The notes beneath the pieces are model-generated. The model ran no database searches. It was not told the DNA's origin and saw nothing but the letters and a program-made list of their open reading frames with translations. From assembly GCA_039621445.1 (NCBI GenBank), contig CP154954.1, positions 8,992,634 to 9,056,633 on the forward strand: 64,000 nucleotides of DNA. The letters are read 5' to 3'. This document shows positions 1 to 64,000 of the stretch, one piece after another. The DNA is from Euglena gracilis. Lineage: Eukaryota. Within the stretch, counting starts at the first letter, position 1. Every line of letters begins with the position of its first letter. Both the position numbers and the translations under genes were made by a program.

Positions 1-19
1 ATACATAAGTTACATCTGT

Positions 20-62
20 AACGCATACATGCACACACACACACACATACACAACAAATACA
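20..62. repeat. (CA)n-like microsatellite in an AT-rich low-complexity stretch (1-480)
   Basis: gcacacacacacacacatacac; surrounding sequence visibly AT-rich. Confidence 0.8.
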
Positions 63-1784
63 CATAATATTTCTGTACATCCATTCATTTAAAAATCATT
101 AAAAGTTTTTTTTCTGGAGACCTGTGTCCCAAATTTTCAGCAAGGAAAGTGGGAGGAGTCTTGCTTGATATTTTAATTGAAACTCGAGGGGAATATTTTG
201 AATTAACAGATGGATGCACAACAATATACAACTTTCTAATTTGTTGCATATTGTTATTCATGCATGCGCATGCCCCATTCATTTACAAGAACACACAAAA
301 AATGCACCATTATGTTGTATTGTAATGTTATAATGAAATAATATGTTGTTTTATTTATTATTCATATAATATTCTTACAAAATGTGATATTATCTATTGA
401 AATGTGTGCACATATTTTTTAATTGTATTATATTATTATTATTAATACATATAAAATTAATGTTATGTTTTTCATGCATTGTGCTATATAATAACTTTTT
501 ATAAGGGTCATGGCCCCCAAATCCCCCCTACCCCAATTTTTTTTGTCCAACGATGTTTTTTTTGGCCTCCCAGACCCCTACCCCAATTGTTTTTGCCCAG
601 AAGGATGTTTATTGGTCTTCCGGACCCGGAAAACATGTTTCTGAGCCGAAAATGGGCGGTTTTTTTAAACCCCCCAGAACCCCGTTTTTGGCCCAAAACC
701 CTTGGTGTTTGGGTCAAAAAAAAGTGGGGGACAGCATAAATTTTTTTGTCCAACGATGTTTTTATTGCCTACCAGACCCGGAATCGGACTGCCACGACAG
801 AGGAAGGGGGGAGGAAGGAACCAAGACGGCTCCGCAATGCGAGTTGATGAGTGAGGTCCTGCTTTCTTTGCCGGCTGTTCTGCTCTGGTGTGTTTGTGCG
901 TGCGCGGGGAGTGCTTCTTACTGCTTTGTTTGTTTCCGGAGTTGGCTGATTGCTAATTCTGCCCTTCGACCTCAAGAAGAAAGAATTTTACTTCTACGAG
1001 TTCAAGTGGGACTACTTTCCGATGAGCACCACATTCACGAAGACCAGTACTTTGTCAACTAGTGGAGCGGACTTTTTCGTACCTTCAACTTCCTGGAGGA
1101 CGAATTCAACTCTTCGAGTTCAACTGGAATTATTACCAGGAGCATTGCACTTACTAAAACAAGATCAACAACTGGACTTACTGTCATAGGGGAAAATAAC
1201 ACCCAGAAAAAATAACATCTGGAAAAATAACATCTGAATAAATAACATCGAGAGAGTCTTGTAAAAAGGCACTTAAAGGTCATCTAGTTCCAGCGCTTCA
1301 GTTACCCCGACTGCGCCATTGTGCAGTTGGAGGGAGTGCAAGGCATTGCAAAAAAAAACTGGAGCGCACACCAGACATTTACCCACACCCCCCCACGAGT
1401 CATTGCCAGCTTCCCCCCAAGGACCCCCACAGGACAGGGTCCCGGGGGGGAAACTGGCCATAAACGTGTGTACCAGGCGTATGTTTCTGTCCCCTTCCGT
1501 TGAGGAAGTTAGGATGGAAGCAGATCCTATTAGGATCTCCTAATGGGTGCCACTTCTCTCTCCACAGGTGGTATTCTGTTTTTCCCTTTGTCCTTCCTTT
1601 TTCTCCGGACCGGACTTGGACATCCAGTCCGTCCTCCCTGCATTGCTCTGTGCTTTGCTTCTTGGGAAGTGGGAAAGGGGTTTTTCCTGTTACTCTGATT
1701 TTCAGTTCCCAAGTAGGTGCGCCAAGGCGAAAGTGAAGGCTTTTTGGGAATTGGGAAAGGGGAATTGGGAATCAGACGTACACT

Positions 1785-1806
1785 TGGTAGCAGATTGGTT
1801 TGATCC
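1785..1806 (+). promoter_or_regulatory. Primer binding site (initiator tRNA-Met type) of B1
   Basis: TGGTAGCAGATTGGTTTGATCC resembles the complement of the eukaryotic tRNA-iMet 3' end (TGGTAGCAGAG...GGTTTCGATCC); preceded by CA-CT; ~200 nt before the gag-like ORF. Confidence 0.75.
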
Positions 1807-1947
1807 TACGCTGACTGGCAGCGGAGAGCCCCTGCACCGTTATTACACGGTCGCAGCGTCAGCTCCCGGCTTCTAGTCAACGTCTAAGCAGGTTCTGTAC
1901 GGTATTACCCGTTACAGCCCCTCTGGTGCCAGCACAACTGCTTATTT

Positions 1948-3543
1948 TTGTGGGTTTTTGCTGCTTTTGTCATCAGAAAGATGCAAAGCACAGACCCCAA
2001 CCATCGACTCAACTATGCCTTATTACAGGCATCATTGCAGGACATTGACCAAGAAACAGGGGATTGGAAGTTTTTATGTGAAGGTGCTTCCAGTTCCCAC
2101 GCCGAGGAGGCACAATTGGTTCAATTGTCACAATTGATGCACTTGTCATCATTGACAGTGGTCGGCGATGAGCCCTCCACATCATTGGCTTCAGAGGCCT
2201 CTTCCACAGGCACCTTGCAACAACGGGGGTATTCGCCTCTGTCTGCGGCAACGGTGCAGCTGCGCACACCGGAGAGAGTGATTCCTCCACTGGGCTTCTC
2301 TGGTGATGGTGGGCTGGAAACCCCGTGCCTCTTTCAACCACCACCCGTTCTTCCACCGGCAAGCCCTTACAGAGCCTTGCCACCACCACCCGATCTTGGG
2401 TGCTATCCTGCATTACCTTGGCCACCTGAGACACGCCTAGTGGTACCGGAATTCTCTGGTGCATCCCAACCCATGGATGGCTATGGGAAGGGCACTGGGG
2501 AGCTCCTCATTGCTGAGGATGTGCAGGATATCATTGCTCGGCTTCCAGGGGATCACCCCCTTGTGAGGAAGTTCAACCATGTGCAACAATGCGTTGCAGA
2601 TTGTGCAACCACACTCAGCAAATTGCTCCAGTTTGAGGAGGACAACCAAAAACATGTCTTCACCAAGCTGGAATACTGCTGGAATTACTTGCAGGAAGTT
2701 GGCAAATATTGCCAGAGAAATTTCGAAAGTTCGGGTATTGACCTTGCAAACTTTCGTGAAACCTTTGACAAAATATGCCAACAACTCCCGCAAAACTTCC
2801 GGCAAATTAGTGAATGCATGCATGAAGCGGAAACACAGAATGACTCCAAGTTTCTGCATTTGCATGACTCACTACGACAGTTATCGGGACAAATGGAGTC
2901 CTCTTCATCCGCGTTGTTGTATTTGCAACAACATTTGCATGCACGAGATTCCTCGTCTGCAACAACAAACAGTGGTGGATTTGTGTCTATGGACAATTTC
3001 ACCACATTTTCCGCAACCTTCCATGAATCGCAACACCGCATTATGCAGTTGTGCGATGAAACGGAAAAGTTTCGGCAATTCCAGTCACAAGCCAACGAGA
3101 ATTTTGCTCCCCACACGTATGCGCGGCAGTTGGAGGAGCGACTTTCCCGTTTGGAGCAGAAAACCTGTTATTGTGACGCAAATCGGGTTGGATTATCCAA
3201 TCTGAGCGCCAAAGTCGCGGAAGTGGCACAACGGCAGGATTCCCTGCAGTTGCAGCCGCAATGCGACATTGGCGGGATTAACTCGGCCATTGCGTGTTTG
3301 CAACAAAGCTTTTCCGCACTTTCCCACCGAGTTCCAGACATTAGCGGTATAGGGGTTCTCAGGCAGCATAATGCGGCAAATGAACTCCGACCTGTGGCTT
3401 TCTTCAGCCGGAAGCTACAGGGCGACAACGGGAAAGGTCAGGTTAAATGGAGCATTCGCGAAAAGGAGACATGTGCCATTGTGCTTGTTCTACAGAATTC
3501 CGCAGCTGGACAGCCAGCAGCTTGGTCCAGATACTCGTGTTGA
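1948..3543 (+). pseudogene. Gag-like coiled-coil ORF fused by deletion (~3355) to an RNase H fragment
   Basis: 531-aa ORF; Pro-rich N-terminus, Q/L-rich helical body, then abrupt switch to RPVAFFSRKL...IREKETCAIV (Gypsy RNase H). Confidence 0.65.
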
Positions 3544-5200
3544 CGGATCATGAGAGCCTTCAACACTGGTATACTCAGGACCTGAACAAGGCCATGTCAT
3601 CAGTGGGCAGAAGATGCCGATGGCATGAGTTCTTGATCCAGTTTAACCTGGTGGTTATCTATACCCCAGGTCACACACAAAGTTGCGGATCCTCTCAGCC
3701 GAGCCCCCTGGTATTATCCGGGGAACCCGGATGAGGGCGATGCGACTTTTCATGGCAGCCATGAGGCACCAGTTCGCACGTCGATCCGACGCTGCGGACA
3801 ACATGCTCGATTCACTACCCGTTTCCTGGGTATATCGCAGCATCGCCATTTCACCATTGCGTGGAAGGCGCCGGCGTGGACGCACTGCCGGACCCCGTCG
3901 CATTACGCGTACGGAAACTCCTACTCCCCTATTTTTCCGCGAACAGGATTATTCGCGTGACCCTATTTCTAGTACCATTGTGAATAGACTTCGTAATGGT
4001 GAATCCATGGAGAATTACTCTCTATCACCATTGCGCCTTATTTTCCGGAATGATTCTGGTTATAAATATTGTACACCCCAAGACCTGGTTGATGATGTGA
4101 TTTTGAGCTATCACAAGGTGGGTCGCAGATATTTAACAACCCTGAGTGAAAATGAATTATATTCGCGCTGTTTGTAAATTTCGCAACGGCGCCAAATTTG
4201 TCCGGCTGTAAAACCGCGCAGAGGTACACCCCCCTGGTACATGTACTTTTTCCCCATACCACCAGACATCTTTACGTCCCTCTGCATGGATTTTCTCGAA
4301 CTTGAACCTTGCAAAGGATCAGATGACAAAATTTACGAATACGTTTTTGTTGTCGTATGCCGCTGAGTGGGTACATAGTAGCCATTCCATGCCGGAAGGC
4401 AGGGTTGACAGCCCAAATTTTGGCATCCATATACCTGGAGAAATGTATCTGCTTAATGGGTTTACCGAACGAAATCGTGAGTGATCAAGATCACTTGCTC
4501 TCTTCGCGGTTTTTCACAACTTTCTGCGGTTTACTCGGCATTGAGCAGCATTTTTCCATTATATACCGCACGGAAGGCAATGGTAGAGCCGAGGCAGCCG
4601 TGAAATCCGTTGTCAATATGATTCGCATTTCACTGGGAATGATATCCCCTCGGAGAGACCCGCCCGAAGTAGCGTCAGCTGTGAAACGTGGTTTGCAGAA
4701 GTGGAATCACTCTGCTCTGCAGTCCAATCAGGTATCACAGAAATTTATTCCAACAAACGGAAATCGTTTTTACTGACCTTCAACACACCTGTGTATAGTC
4801 CAGGTGACCGCGTGTGGGTACGGAATAACCGCACCCGCATGCAATCTTCCAAGCTAGATCCTCTTTGGCTCGACCCATGCGAAATACTGGAGAGGTTAGG
4901 TAGTAGCGGGCGATATAAAGTTGCTTAACCAAACGGGATTGAAGACGTCCATATGGACGACTTCAAACCGTACCTAAGCCCCCCAGATGGAAAAGATATC
5001 CCCTGCCTATATTTCAAGCCCCGTTCCAGATTACCTGAAACGGACGACTTGTGGTCGATAAGATAATAGACCACAAGGTCGACAGGGGTGTGCACTACTG
5101 GAAAGTTCGTTGGAAAGGGTATGGGCCAGACGAGGACACTTGGGAGTCAGCATCCAGTTTTTTTGGATATATCCAGCAGGATTGGAAGCTGTGTAACAAG
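3351..5200 (+). pseudogene. B1 pol remnant: RNase H C-terminus, integrase, chromodomain
   Basis: LTDHESLQHW; EIVSDQD and GNGRAEAAV (DDE core); [31 protein letters not shown] (chromodomain); several frameshifts, stops and small deletions relative to B2. Confidence 0.9.
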
Positions 5201-5988
5201 CACAATAACATAGACATAAAAAAAACACTTTCTGAAACGATTTCGTTTTGGAGAATGTGTGTGTTTTATGTGAATGTTTCGTGTTTATACCCCCCCCTGC
5301 ACTTCCTTATTTCTCTATCTTTCTCGCAGAGTTTTTGATTAAGATAGAAGCCTTCCTTTATCAGTGCGCCAGCACTCAAACCGACTGACAACAAGGTTTC
5401 CCTTCGTTGCAGTCGTCGTTCGGGTAGCATCATGCTGCCTGGGCACGGACCTGGACCAGGTCCACCATGGCCGCAGCCTTCTGGCGCGCCATACCCCCAA
5501 TACCCTCAGCATGCTGAGGCCCCGATTCCGTGTGCCCCACATGCTGAGAGGGTTTCAGCCCCGGTAGCCACGGCGGCAGGTGGATCCCATAGTGGTGGAG
5601 GATGAACCTCCCCACCGTGTGGCAGCCCGACCGCCCAGTGCAGCTCCTGTCCAGACTGGGGATATCCCCCGTCGGCAGGAGACTCCCTACTACCACATGG
5701 CACCTCCGGGAACCGAGCAGGATGAGCTTGCTCGGCACTTCCTGCAGGAGCCAGTATTCGCGTCTGAAGAGCACCGGACGAGGTATTACTCCTCTCTGGC
5801 TGCCCTTCAGGGCCGTGGATACACCCGATACCATCCGTACCAGCCTCAGCTGCGGGTGGCTACCCCGGTATTACCGGGTGAGCCCCCGGCAGGTGTGGCA
5901 GTATTACCTGCCACCCTGAAGCGCGACAGGACTACAGAGAACCTTACCCCACAGCCCAGGCGACCCAGACCACGGGACGCGGAAGGCG

Positions 5989-7257
5989 GTGTGGCGATGC
6001 AAGTGGAATCCAGCCAGGACACGCCGGCTGGACGACCACCGGAAGAGGCACAGGTGGGCGATGAGCCGTCCTGTTGCCGCTATGCCACCGCCGACCCCTC
6101 GGGTATGGAAGGAGCCGCGACCCCCTGCGTCGAAGCCAAGCCCACGCCAGACTCCTGGCCAACGCCCAGGCACGCCATCACCGCGGTGTGCAGCGGGTCG
6201 GCCAGGTCCCTCCCCGGAGATGGAGTGGGAAGGAACCGAACCGACTCCGGAGGCACCGAGCGCCCGACCCTCTGGTGTTCGCCAGACGGGAAAGGACACA
6301 CGCAAGGCCGAGGGCAAAGGCAAGGGAGAAGGCAAAGGCGTGGCCGGCAAAGGGAAGGGTGATGGTAAAGGTAAGAGAACAGCACGTGAGGAGGAAGAAG
6401 AACCCGCAGAAGTCCTTTCGGACTTTGAGCACATGCTCAGGTTCAAGGAGGAGCCGGAGGACGAAGGCTGGCGAATGCAGCATGATTACCATGTTGCAGG
6501 AAACCGTCCCGTCACCCCTCCACAAGCAGTCATCGATGTGGTACTACGCCACACCGAGAATAGAGTCAGACTATTCCATTACGAAATAGATCTGTACGCC
6601 TTCGAAGGTCAACGTGGCAGACCCTTGCGGGATGCCCAGCCGGGTTTCTGGGAGCTGTGGTTTTGGTTGGGATACCCTTGCCAGAACTGGGGTCTCTTCA
6701 GCGACTCCACTGGTCGCAGTTACCTGCACCAGTTGGGTTTTCGGGAGCAGCGTGTGTTGGCCCGAAGGCTGAACACAATCTTCCACTGTATTCATACAGT
6801 CGGACCCCTCGGCGTGCAGTGGGAATTCTACCCACTACACGCTGACATCGAACGCCTGATCGACGTGTTGTGGTGCAACAACATCCAGGTGTGGCTGGTG
6901 AGCCATTACGGCTCCACCTTCCGCGTTAAGCGTGTTTCCCTGGCTTACCCGCAGAGGTATGACCTCTGCTGTAAGTACTGCCGGCAGGAATTTCCTGTCG
7001 ACTTCTGGGGATTCGGTGTGCGCGGAAGTCCTCCACCGCCTTGGGATAACCCGGTCCTGGAGATGGGACGCCGCATGCTTATGCATGTGTGCCGCGACGC
7101 CCCGGATGTCCAGGGCAAAAGTCGCCGCGTCCACAAGCAGCATATTTTTATGCTGCAGCAGTTCTGGTGCCGAGCCTGGACTACCTATGTCATGGAGGTG
7201 TATATAATAAGACGTACACTTAGACTCAGACGTACCCCCCACACACCCCACACTTGA
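5989..7257 (+). CDS. Unknown accessory protein downstream of pol (GK-rich segment + Cys/His domain); N-terminus probably starts ~5580 across a frameshift
   Basis: 422-aa ORF with protein-level homology to 45552-46400 (GFWxLxFWLG, GPxGxQWE, HYG, CxxC-FPVDFWGFGVRG, HxC, RAW..Y..E.Y). Confidence 0.7.
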   Translation: MWRCKWNPARTRRLDDHRKRHRWAMSRPVAAMPPPTPRVWKEPRPPASKPSPRQTPGQRPGTPSPRCAAGRPGPSPEMEWEGTEPTPEAPSARPSGVRQTGKDTRKAEGKGKGEGKGVAGKGKGDGKGKRTAREEEEEPAEVLSDFEHMLRFKEEPEDEGWRMQHDYHVAGNRPVTPPQAVIDVVLRHTENRVRLFHYEIDLYAFEGQRGRPLRDAQPGFWELWFWLGYPCQNWGLFSDSTGRSYLHQLGFREQRVLARRLNTIFHCIHTVGPLGVQWEFYPLHADIERLIDVLWCNNIQVWLVSHYGSTFRVKRVSLAYPQRYDLCCKYCRQEFPVDFWGFGVRGSPPPPWDNPVLEMGRRMLMHVCRDAPDVQGKSRRVHKQHIFMLQQFWCRAWTTYVMEVYIIRRTLRLRRTPHTPHT

Positions 7258-7604
7258 CCAGTGTAGGCTTAAGGCAGGATGGAGGGTCAGACTCCCCCCC
7301 CCGATCCAGGAGGGGGTGTCGGGCATATATTGCAATAACTGGGTGATCCCAACACAAACAAATAGCATCTGGTGAGAGTATCCAGAGCATAACCCATGAA
7401 ACGGTCCATTCTTTACTTCAAAAAGGCAAGGATTGAATGCAAGCCTGATGGACTGCCTCGTCCTTTGGTAATGATTGTCACAGTCGTTCGTGTTCTTCAT
7501 CCCACATCCTATCCATTTTATACATCTTACCTTTTTTCGAGTTTTTTCTGGAGCAAATGAAGAAAGAATAACATCTGACTAAATAACATCTAAAAGCGGC
7601 TTAG

Positions 7605-8309
7605 ATGGTATTTTTTCTGCACGTTATTTTTTCCTATGACAGTATGAATGAATCTCAAAAAAAATCAGACTGCAAAGAAGAGCTTCAAAGAACTTCCAAG
7701 AAGGCAGCTGAAACCGGGGAAGGTGGAGACACACAAGCAGCTGAATTTCAAAATCTCCCACTCAACATGAGAATCGCCATGGACCATGGACAACTGTGGT
7801 CAGGAAGACAAGAAGACAGAGGGAAAATATCACCACAGGTCCAACAAACTCCCCCCCTCTTTCTATGTCCCCCCCTTCCAGGGTACAAGGCAAGGGTTAT
7901 GGCAGCCTTTCAACAAATATCAAAAATACAAGGGATTCAAGTCACCATCAAGGCTATGGCAGCCATCATCCAAAAGGACCGGGGGTCCAGAATCAAGGCT
8001 ATGGCAGCCATCATTCAAAAGGGCAGTGGGCCCAGGGGCAAGGCTATGGCAGCCAGTACCCCAGCCTGGAAAGATTTCACTGGGGAAAGGTATGTCCAAC
8101 TTTCCCCCCAGCAATTTCAGAGACAAACCGCCCAGGAGCAGCAAGCCAATGCCAAAAACAGGCCATGGTGGCCTATATGGGGAATCAAGAGGGACAACGA
8201 AGAGACAAGAGAAGTTTTGGAGAGAAGGCCAATGGCCACCTTCCTGTATGACATGAATTTTTGGGTCACAAATTTGCCCGTTTCTTTTCTGACTGCTTTC
8301 AATTTGTAA
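7605..8309 (+). other. ORF of unknown meaning with 3-4 short tandem repeats (KAMAA..Q)
   Basis: aaggctatggcagcc repeated at ~7895-8055; no recognisable domain. Confidence 0.25.
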
Positions 8310-8810
8310 GAGGGGATTTGGAGCAGTTCTTTTTCCAAGTCAAAAAAAAACCCAAAAGTTCCCCGTGCTGACTGGGGAAGGTGTTTGACTTTTTGAGATT
8401 TACGGTCATCACACTTCCTCTGAGGTCCTGTGGTAAAGTTTCTGTGTGCTGGGTTGCCAGAGTTTTTGACTTGGCTAGTAAAAGGATGTCGTCCAGATGG
8501 ACAAAAACAATCAACGCCTGTTTTCTCCCCTTTTTGAGAAACACATGCATAACCTGCATCCAGAGATATGGAATGGTTGAGAGGCCAAAAAAGCCCCATC
8601 CATTCGAAAACTTACGTCCTGTTTTAAAACGAATGTAAGGTTTTATGACTCGGGACAGCTCCAGGTGTAAGTAAGCATATTTCAAGTCAACTTTTGTGGC
8701 CCACATTCCTTTTTCCAGATGAGGAAACGTGTCTCTCCCATGGTCCAGTTTAAAGTGAGGAGGGTTTAGGTGCAGATTTTTTGCCCCGCAGTCTGAGATC
8801 AGTCTCAGTT
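8299..8810 (-). pseudogene. DIRS/tyrosine-recombinase-type reverse transcriptase fragment
   Basis: RLISD..HFKLD..WATKVDLKYAYLHL..FGLSTIPYLW..VHLDDILLLA..VNLKKS..P..LLGF fits the DIRS RT pattern. Confidence 0.75.
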
Positions 8811-9425
8811 ATTGTCACACCCTGTATCTTCTTTCTTTATGACAAACCAAGGTAAAAGGAAGGCTGTCCCTTCTTCTTGAATTTCCTTTGCTGCCACCGT
8901 CCAGGTCCCGAGGGGAAGGGCCTGGACCGGCAGTCAACCCCCCAGCCGACATCCGCACCAGAGACGAGGCTGGTAAGAGCAGTGGAGTATGAAGAAGAAG
9001 GATGGCGGCTGGTCCAAAGAAATAGAAGAGGCAGGCAGTCTCCAAAGGAAGGGGAGAGACCCTGCCTGCGGCAGGTGTCGAAGGCGAAGCCGACACCATC
9101 GTCCCCATCAACATCACCGAGTGTGCCGAAGGCGAAGGTGGCATCACCGTCCTCATCAACATGAAAGGCATCGGCAACGAAGAGACCATCGATCTCATCA
9201 ACGCTGACGGCATGGGCAACGAAGACAGCATCGAGATCGAGTCTACCACGATCTACGTCATCGCCATCAACATCACCGACAACGTCATCACCGAAGGCAT
9301 CACCACGTCTCCACAAGACACCACCACAAGAAAAGCAAGCACCGGCGAAGGAGGTGAAGAAAGCACCGGCGAGGAAGGAGAAGACAGAGCCGGTGAAGAA
9401 GGCGGCGAAGAAAGAGAAGGAAAGA

Positions 9426-10025
9426 TGGGCGCTGGATCTGTTCTCCGGAACGGGAAGTGTGAGAAGAGCGCTGGAGAAGATGGGCTTCAAGGTGATCAGG
9501 GTGGACTGGGATGAGAAGTGGAAGCCGGACATCGTGGCCGACGTGAGGAAGTGGAGGTTCTGGGAGCAGTACGCTCCCGGCCACTTCGAGGTCATCGCGG
9601 CGTCCCCGCCCTGTACCGAGTACTCCACAGCCCTCACCACCCGCAAGAGGAGGCTCCGCATGGCGGACGCGGTGGTGAAGGCCACGAGAGAGCTGGTGGA
9701 GTACTTGGCGCCTACACGGTGGTGGATTGAAAACCAGAGGTTCGGCTTGCTGCGGTGGCGGCGAGTCCTGCGCGGAGTACGGTATGTGGATGTGGACTAC
9801 TGCCGCTTCGCTGAGTACGGGTATCGCAAGCCGACCCGCTTCTGGGTCAGTGACGCGATGGCGAAGCAGCTGGACGACGTCATATGTGGTGGAAAGTGCG
9901 ACAGCACGGTGGAAGGACCAGACGGCGTACGACGACATCGGCTGCAGTTGGGAGGCAGTGGCGAGCGCAGATGCACAAGGGAGGAGGCCTACCGCATCCC
10001 GGAGGGGGTGGTGCGGTACCTGTGC
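9426..10025 (+). CDS. C5-cytosine DNA methyltransferase domain in A1 pol
   Basis: Motif I ALDLFSGTGS, motif IV ASPPCTEYS (catalytic Cys), motif VI WWIEN, DYC..YGYRKPTRFW, C-terminal AYRIP; in frame with protease ALIDSGA. Confidence 0.92.
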
Positions 10026-10129
10026 CTCGGGGTGAAGGCACGGGAAGAGGCGGCGGCGGCGGAGGAGGCGAAGAAGGTGCGGAAGGTGGTGGTGCGGCCG
10101 TGGCAGCACCTCCCGAACCGGCCGTTCAC

Positions 10130-12360
10130 GGTCGGCCGGATGCAGCACCGTTGGGGGTGCTACCAGCTGCTGGTGGACGTGGAGGTCGAGGCAGGCGGGA
10201 TGAAGATCCAGGTGAAGGCCTTGATCGATTCGGGGGCGCAGACCTCCCTCGTGAAGAAGGAGCTGTTCCCGGAGTCGGTGTTCCAAAACAAAGGGAACAA
10301 GACCCTTGGTGCTGCGCACGGTGAGCGGAGAGGCACTACCCGGAGGACAACGAGAAGCGGAGCTGAAGCTGTCGTTCGCGGCCCAGACCGACGACGAGGA
10401 GCGGAGACCGAGGACGTGGACCACGAAGGTGGTGGCGTACGACGGTTGCATCAGCACGGATCTGATCCTGGGGTATCCGTGGCTCCGGGAGAACCGGCTG
10501 GATGTCCAGCCTTGGCGCGACACCTTGCAGCTCCACGCGGACCCCAAGTGGATCCTGAGGCGGCGTGGAGACGAAGAGAAGAAGGAGGAAGATGGCAATG
10601 AAGACGAAGACGAGCTGGACGGCTACCTCTCCACGGTGAAGAAGATGCGGCAGCTGACCACGGAGGAGGCAGCAGTCCGAGAGGTGGCGGTGATGGTGAA
10701 GGAGGCCGAAGAAGCGGCGAAGGCGGTGCGAGGGGTGGTGGAGACAGAAGACGACGTCGACCATCCCTTGGCACGGCAGCTGCGGGACGAGATCATCAAC
10801 GAGTTCGAAGTCCGGGTGTTCCGTGAGCGGGTGTGGCCGTGTCCTCCGGCGCGAAGGGTGGGAAGGCGGCGATGATGCTGAAGCCGGGGGCAACTCCGGT
10901 AGTGGGCCGGATCATCAACCTCAAGGGCGAGCGGCTGGAGGCCCTGAGGGAGATGGAGCGGGAGTGCCTGGCGCGACGGCAAGCTGGAGGCGGGGCGGGG
11001 GCCGTGGAGGGCGGCCGCCTTCCCCATCCGCAAGAAGTCGGGCAAGTGGAGGCTGGTGTGCGACTACAGCTTGACCAACAAGATGCTGCAGATGAAACCC
11101 TACCCCCTACCGCTGACGGAGGACATCGTGAGCAAGCAGGCGAAGTGCCAGATCTTCTCGACGGTGGACCTGCGGGACGCCTTCCACCAGGTGGCCATGG
11201 CGGAGGAAAGCCGACCCATCACCAACATCCACCTGCCCGGCGGCCTCTGGCAGTGGACCGTGGTGCCCCAGGGCATCAACGTCGGTCCGCCGCTGCTCCA
11301 GAGGGACATCGCCGCGACCTGCCGCAACGTCTCCGCCCACACCCACCCCTACTTCGACGACATCCTGGTGAGCACGAGGCGGCTCCCGGGGTGGAGCGAC
11401 GAGGAGCTGATCAGGCGGCACGCGGGGGATCTGCTTGAGACCCTGCGGGCGCTGGAGGCGGATCGGTGGGTGGCGGACTAGAAGAAGGCACAGCTGTTGC
11501 GCAAGAGGGCGGAGGTCGTGGGGCACGTGCTGGGGGGGGGGCAATCGCGTCTCCGCGAGCGGCAAGCTGCCGGCGGTGCAGCGGTGGCAACTCCCGGCCA
11601 ATGTGACGAGTTTGTGCACCTTTCTCGGCCTCTGAAATTATTATTCGGGGTATGTACGTATGTACTCGGAGCTGGCCGCCCCCCTGCAGGAGAAGGCGAA
11701 GCTGCAAAGGGATTTGTCCCGGGCGGGCAGCAAGCACCCCTTAGGTGGTCCGCGGCCGAGCTGGAGGCGTTCGAGAAGCTGAAGGCAGCGCTGGTGGCGG
11801 ACCTGGAGCTGTGGCACGTGGGCATGAACAAGCCGTTCGTGTTGCGCACGGACGCCTCCGACTATGCGGTGGGCGCCGTGCTGGAGCAGCTACCGAAGGT
11901 AGAGGGCATCCCCTCGGTGGAGGAGCTCCTGAAGCCCGGGGCGACGGTGGCGGTGGGCTTTATGAGCAGGAAGCTGACGGAGGGGCAGCGGCTGCGGTGG
12001 GGCACCCGCGACAAGGAGACGTACGCGGTGGTGAGCGCGCTGGACAAGTGGGGCGACTACATCACCAGGCAGATGGTCCTGGTCCTGATTGACCACCGGT
12101 CCCTGGACAGCTGGTACAAGGAGCACGTCTCCCGGGGATCGGGACCGCAAGGCCAGCGGGCGAGGTGGCACTCCAAGCTGAACGAGCACATGGTGGAGGT
12201 GGTGTACGTGCCGGGGGAAAAGAACGAGGTGGGGGACGCGCTGTCGCGGTGGGCGTACCCGGCCAGCCAGGAGTACCGAGACTCCTGCTGGCACGGGACG
12301 GCAGCGGACGCCGAGGAGATGGAGCAGCAGATCCGAGAGAAGAAGGCCGCGGAGGGCAGC
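10130..12360 (+). pseudogene. A1 protease, RT and RNase H
   Basis: ALIDSGAQTSL, DLILGYPWL, CDYSLTN..PLPL, VDLRDAFHQV, PYFDDI, FVLRTDASDYAVGAVLEQ, RDKETYAVV; frameshifts near 10290, 10860, 10980, 11540 and stops. Confidence 0.93.
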
Positions 12361-13069
12361 TGCCCGAAGGCAGTACACCCGGTGGATAAGGTGTGCCCCC
12401 TCCAAACCACAAATGCGGCATCCCCATCGCCGCCAGCCAGGAAACCGGCAGCCACGGCGGCATCGGCCGGGACACCGGCATCCGAGGAGCCGCCCGCCGG
12501 CTTTCCGGCAGCCGGAAGTCCGGCAATCCGACCGCCGCCCCCACCGAACCCCACCGCGCCGGATGCGATTGCAGCACCGACCGTGCGAGCGCCCAGTGCG
12601 ACAGCGCTGGCATCGCCCGGGCATCCCGAGCAGCCGCAGCACTCAGCGTTGTCCGCGCAGCCCAAGCAGCAGCAGCAGCCCGCCACACCACGCACCGTGC
12701 GGTTTTCCGTACGGCCAGCAGCGGCACCGGCAGCTGCATCGTCTTGCACGAGCAAGACGATGCTTGCTCGTGCAACCCGCCGAGCAAGCATCGTCCCCGC
12801 CCGAGGCTAGCGCACGCAGCATCCCACCACCGTCCCCAGCAATCGCTGTGACCACCCGAAGCCAGGCGGCCGCCAAGCCGCCCGGTACTGTCGTCCCGAA
12901 GAAGCCAGCCGAGGGAGTGGTGCCGTCGGCCGGCCCACCCAAGGTGGGGGGGGACCCCAGTCCTCCCACCGTGCCGCCTGTGGCAGTCGCCGTGCCTCCT
13001 GTGGCAGCCGCCGTGCCGCCAGCTGCAGCCACCTAGGCCGCAGCACCACAAGACGAGGACCAGGACCTG

Positions 13070-14650
13070 ATGGCGATGGACTGGAGTGAGGCGTATGAGA
13101 AGTGCCCAACGTTCAAAGAGCCGTGGCAGGCCATCAAGCGCGGGCGGCCATGGCCCACCGGCTACCGGAAGGAGGCAGGCATACTGGTGAAGGATTCCGT
13201 CTGGTGTGTGCCAGATGCCCTGACCGAGCGGGCAATCCGAGAGCAGCATCGGGCGTCGTGGCACGTCGGTGGTGAGCGCCTCCTCGACGAGGCCAGCCGC
13301 AACTTCCAGTTTGCGGTGCCCTTCCGAGCACGCGAGCTGGCAGGCAAGATTCTGGCTACGTGCGAAGTCAGCCAGGCGTCAGAGCACCCCCACCAACCCC
13401 TCCGGCTCCGATCACGCCCACGCCATTGCCGCCCCATGTGATGTGTTCGGTGAGTGTGGATCTGTTCCACATGCCGGAGGTGGAGGTGGAGGGCGGCAGG
13501 CTGGTGAATGTGTTCGCAGCATGCATCGATCGGCACTCCGGCTGGGCGATCGCGACCGTGCACCACACCCGCGGGCTAACGGCGGAGGCGGCGGCGAAGG
13601 CGATGTTTGAGCAGTCGACGCAGTTCGGCGTGCCAAGCGTTATCACGTCGGACCGGGGCCCCCACTTCGTGGGGGCCTGGTGGAGCGCAATATGCGCAAG
13701 ACTGGGGGTGCGCCATGCCTTCTCGCAAGCATACCACCACGAAGGCAACGCCCGTGAGGAGGTCCTCGGCGCGCAGATCCAGAAGCGGCTGAGGAAGATG
13801 AAGGCGGCGGATGGCGTGGCGTGGCCGGACGCGCTGCCGCGGGCCCTGCGGACCCTGCACGACAGTGCTGGGCCAAGCGGCCTGAGCCCCTTCCAGGTGC
13901 TCTTCGGCCACGAGCGGTGGTATGGCGTGGTGCCGTACCAGCCGCACACGCGGGCCGAGGACGCGGTGGCCTTCTTCGAGCGCATGCAGGACATCGATCA
14001 TCGTGTCGTGAAGATCTTGAACGCGGAGCACGCCAAGACAGCCGAGACGGTCAACAAGCGGAGAAAGGAGCTGCCGGAGCTGGACATCAACGACAAGGTC
14101 TGGTATCTCCGCCAGCGCACCCGCACCGGCGAGAAGCTGGAGACGTACTGGATCGGGCCGTGCGTGGTGGCAGAGCGCACCAGTGAGATCACGTACGTGC
14201 TCCAGATGGAAGACGACCGGAAGCAGGTGGCCCACCGATCCCAAATCAAGAGCTACCGCCACGACCCAGCGCTCATGGGGCCACGGCTCCGCCTCTTCCA
14301 CTTCCGCCAGTCCAGGCCGGATGAGGGTTCCCGGGTGGACGAGTGGGAGGTGAAGGCGGTGGTCACCCACAGGTGCGATGCCAACGGCGACCTCGAGTTC
14401 CTGGTCAAGTGGCTGGGGTATGAGGAGAAGACGTGGGAGCCGCTGCGGCACTTCTTCCACCGGTACGCCTCCCTCATCGTGTCGCACTTCGTCGAACACG
14501 ACATAAAGGAGGACATCATGAAGTACCTCTCGAGGTTCCCGGAGGAAGCCCACATCGCCATCTGCCACGCCGTGGAGATCGAGATGGAGAAGGATAAGGA
14601 GTTTGGGCAGTCCTGGGAGGAGCCACCAGAGGAGTGGATGTGGCAGGACA
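13070..14650 (+). pseudogene. A1 integrase + chromodomain
   Basis: H..WH..CEVSQ (degenerate HHCC), SVDLF, ITSDRGPHF, GNAREE, WEVKAVVTHR..EFLVKWLGYEEKTWEP. Confidence 0.93.
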
Positions 14651-15487
14651 CCGACGACGGCGATGTACGTCGAGAAGGTGATGATTCTGGAGACGATGAT
14701 GAAGGTGATGGAGGAGACGAAGGAGATCGAGACCAAGAAGACGGAGGAGACGCTGGCCCGGCGGGTCCCCAACAAGCGGCCCACCCCAGGTACCCGGTCA
14801 GGGTCCACCGGCAGCCCGCGAGCTGCGAGCGCCCCGCCTCCGTGCGATCCGCGTCTGCAAGGGATGCGCTCTCCCGCGCTTGCCTTGCCCCAGCCCCACC
14901 GTCCACCACCCCATCACTCCCCATGTCCCAGGCGTACCCACCCCGCATTTCAGGCGTGCCTCAGAGACCCGGTCCCCGAGTCTCCCCTGCCCCCACGGGT
15001 AGAGGTCGCCGCCCCCGCGTGTCGACCCGCAGGGACGCCCCAGCTCGGGATCCCCCCTCCCACCAGGGGGCCCCGTTCCCGAGCACTCCCATTACCCGTC
15101 CCTGCGGCGAGGGGGCACCACCACCGGAGGCGTGCCCCTGCATGGCCACGGTGCGACCCGGCCCTTCCTTCCCAACAGGGAGGCCACCCCTGCCCCCTAC
15201 CCACACCCCATGGGGAAATGGAAAAGGCCTGCCGTCAAACTGGGATTTTCTCCATGGTGGTCGTTTTCCAGTTCATCTTTCTGTTCCTTCCCATCGCCTT
15301 TGACGTTCAGGACAGGCGGCTGGCAGCGCGCGTGAAGGAGCTGAGCAGATGATCATGCTGTGCTGTCGTCGTGAGGACATGCTGTGACGTCGGCGGCAGC
15401 TGGCTCACCCTCTGCTGACCTGATGGATACTGCTGCTTCTCACCCACCAACCCAACCACAAGTGGGCGGCCACCAACCCAAGGACAA

Positions 15488-16126
15488 GTGGGCGGCGGCG
15501 GCCTGAGCGCATGCGCACACAAAGTAGCGGAACCCTCCGCTACTACCTGACCACCCCCTTTCTGCATTTGCCTTCCGCAGGCTCCCTTGTTTCCATGGAT
15601 TCAATCTGATTTGTGCATTGGAATTCAAGTTTTCAAGTTCAATTGTTCAATTCAATCAAATACAAAGATTTCAAAGAAACCAAAGGAAACTGCCAAAGGA
15701 GAAATTACCTTCAAGGAGATCAAAGAAAACCTCAAGGAATTGGCCTACCAGGAGCGCCCCAAGGCAATTTCAAAGGTACTTGCTGGATTTGGCTGGGCTA
15801 AGTGGCTATAAGGGTGGGAAGCACCCCCTGAAAACCCCTAGCACCCAGGCTTTTCCGCCCCCCCTCTGTCCCCCCTCAATTTCCCCCCCTGCGAGGGCCC
15901 ACCTAAGCGGCTCCGCAGACCCCCAGAGGCATCGCAGGAGGCACCCCCCTCCACTCCGCCGCCGGGAATACTAAAAAATGGATCCCAACCCATTCCAAGC
16001 ACCCACGGAGCTTCCCAGGGCCTCCGTGGGGGCTGAGCCCACCCGCGCACCCCCCCTCGCCGGATCCGTGACCCGGGACCCACCCTGCCGGAACCCCAGC
16101 GAGACCGGGACCCCCCCTGGGAAACT
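15488..16126 (+). repeat. 5' LTR remnant of A2 (matches 29721-30360)
   Basis: Near-identical ~640-nt direct repeat ending GGGAAACT and abutting the PBS. Confidence 0.85.
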
Positions 16127-19100
16127 GGTAGCAGAGGATTACGACCCTACCCCACACAACAACCCATTCCTCGCGGCCCACTCTGAGGTGAACCTTCAGA
16201 TCACCGGCCGAGGCCCAGCACTCGGCGACCCCACCCCAGCGATGCCCGCAATCCCCTACGGGGGCCCCCCATCACATCTCCGTGGTAGCCCCCACGGGGA
16301 TGCTCAATGCACAGCCCTAGCCCTGCTGTCCCCAAGTACAAATGATTTTGATCTCGATAGCCCTCGGGATCGAACCCCCACCCCACGGAAAGGAAAGTCA
16401 ACCGGAAATCCCCTTTTCCCCCCGTTCCCATCGCTCGATGAAGCCCCATCAGTGCTGCCTCCACCCTTCTCTCCCACCGACTCCGACCCAAATCATCCCT
16501 CCATCTTCTCCATCCGTCCCCCACCCTCCTCCTCATACACCCCACATCCCCCATCCTTCAGCCCTCATCCCCCATCCTACTCCTCCCCGACATCCGACGT
16601 CCCAGACCCAACCGACGGACCGCAGCCCCCCCAAGGGAGCCGAGACATGGGGCTGCGGACCCCGTTCTCCTCTGGGGCCACTCCCCGGCCCCAGAAGGTC
16701 CCGAGACTCTCCCCAGAGGAAGGGGGAGCAGAGGAGACAGAGGAGCAGGAGCAGTGGGAGGAACAACGGTGGGAACCTTGGGGGTCTGAAGGAGGATGGT
16801 GGCCTACCGAGGGTGAATACAAGCAGGACGAGGTGTTCAACGACATCAAGGAGATGGCGGCACAACAACAACAAGACATCGAGGTAGTCAAACGACAAAT
16901 CACCGCGTGCGACACCGCAGTCAATCTCGTCCGCGAGCAAGCAACGCGTGCGTATGACGTTTCGATGCGATGCGCGGCAGAGACCACAACGCTGCACGAA
17001 GCCGCGAGTGCTGCGCAAACCGCGATCACACAGCACGAGGTTCGCTTCGCGATGGTGGAACGAGATGTCCAAGGGTTGAAGGAGCAGATCAAGACCGAGG
17101 TGGCATCATCATCATCCTCCAAGGGTGCAGCCATCGACACCGCGACAATACACGCAATCAGCAAACACGACGCGCGAATCACCGTCGTTGAAAGCGAGGT
17201 CCAAATGGTGAAGGAGCAGATCAAGATGGAAACAGTGACGCGAAACAGCGACATCCGGTCCCTAGTGGAAATGATGCGGCGCGAACACGAGCAGCAAGCA
17301 GCAAAAGGATCACCAAAACCACAACAACCGATCCAGAACCCGGAGATGGAGGTGGCAATGAACAGAATGACAGTGCGGATCCAAGAAATCGAACAATCGA
17401 AAGACCGACTGAAACGGGCAATGGTGGAGGAAGTGACGGCGATCAAGAAGGAGGTGGAGGCAATGAAACAGGCACAACAGACTCAGGTGGCGGTGATGGC
17501 AAAGGAGATCCAGGAGATGAAGCAAAAACAACAGACAACACAACTCCAACAACCGACCACATCCGACACTCTCATCCAGGATCTGATCTTCAAGGTGCAG
17601 GCCCTCGAGCAGAACAGCAAGCAGTTCAAGCGCGAGACGACGGAGTACGTCCGGAAGCTCGAGATCCAGGTGCACGACTTCCACCACCTTGGGGCCAGGG
17701 TACAAGCCCTGGAGACCTCCATGGCCCGAGCCAAAGATGAGAAGGACAGAGACCTTCTCCGGCTGAGCAAGAAGGTCGAGGTGGCGGACGAAGCACTGGC
17801 AAGGGCCATGGAGCGGGTGGAGAACAAGATGCACGAGGAGATCAAACGACTTCAACTCCCACAACAACTCCAATCAACGGAAGAGGTGGAGGACGGCATC
17901 CAACAGTTGCGGGAGAGAGTGCTCCATGGGGAGGGAGCGTTCTCCAAGGCCATCAAGGAGACAAAGACACAGCTCAGGGAAATACAGAGGGACATCCAGC
18001 TAATCCGGCAACAATCACGCCCCAATATGAGCAGCAGTGAACAGATGGAGCGAGAAGTGCAAGATCTGGCGAGACAAGTCGCACGGCTACAGCTCAGCAC
18101 AACAACGCCCGTCCAGGAACCACACATCCCCCGTGAAGAAGTCCGTCAACGTGCAGAGGTCCACACATTCCCGTCCCAACCGTACCCAGAAATACAAGCA
18201 CGACAACAATCTTCGGTTGCGGTGCGACCGGAGCTCAGGTTGGCAAGAAAGAGCACGCGATCAATGGTGCAAAGTGAAGCAGTGACATCAATCCCAGTAC
18301 AAGCAGTGATGCCAATGACGCAAGTGACACAGCCACCCAGGAGCACAACCGGAACGGCGGTGCGGGGGGTGGAAGTGACCATCGCCCCAGTGCAAGCACA
18401 CACCGTCAGTCCACAACTCCAACTCCTACCCCCACAACTCCTGGAGTCCATCAGCGGCAGACATCCCGGAAGGTTCAGCGGGATTGCAGAGGACTGGCCA
18501 ATGTGGAGAAGAAAGTGGATTCCGTTTCTACGAGAAACGGAAGGGCTGATGCCAGCAATGACCGATGCACAGCGATTGGCGTTGCTGCGAAGTGCACTCG
18601 ACGAGGCCGGGGCTCTCCTGGTGGACCAGGAGCTGGAAGCCAATCCGGACCTCGGGTACGAAGAGTACTGGGCGCGCCTCGACCTGGAGTTCGGGGCGGA
18701 AGACAAGGAGGTCCTCCGCCGCAAGCTCCACCGGCTGAAGATGGCGCATGCGGGCAAGCCAACAGAGAAGTCGTGGCGTGAGCTCTACGCACAGATGATG
18801 ACCCTGGGTGGGCAACTTGGCGATGTCAGTGATGCAGAACTGAGTCGCCTGTTGATGAATGCGATCCCAAGGGATCCGTGGCGAAGGAAGCTGGCGATGG
18901 AGGAGGACAAAAGGACAGAGAGGGGCACCTTGGTGCTCGATGGGCTGCCAATCGATGTGGCCACAGAGGAGGTGGAGAACATGGTGCTGGCGGAGACCGG
19001 GCTGAGACCACTTGCCGTGCGACGGTTCGGCAAGCGAGTGAAGGTGACGCCGCAAGGGGAAGAGCATCGGCATGCCATCAAAATGCTCTATGACCGGCAG

Positions 19101-19769
19101 CGGCTCCAAGGCGGGAGCGTTGTCAAGGTCTCCCCGGACAATGCGGAGTTGGGGCCAAAAGAAATCAACGAGCTGATGACTCGTTGGCTCCGAACGGAGC
19201 AGCGGATCGCCAACGCGCCCGAGCCGCAGCAAAGCTCCGGCCCCCAAAGGCAAGACCATCGGCCACAGCCGCGGTGGCACCGGGAAGTGGATGCAGAGTG
19301 GGATGGTGCGGAAGAAGAACAGGAAGAAGCTGTCCGGCAAGTGGGCAAGGGAAACAAACGGCAAGATAAGAGGCCCCCGACACCTCCAAAGGTGTCTGAG
19401 AAGAAGGAGGAGCAACCGACAAGCACGGTGCAACCCGGACCACAGCCCACCCAAAGTGCACCGTCACCGCCACCGGCGGTGAAGGGAGGAGATCGACAAC
19501 CAGAGTGGTCATCATCGGGACAGTGGCAGAATGCCCCGTACCAAGGCGGAGCGTCGTGGAACAACTCGTGGGATGCCAAAGGCAAAGGAAAAGGCAACCC
19601 ACAATGGTCAAAGGGAGGAGATGGCAAAGGTGGTGGACAAGACAAGGGTGGCAAAGGCAAAGGCGATGAGAAAGGCAAGAGCAAAGGAAAGGGAGATGGA
19701 AAAGGCAAAGGAGGAAAAGACGGCGGCCGGGGGAGGAGTGTTGCCGCCGTGGAGGAGTGGGAGGAGTGA
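15978..19769 (+). CDS. gag: A2 Gag-like protein (Pro-rich, long coiled coil, PxxFxG capsid-like motif, RRM-like insert, GK-rich tail)
   Basis: Uninterrupted 1263-aa ORF before pol; PGRFSGIAEDWPMWRRKW; no CCHC knuckle; true start codon uncertain because the ORF begins inside the LTR. Confidence 0.8.
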   Translation: MDPNPFQAPTELPRASVGAEPTRAPPLAGSVTRDPPCRNPSETGTPPGKLVAEDYDPTPHNNPFLAAHSEVNLQITGRGPALGDPTPAMPAIPYGGPPSHLRGSPHGDAQCTALALLSPSTNDFDLDSPRDRTPTPRKGKSTGNPLFPPFPSLDEAPSVLPPPFSPTDSDPNHPSIFSIRPPPSSSYTPHPPSFSPHPPSYSSPTSDVPDPTDGPQPPQGSRDMGLRTPFSSGATPRPQKVPRLSPEEGGAEETEEQEQWEEQRWEPWGSEGGWWPTEGEYKQDEVFNDIKEMAAQQQQDIEVVKRQITACDTAVNLVREQATRAYDVSMRCAAETTTLHEAASAAQTAITQHEVRFAMVERDVQGLKEQIKTEVASSSSSKGAAIDTATIHAISKHDARITVVESEVQMVKEQIKMETVTRNSDIRSLVEMMRREHEQQAAKGSPKPQQPIQNPEMEVAMNRMTVRIQEIEQSKDRLKRAMVEEVTAIKKEVEAMKQAQQTQVAVMAKEIQEMKQKQQTTQLQQPTTSDTLIQDLIFKVQALEQNSKQFKRETTEYVRKLEIQVHDFHHLGARVQALETSMARAKDEKDRDLLRLSKKVEVADEALARAMERVENKMHEEIKRLQLPQQLQSTEEVEDGIQQLRERVLHGEGAFSKAIKETKTQLREIQRDIQLIRQQSRPNMSSSEQMEREVQDLARQVARLQLSTTTPVQEPHIPREEVRQRAEVHTFPSQPYPEIQARQQSSVAVRPELRLARKSTRSMVQSEAVTSIPVQAVMPMTQVTQPPRSTTGTAVRGVEVTIAPVQAHTVSPQLQLLPPQLLESISGRHPGRFSGIAEDWPMWRRKWIPFLRETEGLMPAMTDAQRLALLRSALDEAGALLVDQELEANPDLGYEEYWARLDLEFGAEDKEVLRRKLHRLKMAHAGKPTEKSWRELYAQMMTLGGQLGDVSDAELSRLLMNAIPRDPWRRKLAMEEDKRTERGTLVLDGLPIDVATEEVENMVLAETGLRPLAVRRFGKRVKVTPQGEEHRHAIKMLYDRQRLQGGSVVKVSPDNAELGPKEINELMTRWLRTEQRIANAPEPQQSSGPQRQDHRPQPRWHREVDAEWDGAEEEQEEAVRQVGKGNKRQDKRPPTPPKVSEKKEEQPTSTVQPGPQPTQSAPSPPPAVKGGDRQPEWSSSGQWQNAPYQGGASWNNSWDAKGKGKGNPQWSKGGDGKGGGQDKGGKGKGDEKGKSKGKGDGKGKGGKDGGRGRSVAAVEEWEE
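16126..16139 (+). promoter_or_regulatory. Primer binding site (tRNA-iMet) of A2
   Basis: TGGTAGCAGAGGAT exactly where identity with the 3' LTR copy stops. Confidence 0.85.
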
Positions 19770-19805
19770 AGGGGCCGCCCAGGCCCCAGGGAAGGAGGCC
19801 TGGGC
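19767..19805 (+). promoter_or_regulatory. Putative gag-pol UGA readthrough signal (stop + 7-nt spacer + hairpin)
   Basis: TGA then GCCCAGGCC(19777-85)/GGCCTGGGC(19797-805); downstream frame is the gag frame and is conserved with A1. Confidence 0.65.
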
Positions 19806-20269
19806 AGGCAGTCAAAACCCCGAGCCGGAGACCGGCAAGAGGAAGTGCACGAGGTGAGAACCGTGCAGGTGTGCTCCACCACCCTGTCCAGGCATCGAGA
19901 GGAGGAAGGATGGCAGGTGGTGGAGAAAAAGAAAAGAAACCGCAAGCCAAGACAATCACCTCCGATGACACAACCCGACAAGGATCAAGGCGCAAAGGGA
20001 AGGAAGGAAGAAGAAGGGGAGAGATCTCTGCCAAGGCAATGGCAAAGATCAATGACAAAGAACAACATCCACTCCAAGGGAAAAGGAAGTAAGAAGGAAA
20101 CGACAACCTCATCGCGACAACCACCCAAGTGTCGACATCTACCACACAACACCCTCCCCGCGACACCAACCGGCATCCACAACAAGAAAAACAACACCTA
20201 CCCCAAAGAAAGCAACATCCACTCCGCGACACCGACCGGCAACAAGAAGAGCACCCAAGAAGCCTGACA

Positions 20270-21500
20270 GCCACGCGACATCCCGACAACAAGCGACACG
20301 AAACCCGGCAGCCACCCCACAAGCATCATCCGCCACAAGAACCGTTATCTCCACCCCAACTTCCCCACCATCAACAGCTCCCACCAGAACGCTCCTCTAA
20401 CCCGCTGCAGCCACCCCACGAGCATCATCAGCCACAAGAACCGTCATCTCCACCCCAGCATCTCCACCATCGACATCCCCCACCAGAACGGACATGTAAC
20501 CCGCAGCAGCCACCCCACGAGCGTCATCATCCACAAGAACCGTCATCCCCACCCCAACATCCCCTCCAACGACATCTCCCACCAGAACGGACATCCGAAC
20601 CCCGACCCCGACTGCAGCCGCCGCCACTAGAACCGACACCATCATCCAAGCTGCATCCTCCCCAACGACCACTCCCACCAGAACCTTCATCTTCACCGCA
20701 ACAACTACCTCGACAGCAGCTACCCCACAAACCCGCATCATCATCAGAGCGACATCTACTCCAACGTCAACATCCACCAGAACCTTCATCTTCTCCACAG
20801 CATCCACCATCGCCGCTGCCGCCACGAGAACCGACTCCATCATCTAAGCCACATCCACACCAACCACAACTCCCACGAGAACCTTCATCCACATCACGAC
20901 ATCCGTCATCGCAGCCGCTGCCACGAGAACTGTCTTCATCTTTGCAGCGACATCCACCCCAACATTATCGTCCACCAGAACCTTCATCTTCTTCGCGACA
21001 CCCACCTTCGCGGCTGCCACCACGAGAACCGTCTCCGTCATCTCAGCGACACCCACACCAACTTCATCGCCCACAGGAACCGTTATCTCCTCCGCAACAT
21101 CCACAATCGCTACAACCGCCACGAGAACCGATTTCGTCATCTCAACGGCATCCACATCAACCACAACTCCCACCAGGACCGTCATCTGCATCACCACAAC
21201 AGCTGCCTCTGGAATCGTCATCAAAGCGACATCCTCATCAACGATATCACCCACGGGAACCGTCATCTACTTCGCGACATCCACTGCCACTACAGCCGCC
21301 ACTCGAACCGCCATCATCATCACAAGGAAACACCCCGCTACCACTCCCACAAGAACCTTCATCTTCGTCTCAGCATCCACCTCAACAACAACCTCCACTG
21401 GAACCGACTTCTACACCGCATCCCCACCAACAACACCAACCACCAAGCGATTCCCAGCATCAACCACAACCGCCTCAAGAAGGATCAAGACAACATCTAC
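20270..21500 (+). repeat. Degenerate ~60-nt coding tandem repeats (P/Q/S/H-rich linker)
   Basis: Recurring ccac(a/g)agaacc(g/t)tcatc units. Confidence 0.75.
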
Positions 21501-21631
21501 AACAAGAAACACCGCATCCGCATCCAACATCCAGCAGCATCGCCCAAGCCACATCCACATCCGTGCCTCCAGACTCAGTGACGCCAGAAGCAAAAGAAGA
21601 GAAGCACCAGCAGAGCCGCGGACGCGCGCTC

Positions 21632-22231
21632 TGGGCGCTGGACCTGTTATCCGGGGCGAGGAGTGTCCGCCGGGCCCTCGAGGCAATGGGCTACCATGTC
21701 GTGAGTGTCGACTGGGACTCCCGGTGGCACCCCGATGTGGTGGCGGACATCCGGCGATGGGAGTACTGGCAGCAGTATTCCCCGGGTGACTTCGATCTGG
21801 TGGCAGCATCCCCACCATGCACCGAGTACTCATCGGCAATGACGACAAGGCCGAGGCGGTTGAGGGAAGCAGATGCGGTGGTGAGGAAGACAAGGGAGAT
21901 CATCCAGTACCTCGCTCCGGCGAAGTGGTGGATCGAGAATCCCCGGCACGGGCTGCTCCGCAGGAGGCGAGTAGTCCGAGACCTGGCCTTCGTGGACCTC
22001 GACTACTGCATGTTCGAAGACTTCGGCTACCGGAAGCCCACCCGGTTCTGGTTACCGAAGGAGATGGCCAGGGATCTCACCAACGTGTTGTGCGATGGCC
22101 GATGCAAAAGCTCGGTGCAAGGGGACAAAGGAAGACGGCGCCACCGGTTCCAGCTGGGAGGCAGGTGCCCCCACAGAGTGTCACGAGAGGAGGCGTACAG
22201 AATCCCAAGCGGCGTGGTGGAGTACCTGTGC
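21632..22231 (+). CDS. C5-cytosine DNA methyltransferase domain in A2 pol
   Basis: ALDLLSGARS (degenerate motif I), ASPPCTEYS, WWIENP, DYCMFEDFGYRKPTRFW, AYRIP; 200-aa homologue of 9426-10025. Confidence 0.92.
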
Positions 22232-25200
22232 CAAGGCACAGGACCACAAGCAGCAACCGAAGCAGAAGGAGCAGTGTCCAACAGCAAAGTGCAAGAGGTG
22301 ACCATCAAGCCGTGGCACGTAAAGCCGGCCCGCTTTCGAGTGGGCAGGATGCAAAGGAGAGGAGGCGGATGCCAGCTGCTGCTGGAAGTGACCGTGGAAG
22401 CCAATGGTGAGTGCTACCAAGCAAAAGCGCTCATCGACACCGGAGCCCAGACGTCTCTCTGCCGGAGGGACCTGCTGCCAGAAGCCTGCTTCACGCAGTC
22501 CAGCAAGCCGCTGCTGCTCAAGACAGTGAGTGGCGAAGAGCTCAACGGAGGGAAGAACGAGGCCACCCTCACATCTCCTTCGAGGCAAGGAGTGAAGAAG
22601 GCGTGCCAGTGGGCAGCCAGTGGAGCAGCACCGTCACCGCACACGACGGGGACATCGGCTGCGACCTCATCCTCGGATATCCGTGGTTGAAGGTCAATCG
22701 CCTCGACGTGCAGCCGTGGAGGGATGCACTCCAGCTGCATGATCCGCCACGGTGGGTGTTGTGGGCGCAAAAGAACAGCACCGCCCAAGGACAAGGAAGA
22801 TCGACAGCAGTGGTCACCCAGCAAGAGCCGCAACCACCCCCAGCATCCTCAACCCAACATCCTCTCCAGCAACCCCTGTCATCAACGGCAACACAACATC
22901 AAGAGGAAGAAGAGTGTCCGTGGGAAGAAGAAGAAGATGTGGAGGAGCAAATGCTGGCATTGGTGCAGAAGATGCGGATGTGCATTCCCGGAGAGATCCA
23001 TGAAGCCGAGGAGGATGAAGGTGCGTCGGATGAGGAGATCTCCGACAACGAGGCACTCCAGGAAGCAGCAAGGCACATCCTCCAAGTGCAGGGCGAGCAG
23101 GTGGAAATCAGAGGCGTGGTGCAGTCAGACGACGAGCATCCAGATCCACTGGCATCCAAGCTCCGGCAAGAAATCCTGGATGAATACGCAGGACGCGTCT
23201 TCCGGGAAAGAGTGTGGCCAAATCCCCCAGCAAGAGGGACGCACGGCAAGGCCGTGCTCAGGCTGAAGCCAGGTGCAGTGCCAGTGGTGGGCAGAGTGAT
23301 CCACCTGAGAGGAGAAAGGCATGATGCCCTGAGGGAAATGGAGGTAGAGTGCCGGAAGGACGGCAAGCTGGAACCCGGGAGGGGACCGTGGAGAGCAGCC
23401 GCCTTCCCAATAAAAAAGAAAAGCGGGAAGTGGAGACTGGTGTGCGATTACGCGCTCACCAACAAGCAGCTGCAGCCGGACAGCTACCCGCTGCCCCTCA
23501 CCGAGGAGATCGTGGCCGAGCAAGCAAGATGTGAGCTGTTCAGCACAGTGGACCTCCGGGATGCCTTCCATCAAGTCGCCCTTGACGCCGAGTCCCGGCC
23601 AATCACCAACATCCAAATGCCGGGCGGCCTGTGGCAGTGGACTGTGGTCCCACAAGGGATCAATGTGGGCCCGGCACTGCTGCAACGGGACATCGATGCG
23701 ACGTGTGCCGGACTGCAAAGGCACTCAAGGCCGTACTTTGATGACATCATCATCTGCACCAAAAGAAAAGTCGGCCAATCGGAAGAAGACTTCCTGAAGG
23801 CCCATGCCGCAGATGTCCGGGAGACGCTGGCAGCGCTCGAGCGCGACAAGTGGGTCTCGGACCCCAAGAAGGTGAAGCTGTTCATGCGCCGAGTGGAGTT
23901 TGTCGGCCATGTGCTGGGAGGAGGAAGAAGGTCACCAGCCCCAGGGAAGCTGGCAGCTGTCCAGAAGTGGGAGTTGCCCAAGAACGTCTCCAGCCTCCGG
24001 GCATTTTTGGGGCTGTGCAATTATTACAGCGGATACGTGCGAATGTTCGCCGAATATGCGGCACCGCTGCAGGAAAAGCTGAAGTTGCCCCGGGAGCTCG
24101 CCAAAGCAGGCAGCAAACACCCGGTGACATGGACCAAGGAGGAAGAGAAGGCATTCGAGCGCCTGAAGCAGGCACTCGTGGCGGACCTCGAGCTGTACCA
24201 CATGGACCCCACCAAGCCGTTTGTCCTTCGGACAGATGCATCGGACTATGCGGTGGGTGCGGCGCTGGAGCAGTTCCCACTGGTGGAAGGACTCCCGTCC
24301 CTCGCGGACATCAAGCCAGGTGCCTCCATCCCCGTGGCCTTCATGAGCCGCAAGCTCACCGATGGCCAACGGCAGAAGTGGGACACCAGGGACAAGGAGA
24401 CGTATGCAATCGTCTCCGCCCTGGACAAGTGGGCGCCGTACATTCTGGACAACGAGGTGCTGGTGCTGACAGACCACAAGAGCCTACAAGGGTGGTACAA
24501 AGAGCATGTCGCAGGAGTCGGCCCACAAGGCCGCCGAGCAAGGTGGCATGCAAAGCTCAACAACTTCCGGCTGGAAGTCATCCATGTGCCAGGCCAAGCA
24601 AACACCATCGGAGATGCGCTCTCAAGATGGGCATATCCCGCCAGCCAAGGCTTCAAGGACATCACCTGGCATGGCACCGATCAAGACACGAAAGAAATGC
24701 AAAAGCAAATCCAGAAGGAGAAGGAAGAGGAGAGATCGTGTCCAAAGGCCACTCACCCAATCGACACAGCCACCGAAGAAAAGCAAGTATGCATCATACG
24801 ACTCAAGCACAAAACCACCGAGAACACCGAAGTGGCAGTGACCACCCGAGCACAGATGAAAAAGAACCAGGCAGCACCAACAGCCAAGGGGTCCACCGAC
24901 ATGGAGACGCCAAGCCCAGCACATCAAGGCACAGCAAGACCCACCAGACCCACCAGAGAAGCCAGCAGCATGCCAAAGAAAAACGAAAAGCCAGCAGTCC
25001 CACAGACCAGCAGCAAATCAGCCAAGGACTCAGTGGAGGACGAGGAGGACGTGGTGGAAATCACAGCACCCACAGCAGAAACACCCAAGGAAAAGGATGC
25101 CACAACATCAACCGCCGACCCAACAACCTCATCACCCCATCAACATCCCGACACCTCTATCATGCAGCCGCAACCTCCGTCTTCCAGCATCCCAGCACCC

Positions 25201-27759
25201 TTACCATCCTCATCATCACCCGACATCCCAACATCCTCCCCAACCACATCTGCCCCTGATCATCCCATCACCGACCCCGCAGACGCCGAGGAGGACATCG
25301 ACATCTACACCATGGACTGGGGACCGCACTACGAGAAGTGCCCCAGATGGCAAACCGTGTGGCACGACACCAAGATCGGAGACCCGTGGCCCAAGGGCTA
25401 CCGGGTTGAACACAAGAGGCTCCTGAAGGATGGGGTCTGGTGCGTGCCAACGGGCCTGGTGGGCAAGGTCCTCAGAGCACAGCATGCCCAAACGGGCCAT
25501 TGGGCAGGCGAGATGCTGATGAAAGAGGCTCACCGTTTCTTCCAGTTCGCCGACGAGGAGGAGGCAAAGAAGCTGGCCGAGAGGATGCAGAAAATCTGCA
25601 GCTACTGCCAAGCAGAACCCACACCAAAAAAAAAAACAAACCACAAACAACAAAAAAAAAAAAAAAACCACATCTCCCCTTTCCTCTTCCACAATGGAAC
25701 ACCCCCACCAGCCGCTGCACCTGAAGGTGACACCGACACCGGTGCCGCCCCACATCATGACCAGCGTCTGCATCGACCTGTTTGTGATGCCCGAGGTGGA
25801 GTTCGAGGGCAAGCTGTTCAATGTCGTCGCGGGCTGCGTCGACAGACACAGCGGCTGGGTGGTGGCCACGGCACACCACACGAGGGGGTTGACGGCAGCC
25901 AAGGTCGCCAAGGCGATGTACCGCAAGTGGTGGTCGCCCCATGGGATCCCAAGTGTGATCACCTCGGACAGGGGGCCCCACTTCGCAGGAGCGTGGTGGC
26001 GAACGATGTGTGCCCTGCAAGGCGTGCGGCATGCTTACTCCCAAGCACACCACCACCCCGCCAACGGCAGAGCAGAGCAGATGGGGGCACAACTGCAGAA
26101 GCAGCTGCGGCACATCCACGAGGAGAAAGGAATTCCGTGGGTGGAAGCACTCCCCATCGCTGTCCAACGCCTCAACGACAAAGAAGGACCAAGCGGGCTG
26201 TCACCATATGAAGTGCTCTATGGAAGGCACCGGCCGTATGCTGGTGTCCCCTACGAGCCACCCACCAAGGCCGAAGATGCAGTCAGCTTCTTCGAGCGGC
26301 AGAAGTTGGTGGACAAGAAAGTCGCAGACACCGTGAACCAGCTGCACCATAAAAAGACCGAGCAGTTGAACAAGCGACGCAAGGAGCTGCCACCACTGCA
26401 AGTGGGCAGCAAGGCGTGGTACCTGCGGCCAAGGGGCAGGCCAGGGGAGAAGCTGGAGAGCTACTGGCTGGGCCCATGCCGCGTGATGGAGAGGAGGAGT
26501 GAGCACGGCTACGTGGTGGAGCTGCAGGAAGGAAGGATGCAAGAAGCACACCGGTGCCAGCTGAAGGCGTACACAGAGGGCGATGAAGAGCTCGGATCAC
26601 CGGTGAAGCTATTCCACTTCAAGCAGGCCCGGTCAGATCCTCCAACCGGGATCGATGAGTGGAACGTCGAAAAAGTGGTGACCCACCGAAGAACGCCAGG
26701 AGGAGAGTTGGAGTTCAAGGTGCAGTGGGAAGGTTCCACCGAACTCACCTGGGAACCACTGCACCATTTCTTCCACAGCTACAGTCAGCCCATCGTTGAT
26801 TACTTCCAGAAGAAGAACCTGAAGGAGGATGTCATGGCTCATCTGGCCAAACACCCAACAGAGGTGTCCAGGGTGTGGCTGTCAGCAGTAGAAGGAGGAC
26901 CGAGGCAAGACAAGAAGTGGCCACTTGAGTGGGAAGAGCCCCCCACTGAGTGGACATGGGAGGAGAAGGAGGCGAACCAGCAGCTGTGAGGGGCAGAAGC
27001 CCCCAGAACCCCAGCGACGGGGCCGCCAGCAAGAGGAGAGACAGCAAAACCGCAGAGACAAAAACACCCCACCAGCACAAGCGGAAAATGGCGAAGAGCC
27101 ACCACAGCACCCAACGAGAAACGGGAGAGACCGACACCAGCCGAGGGAACAGCAAGCCAGGAAGGGGAGAGCCCCAAAAACGCCCAAGCCCACGCAGGCC
27201 AAAAGAGAGGCCCACCATAGGCGCCCGGTCGGGTCCACCTGGCCTAGTCAACGGCAGAAGCGGCAACCTCAACATAGCTCCCACCTCCAACAGCACCCTC
27301 AGCATCTGCCCCCAACCTCTCCCCACAACCCATACATCAGCTCCGTACCCCAGTGCCACCCCACTCCCGCAGCCCCGCAGATCCCCTCACCTCAGCCTCC
27401 GACCCACCGATACGCCTCCAACCGCACCGCAGCACCCCGACCCTTCACCCCACAGCACCGTCCGAACACGTGCCCCCATGGCATGTCCCACCCCCATGCA
27501 CGGTACCATGCGACCCAACGCAGCCGTGTGTGCCCGTGTGGCACCGAGCCCGAGCCTGCCCCACCCAGGTCTGACGGTTCGTACCCAGGCTTCCCAGTGA
27601 CCCGTCCCTCGCATCCCAGGCGGGTAGGGGGCCCACCACCGGAGGGACCGGCCCTAAAGGCCCAGCCGGCCCACGGTGCGACCTGGCGGACCGGACCCAG
27701 CCGGCCGCCGCCCAACAGGCCCCGCGACCCCAGCCCGACGGGGGGGAGGGGGGAAGCGG

Positions 27760-28896
27760 AAAAGCCTGCTGCCAACCTGGGGTGAGTAAGGGGGTTTGGG
27801 CAGTACCATCGTTTTGTTCTATCTGCATCTTTTTGCCGTATCGTTTTATCTGCATCCTGGTGCCCATCGTCAGATTTTCTCAATTCAACAGTGCAGCGCA
27901 GCCGTGTGGTAGTGCGGTTCGGCGAGCAGCACAGGAGGCTGTGGTTGACCCTGTGGTGAGGGTTGACCCTGGACCGCACCTTTTCCCTGTCTCACTCTTT
28001 CCTTTCCTGGACCACCGAACCCCCTGACCCCGGCCTCAAGGAAGGCCACGGCACCCCGGCCCAGGTGGGAAGGGGCGCCAGGCAACAGCGGGGGGCAAGA
28101 GCAGGCACGCCACCCGCAGAGCATGCACACCCCAGGCGCGCACCAGCCAGCCAGGGGCAAGGTACCCCCCCAGCCGGCAGACCCAAGCGCGCACCAGCCA
28201 GCCAAAGGCGGGGGACCCCCCCCCCCCGCCCGCCCACCCGCCGGACCCCCCCCCCCCGAGCCAGCCCGGGAGGGGACACCCAACCAAAACCCCCCCAGGC
28301 AGCCAAAAGGCCCGGGAGAGCCCAGGAGAGCCAGAGCCAAAGACAGGAGACCAGCCACCCCCACCCCCACCGCAGGACGAGCGGGGAACCCAGAGCCAAG
28401 CAGCAAGACGAGCCCCACGACAAAGGCCCCACGAACCACGAGGGGCAAACCAGAAGCGGGGCAGACCAACGAGCCCAGAGGGGCCAAGCCAGCAAAGGGG
28501 CCCGGAGGGGGCAGGTAGGCTAGACACCCCCCGGCCCAAGAGAAGGGCAGCCCAGAGAGCGCGCACGCCCCCCCCAGCACAGGAAAGGACACCTACGACG
28601 CGCGCACCCCCCCACCCCCAAGGCAGCCCAAGACACACAGCGAGCACGCCCCAGCGCACAAGGGGCAGGGCAGCCCAAAGCCGCGCACCACACGCGAGCC
28701 CCCCCCCCCAGCGCACAAGGGGCAGGGCAGCCCAAAGCCGCGCACAACACGCGAGCCCCCCCCCAGCGCACAACGGGAGGGGACCGCACGCGCCCAAGAC
28801 AGCCCCCCAGGGGGCGGCCAAAAAAAAAAAACAAAAACACCCGCCCCCCCCGGGGCGGCCAAAAAAAAAAAAAACCGCACCCCCCCGGGGCGGCCC

Positions 28897-28928
<32 letters not shown>

Positions 28929-30360
28929 AACCCCCCCCCCCCGGGGGCGGCCAAAAAAAAAAAAAAAAAAAAAAAAACCACCACCCCCCGAGCGGGGAAA
29001 AAAAAAAAAAAAAAAAAAAAAGCCACCACCCCCCCAAGGGAGAAAAAAAAAAAAAAAAAAAAAAAAAAAAACGCCCCCCCCCCCCAGGGCGCCAGGCCAG
29101 GAGCACGCACACCAGCCAGACCGACCAGCCAGCCCCAGGAGGCAGCCCGCCTCTGCCACACGGAGGCCTGCCCCCAGCCGGATTGTCCGCCGCGGGCAGA
29201 CGATCGAAGGGCTGTGAGCTCCAACCAGGCTTCCGTGGAGGCAAGCGGCGCGGCCCAGGCCGAGCGAGGCACGCCCCCCCCGGCCAAGGGCGAGCCCGAG
29301 CACGCCCCCAGGCCCGCCGGGGAGCGCACATGCCTTACCCACTCCCTGGCCGCAGCCTGCAAGTCAACCCAGACGACATCCTCACCCACCAGGCTGCCAG
29401 CGCCTCCGAACAGGGAGTGGGCGGTCGGTCGCACACCCAACCCGAGCCCACAGAGCCCCGCCCGCAGCCGGTTCCACCGCTGCGGCGGGAAGTCACACAG
29501 CGCTCCGCGCCCGGGGCTCTGTGGAGGGACGGCGGAGCCAAAGCCGACCCCCAGGCCGAAGTTCCCTCAGAACGGCCCCATCATTGCTTCCCTCAGTTAT
29601 AACGTTCCTTTCCTTTTTTTGTACATAGTGCACTCGATGCCTGGTGCGCACCGCTCCCGCCCCCCGCCGCCGGGGTAAGCCAAAGGCAGGCGAGGCCGGC
29701 GCCTCGGTAGGAAGGGGAGTGTGGGCGGCGGCGGCCTGAGCGCATGCGCACACAAAGTAGCGGAACCCTCCGCTACTACCTGACCACCCCCTTTCTGCAT
29801 TTGCCTTCCGCAGGCTCCCTTGTTTCCATGGATTCAATCTGATTTGTGCATTGGAATTCAAGTTTTCAAGTTCAATTGTTCAATTCAATCAAATACAAAG
29901 ATTTCAAAGAAACCAAAGGAAACTGCCAAAGGAGAAATTACCTTCAAGGAGATCAAAGAAAACCTCAAGGAATTGGCCTACCAGGAGCGCCCCAAGGCAA
30001 TTTCAAAGGTACTTGCTGGATTTGGCTGGGCTAAGTGGCTATAAGGGTGGGAAGCACCCCCTGAAAACCCCTAGCACCCAGGCTTTTCCGCCCCCCCACC
30101 GCCCCCCCGCGAGGTCCCCCCCCTGCGAGGGCCCACCTAAGCGGCTCCGCAGACCCCCAGAGGCATCGCAGGAGGCACCCCCCTCCACTCCGCCGCCGGG
30201 AATACTAAAAAATGGATCCCAACCCATTCCAAGCACCCACGGAGCTTCCCAGGGCCTCCGTGGGGGCTGAGCCCACCCGCGCACCCCCCCTCGCCGGATC
30301 CGTGACCCGGGACCCACCCTGCCGGAACCCCAGCGAGACCGGGACCCCCCCTGGGAAACT
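27760..30360 (+). repeat. 3' LTR region of A2 (~2.6 kb, 5' boundary approximate) with T-poor internal repeats
   Basis: Follows purine tract at 27740-27764; ends with the copy of 15488-16126. Confidence 0.6.
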
Positions 30361-32423
30361 CCTCCGGCTCCGATCACGCCCACGCCATTGCCGCCCCATG
30401 TGATGTGTTCGGTGAGTGTGGATCTGTTCCACATGCCGGAGGTGGAGGTGGAGGGCGGCAGGCTGGTGAATGTGTTCGCAGCATGCATCGATCGGCACTC
30501 CGGCTGGGCGATCGCGACCGTGCACCACACCCGCGGGCTAACGGCGGAGGCGGCGGCGAAGGCGATGTTTGAGCAGTCGACGCAGTTCGGCGTGCCAAGC
30601 GTTATCACGTCGGACCGGGGCCCCCACTTCGTGGGGGCCTGGTGGAGCGCAATATGCGCAAGACTGGGGGTGCGCCATGCCTTCTCGCAAGCATACCACC
30701 ACGAAGGCAACGCCCGTGAGGAGGTCCTCGGCGCGCAGATCCAGAAGCGGCTGAGGAAGATGAAGGCGGCGGATGGCGTGGCGTGGCCGGACGCGCGCTG
30801 CCGCGGGCCCTGCGGACCCTGCACGACAGTGCTGGGCCAAGCGGCCTGAGCCCCTTCCAGGTGCTCTTCGGCCACGAGCGGTGGTATGGCGTGGTGCCGT
30901 ACCAGCCGCACACGCGGGCCGAGGACGCGGTGGCCTTCTTCGAGCGCATGCAGGACATCGATCATCGTGTCGTGAAGATCTTGAACGCGGAGCACGCCAA
31001 GACAGCCGAGACGGTCAACAAGCGGAGAAAGGAGCTGCCGGAGCTGGACATCAACGACAAGGTCTGGTATCTCCGCCAGCGCACCCGCACCGGCGAGAAG
31101 CTGGAGACGTACTGGATCGGGCCGTGCGTGGTGGCAGAGCGCACCAGTGAGATCACGTACGTGCTCCAGATGGAAGACGACCGGAAGCAGGTGGCCCACC
31201 GATCCCAAATCAAGAGCTACCGCCACGACCCAGCGCTCATGGGGCCACGGCTCCGCCTCTTCCACTTCCGCCAGTCCAGGCCGGATGAGGGTTCCCGGGT
31301 GGACGAGTGGGAGGTGAAGGCGGTGGTCACCCACAGGTGCGATGCCAACGGCGACCTCGAGTTCCTGGTCAAGTGGCTGGGGTATGAGGAGAAGACGTGG
31401 GAGCCGCTGCGGCACTTCTTCCACCGGTACGCCTCCCTCATCGTGTCGCACTTCGTCGAACACGACATAAAGGAGGACATCATGAAGTACCTCTCGAGGT
31501 TCCCGGAGGAAGCCCACATCGCCATCTGCCACGCCGTGGAGATCGAGATGGAGAAGGATAAGGAGTTTGGGCAGTCCTGGGAGGAGCCACCAGAGGAGTG
31601 GATGTGGCAGGACACCGACGACGGCGATGTACGTCGAGAAGGTGATGATTCTGGAGACGATGATGAAGGTGATGGAGGAGACGAAGGAGATCGAGACCAA
31701 GAAGACGGAGGAGACGCTGGCCCGGCGGGTCCCCAACAAGCGGCCCACCCCAGGTACCCGGTCAGGGTCCACCGGCAGCCCGCGAGCTGCGAGCGCCCCG
31801 CCTCCGTGCGATCCGCGTCTGCAAGGGATGCGCTCTCCCGCGCTTGCCTTGCCCCAGCCCCACCGTCCACCACCCCATCACTCCCCCCATGTCCCAGGCG
31901 TACCCACCCCGCATTTCAGGCGTGCCTCAGAGACCCGGTCCCCGAGTCTCCCCTGCCCCCACGGGTAGAGGTCGCCGCCCCCGCGTGTCGACCCGCAGGG
32001 ACGCCCCAGCTCGGGATCCCCCCTCCCACCAGGGGGCCCCGTTCCCGAGCACTCCCATTACCCGTCCCTGCGGCGAGGGGGCACCACCACCGGAGGCGTG
32101 CCCCTGCATGGCCACGGTGCGACCCGGCCCTTCCTTCCCAACAGGGAGGCCACCCCTGCCCCCTACCCACACCCCATGGGGAAATGGAAAAGGCCTGCCG
32201 TCAAACTGGGATTTTCTCCATGGTGGTCGTTTTCCAGTTCATCTTTCTGTTCCTTCCCATCGCCTTTGACGTTCAGGACAGGCGGCTGGCAGCGCGCGTG
32301 AAGGAGCTGAGCAGATGATCATGCTGTGCTGTCGTCGTGAGGACATGCTGTGACGTCGGCGGCAGCTGGCTCACCCTCTGCTGACCTGATGGATACTGCT
32401 GCTTCTCACCCACCAACCCAACC
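30361..32423 (+). repeat. Near-identical duplicate of A1 13399-15457 (integrase, chromodomain, 3' region)
   Basis: Same sequence by eye except two 2-nt insertions (~30795, ~31885). Confidence 0.95.
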
Positions 32424-34978
32424 TCTTACACTGGTGTGCCACCCCTCCCTTCTCTTCCCCAACCAAGGCTGAGCCACGGTGAGCCCGGCCGAAGCCGAGC
32501 CAGGAGAAGGGAGACCGGGAGAAAGCGCAGAGAGGACAGAGAGAGAGGAGAGGAGAGGAGACCGACGAAGCACGGGGGCGAAAGCCCCGGGGATAGGCGA
32601 GCAAAGAAGGAGAGGAAAGGAGAAAGAAAGGGGACCCAAGGGGGGAAACCCAACCGACCACGGGGGCAAAGGGGGCCCAGAAGGGAACCAGGGAAGACCA
32701 AAGGACCCTGGGGCGTCCCAGAGGGCGCCGCCGAAGACCACCCGGGGGGGGGGGGGGCAAGCACGGCCCAGGGGGGCCGCGAAAAAAAAAGCGGCCAGGG
32801 GGCCGCGCCCAGACACCGGGGGGGGGAGACCCAAGAGCGGCCCCGGGAGGGCCGCACACGACCCAGGGGGGGGGGAACCAAAAAAAAGCGGCCCAGGGGG
32901 ACCGCCCAGACCCCGGGGGGGGGGGGGGGCGAAGAACGGCCCAGGGGGGCCGCTCAGGACCACCCGAGGTGGGGGCACACACCGCCCAGGGGCGCCGGCA
33001 AAGAAAAAGGCGGCCAGGGGGCGGCCCAGACAGACCCCAGGGGGGCGGGCCGAAAAGCGGCCCAGGCGGGGCCGCCCAGACCCGATGGGGGGGGGGGGCG
33101 AAGAACAGCCCAGGGGGGCCACCAGACCCGGGGGGGGACCAAAAAAAGCGGCCCAGGGTGGCCACCCAGGCCCCCAGGGGGAGGGGGCGCCGAAAAGCGA
33201 CCCAGTCGGGGCCGCCCAGACCCCAGGGGGGGGGGGGGGGAAAAGAACGGCCCAGGGGGGCCGCCCAAGAACACCCGGGGGGGGGGCACGCACGGCCCAG
33301 GGGGGCCGGCGAAAAAAAAAAGCGGCCAGGGGGGCGCGCCCAGACTCCGGGGGGGGGGGCCAAGAGCGGCCCAGGGCGGGCCGCCCACGACCCAGGGGGG
33401 GGAAGGAACCAGAAAAAAGCGGCCCAGGGGGCCACCCTGGGCCCCAGGGGGGGGGGCAGAAAAGTGACCCGGGGGGGCGGCCAGACCCCAGGGGGGGGGG
33501 GGGGGGGCGAAGAACGGCCCAGGTGGGCCGCCAAAGAACACCTGGAGGGGGGGCACGCACGACCCAGGGGGGCCGGCAAAAAAAAAGCAGCCAGGGGGCC
33601 GCCCAGACCGACCCCGGGCGGGGGGACCCAAGAGCTGCCCAGGGGTGGCCGCCCGCGACCCGACAGGGAGGGGGCTAAAAGCGGCCCGGGGGGGCCGCCC
33701 AGACCCCAAGGGGGGGGGGGGGGCGCCGAAGAACGGCCCAGGGTGGCCGCCCAAGACCACCCGGGGGGGTGGCACGCACGGCCCAGGGGGGCCGGCGAAA
33801 AAAAAGGCCAGGGGCCGCGCCCAGACCCCAGAGGGGGGGACCCAAGGGCGGCCCAGGGGGGGGCCGCCCACGACCCAGGGTGGGGGAACCAAAAAAAGCG
33901 GCACAGGGGGGCCACCCAGGACCCCAGGGGGGGGGGGCGCCGAAAAGCGGCCCAGGGTGGCCGCCCAGAACCCTGGGGGGGGGGGGCCGAAAAGCGGACA
34001 GGGGGACCGCCAGCCCAAAGGGGGGGGGAGCAACCGAACCCAGACAAGAGCACCCACCAAGGAGAGCCAGGGAGAGCCAAAGCCCGAGCCCAGCCAATTC
34101 CTGAGGCCAGCCCGCAAGGCCGGCCAACGTCAGCAGCGACGTCCACCGAACGCCTGCGGAGAACGGCCAGGGATTGGCTGGCGTCCACCCCCACCCGGAC
34201 CACAGGAGCCCGCCCGCAGCCGGGACGCCAGGCAGCGGCGCAACGAAGGACCGGGGAGCCCCGGCCAGGCTCCTGTGGCAGGGGGGCGAGAAAGGCATCG
34301 GCCAGGCCCGGCAGCCGGAGGCAAGGCCGAGGAAGGGGAGAGTTGGCGGACCGGCCGCTGCACCTTACGTTGCCACTACAACAGCCTGCTGTTGTATGTA
34401 GCGAACCATTGCGCTAATTCAGCATTAAAATAGCGCAAAACGCACCTCTAACTGTTCTGTTTTTCACTGCAGGCTCCCTCTTCTGTACCTATGGTTTCAA
34501 TTCAAGATTGTGCCTGCTGAATCAAGACCAAGGTCACATTATATCAATTTTCAAGGAATTTCAAGGGAATTCAAAGAAAGGCGCTGGAGCCAAGAAAGTG
34601 CAAAAGTTGAAGAAAGTCGAAAATTCCAAGGGCGGAGCAAGCAAAATATTACAAAAGATTGGCTATCTGCTTGCGCAGGAGAGCAGTACATCCCAAAAGG
34701 TGTTGGTGCCGGGGTACCAGAAGCCTAGGGTAGGGCAATCAGGCCTTTTACTAAAACCCCCCCCACTGCCGGAAGGGACGCCAAGCCGGACTCCCCCTCC
34801 AACCACTCCCCAAAAAGGAGGGCCTTCGGTCCCCGGGAAAAAATCCTACGTGGGAAGGGGAGTATCCCGAACCTACCCCTCTTCCAGAGCCCATCGCGCC
34901 TAGCCCGCACCCCGCCGGTACCCCCTCACGGACCCCCGGGACTGAAGGCTGGGCAAAACCAACACCCTTCGGGAAACT
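32180..34978 (+). repeat. Probable 3' LTR of A1 (~2.8 kb) with GC-rich, T-poor tandem array (32700-34050)
   Basis: Same architecture as the A2 LTR: T-poor repeats, gtagcg..cgcta hairpin, pyrimidine tract-GCAGGCTCCC, A-rich block, GGGAAACT end. Confidence 0.6.
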
Positions 34979-36308
34979 GCACTTGCACCCTGACTCCCAA
35001 CCATACACAGCATTCCTGGCATCCAAAGGTGAGTACCAATGGACGGTAGTCCCCATTGGTGTTAAGAATGGCCCAGCCATGTTTCAACACATTATTCAAT
35101 GGGTTCTACGCGACTTACCGTTTGCCATTGTGTACATTTCTTTCGCGAACTTATAAAATTTTGCGTCCACATCCGCAGCAATGGACAGCGGAAAGCCGCT
35201 ACGAGCAAACCCTAAGCCATTAAGAAATGGACCCCTGAGGTAATCAAAAAGGATTACTCAGGTCAAAGGATTTTTGAAATTAGCCCAATACTACGCGATA
35301 TATATGAGGGACTTCCCGAAAAACGCGGTGCCTCTCACCAAACAGCTCGAAAACCGGGATGTCGACAACACCAAAGTCATTTGGGATGACCAAATGCGCG
35401 AGGCCCTTGAGAAAAAAAAGGTTTTGCTTTTGGAGAACGTTGTCCTCGAAATCGCCGACCAGTACAAACCAATGTTCTGGAAGTCGACAGCAGCGATTAC
35501 GCTGTTGGCGGAGTTATTAGCCAGCAGAACGCGGCGAATGAACTCCGACCTGTGGCCTTCTTCAGCAGAAAGCTACAGGGCGACGACGGTAATGGTCAAG
35601 TCAAGTGGAGTATACGCGAGAAGGAAACCTACGCAATCGTGCTTATACTCCAGAAATTCCGAAGCTGGGTCGCCAGCAGCCTCGTCCAGATCCTCGTCAA
35701 GACTGATCATGCGAGTCTCTAACACTGGTACACCGAGGATTTGAACAAGTCCATGTCATCGGTCGGAAGGCGACGCAGATGGCATGAGTTCTTTAGTTAA
35801 TTCAACCTTGTGGTTATTTATACCCCTGGTCACACACATAAAGTAGCAGATCCGCTCAGTCGGGCCCCTTGGTATCAACCTGGATGAGGGAGACGCGTTT
35901 TTTCATGGAAGTCAGGAAGCTGACGAATACGCACATCGAAACGACGCTGCGGACAACCTTTTGTATTATTTTTCCTTTTCACAACTATTCCTGGTCGCAC
36001 CAGTGCGCGGAAGGCGCCGACGTGGAAGCACGTCCGGACCCAGCGTACGCGCACGGAGTCCCCTTCCTTACTGTTCTTTCGCGAATGGGATTATAGTCGT
36101 GATCCGGTGTATGACAGCATTGTCTCCAGACTTCGTAATGGCGAAGTGCTGGAGAATTACACTCTTTCACCTTTACGGCTGGTTTTTCGCAATGAATCTG
36201 GTTACAAATATTGTATTCCCCAGGGCCTGGTTGATGATGTTATTTTGTGCTATCACAACCAGAATCACCCTGGGGCCCCCAAACTTCTTTCGTTGGTGGG
36301 CCGCAGGT
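34979..36308 (+). pseudogene. Gypsy family B fragment (B3): RT C-terminus, RNase H, start of integrase; probable target of A1
   Basis: HLHPDSQPYTAF..KNGPAMFQ, RPVAFFSRKL, homologous to 40335-41815; stops and deletions. Confidence 0.88.
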
Positions 36309-37579
36309 TGTAGGTGGTGTGGGCCACACAACTCCCACAACTCCCTGGTGGCTGGCCCCTGGCGCGTGCAGGACCTGCCACTGGCTGGTATCCATCAATT
36401 CACCCAGGGGGCCTGGCACCCACCTGCGACTGTCCTTGTCACTTTTCATGGTAATCCGACTTCCCAAATCCCAGCGCAGGCACAAATCAACATACTTCCC
36501 AGAACTGAACAACCAACGTCAAACTGAACATGATGCTTGCAACTGCAAACACAAGCACAGACAGAATTTTGCCGAATTCCTAATTCTTCTGCTGGAATCT
36601 TAATCCCTTTCCCAGCGCCCACACTCCCCTCCTTAAAAAGCTGCCCGGGGCAAGTAAACCTGCCTTCGGCAAAAAAGCGCGGGAACAAAAAAACATTTTT
36701 TTTGTTCACGAACACAAAATTGACTCTTTCTTTCTGTCTGTCCGTTTCTTTTTTTGTCGGGGGCGGGGCGGGGTTCGAAGGCCAACCCTCAGGGGGGTCG
36801 GTCTCCTACAGCAGCAGGGGGGAGCAGCAGGCACCCGCACAACCTTGGACCGTTCTGGCAGGGGTTCCCCCCCAGAACAGTCCAAAGATACCCCTTGGGC
36901 CGTCTTCTCTGGAACTCTTTTTTGCCCGTCCATAGATAGGGGTCCAGGGGCTGGTGGGGGTCCTGGGAAGGGGGTTCGCAGGAGGCAGGGGGTTACGAGG
37001 GGGAGGGCTTCGGCCACAGGCCCAGGAGGGGGACCCATCCCACGCCGTCCCGTCGTGCTTCGGCCACAATGCCTGAGGGCTTCGGCCCAGGCCTACGGGA
37101 GGGGGACCAAGCCCACACCATCCCAGGCAGGGCTTCGGCCACAGCTGGTGAGGGCTTCGGCCCAGGGCATGCAGGAGGGGACCCAGCCCACATCATCCCA
37201 GGCAGGGCTTCTGCCTCAGCCCCTCGGGGCCTCCTTTGCCTTCCGCCTGCGCTCCTTCCTTATCCTTCCTCTCGACTTCTCCGGCGAACCTCCGCCCTCG
37301 CCATGCCCCACCGGGGCCCAATGCCCAATTCCGTCATCACCATCTCCAGAATGCCCACCTCGACCATCTGCATGTCTGGAATGTCCCTCTCGACCATCTT
37401 GATTCATCTCGATTCGGGCATTACCACCTCTGACATGACCATCTCTGGCACGCACTTCTCCGACATCTCCTTCAACACCATTCACATATCTTGCATTTAC
37501 ATCCTTGTCATTCCTGTCTCTGGCATTTCAATCCTTGGCATGCACATCTCTGACATCTCTGACATCTCTGACATCTCTC

Positions 37580-38410
37580 ACGGGGCTGTTGTCAGCAGTC
37601 ATAATTTTGATGGGGTACTTGGATTTCACCAAGAGGGAGTTGGGAATGAATCCCGTTCGAAAGAGAAGGGGGATTCACCACCCTGTGTCGACCAAAATTT
37701 TGCATTTGGTGGAAACATTTTGTGTTTGGATTTCCGCTTGGACCAAAAGTTCCATGGGTGGTAGGCAAAGTGCAGGATCCGGTGTAAAATTGTTGTCTCT
37801 CCAACTATTCCAGGATCCCGTTCCTACTTTGCTCAGCATTCCAGGCAGAAATTTGGAGTGGGGGGTGGGGGACCCGGAATTTTTCCGGGTACGGACCAAA
37901 AATGCAGATGGGCAGGTCCTACTTCTGTCTGTTCATCAGCCCAGAGGTCCGTTCCCACAGACCTCGGGCTCCCCTACTCCAAGTCCGATTCAGCACTTCG
38001 GCTGTTTATCGTTTTCTTGTGTGAGTAGATAGCGCGCAATGCGCGGACTGCATTGTGGTCATCCTCCAATGAGGATTCGGAGTTCTCATCCCCCTCCCTG
38101 CCCGAAGCCGGGGTGCCCTCCTCTAAAGAGGAGATTTTGAACCGGACCTTGTGTTTTCTATTGTGTTTTGTATAATTGTGGTGACGTTGGTTCGGGCGGG
38201 GAGAGCGAGAACGGCAACATTTGGAGGAGTGGTGGTTGTGTGATCCACAAAGGGAACACTTTTGTCGATTTTGTGACTTTTGTCGGTTTTGTGATGGTCT
38301 TTCACCCCTTGGAGGCCTTGGTGAACGGAATCCCGTTCGACCATGGGTACCCGGAGTTACGAATTGGGTCTGACGTAGTTTTGGGTTTTCCATTCTTGCG
38401 TCAGAACCGC
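37580..38410 (-). pseudogene. Inverted LTR-retrotransposon fragment: Gag C-terminus with CCHC knuckle, then protease
   Basis: CSLCGSHNHHSSKC; TAG + hairpin; ELLVQAEI..KILVDTG..IKIMTADNSP. Confidence 0.75.
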
Positions 38411-39370
38411 CTTGTTGTGGACTGCCCCTCCCTCGGTTTGCGCAATACTACACGCACACAGCTCACTGCACCGAATTTCTCCCCGAAGGCACCTTCCCAG
38501 ATGTCCTCCCGCCTGGCCACAACGTTTTCTACAACCGAAAACACCGTTTCCTACACCAGGGGTAAAGAGAAAGCTGCCCCCCCCCCCTACCCACTACACT
38601 TGTACTGCACGTTTCCCATTCGGTAGGGAAAGCGAGTAGCTTAACCCCCCACGTTCCACTTGGTTCCAAGGTGAAAGCCCAAAGGCCTGAAGAAATTTCG
38701 GTGTCGAGTAGCCGCCCAGCTGCACAACTTTTACGTTTTCCACCAGGTGTGTCGATTTCGAACACCCCTGTACACCCCCCAGCAGCTACAACTTCCAACA
38801 CCCCTATGCACACACTGCACATGACTGACATGCACTACCAGACCGACACTTCCTACCAATGCGCACATTGCCGGAGAATTTCCACACAACCTGATTTCGA
38901 CTGTGGATGTATTTTTGAACCTCCCAAACTAATCGCTTTACTCAACAACCAGAGTACACTTGGTACCGGAACCTTTACCGAGGGTACCCTGCCCGCTGAA
39001 CGAGAACACAACACACCGGGTTGTTACCCGTTGTGTGTTGAAGTACATCCACAATTGGACAAAGGCGGAATCGCGTCCCTGTTCGGAATCGAGAGAATCG
39101 CGCTGGAAGATCTCCAATGGCAGAAAGCCAATCTCTCTGACCCCTAATGGCAGAATGCCAACCCCTCCAATGTCCCTGCATACAAGTGGCAGAATGGCAA
39201 ACGACATTTGTCCTTTATACAATACACGTCATACACTAGTCACAATGCCTGATGAAGTGTCTTCGGACACACCGCATTACCGATGTGGCTCGGTAAACTG
39301 TGTTTCAGCCCTCCACAGGACTGAAACCGCAACAGTTTTCGCGAACCGCATCTGGAATGCGTTCCATTTT

Positions 39371-39775
39371 GGACAATGTCGCATTTTGGAAACTTGGTTT
39401 TCCAAAATCGCGCAAATCGCGAAGCCGATAGACCTACAATTGGAGATTTATGTGTTCTCATCCAAAGCACATTCTCGTTTACCCAACAACTTGTCAAGCC
39501 ATACAAATGTGTTTGACAAGCTTTGGGGTGATGTGGTCCTGTGGCTACACCCACCTCTAAAACTTATCTCTTTTGTTGTTGACAAGATCCTTCGGGATCA
39601 AGCACGCGGTGTGCTACTCATTCCTAAAAATCCCGAAGCGGAATGTTTCCAACAACTGACGTATGTCACTTTTCAGTGGTGGGATTTACCGAACGACACC
39701 CCTTTGTTTGAAGATTTTTGCGGTGTCATGTTACCACCATTGAAAGAAATCATTTTTCGTGTTTGTTTCTTTGAT
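39371..39775 (+). pseudogene. Dam/DIRS-MT-like amino-(N6A/N4C) methyltransferase domain before RT
   Basis: IYVFSS..H..NVFDKLW..LWLHPPLKLISFVVDKILRDQARGVLLIP..WWDLPNDTPLF fits the DLFAS..N..DA..W..NPPW.LI..VL.K..ILI.P pattern; aligns with 59900-60290. Confidence 0.72.
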
Positions 39776-39858
39776 TTGATGCATTCGGAACGGTTGACCA
39801 CACTGACATATTCCTACGGGATAAAGGTCAGAATGACCAAACATACCAACTACCCGCA

Positions 39859-42800
39859 GTGATAGAAAGCGGTGGTCAACATCCCAAATCACAAGAACTA
39901 AGTACAAAGGTCAACCGCGAATTCAGTGATGTTTTAGAACATCCTATCTATCCCCATGACATAGATCCTGCAATTCGCGGACCTTTTGGTGTCTTTAAAA
40001 TAGAACTTAAAGAAGGTGCACAGCCCATGCACCGAAAATTCTTTCGCTGTACAGGCGAAAGAGAACAAGCTCTCAATACAATGATCGAAAAACTGATTGA
40101 ACGAAAATGGATCATACCCTCCAAAAGCGAGTGGTCCTCACAAGGTTTCGTGGTACCCAAGCCTCCCGATGCTTCTGGAGAGAAGAAGTGGAGACTTGTG
40201 CTGGGTTACCGATACTTGAACTCGCAGACAAAAGACGATCCATTTCCGTTACCACTTATCGAAGACCTGATTACAAAACAAGCGGAAAGCCGCCTGTGGT
40301 TGATTTTCGACTTAGAGGATGGTTTTCACCAGATGCACTTACATCCTGACTCACAACCATACACCGCATTTGTAACCTCCCGCGGAGTTTACCAATGGAC
40401 GGCGTTACCAACGGGTCTTAAGAATGGCCCAACCATGTTCCAAAGAATGATACAATGGACTTTACGAGACTTACCGTTTGCAATGGTATATAGATGACGT
40501 GCTCATAGGCACACCTCCTCCACTTACGATTTCGGGTAGTGATATCCTTGATATTCACTACCGCGATATACGTTCCGTACGGACAACGTTTCAAAAACAT
40601 TTGCTTTTTGTCAAAGCTGCGAAAATGCATTTATTCCGCGAAACGATAAATTTTTGAGGACACATTCTTAATAACGGACAAAGGAGAGCATCTCCGAGCA
40701 AACTCGAAGCTATAAAGAAGTGGACACCTGAAAACATCAAGACAATCACCCATTTAAAAAGATTCTTGGGTTCGGCGCAGTATTACGCGATTTACATGAA
40801 CGATTTCACGAAAATCGCGGTACCACTGACGCGACAACTCAAGAATCGCGCTCCTGACAATACAAAGATACAATGGGATGATACAGCGAGAACCGCTAAG
40901 GACAATTGAACAATTGATTTTGGACAACGTTGTACTTGACATTGCCGACCCGTACAAACCATACGTACTGGAGGTCGACAGCAGCGACTATGCCGTCGGC
41001 GGTGTGTTGAGTCAACATAACTCTTCCAATGAACTGCGCCCTGTAGCATTCTTCAGCAGAAAGCTACAAGGTAAAGACGGAAAGGACAAGTCAAATGGAG
41101 CATACGAGAAAAGGAGACGTACGCCATTGTCCTTATCCTACAAAAATTCCGCAGTTGGGTCGCCAGTTCACTCGTACTGATACTAGAGTTGACAGTCCAT
41201 GAGTCTCTCCAACACTGGTACAAAGAAGACTTGAACAAAGCCATGTCCTCAGATGGCCGAAGATGCCGTTGGCACGAATTTTTGAGTCAATACAACCTGG
41301 TGGTAGTTTACACACCACGTCATACTCGAAAAGTCGCTGACCCACTTTCACGTGCACCCTGGCATTACCCTGGTAACCCTGACGAGGGTGATGCCACGTT
41401 CCACGGAAGTCGCGAAGTCGACGAATACGCAAGGCGCGCAGACGCCGCTGACAACCTGCTTGACAACTTTCCTGTTTCGCGGATTTGGCGGCGGATGCTG
41501 ATAGCCCCCGTACGGGGAAAACGACAACGCGGCAGAGTGCCGGACCCCGCCAAGTTACGCGATCAGAATATCCATCCCCTCTCTTTTTTCGTGAATGGGA
41601 TTATTCCAAGGACGACTTTTACAATGATGTCGTACAAAGATTACGTAATGGTGAATTGGTTGAGAATTATACCTTATCACCTTTACGTTTAATTTTCGGG
41701 AATGATACTGGATATAAATACTGCATACCCTGTGACTTGGTTGATGACGAATTTTTATGTTATCACAACCAAGGTCACCCCGGGGCCCCCAAACTTCCTT
41801 CTTTGGTGGGTCGCAGATACTGTAAAACCCTGACCGAAAAGGATTTGTACAAGCGCAGTTTACAAATTTCGCAACGGTGCCAGATTTGTCAAGCTGTGAA
41901 ACCGCGCAGAGGTACCCCCCCTGGTACGTTGGATTTCTTCCCCGTACCAAATGACATTTTTACTTCCCTCGGCATGGATTTTCTGGAACTTGAACCTTGC
42001 AAAGGAACAGATCACAAAATTTACGATCACGTTCTTGTTGTCGTCTGTCGGCTGAGTGGGTACATAGTAGCCATTCCATGCCAGAAAGCAGGGTTGACAG
42101 CACAAGTTTTGGCACGAACGTTTTTGGAAAGATGCATTTGCCTCATGGGTTTACCGAATGAAATCGTGAGTGATCAAGACCATTTGTCTACTTCTCGATT
42201 TTTTACAACTCTTTGCGATTTACTCGGAATTGAGCAGCATTATTCTATTATTTTCTAAGATCGTCCAAAAGGAAATGGTCGCGCTGAAGCGGCAGTGAAA
42301 GGTGTAGTCAACATGCTACGACTCTCACTGGCCGAATCGCACAATGCCTGGCTACAAGTACTACCCTGGAGTTTATTTCATATCAACACTTTACCGGGTC
42401 TGATATTACAATACTCACCGTATAAAATCGTCTTCGGACGAGACCCCCCAGCCATGGGCGACATCCCGTCAGAACGACCCGCTCGTTCCAGCGTGAGTTG
42501 CAAAACATTGTTCTCTGAAGTAGAATCATTGCGCACGGATGTGCAAAAGCGCGTAGTCGCTATACACTTACAAAAACAAAAAATAATTCTTACAAGATTA
42601 CAAATCACCGGTATACAACCCAGGTGACCGCGTGTGGGTTCGGAAGAGTAGAACCCGCATGCAATCCACGAAGTTGGACCCCCTCTGGATCGGACCATGT
42701 GAGATCCTTGATCGGTTGGGTACAAGTGGGCGCTATAAAGTCGCTTTACCCAACGGTGTCGAGGATGTGCACATGGATGACTTCAAACCATACCTGACTC

Positions 42801-43006
42801 CACCAAACGGTAAAGCAATACCCTGCCTCTACTTCAAACCACGGTCAAAACTGCCTGAAACAGACGATTTCGTCGTTGACAAAATCCTCGACCACAAAGT
42901 AGACAGGTGTGTACATTACTGGAAGGTGAGCTGGAAAGGCTATGGTCCCAAAGAGGACACTTGGGAACCTGCAACTAGTTTTGTTCATTACATCCAACAG
43001 GACTGA
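39859..43006 (+). pseudogene. pol: B2 pol: RT, RNase H, integrase, chromodomain
   Basis: KWRLVLGYRYLN, FDLEDGFHQM, GLKNGPTMFQR, Y(I)DD hit by a frameshift at ~40490, EVDSSDYAVGGVL, H..GH..CQICQ, GMDF/VSDQD, chromodomain 42870-43000. Confidence 0.93.
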
Positions 43007-43377
43007 AAATTATGGAACAAACGAAATAGCATAGACATTTCTGTAAATACCTTCTAAGAGAGGATGTACAAAGAGGTACAAGATTTGTCCATAGCGTGGA
43101 CTTTCGACAAAATGTATAATGGGCGGCTGCCAAAATGTACAACGGGCGGATGCCAAACCATTTTGTCCCTAGCGAAGGACTTTTCGTCAAAGGAATATGG
43201 TTTTGAGCTATACATTTTTTCACTTGGTGCTACAATTTTGATTTTACAATTAGTGCAAACATACAAATATTTTTGTGTGTGCGCACATTTGCTGGCATGC
43301 GTCCAATGTTACCGTACAATGCTTTTTTCTCTGTTTCCCCACAGCTCAGCACTTGCTACTATCTTCTCTTTTTTAAG

Positions 43378-46300
43378 ATGGACGCTGGAGGAAGGGGACC
43401 TGGTCACCCATCCTCCCAACCGTATGTTCCCCCTGGACAACCTCCTACGGGTGGACCCCCTCACCCACAACCTCCTTCGGGAGGACGAGGACTTGCACTC
43501 CCTCGTGGAGGGCAAGTCCCCATGCGGCATGTACAAGCTGCTTCGGCAGCAAGGCCCGTAGTGGCAGCTCCTCAGGTACAAGCTGCTTCGGCAGCAAGGC
43601 CCGTAGTGGCAAATTCCCCTGTGACTCAACGTGCGGCTCCGCATGTTGCTCCATAACAAACTACACTTGCAGGCTTACAACATCAAACAATGATTCCACA
43701 ACAAACGGAATCTGCCTATGAACAGTTTGCGGTGCCGCAACCGCGGCCTCCAAGGAGATACGATCCGGCCAGTAGCAGTAGCCAACGCGCTGCTTTTGCG
43801 GTGGTCCTGTGATGCCTCGGTTCCCCAAGTACATTGGTGAACTGACAACGGCATCAACAGATACAATTCGTAACGCTCTGCGCATGTGCACAGAGGACAG
43901 ACCGGGTCCCTTCATCTGAGTGATGTGGGATTCGTACTGCCGACAACTGCTTGCAATCGCCAACAAACCTATCGCCACCTGGGACAGGTGGTCCCAGAGT
44001 ACGATAGCAGGTAGAATCTTCTTCCAACCCGGAGAATCCGTTTTTCCAGACAATGTAAATCTCCGGGATCTGGGAGTCCTGGTCCCGTCTGTGCTGCGCA
44101 GAGTGCATCCTGTGGGTGCTTACGCGGAACACATGCGCCGCTATACTCGTGGACTCACAGAAAGTGAGATGGGTGGTGTCCAAATGCAAGAACCAGTATA
44201 CTTACCACAACAACGTTTTTCCTCTCCCCCACGCATGCCGCTTGCACGGAACTGGGAGGCTAGTATGCCATCACAATACGCTATGGAGGCCGAAGAGCCA
44301 TACGATGAAAATTTTGCCGACGAGATGGCCGAAGAGCCTTATGACGAGTATACAACGGCAGAACCTGAGCCGGAGTATACCATGGAAACAGACGAACCAC
44401 CTCAAGCACCCCAACCACCACAACCCGTACACACTCAACCATCTGTACAATCTCAACCACAGCCACCGACAACCCCCGCCGTACCGCTGCCGGAACCGAC
44501 AGCGATACGAGTTGTCGGAGAAAATCCCCTGCGTCCCGTAGAGGAAACTATGAACGAGTGCCACAATCTCTGGATTTCGCTTACACAACCAAAGGCGAAC
44601 AGTACCTTCCCCTCGACAAAATTTACGAACTTGGATCCCATTTGGGAGCCATCAATGTAAAGGGAGTGATAATGGATGGCATTGGTCCAAACTCCAAAAT
44701 TTTGGGTATACCCACCTGGGCACTACCCGAAGTTTTGCGTGTGGATGCACCACCACATCAACCTGGTCCAACGGAACAACTCGCTTCGGCGTCGAATCTT
44801 GTGCCGCCGGTATCTCAACCTACTCCGGCACCACAAACAAAGCCTGTACAAGCAGTTTCGACTGCACGTCAAATATCTTCTCAGACCAACCTGTACCTAT
44901 ACAAAGAACAGGACCCCCTGCTCAAGCCACGGGGTCGGCACGTACAAGAGCACCCGCACAATCTACAATTCCTCTTCGAGCACCTCCTGTTACGACACCT
45001 TCACAACGGGTTCGGCTGGACAAACACAACCACCTATTGAACCGGGACAACCTTTCTCGGGTCAATCCAGGTTTGAGTCGCCAGCACAACGCGCCACGTA
45101 CAAGGAAGCCCTACAACATTTGACAGCCCCAGCGAAACCATACAACGTTGACGCGCGCAAACGTCCGCGTGGACCGGAGTTTGCAACACCACCACAAACA
45201 CGTCCAACGCCAGACACACAACGTGGTCGCTTGGACGACAATCCACAAAGCGCGCAGGCGCAACGTGATCGTCAGGAAAGCGATCACCCGCCGATCCCGC
45301 CCAACGTACAACGACTTTTTACGAAATGTATCACGAAATGTGTCCAGACAAACCGTCCGATGACATTGATGGACATTACACCGCTGGTGTAACCGTTACA
45401 ATGTGAAGAAAAACACAAGCATTCCGATAAGACGGTGCATACCGTTGGAATGAACAAGAGCGCGAAGCCGCAAAAGGACAGAAAGGCCAGAAAGGCAAAG
45501 GAAAGAGCGAAGGCTCACAACCGCGTTACGACCTGGACGTACAATTCATGATTGACCATCTGTTCTGCATCTCAGACTGATGTGATAAATCATGCACGAG
45601 TACTTGAGGAACAACACCCTTGGGTTATTGCTCCTGAAGTACATCACCACATGGTCAAACTCTACAAGGAAAAAGCACGTGGCTTTTTCTTCGATGGTAC
45701 AATTTCGTGTTACGAAAACCAGGATGGCATCAACAAATTTCAGGGTTTCTGGCAACTACTTTTCTGGCTCGGATTCCATTGCTTGGACTTCGGTTCATTC
45801 GCAATGCCCGCGAGCAAGGCACGCTACTTGCCACATCCAAAACTACAATACGGATGGGAGTCATCCCTTGACACACTAAAGACAATGTTCGACAACATCC
45901 GCGAAATCGGACCACACGGCATACAATGGGAAGTATTCCCACTTCCAAAGGATATACAACTGGTGACACACGAAATGTTCTGTTACAACCACCAAATTTT
46001 CCTCAACGAACACTATGGCCCCCACTTCCAAGTGGTCGTCATCGACCTGACAGACCCACAAAGATTCGTCGTTTAGTGCGCACACTGCCTCCACAAGTTC
46101 CCGGTGGACTTCTGGGGCTTTGGGGTACGCGGTCGGACAACCGACGCCCAAACGCACCAAGGGCGCAGCCCCACCAACGAGAATTGGCGGAGGCCCAACA
46201 ACAACGAAGACTACTCGGACACATTTGCCACAATCCCCTCGAAGTTAGGGAAATCGGATACGCCAGACGAAACCACCGACAAATGCTTCTGCACATGCAG

Positions 46301-46561
46301 ACGTTCCATTGGAGAGCATGGGTGTGCTATGCACTGGAAATCTACAACTTATTCAACGCGAAACAACCACTCCCGCAAGAATACCTCCCTCTTCCACCTG
46401 CATGGGACGAAGACGGAAAACGGAAGTACATCAAACGCCTGTTTGGCGAAACCCTCCGAAGAGAGGACTTTGCCCCATTTTTCAAGGGCAAACGTACAAA
46501 AAAGGATGGGCTGGCCATCCCAATACTGGACTGGCTTCCTCGCGGATCGGGAGGAAACTAA
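43378..46561 (+). pseudogene. B2 3' accessory ORF (fragmented); conserved core 45552-46400
   Basis: ATG after a pyrimidine tract-AG; Pro-rich N-terminus; core homologous to 5989-7257, with a stop at 46074 and a frameshift. Confidence 0.65.
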
Positions 46562-47636
46562 TTTGTCGGATGGCAAAACTTCCGTCTGCGACCCCGTATA
46601 AAACTCCCTGAACCCCAGCCGGCGGAGTCCGAGGCAGCACAGTCTACATTTGAACAACCTCCAACGGCTGCATCATGTACAACGACAACGGCCAAAGCAG
46701 CAGCGAAGCCTGCAACCAAACGTTCGGAAGAATGTTTGACACAACCTCCACCTACACCTACAATGTCTGTGGAACACACTCCCGTACACTCTTCAGACTC
46801 TTCGTCCGTTTCCTCTTCTGCGTCATCCAGCGATGAGGAAATGGAAGAAGGGACAGACAATGAACACAGTACACGCTCCGTCTCCTCCGCATCTGTGGAG
46901 TCTGAACCCGGAGATGCCGACGTACAACATGCTCTACGGGCCGAAGCGCCAGCTACAATGCCTGCTCAGACAAGACCACAAACCCCATAACCAGACGTGG
47001 AACCCGACGCACTTACAGAACTTCCAGTGGCCGAAGAGCCTACAGCACCTACGATGGCCGAAGTGTCTGTAGACTCTACAATGGCCGCGGTGCCTTCGTC
47101 ACTACGCCACTTCGGACGCTTCCGAGGACACGTTCTGCAGTGCGTCCGACTTGTGGTGGTATGAGTATGAAGTCGTCTGGATCTGGATTTCCACGGCTGT
47201 GAATACCGAGGGGGTATTCTCGACGTATTTGTTCACGTTCTGCACGTAGTGCTTCCATTTCTTCGTCAGTGAGTTCTCGGTCACCTTCCGCACGTGCGGA
47301 GGTGGGTGGAAGCGTGTCTGACGATAGCCTCGATGGTTGCAATGGTGCGATCGAGGTCTTCCTCTTCAACGCGAAGTCCCCGTGACACGGGATTTGGCGA
47401 AGAACCCGCACAAGAAGCTACGGCTTCCACCACAGCACTGACAGCAGACGCTGCTGGTTCTGCTCCAGACGTCCAAACACCCGTAGTGTTACACACACCT
47501 GAACAGGTGGTACCGACAGCTCCTGACTACCACATACCACCGCACCAACTGCGAAACCTGCTCCAAAATCGCCTGCAGAACGCACCCTCCGCCACAGCGG
47601 AAAGAGAAAGGCAGTAAGCCTAAGGCTAAACTACAG

Positions 47637-48010
47637 CCTGGGTCCGAAGACCCTTGGGGGGGGCTCCGCCGAAGCGGCTTGGGTCCGAAGACCCTTGGAG
47701 GGGGGGGGGGCACTGCCGAAGCGGCTTGGGTCCGAAGGCCCTTGGAGGGGGGTCACCACCGAAGCGGCTTGGGTCCGAAGACCCTTGGAGGGGGGGGGCA
47801 CCGCCGAAGGGGCTTGTGGTAGGGGGGGGGGGGGGCACCGCCAATGCGGTGTGGGTTCGAAAACCCAGTTGTGTGGGGGGGGTACCGCCGAAGCGGCTTG
47901 GGCGTCCGCCCCTTGTGCGAAAAAAAATTCCACCGCAGAAGCGGCCTGGGCATCCGCCCCTTGTGAATAAAAATTTTCCGTCGCTAAAGCGACTTGGGCA
48001 TTCGCCTCTT
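47637..48010 (+). repeat. ~48-nt tandem minisatellite
   Basis: gccgaagcggcttgggtccgaagacccttggagggggg units decaying to the right. Confidence 0.85.
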
Positions 48011-48609
48011 GTAAGGAAAAATTTTCTGTCGCCGTAGCGACTTCGTCTGCATTCTGCAGTCCACGAAGCGAACCTAATAAAAAAGCATAGTTAATAGGTG
48101 CGTTTCCATAGTTCGCATTTGCGCTTTGCATTTTTGATGAAAATTTGGGAAAAAGTTTGTGAAAATCGTAAAACTTGTAAAAATAAAAAAATTGTGTCAA
48201 CAGACCCAAAAAGGTAAGCAAAGGGGTGGGCTCACAGGCTTTGTGATGCAGCCGTAGCCACTTGTGCCACTGAGACACCTCGCGCGTGCTTAGGCGCCTT
48301 TTTCTGAGTTTTTGTTTGGTCCTTCGACCGTTAAACCTACTCTGCTACCAAGTGTACGTCCCACCCCGGCTTTTCTACTTAAGCTTTCCTCCTGAAAAGC
48401 GCGAGGGGGGAGTAACAGTAAAATTTCTTTCCCTTTCCCCTTATGGTTGCAAAGCACAAAGGCACAGAGAATTGTTGGGACCGCAGTCCTTTATATGAAA
48501 GTGATAATTGCTCTTTCGAGCTTTGTAAAAGAAAGAACTAAAACTTCTATTCAAATGGGACGTCGCCCTCAGAAATGCAAAAGAGAATTGCAAAGCACCA
48601 CCCTGTAAC

Positions 48610-48712
48610 CTTGAATTAGGAATTAGAAACTAGGAATTTAACCTTGTTTTAACCTTAAGTTAAGGCAATTTAACCTTATTTTGACCTTGAATTAGGAATT
48701 AGGAATTAGGAA
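48610..48712 (+). repeat. Degenerate TTAGGAA repeats
   Basis: ttaggaattaggaattagg interleaved with ttaacctt. Confidence 0.5.
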
Positions 48713-49874
48713 CCAGTTACTTTCGCTAAGCTTTCGCTAGCTCTGAGATTCTCTCTTTGTCTCATGGTTTAACCATGTCACTGTGTACAGCCCGGCCGTA
48801 GCCAAATTGTAGGCCGTAGCCCATTGTATTTGGTACACAGTGCCATGGCAGAATGGCTGCCTGGTACACACCAGTTTTTGGCGTCTCTTCCAAGAAAAGC
48901 AGGTTGCGAGCAACAGTGTCCGCAGCCCACCGAACCGTCCGGAAGTCTGTAGGAAGTCACCACGGGGGTGCCAAAATCACGTTTCCATGCATGGGTGGCA
49001 GGAGTGGGGCATTTAGTTTTCTGAGAGCCTTGTCCCACAATGGGGGACATCTACCACACATGCAGGTCTTTGTTGTGGCCACACCCCTCTCAGAGTTGGA
49101 GGGTCCCAAATCTGGGGGAAATTGGGCGGGGCAGATGGGAAGAAGAGAAAAAGTAGAGACAGTGTTCCTGTGGTTCCCCACTGCCCAATGGGGAGGGTTT
49201 GTGGCAGGACCACGGCCCCCCATGTAGGAACGGAGTTTTACAACACTGGGAAAAGAACACAGCACAATTCACAAAACAAAAAATACGTAGGCCAGTGACA
49301 TTTACTGCTGCAGCTGTGGTGGATGACCATGTAGGGGTAGTAGTCCAGTAAAAGGCCTGTCCAGGCGCACATCCCCAGGCCACCGGTGGATGACCGTCGT
49401 GGACCATGGGGGGGCTAGGGCCAACCACAGCACAGCCATTGGCACCAGCAGAGAAAAAGTAAATCCACAGGGAAAACTGGTGTGGCAGCTGGCACTGCCG
49501 GAGACCGGATTTGCAGGCAGTAATGAGGCCAAACAGAAGGCAAGTGTGACGGGGAATACCCCCGACTCCTCCCACTGGTAGGCTAACTCTCAGAAATGGT
49601 TGTAAAGTGTGGATTGACGTGATAGACCAGGTCGAAGGCGCAGATAGTTCACAGCCACATGTGTAATACACAATCGTCAAACTTGAGCAACTGTCAAGCT
49701 TTCAATACCAAAATACGGACATTGTGTGCAAAAGAGACACGACCTTTTTTTTAGGTGCTCAGAGAAACTCTGGAACGGTGGTGGGGCGAACCGAATCCAC
49801 CGACCAGTGGCACAGCCTACTGGATTTGTCAGAGTTCGTGGGAGGGGAGCTATGTACAGATGGGCGAGGCCCAC

Positions 49875-50458
49875 CGTCGGTGGGAGGGGTTTGAGGAAAA
49901 AAGACGACGAAAGTGTGAAGGTGTACTTGAATGAATTGAAATGCCTGGGAAATGGAACGCCCGACCGACTGGGCCTCCTTCTTCCTTTTCCCCCACCTAC
50001 GGTCACCACCCAGCCCCAGGGTTTTTCAATATAAAGAGCCTCCGGAGGGCCCAGGGCCGGAGGCCCGGCTTTTCGCCCCCTGTGAGTGGCTGGGTTGGCA
50101 TACGGGCGTAGGATCCAAAGCTTGAAACTGAATCTGGGTTTTTCTGTCCTTGAATCCAAAGAAAACCACAGAGAAGAACCTTTTTAGCATGATCTTGATT
50201 CAAAAGGCAAAGCACACACAAGGCAATCTGCACACCTTGGTTGAACACACCTGTGCTTGCAGTGGGTGAGAGGAACATACAAACAATGATTTTTGTAACG
50301 GAATGCCTTGCTCCTTCATTCTTTTCTTTTGGATTTCCAGAATTGCAACATTTTGCTCACCTTCCAATTGACTTCCGGAGCTTCCTACCCACTGGGTGAG
50401 TCCTATCGCGGGGGGGAATGTTGAGAAACCGGCTGTCGGCGGGCCGACAGCCGACACC
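49875..50458. repeat. Dispersed ~585-nt repeat, copy 1 (copy 2 at 54253-54833)
   Basis: Near-identical direct repeat; possibly an LTR piece. Confidence 0.9.
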
Positions 50459-53400
50459 CCCTCCCTTGCGACGTTAGTCGGACCAATTTTTGCCCCCCCC
50501 CCCCTTGAAATGGGGGAAAGTGCATTTTTTTTTAAGATTGGGCCGTTTTGGCCTCCGGGGGCATTTTTTACTTTTTTGAAGGGCTGTGGTGACCCCCCCA
50601 GCAACTTGATAGTGCTTTTAGGGGCACCTGAAAAATCAGGTGATAATGGGGCTAGCCCCCCCCCCTCCGGTGGTGGAAGGGAGAAAGAAACGTCCCACAA
50701 AAATGTGAGGGAATTCTTGTACTTTGTTGAGTCCGAACTTGTGTATGCAAAAGGAACATGGAACCCATAAAAGAATAAAAAACAAAGAAACCTTCGGGCA
50801 CACTTCCCCCCAGGTGTGTCCCTCACACTGCCTTAATTAAAACGTCCCTTTGGCAGCGTTCAAGAATATTGCCCCTGGTGAGGAAGGAAAGAACCCAAGC
50901 AATAACAACTGAACAGTCGTTGATTTTTTTTTGTGAAGAAATGAAATTCCTTTGAATCAGGGACTTGGCTCACAGTGCCCGGCGTAATTCTTTGATTGGG
51001 TAAAAAAAGGAAGAGCGAAGCATTCTTTTCCAGTGAAGAGAAAATGGATAGCAGAGGAGAGAGCGAGAACAAAGGCAACGAAGGTTGGGTTAATGGACAG
51101 GACAGTGAGCGTAATGAGGTGAGGGTAAGTGAATAAACAGTGGAGTAGTGTACAATGTGCGGGTGCGGTGGGGTGTGTGGTGTGGGATCCCGTATTGTTT
51201 GCTCCAATCGAAAAACCAACCGACAATGTGTCTGGAAGTCTTTCTTTCGGGAAAGGGCATCTCTTTGGCCCACCGAAAAAATGAACAAAAATTCACGGGG
51301 CATCCGTTTGGCCCTCAGCCGCAACACGTGGCTCTGAGAAAATGGCCCATACACCTGGTCCAGAACTGAGGAGGGTCCACCCCCCCCCGAGTTCGAATAT
51401 TCCATGAAAATTGCAGTTCTCAAAATCCAAACCGAAGTCTGAAAAATCCGAACTCGGTTTTCTCCTTGGAAAAAAATAGAAATCCCAGGTTTTTTCCAAC
51501 ACAGATGTATCTCCACAAAAGCAGGGCCTGCAAAAGCCCTCAACAAATCCAACCAGGAATTACAACCTCCAATCCCAAAGTCAGCCACACAATATCCCAC
51601 AACAGGTGCATGGACTGCACAAGCTGTGCCAAACCGAACAACAATATCCGTGACAACCAACCGAACTGCCCCCCCCCCCCCCCCCGGCAACACAGCTGTC
51701 AGGGTCGAGGGTTCCCAGCAAATTCAAAAATCCCGAAGAATGCGACTCTCCAGGAATATTCTCACTGCCCCCATTCACACGGGGCAATGGGGGTTAAATG
51801 ACTTGGCAATCTCAAAAATCACAAAAATTTAAATCCAAGTTTCGCAGCCAAGGCGATTTTTTGCTGCCCCCCCCCAACAAGAGGCAAGGGGCATAACCTG
51901 GCTTCAGCCTCCAAGCCCAAAAAAAAAATGACAAAGGCTGTCATGTCCAACCCGAATGAAATCAAACGACTCCAAAACATGGGACTTCGCACTGCCCCCC
52001 CCCCCGCAAAAGGGCCGGAGGGCAAAACCTCAATTAAGTCAACCTGGGCTTCACATTCCCAAACCGACTGCAAAACAAAAATCAGCTCCATCAAAGCCGA
52101 ATTAGTCACAGGATCAGGCTTTGCTGAGCCCCCCCCCCCCCAAAGCACACAGGGTGGCAGGGGTCCAGAAACTCAGGGTTCACACGAGCCGAAATCTGCC
52201 AGGATCCAAAAGTCAGAAAAAATTGAACGCTCAATCCTGAGGCTCGGTACTCCAAAGAAAGTAATCCAGTTGTCATAACAATTACTTCGGTGCACTCAGC
52301 CAAATGGACCCCCCCACAAATGATGGGAGAACCCATTTACATTTGTATTCCTCCAAAATTATTCTCTGGAGGAAAAGTAAGCTGATTCTTGAACCCAGGA
52401 AATTGGGGCAGCCCCCCCCCCCCCATACGACGAGGCCACACCGCTTGTGGAGAGTTGAGACTGTCTCAGAGCGGGAGAATGAATCCTGGGCCTCAGCCCT
52501 GAAGCAAAACCCATTATCAGCCCAGGCTTCGACACACCAAGGCCCAGCATTAAACTTGCAGCTGGGTAACAATACCACTTCCAAGTACCAACCGTGGCGA
52601 CGAAATTCTGCTTGTGGTAGTCCAAATTGCAAAATTCTTGATAAATTCTCCACGGTCAAATTCTCGAACTTGCTCCTTGTGTTGTTGAGTTGAAAACCTG
52701 CACGAGGGGAAAAAAGAAACAAAAAAAAACTAAACACAGCAACAATAAAGCTGGACAATATGGCTGCCTCCTCACAACACCCATCACAGATTGAGATTAC
52801 GGCTCACCATTTAGCCAACAGATCGCACAAGTCAAGGGGAAAAATGAAATTTGCCACAACTTTGGGATTTTTTCCAGAAATATTCTGGTGGACTTCTTTT
52901 CCCAACAGGCTTGACAATACAACAAAATTTCACAAAACAAAATTCTGGCGATTATGCAGCTGAACAGCACCCTCAGCTGCCCAATGATGACTCTGAGATT
53001 TTCCAGAATGGGGCTCTCAGAAAACGCAACCACCCATATTTCCCAGCTGATTGCGTTTCTTGGAGGTTTATACAAGAGATGGTGCGGCCGCAGCACCTCT
53101 TGTGTATGTTCCCCCCCTCGTCACTCATCAACTGAAAACTTGGATTGGTCACTAAAAATTCCCCAGGTTGCAACCAAAAAAAAACCACTGAACTGAAACT
53201 GAACCACTGAACACTGAAAACTGAACACCTATGAACTCAGGATCCCTGGGCCCTTAAGTGTGTGTCGACGGTGGTGTCTGTTCCTCCCGGATTTACGCAC
53301 CCGGTACCCCTCTTTGACCAGTCACTCCCAGAAATTAAGGAAAATTACTCTGCCTGCCAGTGTTCGATAGAGGTGTTATTTTCCCTTACTATTATTACCC

Positions 53401-54252
53401 AAAACCATACTGGGCTGCCTCACTGGAAGCACACCGAAACTGAGTGAAACAGCAAAACTGTGAAAATGGAACAGGTCGATGCATGTCCCAGACAGGAAAA
53501 AAGTCACTGAACAAACCAGTAAACCTCTCCCAAAAGATGGATTCGGAGCCCACAAATGCATGGGATCAGCATACAAACCCACTGAAATGATGTCCCAGTC
53601 TGTGGATTGAGCACCTGCCACACCTGGAGTGAACTCACCCTGATCAAAGTTAAACTGGGACTGGCAAAACAAGAAACTATTGAAACTGTTTGTCTGGCTG
53701 CTTGAGCACAAGTAAAAGGGTACTGTGCACCCCAGAGAAAACGGTGTTTCTCAAAAATGACATGCTTCAAGAATTCTGAGGTTTATCCGAAAAATCCACA
53801 ACCAGAAAACGATGAAAAACCTGAATCACTGGTGAAGAAAAGGTAAACTTGACTTTCCCACAGCCAAAACTGTAAAACGACCAATGAAAATGAAAACCTG
53901 AAAATGAAAACTTCTGCCAGAAAATTTATCTTCCAGATTGGACTCACAGTTCGTTCAAAAAAGCACTGCCTGAATTTGGGAAAAAATTGCTGAAAATAAG
54001 ACACTGACAAAAACCACAAGCCACAGAAAAAAAATCACACCCGACAACAACCTGGAGCTTAGAGCTTGGCTCTTGACTGACACTCAACCTGGCCCGTTCT
54101 CCTTGCTCACAGATTGATTCCATTCCATTTGCCGAACGCCAGATGATTCACCCACTCAGTTTTACAGCACAGATTGGTGCAGATTCTAAAAAACCACAGA
54201 TTTCAAAAAGATTCTGCTGGGCACAGTCCAGCAGCAAACCTCTGCTTACCAT

Positions 54253-54833
54253 GTCGGTGGGAGGTTTTGAGGAAAAAAGACGACGAAAGTGTGAAGGTGT
54301 ACCGGAATGAATTGAAATGCCTGGGAAATGGAGTGCCCGACCGACTGGGCCTCCTTCTTCCTTTTCCCCCACCTACGGTCACCACCCAGCCCCAGGGTTT
54401 TTCAATATAAAGAGCCTCCGGAGGGCCCAGGGCCGGAGGCCCGGCTTTTCGCCCCCTGTGAGTGGCTGGGTTGGCATACGGGCGTAGGATCCAAAGCTTG
54501 AAACTGAATCTGGGTTTTTCTGTCCTTGAATCCAAAGAAAACCACAGAGAAGAACCTTTTTAGCATGGACTTGATTCAAAAGGCAAAGCACACACAAGGC
54601 AATCTGCACACCTTGGTTGAACACACCTGTGCTTGCAGTGGGTGACAGGAACATACAAACAATGATTTTTGGAATGGAATGCCTTGCTCCTTCATTCTTT
54701 TCTTTTGTATTTCCAGAATTGCAACATTTTGCTCACCTTCCAATTGACTTCCAGAGCTTCCTACCCACTGGGTGAGTCCTATCGCGGGGGGGAATGTTGA
54801 GAAACCGTCTGTTGGCGGGCCGACAGCCGACAC
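54253..54833. repeat. Dispersed ~585-nt repeat, copy 2
   Basis: Matches 49875-50458. Confidence 0.9.
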
Positions 54834-54846
54834 CACGGGCCGCAAA

Positions 54847-55613
54847 GGTATACGCAGTGGCGGTTGAGGGGTGAGGAGATTGGTAGAGGGTGAGGGGGAC
54901 TGCGTGTGCTCGAGGTGGTCATGTGGGTGCCCGGCTGCCGGATCGGTCAGCTGCCCCGAGGGCGTCCCAGTCGGGCGTTGGAGGGTTTGTGCTGGCGCTC
55001 ACTCGGTCCCTTCTGCGGCGGGTGCGTGCGGTTGGGTGGCCTTGTGGACCACCATTCGGCTTCTGTGGCGTTAGTGCCTCGGTTGGACCTTGTCACGATG
55101 CGAAGGCAGGCAGGGGGGGGTGACACGTTCGTGTTGTGGGGCTCAACGAAGGAAGTGTTTGGGGCGCAACATTGTGTGACTTGGCGGGAGAGTGCGAGCG
55201 CTAGTAGCTGATAACTTTCGGCCTGTCTTGTGCAGCGCACATCGCCCTGTTCCCAGGAGAGAGACAACAAAGAGACACGACTGGCTTTTTTTTTCGGCAG
55301 GCGTGGAGGCACCAGAACGGTGGTGGGGCGAGCCGAATCCACCGACCAGTGGCACAGCCTACTGGATTTGTCACAGTTCGTGGGAAGGGAGCTATGTACA
55401 GATGGGCGAGGCCCATGGTGGCCCACAAGGCCACCCAACCGCACGCACCCGCCACAGAAGGAGCGCCACCGAGAGAGCGCCAGCACAAACGGGGGCGCCC
55501 TCGGAGCACCTCACCAACCCGGCAGCCGGGCACCCGCCCGACCACCTCGAGCACACACAGTCCCCCTCACCCTCGACCGTTCTCCTCTCCCCTCTTCCGC
55601 CACCGCTTATACC
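54847..55613. repeat. Imperfect ~200-nt inverted repeat (arms 54847-55055 and 55415-55613)
   Basis: gggtgcgtgcggttgggtggccttgtgg / ccacaaggccacccaaccgcacgcaccc and further reverse-complement blocks. Confidence 0.85.
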
Positions 55614-56505
55614 TATGCTGCCCATTCGGCGTCTGTGGTGTTTGTGTTCCCTTGCTATTGTTGTTGTAGTTGTTGTTGTTTGTTTAACGGAGCAGGTGCT
55701 TGGGCTGCAGGAGGTGGAAGACCTGTAGTAGCGGAGCACTTCTCCTTCTTATCCAGGGGTTTGTTCTTGAGGTAGCCGTACTGCCGCTCCAGGGACAGGG
55801 ACTTGTCGTCCCGCAGGCAGTCAAACGAGTTGCGTCGCCGCTTGCCATACCGGATGAGTGGTGCACTGGCCGCCATGGACCCTTGGCTGGCGGCGTGCGC
55901 ATGGCGAGTTGGTTTTCAAAGAAAAAAACGGAGGATGTACACAAATTGAATTAATTATTTGCCAGTTCCCTCACAGCGTCCGGGATAAAATAACGCCAAA
56001 AAAATATTTAAATTCACTTTTGCCCTTTATCACACCGGGCATTTTACTTTGGTCCAAGCAGAAACAATTCCGAGTGGCCTTTAATACACACGCACACAAT
56101 GCATTCAGCAATACCCTCCTGGGGTGATTGTCTTCTGGGTCTCAACCAATGGATTCACTTAACACCTGTGTGACCCATCCCACAAGGGGGGGGGGGTTCG
56201 AGAGTGCGTGGGTGGGTTGGGGTCCTGGGACCCCCCCCCAAAAAAAATCCAGCCAAAATCGGCAGAAAACGGTGAAAAATTTTCCGGGTAAAAACCTGAC
56301 CCATGGCGTGCCCCACCCCTGGTTGACCCCCCCCCAGGGGGTCGTGCGTGGGTAGGTTTGGGCCCGGGAAACAGTGTCCCTCCCCGGGGAGTCACTATAT
56401 GAATCTATGGACTAAACAAACACACTTCAACTGACCCGTGTATGTCCCCTACCAACTTCGCAATTGACCAAAACCATGAAAAACATAAAGGTCGATTTTT
56501 GTGGG

Positions 56506-59458
56506 GAGGGCGATGGCCACGTTCTGATAAATCTCTGCCTCCTTGATTTCTCGTTCGGCGCCCTGTTGCCAGGACGAGGCGCGTTTGGCCACTCGGCCTA
56601 GCGTCTTGGCTGTTTCGGGGCCCATGCCACCCCATGTCCCCAGGGCGAACGGCGTGAAGCCCCACCCTGCTTGCTGGCAGGGGATGGTGTACTTCTGCTC
56701 CTTGGCCTCCTCCCTTCTCTTTAGGAAGGACCTCCAGCGCTCGCGGGTGGCATTCTTTTTTGTGGTCTGCCATCCGTGGCAGACGGTGACGTCCAGTGCC
56801 GTTGGCTTTCCCTCAGACCAGCAGCCAAGTAGGAGGTTCGCCGGGCGTACGTGACTGTCGCGGGCCGTCGGCAGGGAAACTTCCTTCTGTACCCGCTGTT
56901 CGCTGTTGGACAAGGTTTGAAATAGCGCGTCCTGTACAGCGTTGTGGCGGGTTGCGAAATTTTTCCTCTGGCAGCAGAGGAGGTGGTCGCCCTGCCTGTC
57001 CAGGGGTTGGCCGCAGCCTGTGCACGGCTGGCTGATATGCGTCAGCACCGGGAGGCCCAACCACCATTTTAGACCCAGGGTATAGTCTTCGCTGGAGAAG
57101 GTGGTATGAGAGTTGTTCGAGGGGCAGGCCGCCATCCAGTCGTGTCCGAAACCCGTGGCATGTTCCAGCAGGCGGTTCTGGTCCCGGGGCCGAGCCTGGT
57201 CCACTAGGTCGTCCATTGCCTTCTTGCCCAGCTCGTGATTCCACCACTTCTGCTTCCGCGGCTCCTGGTCCGCGGACGCGATTCGCTGTGGGTTGTTAAG
57301 GAAGGTGGTCACGGTGGCATGGTTGGCACCCAGCCTGCCCCTGAGGTCGTCCAAAACGGGTGTGACCAAGGTAAGCTGCGGGTTGACTGCGTAGTCGGGC
57401 ATTCCCACCCACCGGGCCCCGTCTGAGTAGAAGTCTGCGAGGCAGGAAATCCTTGCCGCGGGTTGGATGTATGACGGTATGCGAAGGCCGCAGCCGCCAC
57501 TTGACAGGGGCAGCGAGGCCTGTGTCCGCTGTTGCGAGTTTAGCGCCGTGCCCAGTATGTCCTCGAAGGCGTTCATGATTGCCTCCGAGCAGCTGCTTAC
57601 TTGGTCTTGGCTGCCATAGGAGTTGGACGCACGCAGAAGATGGTTCACCTTGCAGCCGTCCAGGCAGCTCCGTAGCAGATGATGCGCTACCTGGGCGTCG
57701 GTCAGGGAAGTTATTGTGGATGTGGCCTTCTCAATTTTGGCGGCAGCGTCTTCCCACGCTGTCTTGGTGGTGTCTGAAGATGCCGGATGGTCAACTGGGA
57801 TGCCGAGGACAGTAATGCCCTCCACTGGTGTCCAAGGGACAAGCTGTATTTTGTCGCGGCTGGGTGTGCTTTTCGCTCCCGGGCCACCACAGGACGCATT
57901 TTCGCTGGTTCAGGCCGAGACCTACACGGTGGGACTCTTGCAGCAGGAAACGTAGGCAGTGCTCAATCCTGTCCAGGGTCCCGACCAAAAGGTCATCGTC
58001 CAGGTACCAGCTGTTCCACAGTAGCTGGCCGTCCCTGGTAATCTGCTCCGGTAGGGGCTGTAGTGCCAGGGCGAACCCAATGGGGCCCAGAGGACAGCCT
58101 TGGTGTGTCTCCCGTTGTGAGAGGATGGACCGGCCGCCGCAGAAGAGGGGCACGGGTGTGCTGTAGGCAAACCTCAGGAAATTGAACAGGCTGGGGGTCC
58201 GTGTCTCCGCTTCCGTGAGGATTGCCCCACGGTCCACGGTGTTGAACGCGTTGGAGTAGTCCACCTGGAGAGATACCCAGGGCGATGTGTCCCCCAGCCG
58301 ATTGACGAGGTGTTGCATGCCCAGGGCGACGGCTTCAGCCGCATTTCGTACCCCTACCGCAACCTGTGTGGGGGCGAGGGTTGCGACCTCCGACCGTGCA
58401 TTTGGTGTCTGGAGCAGCGCCTTCCCCACCAGGCGTCGAATGGTCTCCCCCACCGCTACGGGTCGCACCCCGTTGTCCTTCTTGCCGAGGGGTGTCAGGT
58501 TTGCGCAGCACCAGGCCGCAGCGTGGTGCGGTGGCAGTTGACCGTGAACCCAGACGTGGGTCAGTCCTGCAAGGGCTGTGATCAGCTTCGCCCCCCGGCC
58601 CGGTCTGCGCAGGCAGTCTGGGAGGTGGCTGGGCCGCAGGCCGGATGGTCCTGGTGCGGATCCCCGTGGGAAACGGCGGATGGCCTCCTTCAATCTGTCC
58701 TCCCATTCAGGGCTGTAGTTCTCTGGGAAAGGCCGCACGTGCCGTGGGAGGCGGTTGGTGTCGACATGTCTGCCAGCCGGATGCAGCTTCTCCAGGGCGG
58801 CCCAGACTTCCGGGTCGTCTGGCTGGTGAGCGCCCTGGGAGAGCAGTACCTGGAACACCTTTGCAGACGCCCCTTCGCCCGTGAGGGTGCGAACACGTCT
58901 CGTCATAGCCTCACTGAGGGCAGACGACTGTGTTCTAGAGCGTTTCTGTGCCCTGGTCTCCACGATGGAGTGTCGTGTCTGTGCGTCCTTCATTGCCTCT
59001 GACAGGAGGCTGGCGTAATCCTCCTCGCGGAAAAGTCTGGTGCGTCTCATCAGGATGGACTCCAGCTCAGCAGCCGGGGGTGGTGTGCTTGTTGAAGCCG
59101 GTCGTAGGACGAGCTTTGGGAAGGAGAGTACACCGAACAAGGCTGCGTCTGAGGGTGCGTGGGCATAGGTGCTGATGGCATCTGCCATGGTGTCAAAGAC
59201 AGGTTGTTGGCAGGCCGAAGGTAGTTGAAGGAGGGTCGGGATTCTCTGCTGTAGGATGTGGGTGATGTTGCAAGGGGGGGTGCCCACGACGAGGGTGTGC
59301 GTGGACTGCCCCCGGAGATTGGACTCCTGCCCGGCGCTATCGATGACCACTGCGGCGTCGCGTTCCGGGTGTGCAAGGTCTAGCAACAGGAGGTCCTGGT
59401 CCCGGACAGCTGCCACCTCCGGTGCAGCGCGGGGTGACGCAGGTGCTGGGCGCTTCGC
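56506..59458 (-). pseudogene. RT + CCHC + restriction-like endonuclease
   Basis: SAPGPSGLRP, RPVAVGETIRRLVGK, VDYSNAFNTVDR, QGCPLGP, WYLDD, LPLSSGGCG, CTGC..DHLLCC, RHNAV, RPANLL..ALDVTV..K..KY; frameshift ~57850. Confidence 0.92.
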
Positions 59459-59512
59459 TAGTCCGGGATTCTCCTCTATGTCCCCAAAGGTGAGGAGGCT
59501 GCCCCGTCCGTC
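59459..59512 (-). other. 2A-like StopGo peptide 2 (DGRGSLLTFGDIEENPG-L)
   Basis: 14/18 identical to T2A (EGRGSLLTCGDVEENPGP); final codon CTA is one change from Pro CCA. Confidence 0.85.
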
Positions 59513-59899
59513 ACGTCTGCCCTGGTAGGGGGCTGTGGGGCGCATCCCACTTGTTATCTGAAAGGCGGGCGGGCCCGATGCGGCGCGTGGGAGGGGGCCG
59601 ATCAGCCGGATGAGGGTGTGGCAGTCCCAAGGCCAGTGACTTTGGCCACAGTGCGGGCACTGTTCTGGTGGCGGCAAGCGAATGTCCCAGAGATACCCCT
59701 TTTGCAACAGGAAGAGGCATGAGGCGAATGGAATGAGTCGGAAGGATCCTTTGGCGCAGTCGAGGGCGACCCATGCCTCGGGGGGCGGCAGATCCGTGGC
59801 CCTGATGTGCGGGATTTTGGTGGGGCGTGACCACTGATACGGTGGCGTCATCCGACACGTCGGTCGGGCGGATGTGCGGGACAGGGGCTTCGTGTGTAT

Positions 59900-60290
59900 C
59901 CGCATGGCCCATGTGGACCACGGTGGCGGTTCCAAAAGCAGATTCCCCTGGGCACGATACAATGGGGTTCCGGTAGGTAACTGAAAGAGGTTTCCGCAAT
60001 CAGCAGGAGGTGGTGCAGTTCTGGCCGCGTGGATGGACACAGGAGAAGGACATGCCCTCCTTCTGTCTTGAGCTTGTTTAGAATCTGGGGCAGCAAGTGC
60101 CACGTTCATCCATACCGGGTTTCTCCGATACCAGTCCTGCAGAAGCGCATTTGTGCTCTTATCCCAGAAGTGAGGGTAATGAGTGTTATGTGCAGCCGCG
60201 AAGGCGTCTATGTCGGGCTCCAGAACTGGGCTCAGCCTCTAGCCTCTGGACAACTCTTCGTTGCCACGCGGCGTCCAGCATGTAGTCCCC
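59900..60290 (-). pseudogene. Dam/DIRS-MT-like amino-methyltransferase domain (frameshifted)
   Basis: GDYMLD..W..PDIDAFAAAHN..FWDKSTNALLQDW..VWMN[PP]WHLLPQILNKLKTEGGHVLLLCP..LFQLPTGTPLY; AAC-G-TGG restores NPPW if 5 C are reinserted. Confidence 0.8.
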
Positions 60291-60302
60291 GTCAGCTGAG
60301 GC

Positions 60303-60345
60303 CGGCCCCAGATTCTCCTCCACACAGTCCCCACCAGTTGCCGTC
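60303..60345 (-). other. 2A-like StopGo peptide 1 (GDCVEENLGP)
   Basis: GAC TGT GTG GAG GAG AAT CTG GGG CCG; CTG is one C>T from CCG (NPGP); sits 4 codons before the MTase. Confidence 0.6.
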
Positions 60346-62180
60346 CCCCGTCCAAGCGACTCAATTTCATCTGCCTCGTGCATAAATTGTGTCGTGCACA
60401 CGAAATAATGTTGATCCAGCGTTTTGGGTGTGCTGGGCAGAAGGCGATGGCAGAGTCCACAGCGCACCTTGAAGTGCGTGTTCCACCAGTCTTTTTGGAA
60501 GAGGAAACATTGTTCCCGCTTGCACCATACCGTGAAACGGGAGAGTTCCTGCCTTCACATCCTGCTTTGGAATAGGGCCGGTTTGGGGAGCTCCGCTCTT
60601 TCGCGCAATCTCTTGGTTTGTCCCTCCGGGGGGGGGGTGCCGCTCGGGTGCACGCACGGGCGGGATACTCTTCCCCGCTCTCCGAGACCGTCTGCTTCCA
60701 GTAAGAGGGTGAGAGAGACTGTCCACCAAAACCAATGGGAATGCTAATATGGAGGGGGTCGCCCCATTTCCTGGGATAATATCTCCACAGGGGGGGGAGG
60801 GTTGGCGACCTGTTGGCGGCGATCCTCCTTTTCATCCTTGTTGTGGTTGGCTGGTGGTCCTCTTCCGGGGGGGGGGGGGGGCGGTGTGTACTGCATGCCC
60901 ACTTCCCGGAGGTCCGTCACTGTGATGCTTTGAGGTGGTGTTTTGGGCCGTGGGTGTCCCCACCTCGGGTGGGCTGCGGGGGCGGCCTGCTGGGTTGGGG
61001 TCTCCCTGGTGCCCCCCTGTGGGGGGTCTCTGTGGGAAATGTTTTGGGTTGGGCCCCCCCCAGGGATAATGGTCCCCGGTTCCGGTGCTGGCAAGGGGTG
61101 TGGGGGTTGGAAGGGCTTTGGGGCCCATTTTGGACAACTTTAAGTCCAAGCTCCTCCCCATGTGTTCCCACTTGTGTTTTTTTGTTGGTGAGTCTTTCCT
61201 TTAAAATGTCTCCCACGGGTCTGACCCATGGTGTCGACCAACTTTTTTGTCTTAATTTCCAAAAATTCCTTTCCTTGTCCCCCCTGGGGGGGCTCCCCTC
61301 TCTGGAGGGGGGGGCTCGTGGAAACCCACTGTCCAATAAGCTGACTTCCTATTTTCATCCTCCAGGGTGTTGTAGATGGGGGTTGGAATTTGTAAGATGG
61401 AACTTTTTTGAGGCTGCTGGGGCTCATTTGGGGGATTGATTTGGGTGCTTTCTGGTGGGGTGTTGTTTGATTTGGGGGCAAGGCAAACAGATACCATTCT
61501 GGAGAGGATATGGGCCAGGCTTGTTCCATTTAGTCCCTGATCTTCAGTTACTTCTGCAGCAAAACCTTCAGGGTCTGCGGGGCCTGCAGCAGTTGTTGCT
61601 CCTCTTGTTGATTCTGGTTGCTGTGGTTCTGGTTGCTTTGAAAAATGCTGTTCCAGATTTGCTGAGTGGGGCAAGATGGGTAATCCATTGGTAGGGGGGG
61701 ACATGCTTGGGGCCCTTGTGGGCTTCTGCTTGGGCTGATCATTGTTGGTCTTGGTTCGGGGGCCTGGGCCCATTGGTGCCCTGGGGCCCATTGATGCTGG
61801 GGCCCTGGGGCCCCTGGTGCTGTGTACGGGGCGTTTGGTCGCCGTCGTTGGTGGGGTGGCACATACTTTTCACCCCACCTCTGCTTCAGCCACTCTTCGT
61901 GACTGTCTTGCCAACTTCGGGCTCTCTTCTCAGCTGGCCGGGGTCTGGGAGGCGGTGTCGGGTCAGACTGCAGTCTGGCACAGACTGCGGCGGTCAGGGC
62001 GGGGAGCAATTCGTCTAACAACTCCTTCTGCACGTCGGGGACTTCGGGACTGCTGGCAGTGGGCTTGTTCTCGTCACAATGCATTGCAATGGGGTTGTTG
62101 TCGTCACAGGCTTGAGAAGCAGGTGTCGGTGGACCAAAAGGGGAGACCTCCCCCTTTCCAGCCATGTATATGCGGAAACG

Positions 62181-62208
62181 CGAAAAAAATAGACGCGAAT
62201 CAGAAAGT
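62181..62208 (-). other. Degenerate spliced-leader relic just upstream of ATG 62165
   Basis: Minus strand ACTTTCTGATTCGCGTCTATTTTTTTCG vs Euglena SL ACTTTCTGAGTGTCTATTTTTTTTCG. Confidence 0.7.
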
Positions 62209-62249
62209 AGATTAGGAATCACGCGAAAGTTAGCACATGACATAAAGAG

Positions 62250-62275
62250 ACTTTCTGAGTGTCTATTTTTTTTCG
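62250..62275 (+). other. Perfect euglenid spliced-leader exon sequence, not followed by a GT donor
   Basis: ACTTTCTGAGTGTCTATTTTTTTTCG (26 nt), followed by caaaatacATG. Confidence 0.88.
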
Positions 62276-62346
62276 CAAAATACATGGCGGACAATTGAAA
62301 GCCCCTGGTGGGGACAAACTAAGCCAAGAGTTCAACTATCATCGCA

Positions 62347-63200
62347 AGTCCTGCTGGTGCAGGCAGAAGAAGTCCTGCTGGTGCAGGCAGAAGCTGAAGT
62401 CCTGCTGGTGCAGGCAGAAGTCAAGTACAAGTACAATACCAGAAGTCAAAGGTACAAGCTCAAGACAAGACATTCAAGAACCCAAGTCCTTGGGCTTCTC
62501 AGCCCTTATTGGTCTTGCTGCTGCAGAACTTCACCATGCTGCTGTTGGCTGTATTGGGCCTGAAAAGGCCCCCCCTGCTACAGGGCCTGAAAAGGCCCCT
62601 TCAACCACTGGGCCTGAAAAGGCCCCCCCAGTTTTTGGGCCTGCAAAGGCCCCCCCAGTTTTTGGGCCTGCAAAGGCCCCCCCAGTTTTTGGGCCTGCAA
62701 AGGCCCCCCCAGTTTTTGGGCCTGCAAAGGCCCCCCCCTTTGGGCCTGCAAAGGCCCCCCATCTGCCAACCATTAAGTGGAACTTTCAGCTCCAGTGTCT
62801 TCTTTTCGGTGTTCTGCATTGCATCCCAAACTTCTGATCAATTGAAGTGGCAAACCCCCAGTTTTCACAGCACATGTTACACCAAAAGCTCTGACACATT
62901 TTGCTGCAGTTTTGACTTGACATTGAGAAACATTTTGCCACCCCAACCCCTCAGTGACACTTTTTGCAGCAGTTTTGACTTGACATTGAAAAACATTTTG
63001 CCACCCCAACAGTGTCCTGCAAAGTCACTGGGCCTGCAAAGGCCCCCCTGTGACACCATTTCGGTCTGTTGCACCATTTTGCCCCAGTGGCCTGCAAAGG
63101 CCCTGGGCCTGCAAAGGCCCCCCTGTGACACCTTTTTGTCCTGTTGCAGCATTTTGTCCCAGTGGCCTGCAAAGGCCATGGGCCTGCAGAGGCCCCCCCC
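62347..63200 (+). repeat. Tandem repeats: 21-nt aagtcctgctggtgcaggcag x3, then 27-nt gggcctgcaaaggcccccccagttttt array and dispersed copies
   Basis: Directly visible; the unit contains the hairpin GGGCC-TGCAAA-GGCCC. Confidence 0.85.
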
Positions 63201-64000
63201 TGACACCATTTTTGCTCTCAGCCTGAAAAGCCCCCGACAAACTGGCAAACCATGTTCCTCCACATTTTGGACATTTTGGACTGCAACAGTGGCCCCCCAG
63301 CCAGACAGCACATCCACTTTTTGGTCTGCAACACTGGCCCCCCAGCCAGCCAGTTCTGCGGGATTCTACTGGCCTGCAACCTTCCCACCTCAGCAAAATA
63401 AACCGGACAACCCCCAGGTTCCGCCTCCGCTGACCAGAAGAAACCACCCAACGTTGGCCAAACAAATAAAAGTGCTGGTGCCTTACGTTTCTGCGAAAGA
63501 CAGCACACAGCCTACCCTACCAGCATCGGGAGGGGCAGGCCGAGGTCGGTCTTTACTGACCTGCGGGGACATTGAGAGTAACCCCGGGCCTCCTACAACC
63601 CCACCATCTGTTCCGGGTGAAGATATTGACATGGCGCCAGCATCACAAACCTCAATAACTCCTGCTGCACCGCCGCCCGCAGAGCACCCTTCGGTGTCGG
63701 GTGAGGACGTTGACATGGCGCCAGCTTCACAAATTTCCATCCCCCCATCCGCACCACCACCCGCAGTGCCACCATTGGAAAGGGGATCTTGGTTCCCAAA
63801 TCTGCCGGGTCCATTGTTCTTTGGCCAACAAGGCCTCCCCTCAATGTGCTCCACGGTCATCATGGAGAACCCAATTGGCACACAAGGACCAGGACCCTTC
63901 CCTCCGTCAGATGTTGGGGCCATTTGGATGCAAGCAAATCAGGCGACGCCCTTCCTGAACTTCTCCAACCTCCCTTTGGGTGCCAGCTCTTCATCCTCAG

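Follow-up and report, generated by a model that had tools for sequence, protein, structure and literature searches.

A probable third open reading frame with a domain of an unnamed family, 3′ of pol in a chromodomain-bearing Ty3/Gypsy lineage

Two diverged elements of a Ty3/Gypsy retrotransposon lineage, here termed family B, share a conserved coding sequence 3′ of the pol chromodomain, which is probably part of an element-borne third open reading frame (ORF3) of a new domain family. Both elements, B1 and B2, are located in a stretch of 64,000 nucleotides of Euglena gracilis DNA that was analyzed as a whole and is called the window below. In the model proposed here, family B would be a chromodomain-bearing Ty3/Gypsy lineage whose elements carry, 3′ of pol and in the same orientation, a third gene. 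The ORF3 protein would be composed of a long proline-rich half, for which no conservation between B1 and B2 was detectable, a short linker that is first basic and then acidic, and a globular C-terminal domain of roughly 250 residues that belongs to an unnamed family. Neither B1 nor B2 is able to make this protein, and both are dead remnants. A description of ORF3 or its domain was not found in the literature.

The shared domain was delimited by tblastn, using the 445-codon B1 ORF at positions 5920 to 7257 as the query and the 64-kb window as the target. A domain of approximately 230 residues is common to this ORF and to positions 45624 to 46351 of B2, with 36 to 38% identity and a joint E value of 3.8e-35. 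Specifically, residues 198 to 369 of the B1 ORF match positions 45624 to 46133 with 37.7% identity over 175 columns, and residues 381 to 430 match positions 46196 to 46351 with 36.5% identity over 52 columns. The window contains no third match to the B1 ORF (next best E value, 0.59), and a family HMM detected no other copies of the domain in its six-frame translation. All six motifs that a preliminary description of this DNA had listed were found in B1 and in B2, yet in B2 a frameshift somewhere between 46134 and 46195 distributes them over two reading frames. The GK-rich segment said to precede both cores is present in B1 (6289 to 6387, followed by an acidic run at 6388 to 6402), whereas the basic run of B2 at 45396 to 45548 is rich in lysine, arginine, and alanine. 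The same description had called the flanking DNA unalignable. Indeed, blastn aligns B1 3361 to 5217 to B2 41010 to 43038 at 72 to 75% and nothing further 3′, ending after the chromodomain; tblastx, however, yielded matches in several frames at 6769 to 7026, and this block therefore retains some DNA similarity. The starts of ORF3 in the two elements are weakly similar (14 residues, 64%; tblastx).

For 195 aligned codons, the identities at codon positions 1, 2, and 3 were 0.58, 0.62, and 0.37, respectively, the third differing from 0.60, which is close to the average of positions 1 and 2, with a Fisher p value of 7.6e-6. Since the first and second positions are conserved and the third positions are near random, this pattern reveals past purifying selection, in line with the earlier proposal that the sequence was kept by selection. 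In ORF3, pS is saturated and dN amounts to 0.56 versus 0.10 to 0.22 for pol, i.e., 2.5 to 5 times as much; the corresponding amino-acid identities are 42% and 70 to 82%. Homology and codon-position pattern together show that the domain located 3′ of the chromodomain in the two diverged family-B elements is, as had been suggested, real conserved coding sequence.

Table 1. Positions of family-B features in the window
Feature	Positions	Strand	Basis or remark
B1 pol remnant (RNase H, integrase, SH3-like, chromodomain)	3352..5220	+	Pfam RT_RNaseH, SH3_Tf2-1, Chromo; blastn to B2
B1 pol-ORF3 spacer, AT-rich	5221..5431	+	Sequence; copies differ in length at nine places between 5220 and 5357
B1 ORF3, first piece, frame 2, from ATG 5432; Pro/Gly-rich, beginning MLPGHGPGPGPP	5432..5566	+	
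B1 ORF3, second piece, frame 3, Pro/Arg-rich	5567..6056	+	Comparison with other copies
B1 ORF3, third piece, frame 1, with conserved domain from about 6400 to 7203	6057..7206	+	
Foreign in-frame tail IIRRTLRLRRTPHTPHT plus stop, outside the family	7207..7257	+	Other copies differ after 7206
B3, a further family-B fragment confined to RNase H through integrase and lacking the tail	35135..36306	+	blastn 69% to B2, 75% to B1
B2 pol (protease end, RT, RNase H, integrase, SH3-like, chromodomain)	38300..43006	+	Pfam
B2 spacer	43007..43377	+	Two pyrimidine tract plus AG sites, ending 43344 and 43377
B2 decayed ORF3	43378..46561	+	ATG 43378; last-frame stop 46559-46561

The family-B elements of the window are listed in Table 1. 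B2 pol gave Pfam matches to RVT_1, RT_RNaseH, rve, Integrase_H2C2, SH3_Tf2-1, and Chromo, and the order RVT_1, RT_RNaseH, rve, Chromo is that of a Ty3/Gypsy chromovirus. This pol is broken into many pieces and ends with a stop at 43004 to 43006; its start is approximate, having been judged by eye in the ORF list, as was its protease-like end, which has no Pfam match. The pol remnant of B1 is 5′-truncated and interrupted by frameshifts. LTRs, PBS, and PPT were not found around either B1 or B2, both of which are 5′-truncated, B1 being also 3′-truncated; the position of ORF3 inside the element is consequently unproven by boundaries. The upstream ORF of B1 and the middle pieces of B2 showed no similarity to each other or to the rest of the window. 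In B1, a helix-rich ORF of 480 codons reads in frame into RNase H, and it could be the remainder of a conventional 5′ gag.

B1 was compared with other copies by means of contigs from public sequencing runs, a type of data that cannot show RNA ends. Relative to the other copies, B1 lacks 683 nucleotides at position 5566, which contig 25 of run X17 spans with additional letters and at which loose ends occurred in all four runs. A length difference of 1 nucleotide was observed at position 6056, one base being absent there from about half of the other copies. Addition of 683 nucleotides at 5566 and removal of 1 nucleotide at 6056 exactly account for the offsets of the three B1 frames. Because the state of B1 at 6056 is shared by about half of the copies, the long single ORF3 frame may not be the one that is actually used. 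The B1 copy ends at 7206, where loose ends were seen in runs X15, X16, and X17, and depth falls after 7224; the sequence with which other copies continue past 7206 is absent from the whole window. Stretches beyond 7225 that lack cover in RNA-labelled runs were left out of the evidence. As stated previously, the B1 frame from 5920 to 7257 is open, yet compared with the other copies the gene is deleted, shifted, and truncated. In the DNA run X1, 10,835 contigs lie on positions 4800 to 7700, with a depth of 350k to 1,038k over 4800 to 7224 and of 89k in the next bin, and a 2402-nt contig of an RNA library joins the chromodomain to ORF3. The stretch from pol through the domain is one repeat unit of very high copy number.

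The decayed ORF3 of B2 has a proline-rich N-terminal half followed by the basic run described above, and its conserved domain is read first in frame 0 and then in frame 2. An in-frame TAG at 46074 to 46076, within PQRFVV*CAHC, was overlooked in the preliminary description. Frame 0 of 43920 to 46133 contains only 6 stops in 738 codons, compared to about 35 expected at 3/64 per codon, and besides these six stops B2 has at least one frameshift. The core of about 280 residues initially taken as the ORF is the C-terminal part of a far longer decayed ORF; an intact ORF3 would span about 800 to 1060 codons.

A search of 1.84 billion representative proteins returned seven matches to the domain, five of which are real relatives. 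The other two (P0007 and P0008) were dropped, being repetitive proteins whose matches consist of 6 and 4 short segments, respectively. Two relatives are full-length, namely P0004 (332 residues, E value of 6e-7) and P0006 (470 residues, E value of 4e-5), which match one another with an E value of 2e-37; P0002, P0003, and P0005 are fragments with 48 to 57% identity. A word-indexed protein search gave no relatives at similar lengths, and an alignment query recovered P0006 only. Longer, fused forms were not found among the proteins, which is weak evidence by the search's own rating. The back-translated motif pattern had 0 matches in metagenome, viral, and genome contigs. Of the 267 pattern matches from a locus search with P0004 and P0006, a single locus (L001) was confirmed, and it was rejected as a relative; its contig carries a helicase plus a primase-type zinc finger.

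The best-kept part of the domain reads YPQ-x5-CxxC-x6-DFWG...HxC. The pattern PQ-x5-CxxC-x6-xFWG is found in 6/6 sequences covering this region, with HxC downstream in five of them, and FWxLxFxLG[YF] and PxG[IV][QR]W are each found in 4/4 sequences. Sequence and structure prediction suggest a zinc ribbon at CxxC...HxC and a long helix after it; such a ribbon would imply zinc binding. Specifically, the AlphaFold2 models of the B1 core and of P0004 display three strands around CxxC (pLDDT 60 to 78) and a long helix thereafter; their overall pLDDT is low (52.0 and 48.1, respectively), and they do not establish the zinc ribbon. The sole recurring matches, weak and below threshold, were to the zinc-ribbon proteins Lar, primase zinc finger, RPP21, and YPEL5. 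Consistent with the initial view that the domain belongs to no known family, no match rose above noise in Pfam, NCBIfam, or PHROGs, and no PDB entry was found by sequence or profile, the best profile match (HCV NS3 protease, E value of 0.9) being judged due to chance. The AlphaFold and Foldseek comparison that had been recommended as a check was run and named no fold, with best E values of 1.3 and 1.4 for the PDB and 0.1 for BFVD. A wide VIA-align search reached a Z score of 5.2 at best, confined to the C-terminal helix; such absence of a fold match does not show that the fold is new.

In both elements, the ATG of ORF3 is positioned 210 to 370 nucleotides past the pol stop and is followed by a Gly/Pro-rich sequence. 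A pyrimidine tract plus AG is located at most 101 nucleotides upstream of this ATG in B1 and B2, compared to a background of 0.8 such sites per kb; these sites were spotted post hoc. In the scan of the B1 spacer, one site ends at 5329 to 5331 and a second, TTCCCTTCGTTGCAG, at 5412, whereas in B2 the AG at 43377 directly abuts the ATG. Judged by their sequence, these sites look like splice acceptors, and via them ORF3 might be expressed from a separate cis- or trans-spliced mRNA. Spliced or leader-joined reads were not seen in the contigs, which are blind to RNA ends. Retroviral and errantiviral env and accessory genes sit 3′ of pol, and as in those cases the acceptor-like site upstream of ORF3 would permit a subgenomic mRNA. 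Unlike env, ORF3 of family B has neither a signal peptide nor a membrane segment, and no splice junction was observed in the contigs. Membrane segments are expected at Kyte-Doolittle values from 1.6 upwards, and the 19-residue maxima all remained below this threshold (0.98 for B1, 1.25 for B2, 0.78 for P0004, and 1.59 for P0006), in agreement with the preliminary description.

ORF3 could alternatively be a gag- or nucleocapsid-like protein that is encoded after pol or derives from a tandem neighbor across a short shared LTR. As a displaced gag it would be ordinary, and we regard this as unlikely. In keeping with this alternative, no gag is recognizable upstream of B1 or B2, although the 480-codon ORF of B1, in frame with RNase H, could fill this position. 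ORF3 does possess a basic GK-rich run plus a Cys/His motif, and an ORF at 15975 to 19769, read as the gag of a neighboring element with no Pfam support, ends in a very similar GK-rich tail; the motif, however, is CxxC-x20-33-HxC and not a CX2CX4HX4C knuckle, and hmmscan detected no gag or capsid family at an E value of 0.1 for B1 and B2 or of 10 for the database relatives. While the spacers of 211 and 371 nucleotides could in principle accommodate a very short LTR, and De Bruijn contigs are able to join pol, LTR, and gag, the depth of the spacer (610k to 624k) is no higher than that of its flanks and lacks the doubling expected of an LTR. Moreover, the spacers are unrepeated elsewhere in the transposon-filled window.

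Quite unlikely, in our estimation, is a domain without a role for the element, i.e., a host gene or other mobile element that adjoins family B or was transduced once. Such an origin would fit P0004 and P0006, which are free-standing predicted proteins with their own methionine and no pol domains, whereas the fragments P0002, P0003, and P0005 are further decayed copies, as expected of a repeat. The element boundaries were not found, but coverage is unbroken and of very high copy number across pol, the spacer, and the domain. Divergence is much greater in ORF3 than in pol; nevertheless, the same order and strand are retained in two lineages whose synonymous divergence is saturated and whose pol differs by 25 to 28% at the DNA level, and selection on the coding frame persisted through most of this divergence.

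We consider it very unlikely that ORF3 extends the Pol polyprotein at its C terminus, as the methyltransferase does in some green-algal chromoviruses. The chromodomain and the first ORF3 piece of B1 share frame 2, but the frames of pol and ORF3 differ in B2, and both copies have stops just past the chromodomain, that of B2 immediately after IQQD. A preprint documents domains appended to pol at its 3′ end (10.64898/2026.05.21.726589); in family B, both tails restart at an ATG, and the intervening stretch is AT-rich, with the nine length differences among copies noted in Table 1.

A degenerate C5 cytosine methyltransferase is close to refuted: the ten best named ESM Atlas clusters for the B1 core were all PF00145, B1 contains GYPCQ, which we take to be reminiscent of methyltransferase motif IV, and other elements in the window bear methyltransferase-like domains, but the best cluster score of 0.88, with 136 shared features, is below 0.9, ten of ten is also reached by a third of shuffled proteins, the feature search with P0006 gives DUF6698 and DUF6532 instead, hmmscan found no Pfam match at an E value of 0.1 for B1 and B2 or of 10 for the database relatives, hhalign against the methyltransferase-bearing ORF of the window gave a probability of 1.4%, and PCQ is missing from B2, P0004, and P0006. 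The ESM Atlas leads for B1 and P0006, being mutually discordant and below the trust marks, were set aside.

Returning to an element-borne ORF3, its product might tentatively be regarded as a nucleic-acid- or chromatin-binding accessory factor serving the element rather than as an enzyme or envelope protein, a guess in which we place little confidence; it might conceivably take part in assembling RNPs, in nuclear targeting, or in evading host silencing. More doubtful is a lineage-specific accessory gene combining its own spliced mRNA, a new fold, and an action on chromatin or the host silencing machinery. For such a gene, spliced-leader trans-splicing would yield a capped monocistronic message out of the element transcript, ORF3 would join the chromodomain, DNMT-like, and Dam-like modules of neighboring elements in a retrotransposon "epigenetic toolkit," and the distant homologues that stand alone would represent either the origin of ORF3 or descendants domesticated from it. 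Extra genes are rare in LTR retrotransposons, and the understood cases (env, dUTPase, and methyltransferases) reveal how an element handles its host. The ORF3 domain is of an unnamed family with no solved relative, yet it is carried by an element of enormous copy number. Were ORF3 to encode an accessory factor translated from a spliced message of its own, a protist retrotransposon would be using a retrovirus-like expression strategy, and the study of transposon-host conflict would gain a new handle.

Third genes of other LTR retrotransposons offer partial parallels. In bdelloid rotifers, LTR retrotransposons carry a third ORF after gag and pol; these captured ORF3s are of diverse types, and not all of them resemble an envelope gene (Rodriguez, Kenefick and Arkhipova 2017, PMC5408684). 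The rotifer ORF3s described there belong to known families (paramyxovirus-type fusion glycoprotein, GDSL esterase, and DEDDy exonuclease), whereas ORF3 of family B belongs to none; furthermore, family B occurs in another host group, represents another lineage, and has a chromodomain. The plant Retand elements are Ty3/Gypsy elements with kilobases between pol and the 3′ end and with TRP28 ORFs in this region, encoding a conserved domain of unknown function that is thought to be DNA-binding and regulatory (Vicient 2025, PMC11963269). The Retand ORFs are antisense and reside in non-chromoviruses of flowering plants, whereas ORF3 of family B is in sense orientation after a chromodomain and has no detected sequence relation to any Pfam family. 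DAM-LTRs and "EpiLTRs" are chromovirus-like elements with methyltransferase modules (10.64898/2026.05.21.726589); like family B, these are protist or algal Ty3/Gypsy elements with an accessory module beside a chromodomain. In contrast to them, the family-B tail has no recognizable methyltransferase and appears to be a separate ORF rather than a domain of pol. Within the window, too, one element combines a DNMT-like domain with a chromodomain and another a Dam-like domain with RT.

Both decayed copies of family B, B1 and B2, a chromodomain-bearing Ty3/Gypsy element, carry a homologous third open reading frame (ORF3) behind the chromodomain, as the preliminary description had proposed. Within the window, tblastn aligned residues 198 to 369 of B1, whose open frame at 5920-7257 comprises 445 codons, with B2 45624-46133 at 37.7% identity, and residues 381 to 430 with B2 46196-46351 at 36.5% identity; the joint E value was 3.8e-35, versus 0.59 for the window's next match. 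A family HMM applied to all six frames detected this conserved C-terminal part of ORF3, the core domain, in B1 and B2 only. At the DNA level, blastn aligned B1 3361-5217 with B2 41010-43038 at 72 to 75% identity, the alignments ending approximately 30 nt past the chromodomain. All motifs listed earlier were found in both copies, and the 19-residue windows of a hydrophobicity scan were all too weakly hydrophobic for a membrane span, in line with the reported lack of a transmembrane segment. Since the tblastn match, the motifs, the limit of the DNA alignment, and the hydrophobicity scan agree, the observation of a shared ORF is confirmed. Overlooked until now was that the B2 motifs are divided between two reading frames, with a TAG at 46074-46076 breaking them. 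The GK-rich segment said to precede the core is present in B1, but the corresponding segment of B2 is Lys/Arg-rich.

A HMMER search of 1.84 billion representative proteins with the core gave seven hits at E values up to 0.001, of which P0007 and P0008, repetitive proteins matched in several short stretches, were dropped as relatives. P0002, P0003, and P0005 are short or partial relatives with 48 to 57% identity and would most simply be further decayed copies. The two full-length distant relatives, P0004 (332 amino acids, E = 6e-7) and P0006 (470 amino acids, E = 4e-5), matched one another (E = 2e-37, 31% over 240 amino acids), and P0004 also matched B2 (E = 4e-7). The motif PQ-x5-CxxC-x6-xFWG occurs in all six sequences covering the region, an HxC downstream of CxxC in five of the six (absent in P0005), and FWxLxFxLG[YF] and PxG[IV][QR]W in four of four sequences each; a basic stretch lies ahead of the domain in B1, B2, P0002, and P0006. 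Pattern scans of three sequence collections with the motifs gave no matches, and the sole locus returned by a search for related loci, a phage-type primase zinc finger, was rejected as a relative.

The proposal that the ORF was kept by selection holds for the past. Over 195 aligned codons of the B1 and B2 cores, identity at codon positions 1, 2, and 3 was 0.58, 0.62, and 0.37, the third position differing from 0.60, approximately the mean of the first two, with a Fisher P value of 7.6e-6, in an alignment whose choice by protein score slightly favors low third-position identity. Synonymous sites of the core are saturated (pS 0.79), dN is 0.56 versus 0.10 to 0.22 in three pol segments, and amino acid identity is 0.42 versus 0.70 to 0.82; by dN, the domain evolves 2.5 to 5 times faster than pol. 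Together, the codon-position identities and the dN comparison indicate purifying selection on the domain through most of the B1-B2 separation. The Pro-rich half of ORF3 gave no alignment at all between B1 and B2.

Contigs of one DNA run (X1) and three RNA-labelled runs (X15, X16, and X17) were mapped to 4800-7700, where 10,835 X1 contigs mark the family as a repeat of very high copy number. Contig depth was roughly even over 4800-7224 (350k to 1,038k per bin) and down to 89k in the next bin. Loose contig ends flank 5566 on both sides in all four runs, and a 2402-nt X17 contig places letters 38 to 802 on 4800-5566 and letters 1485 to 2402 on 5566-6484; therefore, 683 letters present in other copies are missing from B1. 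In X1, approximately half of the depth at 6056 (131,203 of 249,550) lacks one B1 base, which is also missing in the X15 and X17 contigs and kept in the X16 contig. Past 7206, contigs of the three RNA-labelled runs continue with sequence that differs from the window and matches nothing anywhere in it (a 1295-nt X17 contig has just 151 letters on the mapped stretch), and the last 17 B1 codons, 7207-7257, are foreign to the family. One RNA library, with contigs 90 to 95% similar to the mapped stretch, is labelled a leaf-litter metatranscriptome; no habitat is deduced from it. The offsets between the B1 frames agree exactly with both length differences, at 5566 (683 = 2 mod 3) and at 6056, which makes B1 ORF3 look like what remains of one long frame starting at ATG 5432. 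In B2, a Gly/Pro-rich frame begins at ATG 43378, frame 0 contains 6 stops in 738 codons over 43920-46133 (chance expectation, approximately 35), and the last frame ends at 46561. An intact ORF3 would be roughly 800 to 1,060 codons long, far longer than the core. The B1 core had been called still open; its frame is uninterrupted, but with the loss at 5566, the 1-nt difference, and the foreign end, ORF3 is broken in B1, as it is in B2.

Third ORFs are known from other LTR retrotransposons, such as env of errantiviruses. Further cases are the ORF3s of rotifer elements (PMC5408684) and, in plants, the TRP28 ORFs of Retand elements (PMC11963269). ORF3 of family B adds a new type to these, located in a chromodomain-bearing element and containing a domain family without a name. 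No description of ORF3 or its domain was found in the literature covered. On balance, we favor the reading that ORF3 is a third gene borne by the element, with a new domain family. That ORF3 encodes a protein of gag type, or the gag of a neighboring element in tandem, is improbable: the missing 5′ gag and the GK-rich run speak for it, and the flat contig depth over the spacer between pol and ORF3 and the lack of spacer repeats speak against it. Slightly less probable is a neighboring or captured gene, which would have no part in the element. A C-terminal extension of Pol ranks lower still; in both copies, the pol stop lies directly behind the chromodomain, and next comes the AT-rich spacer, in which the mapped contigs of related copies show nine length differences in 140 nt, as non-coding DNA would. 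In a third gene of the element, translation would begin at the ATG of ORF3 itself, possibly on a cis- or trans-spliced message. Each spacer has a pyrimidine tract and then AG near the ATG; because the plus-strand background is just 0.8 per kb (51 clusters in 64 kb), their occurrence within approximately 100 nt of both ATGs is suggestive, with a chance probability of roughly 1 in 100 as judged post hoc. These sites look like splice acceptors; no spliced read was observed among the contigs, a kind of data that by nature cannot reveal one.

The core and its relatives had no match in Pfam, NCBIfam, PHROG, or PDB sequences. The suggested AlphaFold/Foldseek check brought no identification: two AlphaFold models, each from a 5-row alignment, were poor (pLDDT 52.0 and 48.1), and neither Foldseek nor VIA-align gave a significant fold match. 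Common to both models is a layout of helices, three strands around CxxC (pLDDT 60 to 78 there), and a long helix, and the recurrent matches below threshold were zinc-ribbon proteins only. The product of the third gene would combine a Pro-rich, disordered arm with a basic/acidic linker and a globular domain bearing a predicted zinc ribbon; that this domain would bind nucleic acid or chromatin to the element's advantage is a tentative and rather doubtful guess. ESM Atlas returned C5 methyltransferases with B1 (score 0.88) and, with P0006, unrelated DUFs of fungi instead; because these leads conflict, hhalign of the domain against the window's methyltransferase-bearing ORF gave a probability of 1.4%, and the PCQ of B1 is not kept in the family, a C5 methyltransferase identity was rejected, and a degenerate methyltransferase is very improbable.

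Coordinates of ORF3-associated features and of neighboring elements
Feature	Position	Strand	Remarks
551-codon open frame	1888-3543	plus	480 helix-rich non-pol codons in frame into B1 RNase H
Spacer pol-ORF3, B1	5221-5431	plus	AT-rich
Pyrimidine tract/AG, B1	AG ends 5329-5331		second TTCCCTTCGTTGCAG ends 5412
B1 ORF3, frame 2	5432-5566
B1 ORF3, frame 3	5567-6056
B1 ORF3, frame 1	6057-7206
Chromodomain retroelement	9165-15303	plus	first ORF with weak DNMT match (PF00145, E 0.0035), ahead of retropepsin
RT/RNase H of this element	11482-12810	plus
Integrase + chromodomain of this element	13276-15303	plus
1264-codon ORF	15975-19769	plus	no Pfam match; by eye gag
Knuckle ORF	37974-38447	minus	perfect CX2CX4HX4C at ~38215-38258
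Spacer pol-ORF3, B2	43007-43377	plus	AT-rich
Pyrimidine tract/AG, B2	AGs end 43344 and 43377		43377 abuts ATG
815-codon ORF	57791-60238	minus	RVT_1 + weak Dam match (PF05869, E 6e-5)

The window is a transposon graveyard. The first ORF of the DNMT-matching element has DLFSGTG and PPC motifs, and a relative of this element lies at ~21600-26990. Chromodomain elements carrying DNMT and Dam are described for Euglena gracilis and some green algae in 10.64898/2026.05.21.726589, and the Dam-like domain of the 815-codon ORF is of the same kind as in the DAM-carrying retrotransposons treated there. In the 1264-codon ORF, a long middle section resembles a coiled coil and the C-terminal part resembles gag; the ORF ends in a Gly-Lys-rich tail close in kind to the run ahead of the B1 domain and is followed by Pro-rich tandem repeats of 99 nt at 20308-21443. 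Direct repeat blocks at 13395-16126 and 29721-32184 are 100% identical in permuted order, 15488-16126 recurring ahead of the repeat of 13395-15218. This pattern stems either from duplication or rearrangement in the very recent past or from an artefact of the assembly. The 551-codon frame, whose non-pol part resembles nothing else in the window, may be a deletion derivative with a gag-like 5′ part joined to the B1 pol remnant. The knuckle ORF adjoins, upstream, the start of the B2 protease-like sequence on the plus strand, and the B2 5′ end seems to abut, or to be interrupted by, an opposite-orientation fragment of another element. Simple repeat arrays of G-runs and A-runs occupy 32700-34100 and 28800-29100, with periods of ~49 and 45 to 48 nt, and GC reaches 72% at 32001-34000. 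Direct repeats of 300 nt at 49887-50186 and 54263-54562, 98% identical and 4376 nt apart, might flank a short, younger element as its LTRs.

What the first reader, a model, noticed from the sequence alone, without database searches (positions are those of the whole stretch)
8890..62208. Three retroelement families in 64 kb each encode a DNA methyltransferase (5mC and 6mA/4mC types)
Seen: Gypsy-A with C5-DNMT, Gypsy-B with amino-MTase, CRE-like with amino-MTase. Inference: convergent capture suggests host-wide pressure, such as a defence or expression system that distinguishes modified from unmodified DNA, which elements meet by methylating themselves.
Basis: inference. Interest (0 to 1): 0.85.

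Follow-up and report, generated by a model that had tools for sequence, protein, structure and literature searches.

The report
Retrotransposons carrying DNA methyltransferase domains
Four decayed jumping genes of three architectures in this 64 kb stretch each carry a DNA methyltransferase domain (two cytosine-type, two adenine-type), a theme already published, though two of the domain arrangements appear undescribed.

Summary
Two sister Ty3/gypsy chromoviruses (A, 8.9-15.5 kb; B, 15.5-30.4 kb) carry the same minimal (~206 aa) cytosine-C5 methyltransferase just upstream of protease. An AlphaFold model (pLDDT 93) matches only C5 DNA methyltransferases. Its closest free-standing relatives are ~200 aa enzymes on uncultivated viral contigs.

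A third gypsy (C, ~36.5-43 kb) carries a DIRS-type Dam-like adenine methyltransferase domain just before RT. A non-LTR element with a restriction-like endonuclease (56.4-62.3 kb, minus strand) carries the same kind of domain upstream of a 2A-like peptide.

All four copies are damaged. The catalytic NPP motif reads HPPL in C and is deleted, with frameshifts, in the non-LTR element. RNA reads are almost absent.

"Convergent capture" is overstated. A and B share one capture, and the Dam module probably moved between elements. Self-methylation is already proposed in print (de Mendoza 2018; a 2026 preprint) and is untested here.

What may be new:
- a virus-type C5 enzyme before protease in chromoviruses;
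- database relatives that combine it with Dam in several domain orders;
- Dam in a non-LTR element, which rests on one broken copy.

The host taxon is unknown.

The parts
8856..15457 (+). Gypsy-A, a chromovirus lacking a recognisable gag and LTRs. The order is pre-MTase segment, C5 MTase, PR, RT, RNase H, IN, chromodomain.
   Evidence: Pfam hits. 8856-9161 resembles B's 19770-20264. There is a frame break inside PR and there are in-frame stops.
9420..10037 (+). Gypsy-A minimal cytosine-C5 DNA methyltransferase domain (206 aa). Motifs read FSGTGS, SPPC, ENQ, KPTR.
   Evidence: Local HMM E 4e-89. Pfam PF00145 scores only 17.3 bits against a cut-off of 22. AF2 pLDDT 93, and all listed Foldseek hits are C5 DNMTs. 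ENQ is unique among 182 rows.
10161..10518 (+). Gypsy-A aspartic protease, split over two frames.
   Evidence: Pfam RVP 20.8 bits. The local PR HMM hits two ORFs colinearly.
11026..12186 (+). Gypsy-A RT (11026-11382) and RNase H (11746-12186).
   Evidence: Pfam RVT_1 E 2.6e-21. RT_RNaseH E 1e-19.
13504..14451 (+). Gypsy-A integrase core (13504-13737) and chromodomain (14344-14451).
   Evidence: Pfam rve 39.8 bits and Chromo 28.0 bits, cut-off 25.1.
15488..16126 (+). Gypsy-B 5' LTR.
   Evidence: 98.75% identical over 640 nt to 29721-30360. A TGG-starting primer-binding-like site follows it.
15975..19769 (+). Gypsy-B gag-like ORF (coiled-coil rich, no Pfam family).
20308..21187 (+). 99-nt (33-aa) Pro/Gln/His-rich tandem repeats in the ORF upstream of B's methyltransferase.
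21623..22243 (+). Gypsy-B minimal cytosine-C5 DNA methyltransferase domain (207 aa). Motifs read LSGARS, SPPC, ENP, KPTR.
   Evidence: Local HMM E 1e-89. 63% identical to A and 78% to database protein P0001. Pfam is silent.
22373..22722 (+). Gypsy-B aspartic protease, split over two overlapping ORFs.
   Evidence: The local PR HMM hits two ORFs colinearly.
23410..24567 (+). Gypsy-B RT (23410-23913) and RNase H (24130-24567).
   Evidence: Pfam RVT_1 E 4.4e-23 and RT_RNaseH E 1.5e-23.
25769..26812 (+). Gypsy-B integrase core (25769-26053) and chromodomain-like stretch (26660-26812).
   Evidence: Pfam rve 37.9 bits. Chromo 22.5 bits is below the cut-off of 25.1.
29721..30360 (+). Gypsy-B 3' LTR, preceded by a purine-rich tract.
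30357..32423 (+). Second copy of Gypsy-A's integrase-chromodomain segment (equal to 13395-15457, 99.76% identical), directly abutting B's 3' LTR.
   Evidence: No target-site duplication was seen and the arrangement is unexplained.
39440..39715 (+). Gypsy-C Dam-like (DIRS-type) adenine methyltransferase domain. The catalytic motif reads HPPL instead of NPP[FY].
   Evidence: Local Dam HMM E 8.7e-15. phmmer with P0206 and P0141 gives E 1e-8 and 2e-7. Translation. Pfam is silent. The AF2 model is weak (pLDDT 65), and its best Foldseek hits are N6-adenine methyltransferases at E about 0.01.
40153..42246 (+). Gypsy-C RT (40153-40473), RNase H (41084-41293) and integrase (41974-42246), in several frames.
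   Evidence: Pfam hits.
59888..60226 (-). Dam-like domain of the RLE non-LTR element, in three colinear pieces over two frames (60226-60101, 60099-60025, 59983-59888). The NPP motif is missing at the first frame break.
   Evidence: Pfam Dam 29.0 bits on the first piece. The local Dam HMM matches positions 9-50, 53-77 and 94-124 in order; the last piece is weak at 1.4 bits. DNA read.
59462..59485 (-). 2A-like peptide GDIEENPG followed by L instead of P, in the same ORF as the Dam piece and RT.
   Evidence: 2 such motifs in the window against 0 in 200 shuffles.
59618..59659 (-). Cys/His knuckle-like motif between Dam and 2A.
   Evidence: Read from the translation. Not tested further.
57887..58483 (-). 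Reverse transcriptase of the non-LTR element.
   Evidence: Pfam RVT_1 E 6.5e-10. No RNase H, integrase or APE family was found.
56689..57024 (-). C-terminal Cys-His motif plus restriction-like endonuclease region. It reads RPA where relative P0121 has PD.
   Evidence: BLASTP to the C-terminus of P0121, E 2e-6. P0121 was found.
63565..63591 (+). Canonical 2A peptide (GDIESNPGP) of a second, head-to-head element with no Dam upstream. The element runs off the window.

Best explanation
The window is a nest of decayed retrotransposons in which four elements carry DNA methyltransferase modules of two unrelated kinds.

(1) Two sister chromoviruses (A, B) inherited one capture of a minimal, virus-like cytosine-C5 methyltransferase. 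It is placed in Pol directly before protease.

(2) A third gypsy (C) carries the retrotransposon-type Dam-like adenine methyltransferase directly before RT.

(3) A non-LTR element with a restriction-like endonuclease carries the same kind of Dam-like domain in its single long ORF, upstream of a 2A-like skipping peptide.

Inferred mechanism, not shown here: in intact family members the methyltransferase is made with Pol, or is released by 2A or protease. It travels with the RT complex and methylates the new cDNA or the integration site. Fresh copies then carry the marks the host genome expects: 5mC for the C5 enzyme, 6mA for Dam. The chromodomain steers integration into repeat-rich chromatin, which would explain the nesting.

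The copies in this window are dead or nearly so. How sure I am of each part:
- anatomy and enzyme class: about 0.9;
- Dam as a true part of the non-LTR element: about 0.65;
- the self-methylation mechanism: about 0.35.
For: C5 class:
- Cys of motif IV, E-N of motif VI and K-x-T-R are kept.
- AF2 pLDDT is 93 and pTM 0.90.
- Every Foldseek PDB hit listed is a C5 DNA methyltransferase (DIM2, MET1, DNMT3A/B, DNMT1, M.HaeIII, a prophage enzyme), at E about 1e-7 and TMq 0.5-0.6.
- 240 word-index relatives were found, among them ~200 aa proteins named site-specific DNA-cytosine methylase.

Virus-like relatives:
- 100 of 101 IMG/VR candidate stretches encode relatives of the standalone protein P0041.
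- The Atlas nearest clusters are labelled viral.
- P0041 is 30% identical to Bacillus phage C5 methylases.

One capture:
- The domain sits at the same position in A and B, which are 58% identical over 296 aa of MTase-PR.
- A, B, P0001 and P0124 form a clade (98). The TE-borne rows form a 67-row clade (99) (FastTree).

Constraint in the family:
- The catalytic Cys is kept in 33 of 33 TE-linked rows.
- E-[NT]-P is kept in 33 of 33, and K-x-T-R in 30 of 33.

Full chromovirus Pol with this domain exists in public data: P0144, 2513 aa, reads MTase-RT-RNase H-IN-Chromo.

Dam:
-.
- The non-LTR Dam piece, the 2A-like peptide and RT share one 815-aa ORF.
- A 2A peptide needs coding sequence upstream of it (established knowledge).

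Abundance: 12,612 contigs of DNA run X8 lie on 20 kb of A and B at 95% identity or more.
Against: - No activity or methylation data exist for these elements.
- All four copies are damaged. A reads ENQ, unique among 182 rows. B reads LSGARS in the cofactor motif. C reads HPPL. In the non-LTR element NPP is deleted, there are two frame breaks in Dam, 2A ends in L, and the endonuclease reads RPA.
- RNA is almost absent: 22 reads of 12.9 million records in X21 (18 of them only partly fitting) and 68 of 8.3 million in X24.
- Pfam's C5 model is below cut-off for A and silent for B. Pfam is silent for C's Dam.
- The preprint reports that eukaryotic TE Dam domains expressed in E. coli gave no 6mA.
- The non-LTR plus Dam architecture rests on one broken copy. 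The homologue search found 1 relative without Dam and a metagenome scan found none.
- The synonymous excess among copy variants in the MTase domains (5 of 8) is not significant against linker regions (3 of 13, Fisher p 0.16).
Confidence: 0.6

Rival explanations
1. The Dam-like domain next to the non-LTR RT is a chance juxtaposition. Either the element inserted beside a remnant of a DIRS or gypsy element, or the assembly joined them, so no non-LTR family encodes Dam.
For: - Only one copy is known, and it is broken.
- No relative with this architecture was found: 1 hit without Dam and 0 in the metagenome scan.
- The neighbouring 2A-bearing element has no Dam.
- The preprint flags LINE-like RTs beside Dam in Euglena as possible nested insertions or assembly artefacts.
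- The window shows other odd joins, such as the 2 kb duplication around Gypsy-B.
Against: - Dam, the Cys/His motif, 2A and RT lie on one strand, colinear.
- The first and last Dam pieces share the frame of the 815-aa ORF that runs through 2A into RT without a stop.
- A 2A peptide is meaningless without an upstream coding part.
- No LTR, tyrosine recombinase or integrase remnant was seen between 59.5 and 62.3 kb.
Confidence: 0.3
2. The methyltransferase domains are inert passengers or have a non-catalytic role such as DNA or chromatin binding. Their presence in several families reflects modular shuffling among elements, not selection for self-methylation.
For: - The window copies have altered cofactor or catalytic motifs.
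- TE Dam domains gave no 6mA in E. coli in the preprint.
- Another note of this scan describes a catalytically dead C5 fold in a diatom gypsy (e1-2850094, unchecked).
- Database relatives carry Dam, C5 and protease in several orders, as expected from free shuffling.
Against: - Across database relatives the catalytic Cys is kept in 33 of 33 TE-linked rows and E-[NT]-P in 33 of 33.
- Intact Dam relatives keep NPP[FY].
- De Mendoza 2018 reports that retrotransposon DNMTs can methylate CG de novo (abstract). Those are a different DNMT lineage.
Confidence: 0.2
3. The clustering of MTase-bearing elements in one window says nothing about host pressure. These families are simply abundant, and chromodomain-guided integration piles them into the same repeat-rich region.
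For: - Nested and truncated copies of at least five element families fill the window.
- A carries a chromodomain and B a chromodomain-like stretch.
- Very many near-identical contigs appear in DNA run X8.
- MTase-less elements sit in the same window: the second 2A element, and the LTR pair at 49.9-54.8 kb.
Against: This reading is compatible with the best explanation rather than opposed to it. It does not explain why catalytic residues are conserved in the families.
Confidence: 0.5

Closest known systems
EpiLTRs and DAM-LTRs (Fernandez-Moreno et al., bioRxiv 2026, 10.64898/2026.05.21.726589). I read the abstract, all of Results, the Discussion and one Methods section.
   Same: - They are Ty3/gypsy and chromovirus elements carrying the retrotransposon Dam domain.
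- Some also carry a cytosine DNMT and a chromodomain.
- The modules are shuffled between elements.
- LTR expression is low or undetectable in Euglena, whose genome has CG 5mC as its default state.
   Different: - In this window no single element has both enzymes. A and B have C5 plus a chromodomain (chromodomain-like in B). C has Dam only.
- The preprint describes its DNMT as sister to DNMT4, appended to the 3' end of pol in Cymbomonas. Here a ~206 aa virus-like enzyme sits before protease.
- Whether the Euglena EpiLTR DNMT is this same enzyme could not be checked, because no sequences were available and supplements are closed.
- The preprint does not report a non-LTR element with Dam. It mentions only LINE-like RTs in Ty3-like structures as possible artefacts.
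SymbioLINE-Dnmt, SymbioDIRS-Dnmt3 and KnitGypsy-Dnmt3 (de Mendoza et al. 2018, PMC5890265). I read the abstract, section 6 and found passages.
   Same: - Retrotransposons encode a C5 DNMT in their coding regions.
- Key catalytic residues are conserved.
- The authors propose self-methylation of retrotranscribed DNA.
- KnitGypsy-Dnmt3 places the enzyme inside a gypsy Pol.
   Different: - Those elements carry Dnmt3-type enzymes or an orphan Symbiodinium lineage, in LINE ORF1, DIRS Pol or a charophyte gypsy.
- Here the enzyme is a minimal type whose closest free-standing relatives lie on viral contigs.
- The carriers have an rve integrase and a chromodomain, not a tyrosine recombinase or an APE endonuclease.
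Short (~200 aa) viral and phage C5 DNA methyltransferases: IMG/VR contigs, and Bacillus phage 'C-5 cytosine-specific DNA methylase I'.
   Same: - Same length and the same motif set: FSGTGS, SPPC, ENP, KxTR, a Cys-Cys-His cluster and YRIP.
- 36-41% identical to the Gypsy-A domain over 96% of its length.
   Different: - They are free-standing genes on viral contigs.
- They fall mostly outside the TE-borne clade. 9 of 112 'standalone' rows fall inside it and may be fragments of elements.
DIRS-element Dam-like methyltransferase domain (Pfam PF05869 relatives).
   Same: - An N-terminal D-[VIA]-F-[AS] motif.
- A hydrophobic-W-[ML]-N-P-P-[FY] catalytic stretch in intact relatives.
- Then a helix and a P-x-W stretch.
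- P0259 shows the classical DIRS order RT ... Dam.
   Different: Here the carriers are a gypsy and an RLE non-LTR element, and both copies have lost the catalytic motif.
RLE-bearing non-LTR retrotransposons (CRE, NeSL, R2, Utopia and similar) and 2A-containing non-LTR elements. Features are recalled; the papers were seen only as search listings.
   Same: - A single long ORF with RT followed by a Cys-His motif and a restriction-like endonuclease.
- No LTRs.
- A 2A-like peptide separates an N-terminal product from RT.
   Different: - An adenine methyltransferase domain in the N-terminal product is not described in the papers I could search.
- Clade membership, CRE or otherwise, was not tested by RT phylogeny.

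Membership tests
Cytosine-C5 DNA methyltransferase (PF00145 superfamily) | Catalytic Pro-Cys (motif IV) and Glu-Asn-x (motif VI). Motif names are recalled. | tested here: met
   SPPC in A and B. ENQ in A, ENP in B.
Cytosine-C5 DNA methyltransferase (PF00145 superfamily) | Cofactor motif I, F-x-G-x-G-like | tested here: inconclusive
   A reads FSGTGS, the family consensus. B reads LSGARS, seen in 0 of 180 database rows, although the last Gly position varies in the family.
Cytosine-C5 DNA methyltransferase (PF00145 superfamily) | Pfam gathering score | tested here: not met
   A scores 17.3 bits against 22; B has no hit. Longer relatives reach 25-29 bits.
Cytosine-C5 DNA methyltransferase (PF00145 superfamily) | Three-dimensional fold | tested here: met
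   AF2 pLDDT 93. All listed Foldseek PDB hits are C5 DNA methyltransferases, at E about 1e-7.
Cytosine-C5 DNA methyltransferase (PF00145 superfamily) | Methyl transfer to cytosine C5 in DNA | not testable with these tools
   Needs an enzyme assay or a methylome.
Retrotransposon Dam-like adenine methyltransferase (PF05869 relatives, DIRS type) | Sequence match to the family | tested here: met
   Non-LTR piece: Pfam 29.0 bits against 28.1, and 23.2 bits on the whole ORF. Gypsy-C: local HMM E 8.7e-15, but no Pfam hit.
Retrotransposon Dam-like adenine methyltransferase (PF05869 relatives, DIRS type) | Catalytic Asn-Pro-Pro-[Phe/Tyr] | tested here: not met
   Gypsy-C reads HPPL. In the non-LTR copy the tripeptide is missing at a frame break. 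Intact relatives P0141, P0173, P0206 and P0225 keep NPP[YF].
Retrotransposon Dam-like adenine methyltransferase (PF05869 relatives, DIRS type) | Fold of an N6-adenine methyltransferase | tested here: inconclusive
   The Gypsy-C model has pLDDT 65. Its best Foldseek hits are N6-adenosine or adenine methyltransferases (PCIF1, METTL16, KsgA, E. coli Dam), but none reaches E 0.001.
EpiLTR (chromodomain + Dam + DNMT in one LTR element) | Both methyltransferases and a chromodomain in one element | tested here: not met
   The C5 HMM hits only A and B. The Dam HMM hits only C and the non-LTR element. There is no C5 relic upstream of C's Dam. 11 of 256 database relatives do carry both enzymes.
SymbioLINE-Dnmt / SymbioDIRS-Dnmt3 | DNMT in LINE ORF1 upstream of an APE-RT ORF, or in a DIRS Pol with a tyrosine recombinase | tested here: not met
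   A and B have protease, RT, RNase H, rve integrase and a chromodomain (chromodomain-like in B). No Exo_endo_phos or phage integrase family was found.
Chromovirus (Ty3/gypsy with chromodomain) | PR-RT-RNase H-IN order with a C-terminal chromodomain | tested here: met
   A: Chromo 28.0 bits, above 25.1. B: 22.5 bits, below cut-off, but 54% identical to A over IN-chromo.
Chromovirus (Ty3/gypsy with chromodomain) | Flanking LTRs | tested here: inconclusive
   B has 640-nt LTRs, 98.75% identical, but no target-site duplication. No LTRs were found for A or C.
RLE-type non-LTR retrotransposon (CRE-like in the broad sense) | RT followed by a Cys-His motif and a PD-(D/E)xK-type endonuclease, without LTR, RNase H or integrase. 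Motifs are recalled. | tested here: inconclusive
   RVT_1 is present. The C-terminal region aligns with that of P0121 (E 2e-6) and reads RPA where P0121 has PD. No Pfam family covers it.
RLE-type non-LTR retrotransposon (CRE-like in the broad sense) | Placement in the CRE clade by RT phylogeny, and insertion into spliced-leader genes | not tested
   No reference RT set is on hand, and the element's ends and target were not defined.
2A ribosome-skipping peptide | D-[VI]-E-x-N-P-G-P (recalled consensus) | tested here: inconclusive
   The non-LTR element with Dam reads GDIEENPG then L. The neighbouring element reads GDIESNPGP. That is 2 motifs against 0 in 200 shuffles.

The most novel reading that the evidence does not exclude
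In this host, methyltransferase modules have spread across LTR and non-LTR retrotransposon architectures. A minimal virus-derived C5 enzyme was captured once and then recombined with the old DIRS-type Dam in several domain orders. Dam was also taken up by a restriction-like-endonuclease non-LTR element, which releases it through a 2A peptide. That would be the first non-LTR retrotransposon with an adenine methyltransferase. It would mean that writing both 5mC and 6mA on new copies is under selection in this genome.
Probability: 0.3. Interest if true: 0.65.

Novelty: new variant of a known kind. Interest (0 to 1): 0.5.

Why it matters
Retrotransposons that carry their own DNA-modifying enzymes show that mobile elements act on the host's epigenetic system rather than only being its target.

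If the minimal C5 enzyme is active, it would be among the smallest eukaryote-borne DNA cytosine methyltransferases. It would also be a clean case of a virus-type enzyme recruited into a chromovirus Pol.

A real non-LTR element with Dam would extend the published DIRS and LTR picture to non-LTR elements as well. It would offer a simple system, with Dam released by 2A, for testing what TE-encoded 6mA does.

For this window alone the practical yield is modest. The copies are dead, the general phenomenon is published, and the host is not identified.

Tried and rejected
- Whole genome: none is held, so no census was possible.
- Classical amino-methyltransferase motifs ([DNS]PP[YFWH]) in ORFs of 150 aa or more gave only chance-looking hits. 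None lay in a methyltransferase context, because both Dam copies have lost the motif.
- PDB by sequence. The A domain gave only 3lx6_A at E 1.5. The non-LTR RT gave nothing at E 0.01.
- Homologue searches for the non-LTR ORF gave 1 protein, without Dam. A metagenome scan gave 44 pattern matches, none a relative. A word-index search with the Dam part of P0206 gave 2 proteins, one being the query itself.
- Host taxon.
  - I first assumed a dinoflagellate. The spliced-leader motif (recalled) has 0 matches with up to 3 mismatches, which says little for a TE-only window.
  - Atlas taxa for the RT were uninformative.
  - Run names are coded.
  - One dual-enzyme relative (P0173) is filed under a carnivorous plant's genome. 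I do not read that as its true host.
  - A euglenid host would fit the preprint's description, but this is untested.
- Earlier notes of this scan: none for this genome or sequence.
- Neighbours of a viral standalone C5 gene (L004): only an N6_N4 methylase was recognisable, so phage and giant virus could not be told apart.
- A global alignment of dual-enzyme proteins (A2) is scrambled by their different domain orders. The fold made from it is weak.
- Selection from copy variants: too few sites.
- I did not read the broken Dam through as one sequence. I scored the frame pieces separately instead.

Full report
**What the window is.** The 64 kb are almost wholly retroelement sequence of a eukaryote whose genome is not held. 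GC content ranges from 43% to 72%. Self-comparison and Pfam scans of the long ORFs resolve the following on the plus strand:
- a 5'-truncated chromovirus, Gypsy-A (about 8856-15457);
- a chromovirus-like element, Gypsy-B (15488-30360), with 640-nt LTRs that are 98.75% identical;
- a repeat of A's integrase-chromodomain part (30357-32423, 99.76% identical to 13395-15457);
- GC-rich tandem arrays;
- fragments and one longer copy of a third gypsy family, Gypsy-C (RT, RNase H and IN at 40.1-42.3 kb, with related fragments at 1.9-5.3 and 34.8-36.5 kb);
- an LTR pair with nothing recognisable inside (49876-54834).

On the minus strand lies a non-LTR element (about 56449-62318). Head-to-head with it is the start of another element.

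**The cytosine-type domain.**
- Gypsy-A's ORF 9165-10601 and Gypsy-B's ORF 20093-22690 each hold a ~206 aa domain followed by the aspartic protease.
- The two domains are 63% identical. MTase plus protease together are 58% identical over 296 aa.
- Pfam barely sees the domain: PF00145 scores 17.3 bits against a cut-off of 22 for A and gives no hit for B. PDB sequence search gives only E 1.5.
- The word-index search found 240 relatives at E 0.001 or better among 928 candidates. The best was 64% identical, and many were ~200 aa proteins named site-specific DNA-cytosine methylase.
- The alignment shows invariant Pro-Cys, Glu-Asn, an Arg in K-x-T-R, and a Cys-Cys-His cluster.
- With that alignment AlphaFold gives pLDDT 93 and pTM 0.90. 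Every Foldseek hit listed in the PDB is a C5 DNA methyltransferase (DIM2, MET1, DNMT3A/B, DNMT1, M.HaeIII, a prophage enzyme), at E about 1e-7 and TMq 0.5-0.6.
- An HMM of the family hits exactly 2 of the window's 947 six-frame ORFs.

So both A and B carry a C5-type enzyme. Neither carries an amino-methyltransferase.

**Where that enzyme comes from.**
- A profile search of 1.84 billion cluster representatives found 6015 at E 0.001 or better and 789 at E 1e-30 or better.
- Of the 259 proteins I held, 256 carry the domain. 179 of them are 260 aa or shorter and 21 are longer than 400 aa.
- The short ones resemble viral genes:
  - 100 of 101 candidate stretches in IMG/VR encode relatives of the standalone protein P0041, and one contig bears a giant-virus-MAG label;
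  - Bacillus phage C5 methylases are 30% identical to P0041;
  - the nearest Atlas clusters are labelled viral.
- The long ones are retroelement polyproteins. Of 10 scanned, 4 have RVT_1 and 2 have integrase plus chromodomain. P0144 (2513 aa) is a whole chromovirus Pol with the domain before RT.
- In a FastTree of 182 near-complete domains, A and B group with P0001 and P0124 (98% SH-like support). A 67-row clade (99%) holds 2 window rows, 22 extended or TE-linked rows, 10 dual-enzyme rows, 24 intermediate rows and 9 short rows. Most short viral-like rows lie outside it.
- This is a quick tree, unrooted and without bootstraps. It fits one capture followed by spread among elements.
- Catalytic residues are kept in TE-linked rows: Cys in 33 of 33, E-[NT]-P in 33 of 33, K-x-T-R in 30 of 33. 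A's ENQ and B's LSGARS occur in none of the 180 database rows.

**The adenine-type domain.**
- Pfam reports Dam (PF05869) at the start of the non-LTR ORF 57791-60238. It scores 23.2 bits on the whole ORF and 29.0 bits, above the cut-off of 28.1, on the 50-aa piece alone.
- The DNA shows the frame changing exactly where intact relatives read W-[ML]-N-P-P-[FY]. The tripeptide is missing.
- Some long C5 relatives also carry Dam. Using them as queries uncovered a second Dam-like domain in the window, in Gypsy-C's ORF 38933-39862, just before its RT. It reads L-W-L-H-P-P-L at the catalytic site.
- A small HMM of four database Dam domains hits window-wide only that ORF (E 8.7e-15) and the two non-LTR pieces (E 6.6e-4 and 6.7e-3).
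- In the non-LTR element the HMM positions 9-50, 53-77 and 94-124 follow each other along the DNA in frames 2, 0 and 2. The last piece is weak at 1.4 bits.
- The first and last pieces share the frame of the 815-aa ORF. That ORF continues through a Cys/His motif and a 2A-like peptide (GDIEENPG, then L) into RT.
- The RT ORF is followed, in another frame, by a Cys-His motif and a restriction-like-endonuclease region that aligns with the only relative found, P0121.
- A fold of Gypsy-C's domain is weak (pLDDT 65). Its best PDB matches are N6-adenosine or adenine methyltransferases, but none reaches E 0.001.

**State of the copies.**
- A has a frame break inside protease and in-frame stops. B's Pol is in three overlapping ORFs, with the first break also inside protease. 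C is in many frames. The non-LTR element has at least three frame breaks and altered 2A and endonuclease motifs.
- Contigs of other public runs differ in length by one base close to the protease breaks of A and B (table 4). Those two breaks may therefore be private to this copy or be assembly errors.
- Twenty listed runs from 15 studies hold the 10 kb probe or a part of it. Organisms are coded.
- On 20 kb of A and B, DNA run X8 laid 12,612 contigs at 95% identity or more, and X1 laid 75.
- RNA runs laid 22 reads of 12.9 million records (18 only partly fitting) and 68 of 8.3 million.
- Summed depth is not a copy number. The many variant contigs do indicate large families, and transcription is close to nil in these two runs.
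- Among the 40 best-supported variants of 269, the methyltransferase domains show 5 synonymous of 8 and linker regions 3 of 13. This is not significant (p 0.16).
- CpG observed/expected is 0.5-1.0 across the elements, with some TpG and CpA excess. That is compatible with cytosine methylation in the host but does not prove it.

**Comparison with print.**
- De Mendoza et al. 2018 (abstract, section 6 and passages read) describe DNMTs in a LINE and in DIRS elements of Symbiodinium and in a charophyte gypsy. All are Dnmt3-type or an orphan lineage. They propose self-methylation of retrotranscribed DNA.
- The 2026 preprint (abstract, Results, Discussion and one Methods section read) reports the following:
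  - the retrotransposon Dam family goes back to one old acquisition;
  - it moved at least four times from DIRS into gypsy elements;
  - some Cymbomonas and Euglena elements ('EpiLTRs') combine Dam, a DNMT and a chromodomain;
  - in Euglena, LINE-like RTs beside Dam are mentioned as possible nested insertions or artefacts.
- I found no description of three things:
  - this minimal virus-like C5 enzyme before protease in chromoviruses;
  - proteins combining it with Dam and protease in several orders (11 of 256; orders such as Dam-C5-PR, Dam-PR-C5, C5-PR-Dam and PR-C5-Dam);
  - Dam in an RLE non-LTR element.
- That negative rests on four full-text searches of an incomplete library, and on not seeing either paper's supplements. 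The supplements may list these very families.

**Verdict.**
Acquisition is recurrent at the level of element architectures, not independent capture from the host. The proposed selective pressure remains untested.
- The most likely mechanism is methylation of the element's own new DNA by an enzyme made with Pol or released by 2A. This is inferred from published work on other lineages and from the conservation of catalytic residues in relatives, not from anything measured here.
- The weakest new claim, a non-LTR element with Dam, rests on a single broken copy and needs further copies.

Noticed in passing
13395-15457 and 30357-32423: A 2,063-nt piece of Gypsy-A (integrase to 3' end) stands on both sides of Gypsy-B at 99.76% identity. 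B's 3' LTR abuts A's coordinate ~13393, and no target-site duplication is seen. It could be recombination, template switching or a mis-assembly.
   Followed up: partly
20308-21187: 99-nt tandem repeats encode about nine 33-aa Pro/Gln/His-rich units in the same ORF as, and upstream of, Gypsy-B's methyltransferase. Gypsy-A has no such array.
   Followed up: no
32751-34029 (also 27.0-29.7 kb): Very GC-rich (72%) 49-nt and 267-nt tandem arrays lie after the integrase-chromodomain ORF. They are open in several frames on both strands, giving Pro/Gly-rich or Lys/Gly-rich translations. Gypsy-B has an analogous low-complexity tail.
   Followed up: no
62398-63999 (+): A second element lies head-to-head with the non-LTR element. 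It has 'GLQRPPQFL'-type repeats, then a canonical 2A peptide (GDIESNPGP at 63565-63591). No Dam-like domain lies upstream. It runs off the window.
   Followed up: partly
49876-50458 and 54253-54834: A 583-nt direct repeat pair (97.4% identical) encloses about 3.8 kb in which the two ORFs I scanned have no Pfam family. CpG observed/expected is lowest here (0.48). It may be a non-autonomous LTR element.
   Followed up: no
5920-7257 and 45552-46598: An unknown ORF family (33% identical over 145 aa, no Pfam hit) lies downstream of the Gypsy-C-type integrase in both places. It may be an extra 3' ORF of that family.
   Followed up: no
Database proteins P0141, P0173, P0206, P0225, P0135 and six more: Public metagenome and genome proteins combine the short C5 methyltransferase, the Dam-like domain and an aspartic protease in several orders. 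One (P0173) is filed under the genome of a carnivorous plant, perhaps from an organism living with it.
   Followed up: partly
16127-16140: Directly after Gypsy-B's 5' LTR comes a TGG-starting stretch. From memory, it is complementary to the 3' end of initiator tRNA-Met, as expected of a primer-binding site. The gag-like ORF nominally starts inside the LTR and reads through it.
   Followed up: no
L004:6709-7677 (IMG/VR contig): The viral contig with a standalone short C5 methylase also encodes an N6_N4 DNA methylase (Pfam E 1e-23) about 2 kb away.
   Followed up: no

Follow-up and report, generated by a model that had tools for sequence, protein, structure and literature searches.

Introduction

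Retrotransposons that encode cytosine methyltransferases have been described, and the relevant portions of one account note Dam-like domains in DIRS elements only (PMC5890265); the DNMT elements reported from Symbiodinium in 2018 are of LINE and DIRS types (PMC5890265). Dam-like domains inside Ty3/Gypsy LTR elements, the DAM-LTRs, were reported as new by Fernandez-Moreno et al. (bioRxiv 10.64898/2026.05.21.726589, May 2026). The main text of that preprint gives green algae, an ochrophyte, ichthyosporeans, Pyropia and Euglena as the lineages that have DAM-LTRs, and infers that their domain stems from a DIRS-type DAM. Asn-Pro-Pro followed by an aromatic residue is reported there as conserved in DAM-TEs, whose catalytic pocket is argued to be conserved, yet the authors' own E. 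coli assays gave no 6mA (bioRxiv 10.64898/2026.05.21.726589). Neither a dinoflagellate DAM element nor a true non-LTR DAM element is named in its main text. In the literature, judged by titles and abstract openings, we found neither a Dam-carrying non-LTR element nor a DAM released by a 2A peptide.

Here we describe a DAM domain in copy B2 of a Gypsy family (family B), which lies in a 64,000-nucleotide stretch of Euglena gracilis DNA, called the window below. Like the published DAM-LTRs, some of which have a chromodomain, B2 carries its Dam-like domain inside a Ty3/Gypsy-type element. It differs from those described in the preprint's main text in motif IV, which is NPP plus an aromatic residue in the published elements, HPPL in family B and mostly NPP plus an aliphatic residue in the B2 clade, and also in a Cys4 motif that precedes the DAM in family B. 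DIRS1-type elements have a homologous Dam-like domain, the 'MT', and the DIRS order RT-RNase H-Dam is shown by one relative found here (P0127). Unlike in DIRS, the DAM of B2 stands before the RT and is accompanied by a DDE integrase and a chromodomain; B2 has neither the tyrosine recombinase nor the RT-RNase H-MT order of DIRS, and the ORFs scanned gave no Phage_integrase match. The original prediction regarded this domain type as foreign to integrase-encoding Gypsy elements, a view outdated by the five lineages of DAM-LTRs in the preprint's main text (bioRxiv 10.64898/2026.05.21.726589). A Gypsy element with a Dam domain is therefore of a kind already known, and what goes beyond the main text of the preprint is the degenerate motif IV and, in one copy, a DAM joined to a non-LTR RT.

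Results

Architecture and decay of the B2 element

The window has a GC content of 56% and consists almost wholly of retrotransposon remains. The order of domains in B2 is protease, Cys4 motif, DAM, RT, RNase H, integrase and chromodomain. A C-terminal aspartic protease remnant (38345-38587(+)) was located by tblastn of P0010 (aa 174-266) and has no Pfam match. It is followed by the Cys4 motif CAHCRRISTQPDFDCGC (38860-38910(+)), the DAM domain (39335-39793(+)) and an RT that is frame-shifted relative to the DAM (39775-40497(+); Pfam RVT_1, E 4.3e-18; 92% identity to P0133 aa 422-660). Further downstream are an RNase H in two frames (40830-41692(+); Pfam RT_RNaseH and RT_RNaseH_2), an integrase with its zinc-binding part and DDE core (41464-42258(+); Pfam rve, E 9.3e-7; Integrase_H2C2, E 0.007) and the integrase C-terminal SH3 with a chromodomain (42587-43006(+); Pfam Chromo, E 1e-9; SH3_Tf2-1, E 6.3e-8). 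These Pfam matches to RT, RNase H, rve and Chromo bear out the placement of the domain directly before the RT of an integrase-encoding Gypsy element. The DDE integrase combined with a chromodomain (rve, Integrase_H2C2, SH3_Tf2-1, Chromo) is of chromovirus type.

An intact relative is P0133 ('jgi', hypothetical protein; 1208 aa), which was found by a word-index search and is 90% identical to the B2 DAM. Its single ORF runs from the region upstream of the DAM through the DAM, RT and RNase H to the integrase zinc finger. DAM and Gypsy-type RT thus belong to one polyprotein, continuous in P0133 and collinear in B2 with a frame change at 39775. P0133 is collinear with 38501-42129 of the window, over which B2 has five frame changes, near 38590, 39197, 39775, 40490 and 41550. 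In-frame stops of B2 lie at 39145, 40655, 40907 and beyond. An alternative indel state occurs at 39201, 40492 and 42578 in the DNA contigs of one run. The N-terminal part of a family-B-like protease is inverted (37582-37842(-); tblastn of P0010 aa 54-140, E 9e-16, frame -2). The B2 copy is dead, as its 5' part is inverted and its frame changes at least five times and is interrupted by stops. B2 is a dead, rearranged chromovirus-like Gypsy copy of a family whose Pol has the DAM between protease and RT.

A gag/protease N-terminal part related to family B, on the opposite strand (37582-38447), adjoins B2 upstream, which suggests an inversion or a head-to-head fragment. Within it, the ORF 37974-38447(-), without a Pfam match, contains a CX2CX4HX4C-like string. 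A tandem 75-nt unit, in two copies that are 80% identical, lies at 37057-37206(+). No direct repeat of at least 40 nt was found on either side of B2 within 36300-47500, nor any blastn self-match that would mark flanking LTRs; since the 5' part of B2 is inverted or truncated, the absence of LTRs says little on the family.

Situated between protease and DAM, the Cys4 motif has the form CX2CX10CXC. Six relatives of at least 400 aa (P0006, P0007, P0010, P0011, P0057 and P0133) conserve it, and it is absent from the other long DAM proteins that were checked. The motif may form a zinc-binding module that is particular to the B2 clade.

Other long relatives are P0029, P0036 and P0087 (1448-1645 aa), with the order DAM-RT-RNase H-integrase; a protease is visible upstream in P0029, the one sequence read. 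The RT was of Gypsy type in all 11 relatives in which a DAM is followed by RVT_1. In P0106 Dam (E 5.6e-11) is joined to RVT_2, an RT of Copia type, and in P0115 Dam is positioned before a retropepsin. Dam modules may accordingly occur in further element types and positions, as these two sequences suggest.

No other copy of the pre-RT region was found in the window, which contains two further family-B-like copies (3352-5217 and 34978-36306), both 5'-truncated. From a single DNA run, 23,745 short pieces of contigs fell on the 5.6-kb stretch at a likeness of at least 88%, a figure that is not a copy number; family B appears to be highly repeated. RNA runs gave 18 and 14 reads from about 12.9 million records each, and 123 reads came from a size-fractionated library. 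These reads are few, mostly less than 95% alike and only partly on the stretch, so they are too little to call B2 expressed. A metagenome scan with P0133 gave no match.

Homology and predicted fold of the DAM domain

The DAM domain is encoded by a single open frame of about 155 aa with zero stops. It lies in the ORF 38933-39862(+), which is 309 aa long and ends one frame off the RT. The strings quoted in the original prediction are present in the DNA, LWLHPPLKLISFVVDKILRDQARGVLLIP..WWDLPNDTPLFEDFCGVMLPP within this ORF and those of the non-LTR element at 60238-59888(-); the span first given to the domain, 39371-39775, lies inside it and is slightly narrower than the 39335-39793 determined here.

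Using the 309-aa ORF as query, phmmer against 1.84 billion representatives found 130 homologs at E<=1e-3, of which 41 reached E<=1e-10 and one E<=1e-30. The matches of all 130 fall on aa ~132-287 of the ORF. All 130 were scanned with Pfam, and the Dam family PF05869 was matched at E<=0.01 by 86 of them (32/34 plus 54/96); among the other 44, many are short fragments that hold the C-terminal half only. The B2 DAM itself matched nothing in Pfam even at E<=10, and P0133 reached 19.6 bits with Pfam Dam, below the cut-off of 28.1, so membership in the Dam family is transitive. We built a family HMM from 43 full-length relatives of the B2 DAM, excluding the window sequence, and ran it on all 1511 six-frame ORFs of the window. 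It matched aa 135-287 of the B2 ORF at E 5.5e-44, and the B2 ORF and the non-LTR ORF described below were the sole window ORFs with E<1. P0083, a Dam-positive relative, matches annotated phage N6-adenine methyltransferases (488 phage records; 2e-3 in the ten matches listed). The family profile matched no chain among the PDB sequences. In the ESM Atlas the scores were just 0.82 and one cluster had 14% Dam members, which serves as a lead only.

The similarity of the B2 DAM to PF05869 and to the eukaryotic retrotransposon DAM clade is thus found at profile level. Phage Dam proteins of PF05869 (e.g. the putative DNA N-6-adenine-methyltransferase of Escherichia phage atuna) resemble the B2 DAM in family, by profile, and in the class-I fold, and the order of motif-I-like strand and motif IV agrees between them. 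The B2 DAM differs from them in lacking a direct Pfam match, in its non-canonical motif IV and in being embedded in a polyprotein. The B2 DAM is a Dam/DIRS-MT-like domain, homologous to phage Dam PF05869 and to the DIRS 'MT'.

AlphaFold2, supplied with an alignment of the B2 window domain and 41 relatives, gave a model with a class-I methyltransferase fold (pLDDT 93.5, pTM 0.88). Foldseek against the PDB placed KsgA/DIMT1 and CAPAM at the top, with E no better than 4e-3. VIA-align, run against 48,161 chains, had CAPAM/PCIF1 (6irx) as best neighbour (Z 10.6, 135 residues aligned, rmsd 3.4), followed by METTL5-like, DIMT1/KsgA and Erm proteins at Z 8.2-9.7, with T4 Dam at Z 8.0 and E. coli Dam at Z 7.9; the stated background is Z 7-8, so values of 8-10 are only moderately higher. 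Ten of the 12 chains at Z>=8 are named adenine-N6 methyltransferases (CAPAM, DIMT1/KsgA, METTL5, Erm), and the remaining two are PH1948 and Ta1320, a putative RNA methyltransferase and a protein that has no name. CAPAM is an NPPF enzyme. It shares 9% identity with the B2 DAM, the likeness being one of fold only, and acts on RNA as an enzyme of 482 residues that has additional domains. A class-I Rossmann-like fold, as expected of the Dam family, is predicted for the B2 DAM, and the structural match supports the sequence evidence without proving it.

Catalytic motifs of the family-B DAM

N6-methyltransferases use the first residue of the motif IV tetrad to contact the amino group that is their target, and the aromatic one to stack on the flipped base. 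Motif IV of the B2 DAM is HPPL (39548-39559(+)), which replaces NPP plus an aromatic residue. The motif-I-like strand is EIYVFSS (39443-39463(+)), in which a near-invariant Asp has become Tyr. A near-invariant Trp has also been lost, to Cys; P0133 keeps both residues, and its strand reads EIDAFSS, with the D also in 38 of the 40 other aligned relatives.

HPPL is common to the B2 copy and to the intact 1208-aa P0133, and it is thus a family-wide trait, not decay of the B2 copy. The original prediction had taken HPPL as non-canonical and the copy as possibly inactive. The copy is dead indeed, by its frame changes and stops, and HPPL is not its own lesion, being found in P0133 too. Among the homologs covering the site, NPPF is the commonest tetrad (38 rows), CPPF has 11 rows, about 17 have H first, and there are many others; the variants HPPF and HPPY are present among the relatives. 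The 12 non-window rows of the B2 clade have NPPI (four), NPPV (two), NPPL, YPPI, HPPL, NPHY, HPMF and HPPF, so the fourth residue is non-aromatic in nine of them. Since several of these rows are uninterrupted over 700-1200 aa, the change of the tetrad is not simply pseudogene drift.

An active N6-adenine methyltransferase (EC 2.1.1.72) is expected to show (D/N/S)PP(Y/F/W) in motif IV and an acidic residue in the motif-I-like strand (vDaFaS). At the first site both B2 and P0133 have HPPL; at the second B2 has Tyr, and P0133 keeps Asp. Because of HPPL in both, we do not class the DAM as an active N6-adenine methyltransferase. One reading, which we regard as rather unlikely though the strongest of the alternatives, takes the family-B DAM for an adenine methyltransferase that works in spite of HPPL; it would place 6mA on the cDNA or the RNA:DNA intermediate and lead to new insertions in permissive chromatin, as in the model of the preprint. 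It would fit with the DAM being kept in intact ORFs of several families and with P0133, which retains the fold and most near-invariant residues. The near-invariant Trp two residues before the tetrad is retained, as is Asp in P0133, which is compatible with an active enzyme, and the HPPF and HPPY relatives agree with it, as does the 6mA enrichment which the preprint reports in its main text on DAM-LTRs of other species (bioRxiv 10.64898/2026.05.21.726589). Against it speak the replacement of the Asn as well as of the aromatic residue in motif IV, and the heterologous assays of the preprint, which were without 6mA (bioRxiv 10.64898/2026.05.21.726589).

HPPL, with the mostly NPP-aliphatic motif IV of the clade, favours the loss of canonical N6-adenine transfer, and for family B we judge that this activity was somewhat more probably lost than kept. 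An analogy is offered by METTL14, whose motif IV is EPPL and which is an inactive binding partner. It has the N6-methyltransferase fold and a motif IV without the polar first and the aromatic last residue, and it is retained as a partner; its lineage is unrelated to the family-B DAM and the comparison is one of analogy only. With this parallel in mind, we lean towards a non-canonical or non-catalytic role for the DAM of the B2 clade.

A second DAM domain in a putative non-LTR element

The second DAM of the window lies 17 kb from B2, at the N-terminus of a non-LTR ORF (59888-60238(-)), and matches Pfam Dam at E 5e-6 with 26.7 bits, below the cut-off of 28.1. It has two frameshifts and lacks the NPP of motif IV. 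Its three pieces are 60238-60104, 60102-60001 and 59992-59888; the sequence reads VWMN, shifts frame to WHLLPQ, and the third piece is back in the first frame at NLFQLPTGTPLY. The family HMM matched the non-LTR ORF at E 2.5e-9 over profile positions 40-79, and the other two pieces are collinear. With X set at both breaks to allow read-through, the domain gave 67.6 bits and E 9.5e-20 over profile positions 40-149, the frames of this read-through having been picked after inspection. The 45-aa piece of this DAM found nothing in the protein index.

A 2A-like peptide, identified by motif only, stands between the DAM and the RT (59462-59485(-)) and reads GDIEENPG, followed by L and not by the canonical P. 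The remainder of the ORF (57791-59461(-)) contains the RT (Pfam RVT_1, E 6.5e-10, aa 586-784), for which the best BLASTP match among 11 tested Gypsy-type RVT_1 relatives had E 0.033. A canonical 2A motif, GDIESNPGP, was also seen at 63565-63591(+), in an open frame that runs off the end of the window.

The non-LTR ORF found nothing among the PDB sequences, and a metagenome scan with it gave a single match, of 49 aa, in L001. Its sole relative in the protein index is P0134. No endonuclease family was matched in the partner element (56.4-60.2 kb), where the ORF 56449-57909(-) has no Pfam match at E<=5. Located downstream of the RT, this ORF shows a Cys/His cluster (CCHC) and an RP..-(x)n-D.T.-like pattern of PD-(D/E)xK-like type; by eye, it may resemble an R2-type restriction-like endonuclease.

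The link between DAM and non-LTR element is seen in one degraded copy only, and the DAM might be a neighbouring fragment that stands before the RT in frame by accident. We hold this for rather unlikely, somewhat more so than a working family-B enzyme. It would account for the single copy, as neither the window nor the metagenome scan nor the protein index yielded a second one, and for P0134, which has the RT alone, without DAM and 2A. It is harder to reconcile with the two frameshifts inside the DAM, which cancel out, and with the open frame of 815 codons that holds the third piece of the DAM together with 2A-like peptide and RT.

Kinship of the two DAM domains

The original prediction had aligned the two DAM domains by eye. 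Plain BLASTP between them was not significant (E 0.14, LP.DTPL part only), and phmmer with the non-LTR read-through matched the B2 DAM at 17.3 bits (E 2.6e-5 in a set of 131 sequences). Together with the profile matches at E 2.5e-9 and 9.5e-20 given above, this upholds the homology; significant alignments, whose absence between the domains or to Dam profiles was to speak against it, were obtained at profile level. One of the strings compared was written with a bracketed PP after VWMN: VWMN is present, the PP is not in the DNA, and the strings are split over two frames.

The best match of the non-LTR DAM is P0083, with 62 bits, and its best matches are NPPF-type DAMs of other elements; by similarity to it, the domains of the B2 clade take places 28 to 96 among the 130. 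We constructed a careful tree of 45 rows, which were the two window rows, 12 relatives from the B2 clade, 18 sequences that best match the non-LTR DAM, and 13 others. In this tree the B2 clade comprises 13 rows with support 100/97, and a position of the non-LTR row inside it was rejected (AU p 0.004). The non-LTR row has a long branch and contains X, we selected the subset ourselves, and the group was named after the first tree had been seen. A quick tree of 86 rows also separated the two DAMs; their grouping was not rejected (AU p 0.92), a value that is uninformative because the constrained search beat the free tree.

A recent swap of the DAM between Gypsy family B and the non-LTR element within this genome would explain why both are found in one 64-kb window and would agree with the p of 0.92 of the quick test. 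We consider such a swap very unlikely in view of the 17.3 bits of the direct match, the low ranks of the B2-clade rows, the closeness of the non-LTR DAM to P0083 and other NPPF-type DAMs, and the AU test on the 45-row tree, with the limits just given. From these sequence comparisons we conclude that the two window DAMs are distant kin, most probably without recent exchange. The mobile methyltransferase module that had been postulated across LTR and non-LTR classes therefore stands only at the level of the family; a closer tie to the B2 clade does not, given ranks of 28-96 among 130 and an AU p of 0.004.

Other features of the window

Another Gypsy family, family A, has its RT, RNase H, integrase and chromodomain at 22411-27000. 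In 20093-22690(+), especially at ~21740-22282, C5-methyltransferase-like DLLSG, SPPC and ENP were seen by eye upstream of its protease. Pfam DNA_methylase matched this segment at a weak E of 0.092, and no match was found among the PDB sequences. At 32370-34430, on both strands, there is a stretch of about 2 kb of proline/glycine-rich low complexity that is open in six frames (ORFs of 320-680 aa); it is probably a simple repeat and not coding.

Discussion

The locus is, in our judgement, probably best explained as the DAM of a dead chromovirus-type DAM-LTR, with a role in the live family that is somewhat more likely non-canonical than not and with the DAM of the non-LTR element acquired separately. 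In live members Pol is a single frame that encodes protease, Cys4 motif, DAM, RT, RNase H, integrase and chromodomain. Selection would keep the DAM in the live family, because several families have it in intact ORFs of 700-1200 aa. On the replication intermediate it could bind nucleic acid or recruit partners, or its substrate could have changed. The two DAMs of the window would have been acquired separately out of a wider pool of retrotransposon DAMs.

Alternatively, a piece of a DIRS or other element could be nested in the Gypsy copy, which would make the DAM region a local chimera and no part of the Gypsy family. The inverted 5' part of the rearranged B2 and the lack of LTRs might recall this, but it is scarcely credible and was rejected. 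It is contradicted by P0133, which comes from another contig and, at 87-92% identity to B2, has upstream region, DAM and RT within an ORF without interruption, and by 11 further relatives with a DAM and then a Gypsy-type RT; the ORFs scanned contained no tyrosine recombinase. Chance resemblance of the DAM domains was likewise rejected.

Two further readings may be put forward as a tentative and rather unlikely proposal. The DAM of the B2 clade would be a pseudo-methyltransferase or a retargeted enzyme that successful chromoviruses keep for binding and not for catalysis of the Dam type. A third retrotransposon class would have taken up DAM as well, in the form of a non-LTR element from which it is released by a 2A skip as a separate N-terminal protein. 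Action of the B2-clade DAM on RNA might be envisaged, and is conceivable because the best matches of the predicted fold are RNA adenine methyltransferases.

Retrotransposons with DNA-modifying domains of their own show mobile elements engaging the host epigenome. If the C5-methyltransferase-like segment of family A is real, a Gypsy element with a C5-methyltransferase and a chromodomain lies next to a Gypsy element with a DAM, and one genome may host several separate methyltransferase captures. The window also hints that the same DAM module reached a non-LTR element. The altered tetrad in an otherwise intact relative bears on whether DAMs act as enzymes, and, if true, a pseudo- or retargeted DAM would explain why TE-encoded DAMs have so far lacked DNA 6mA activity.
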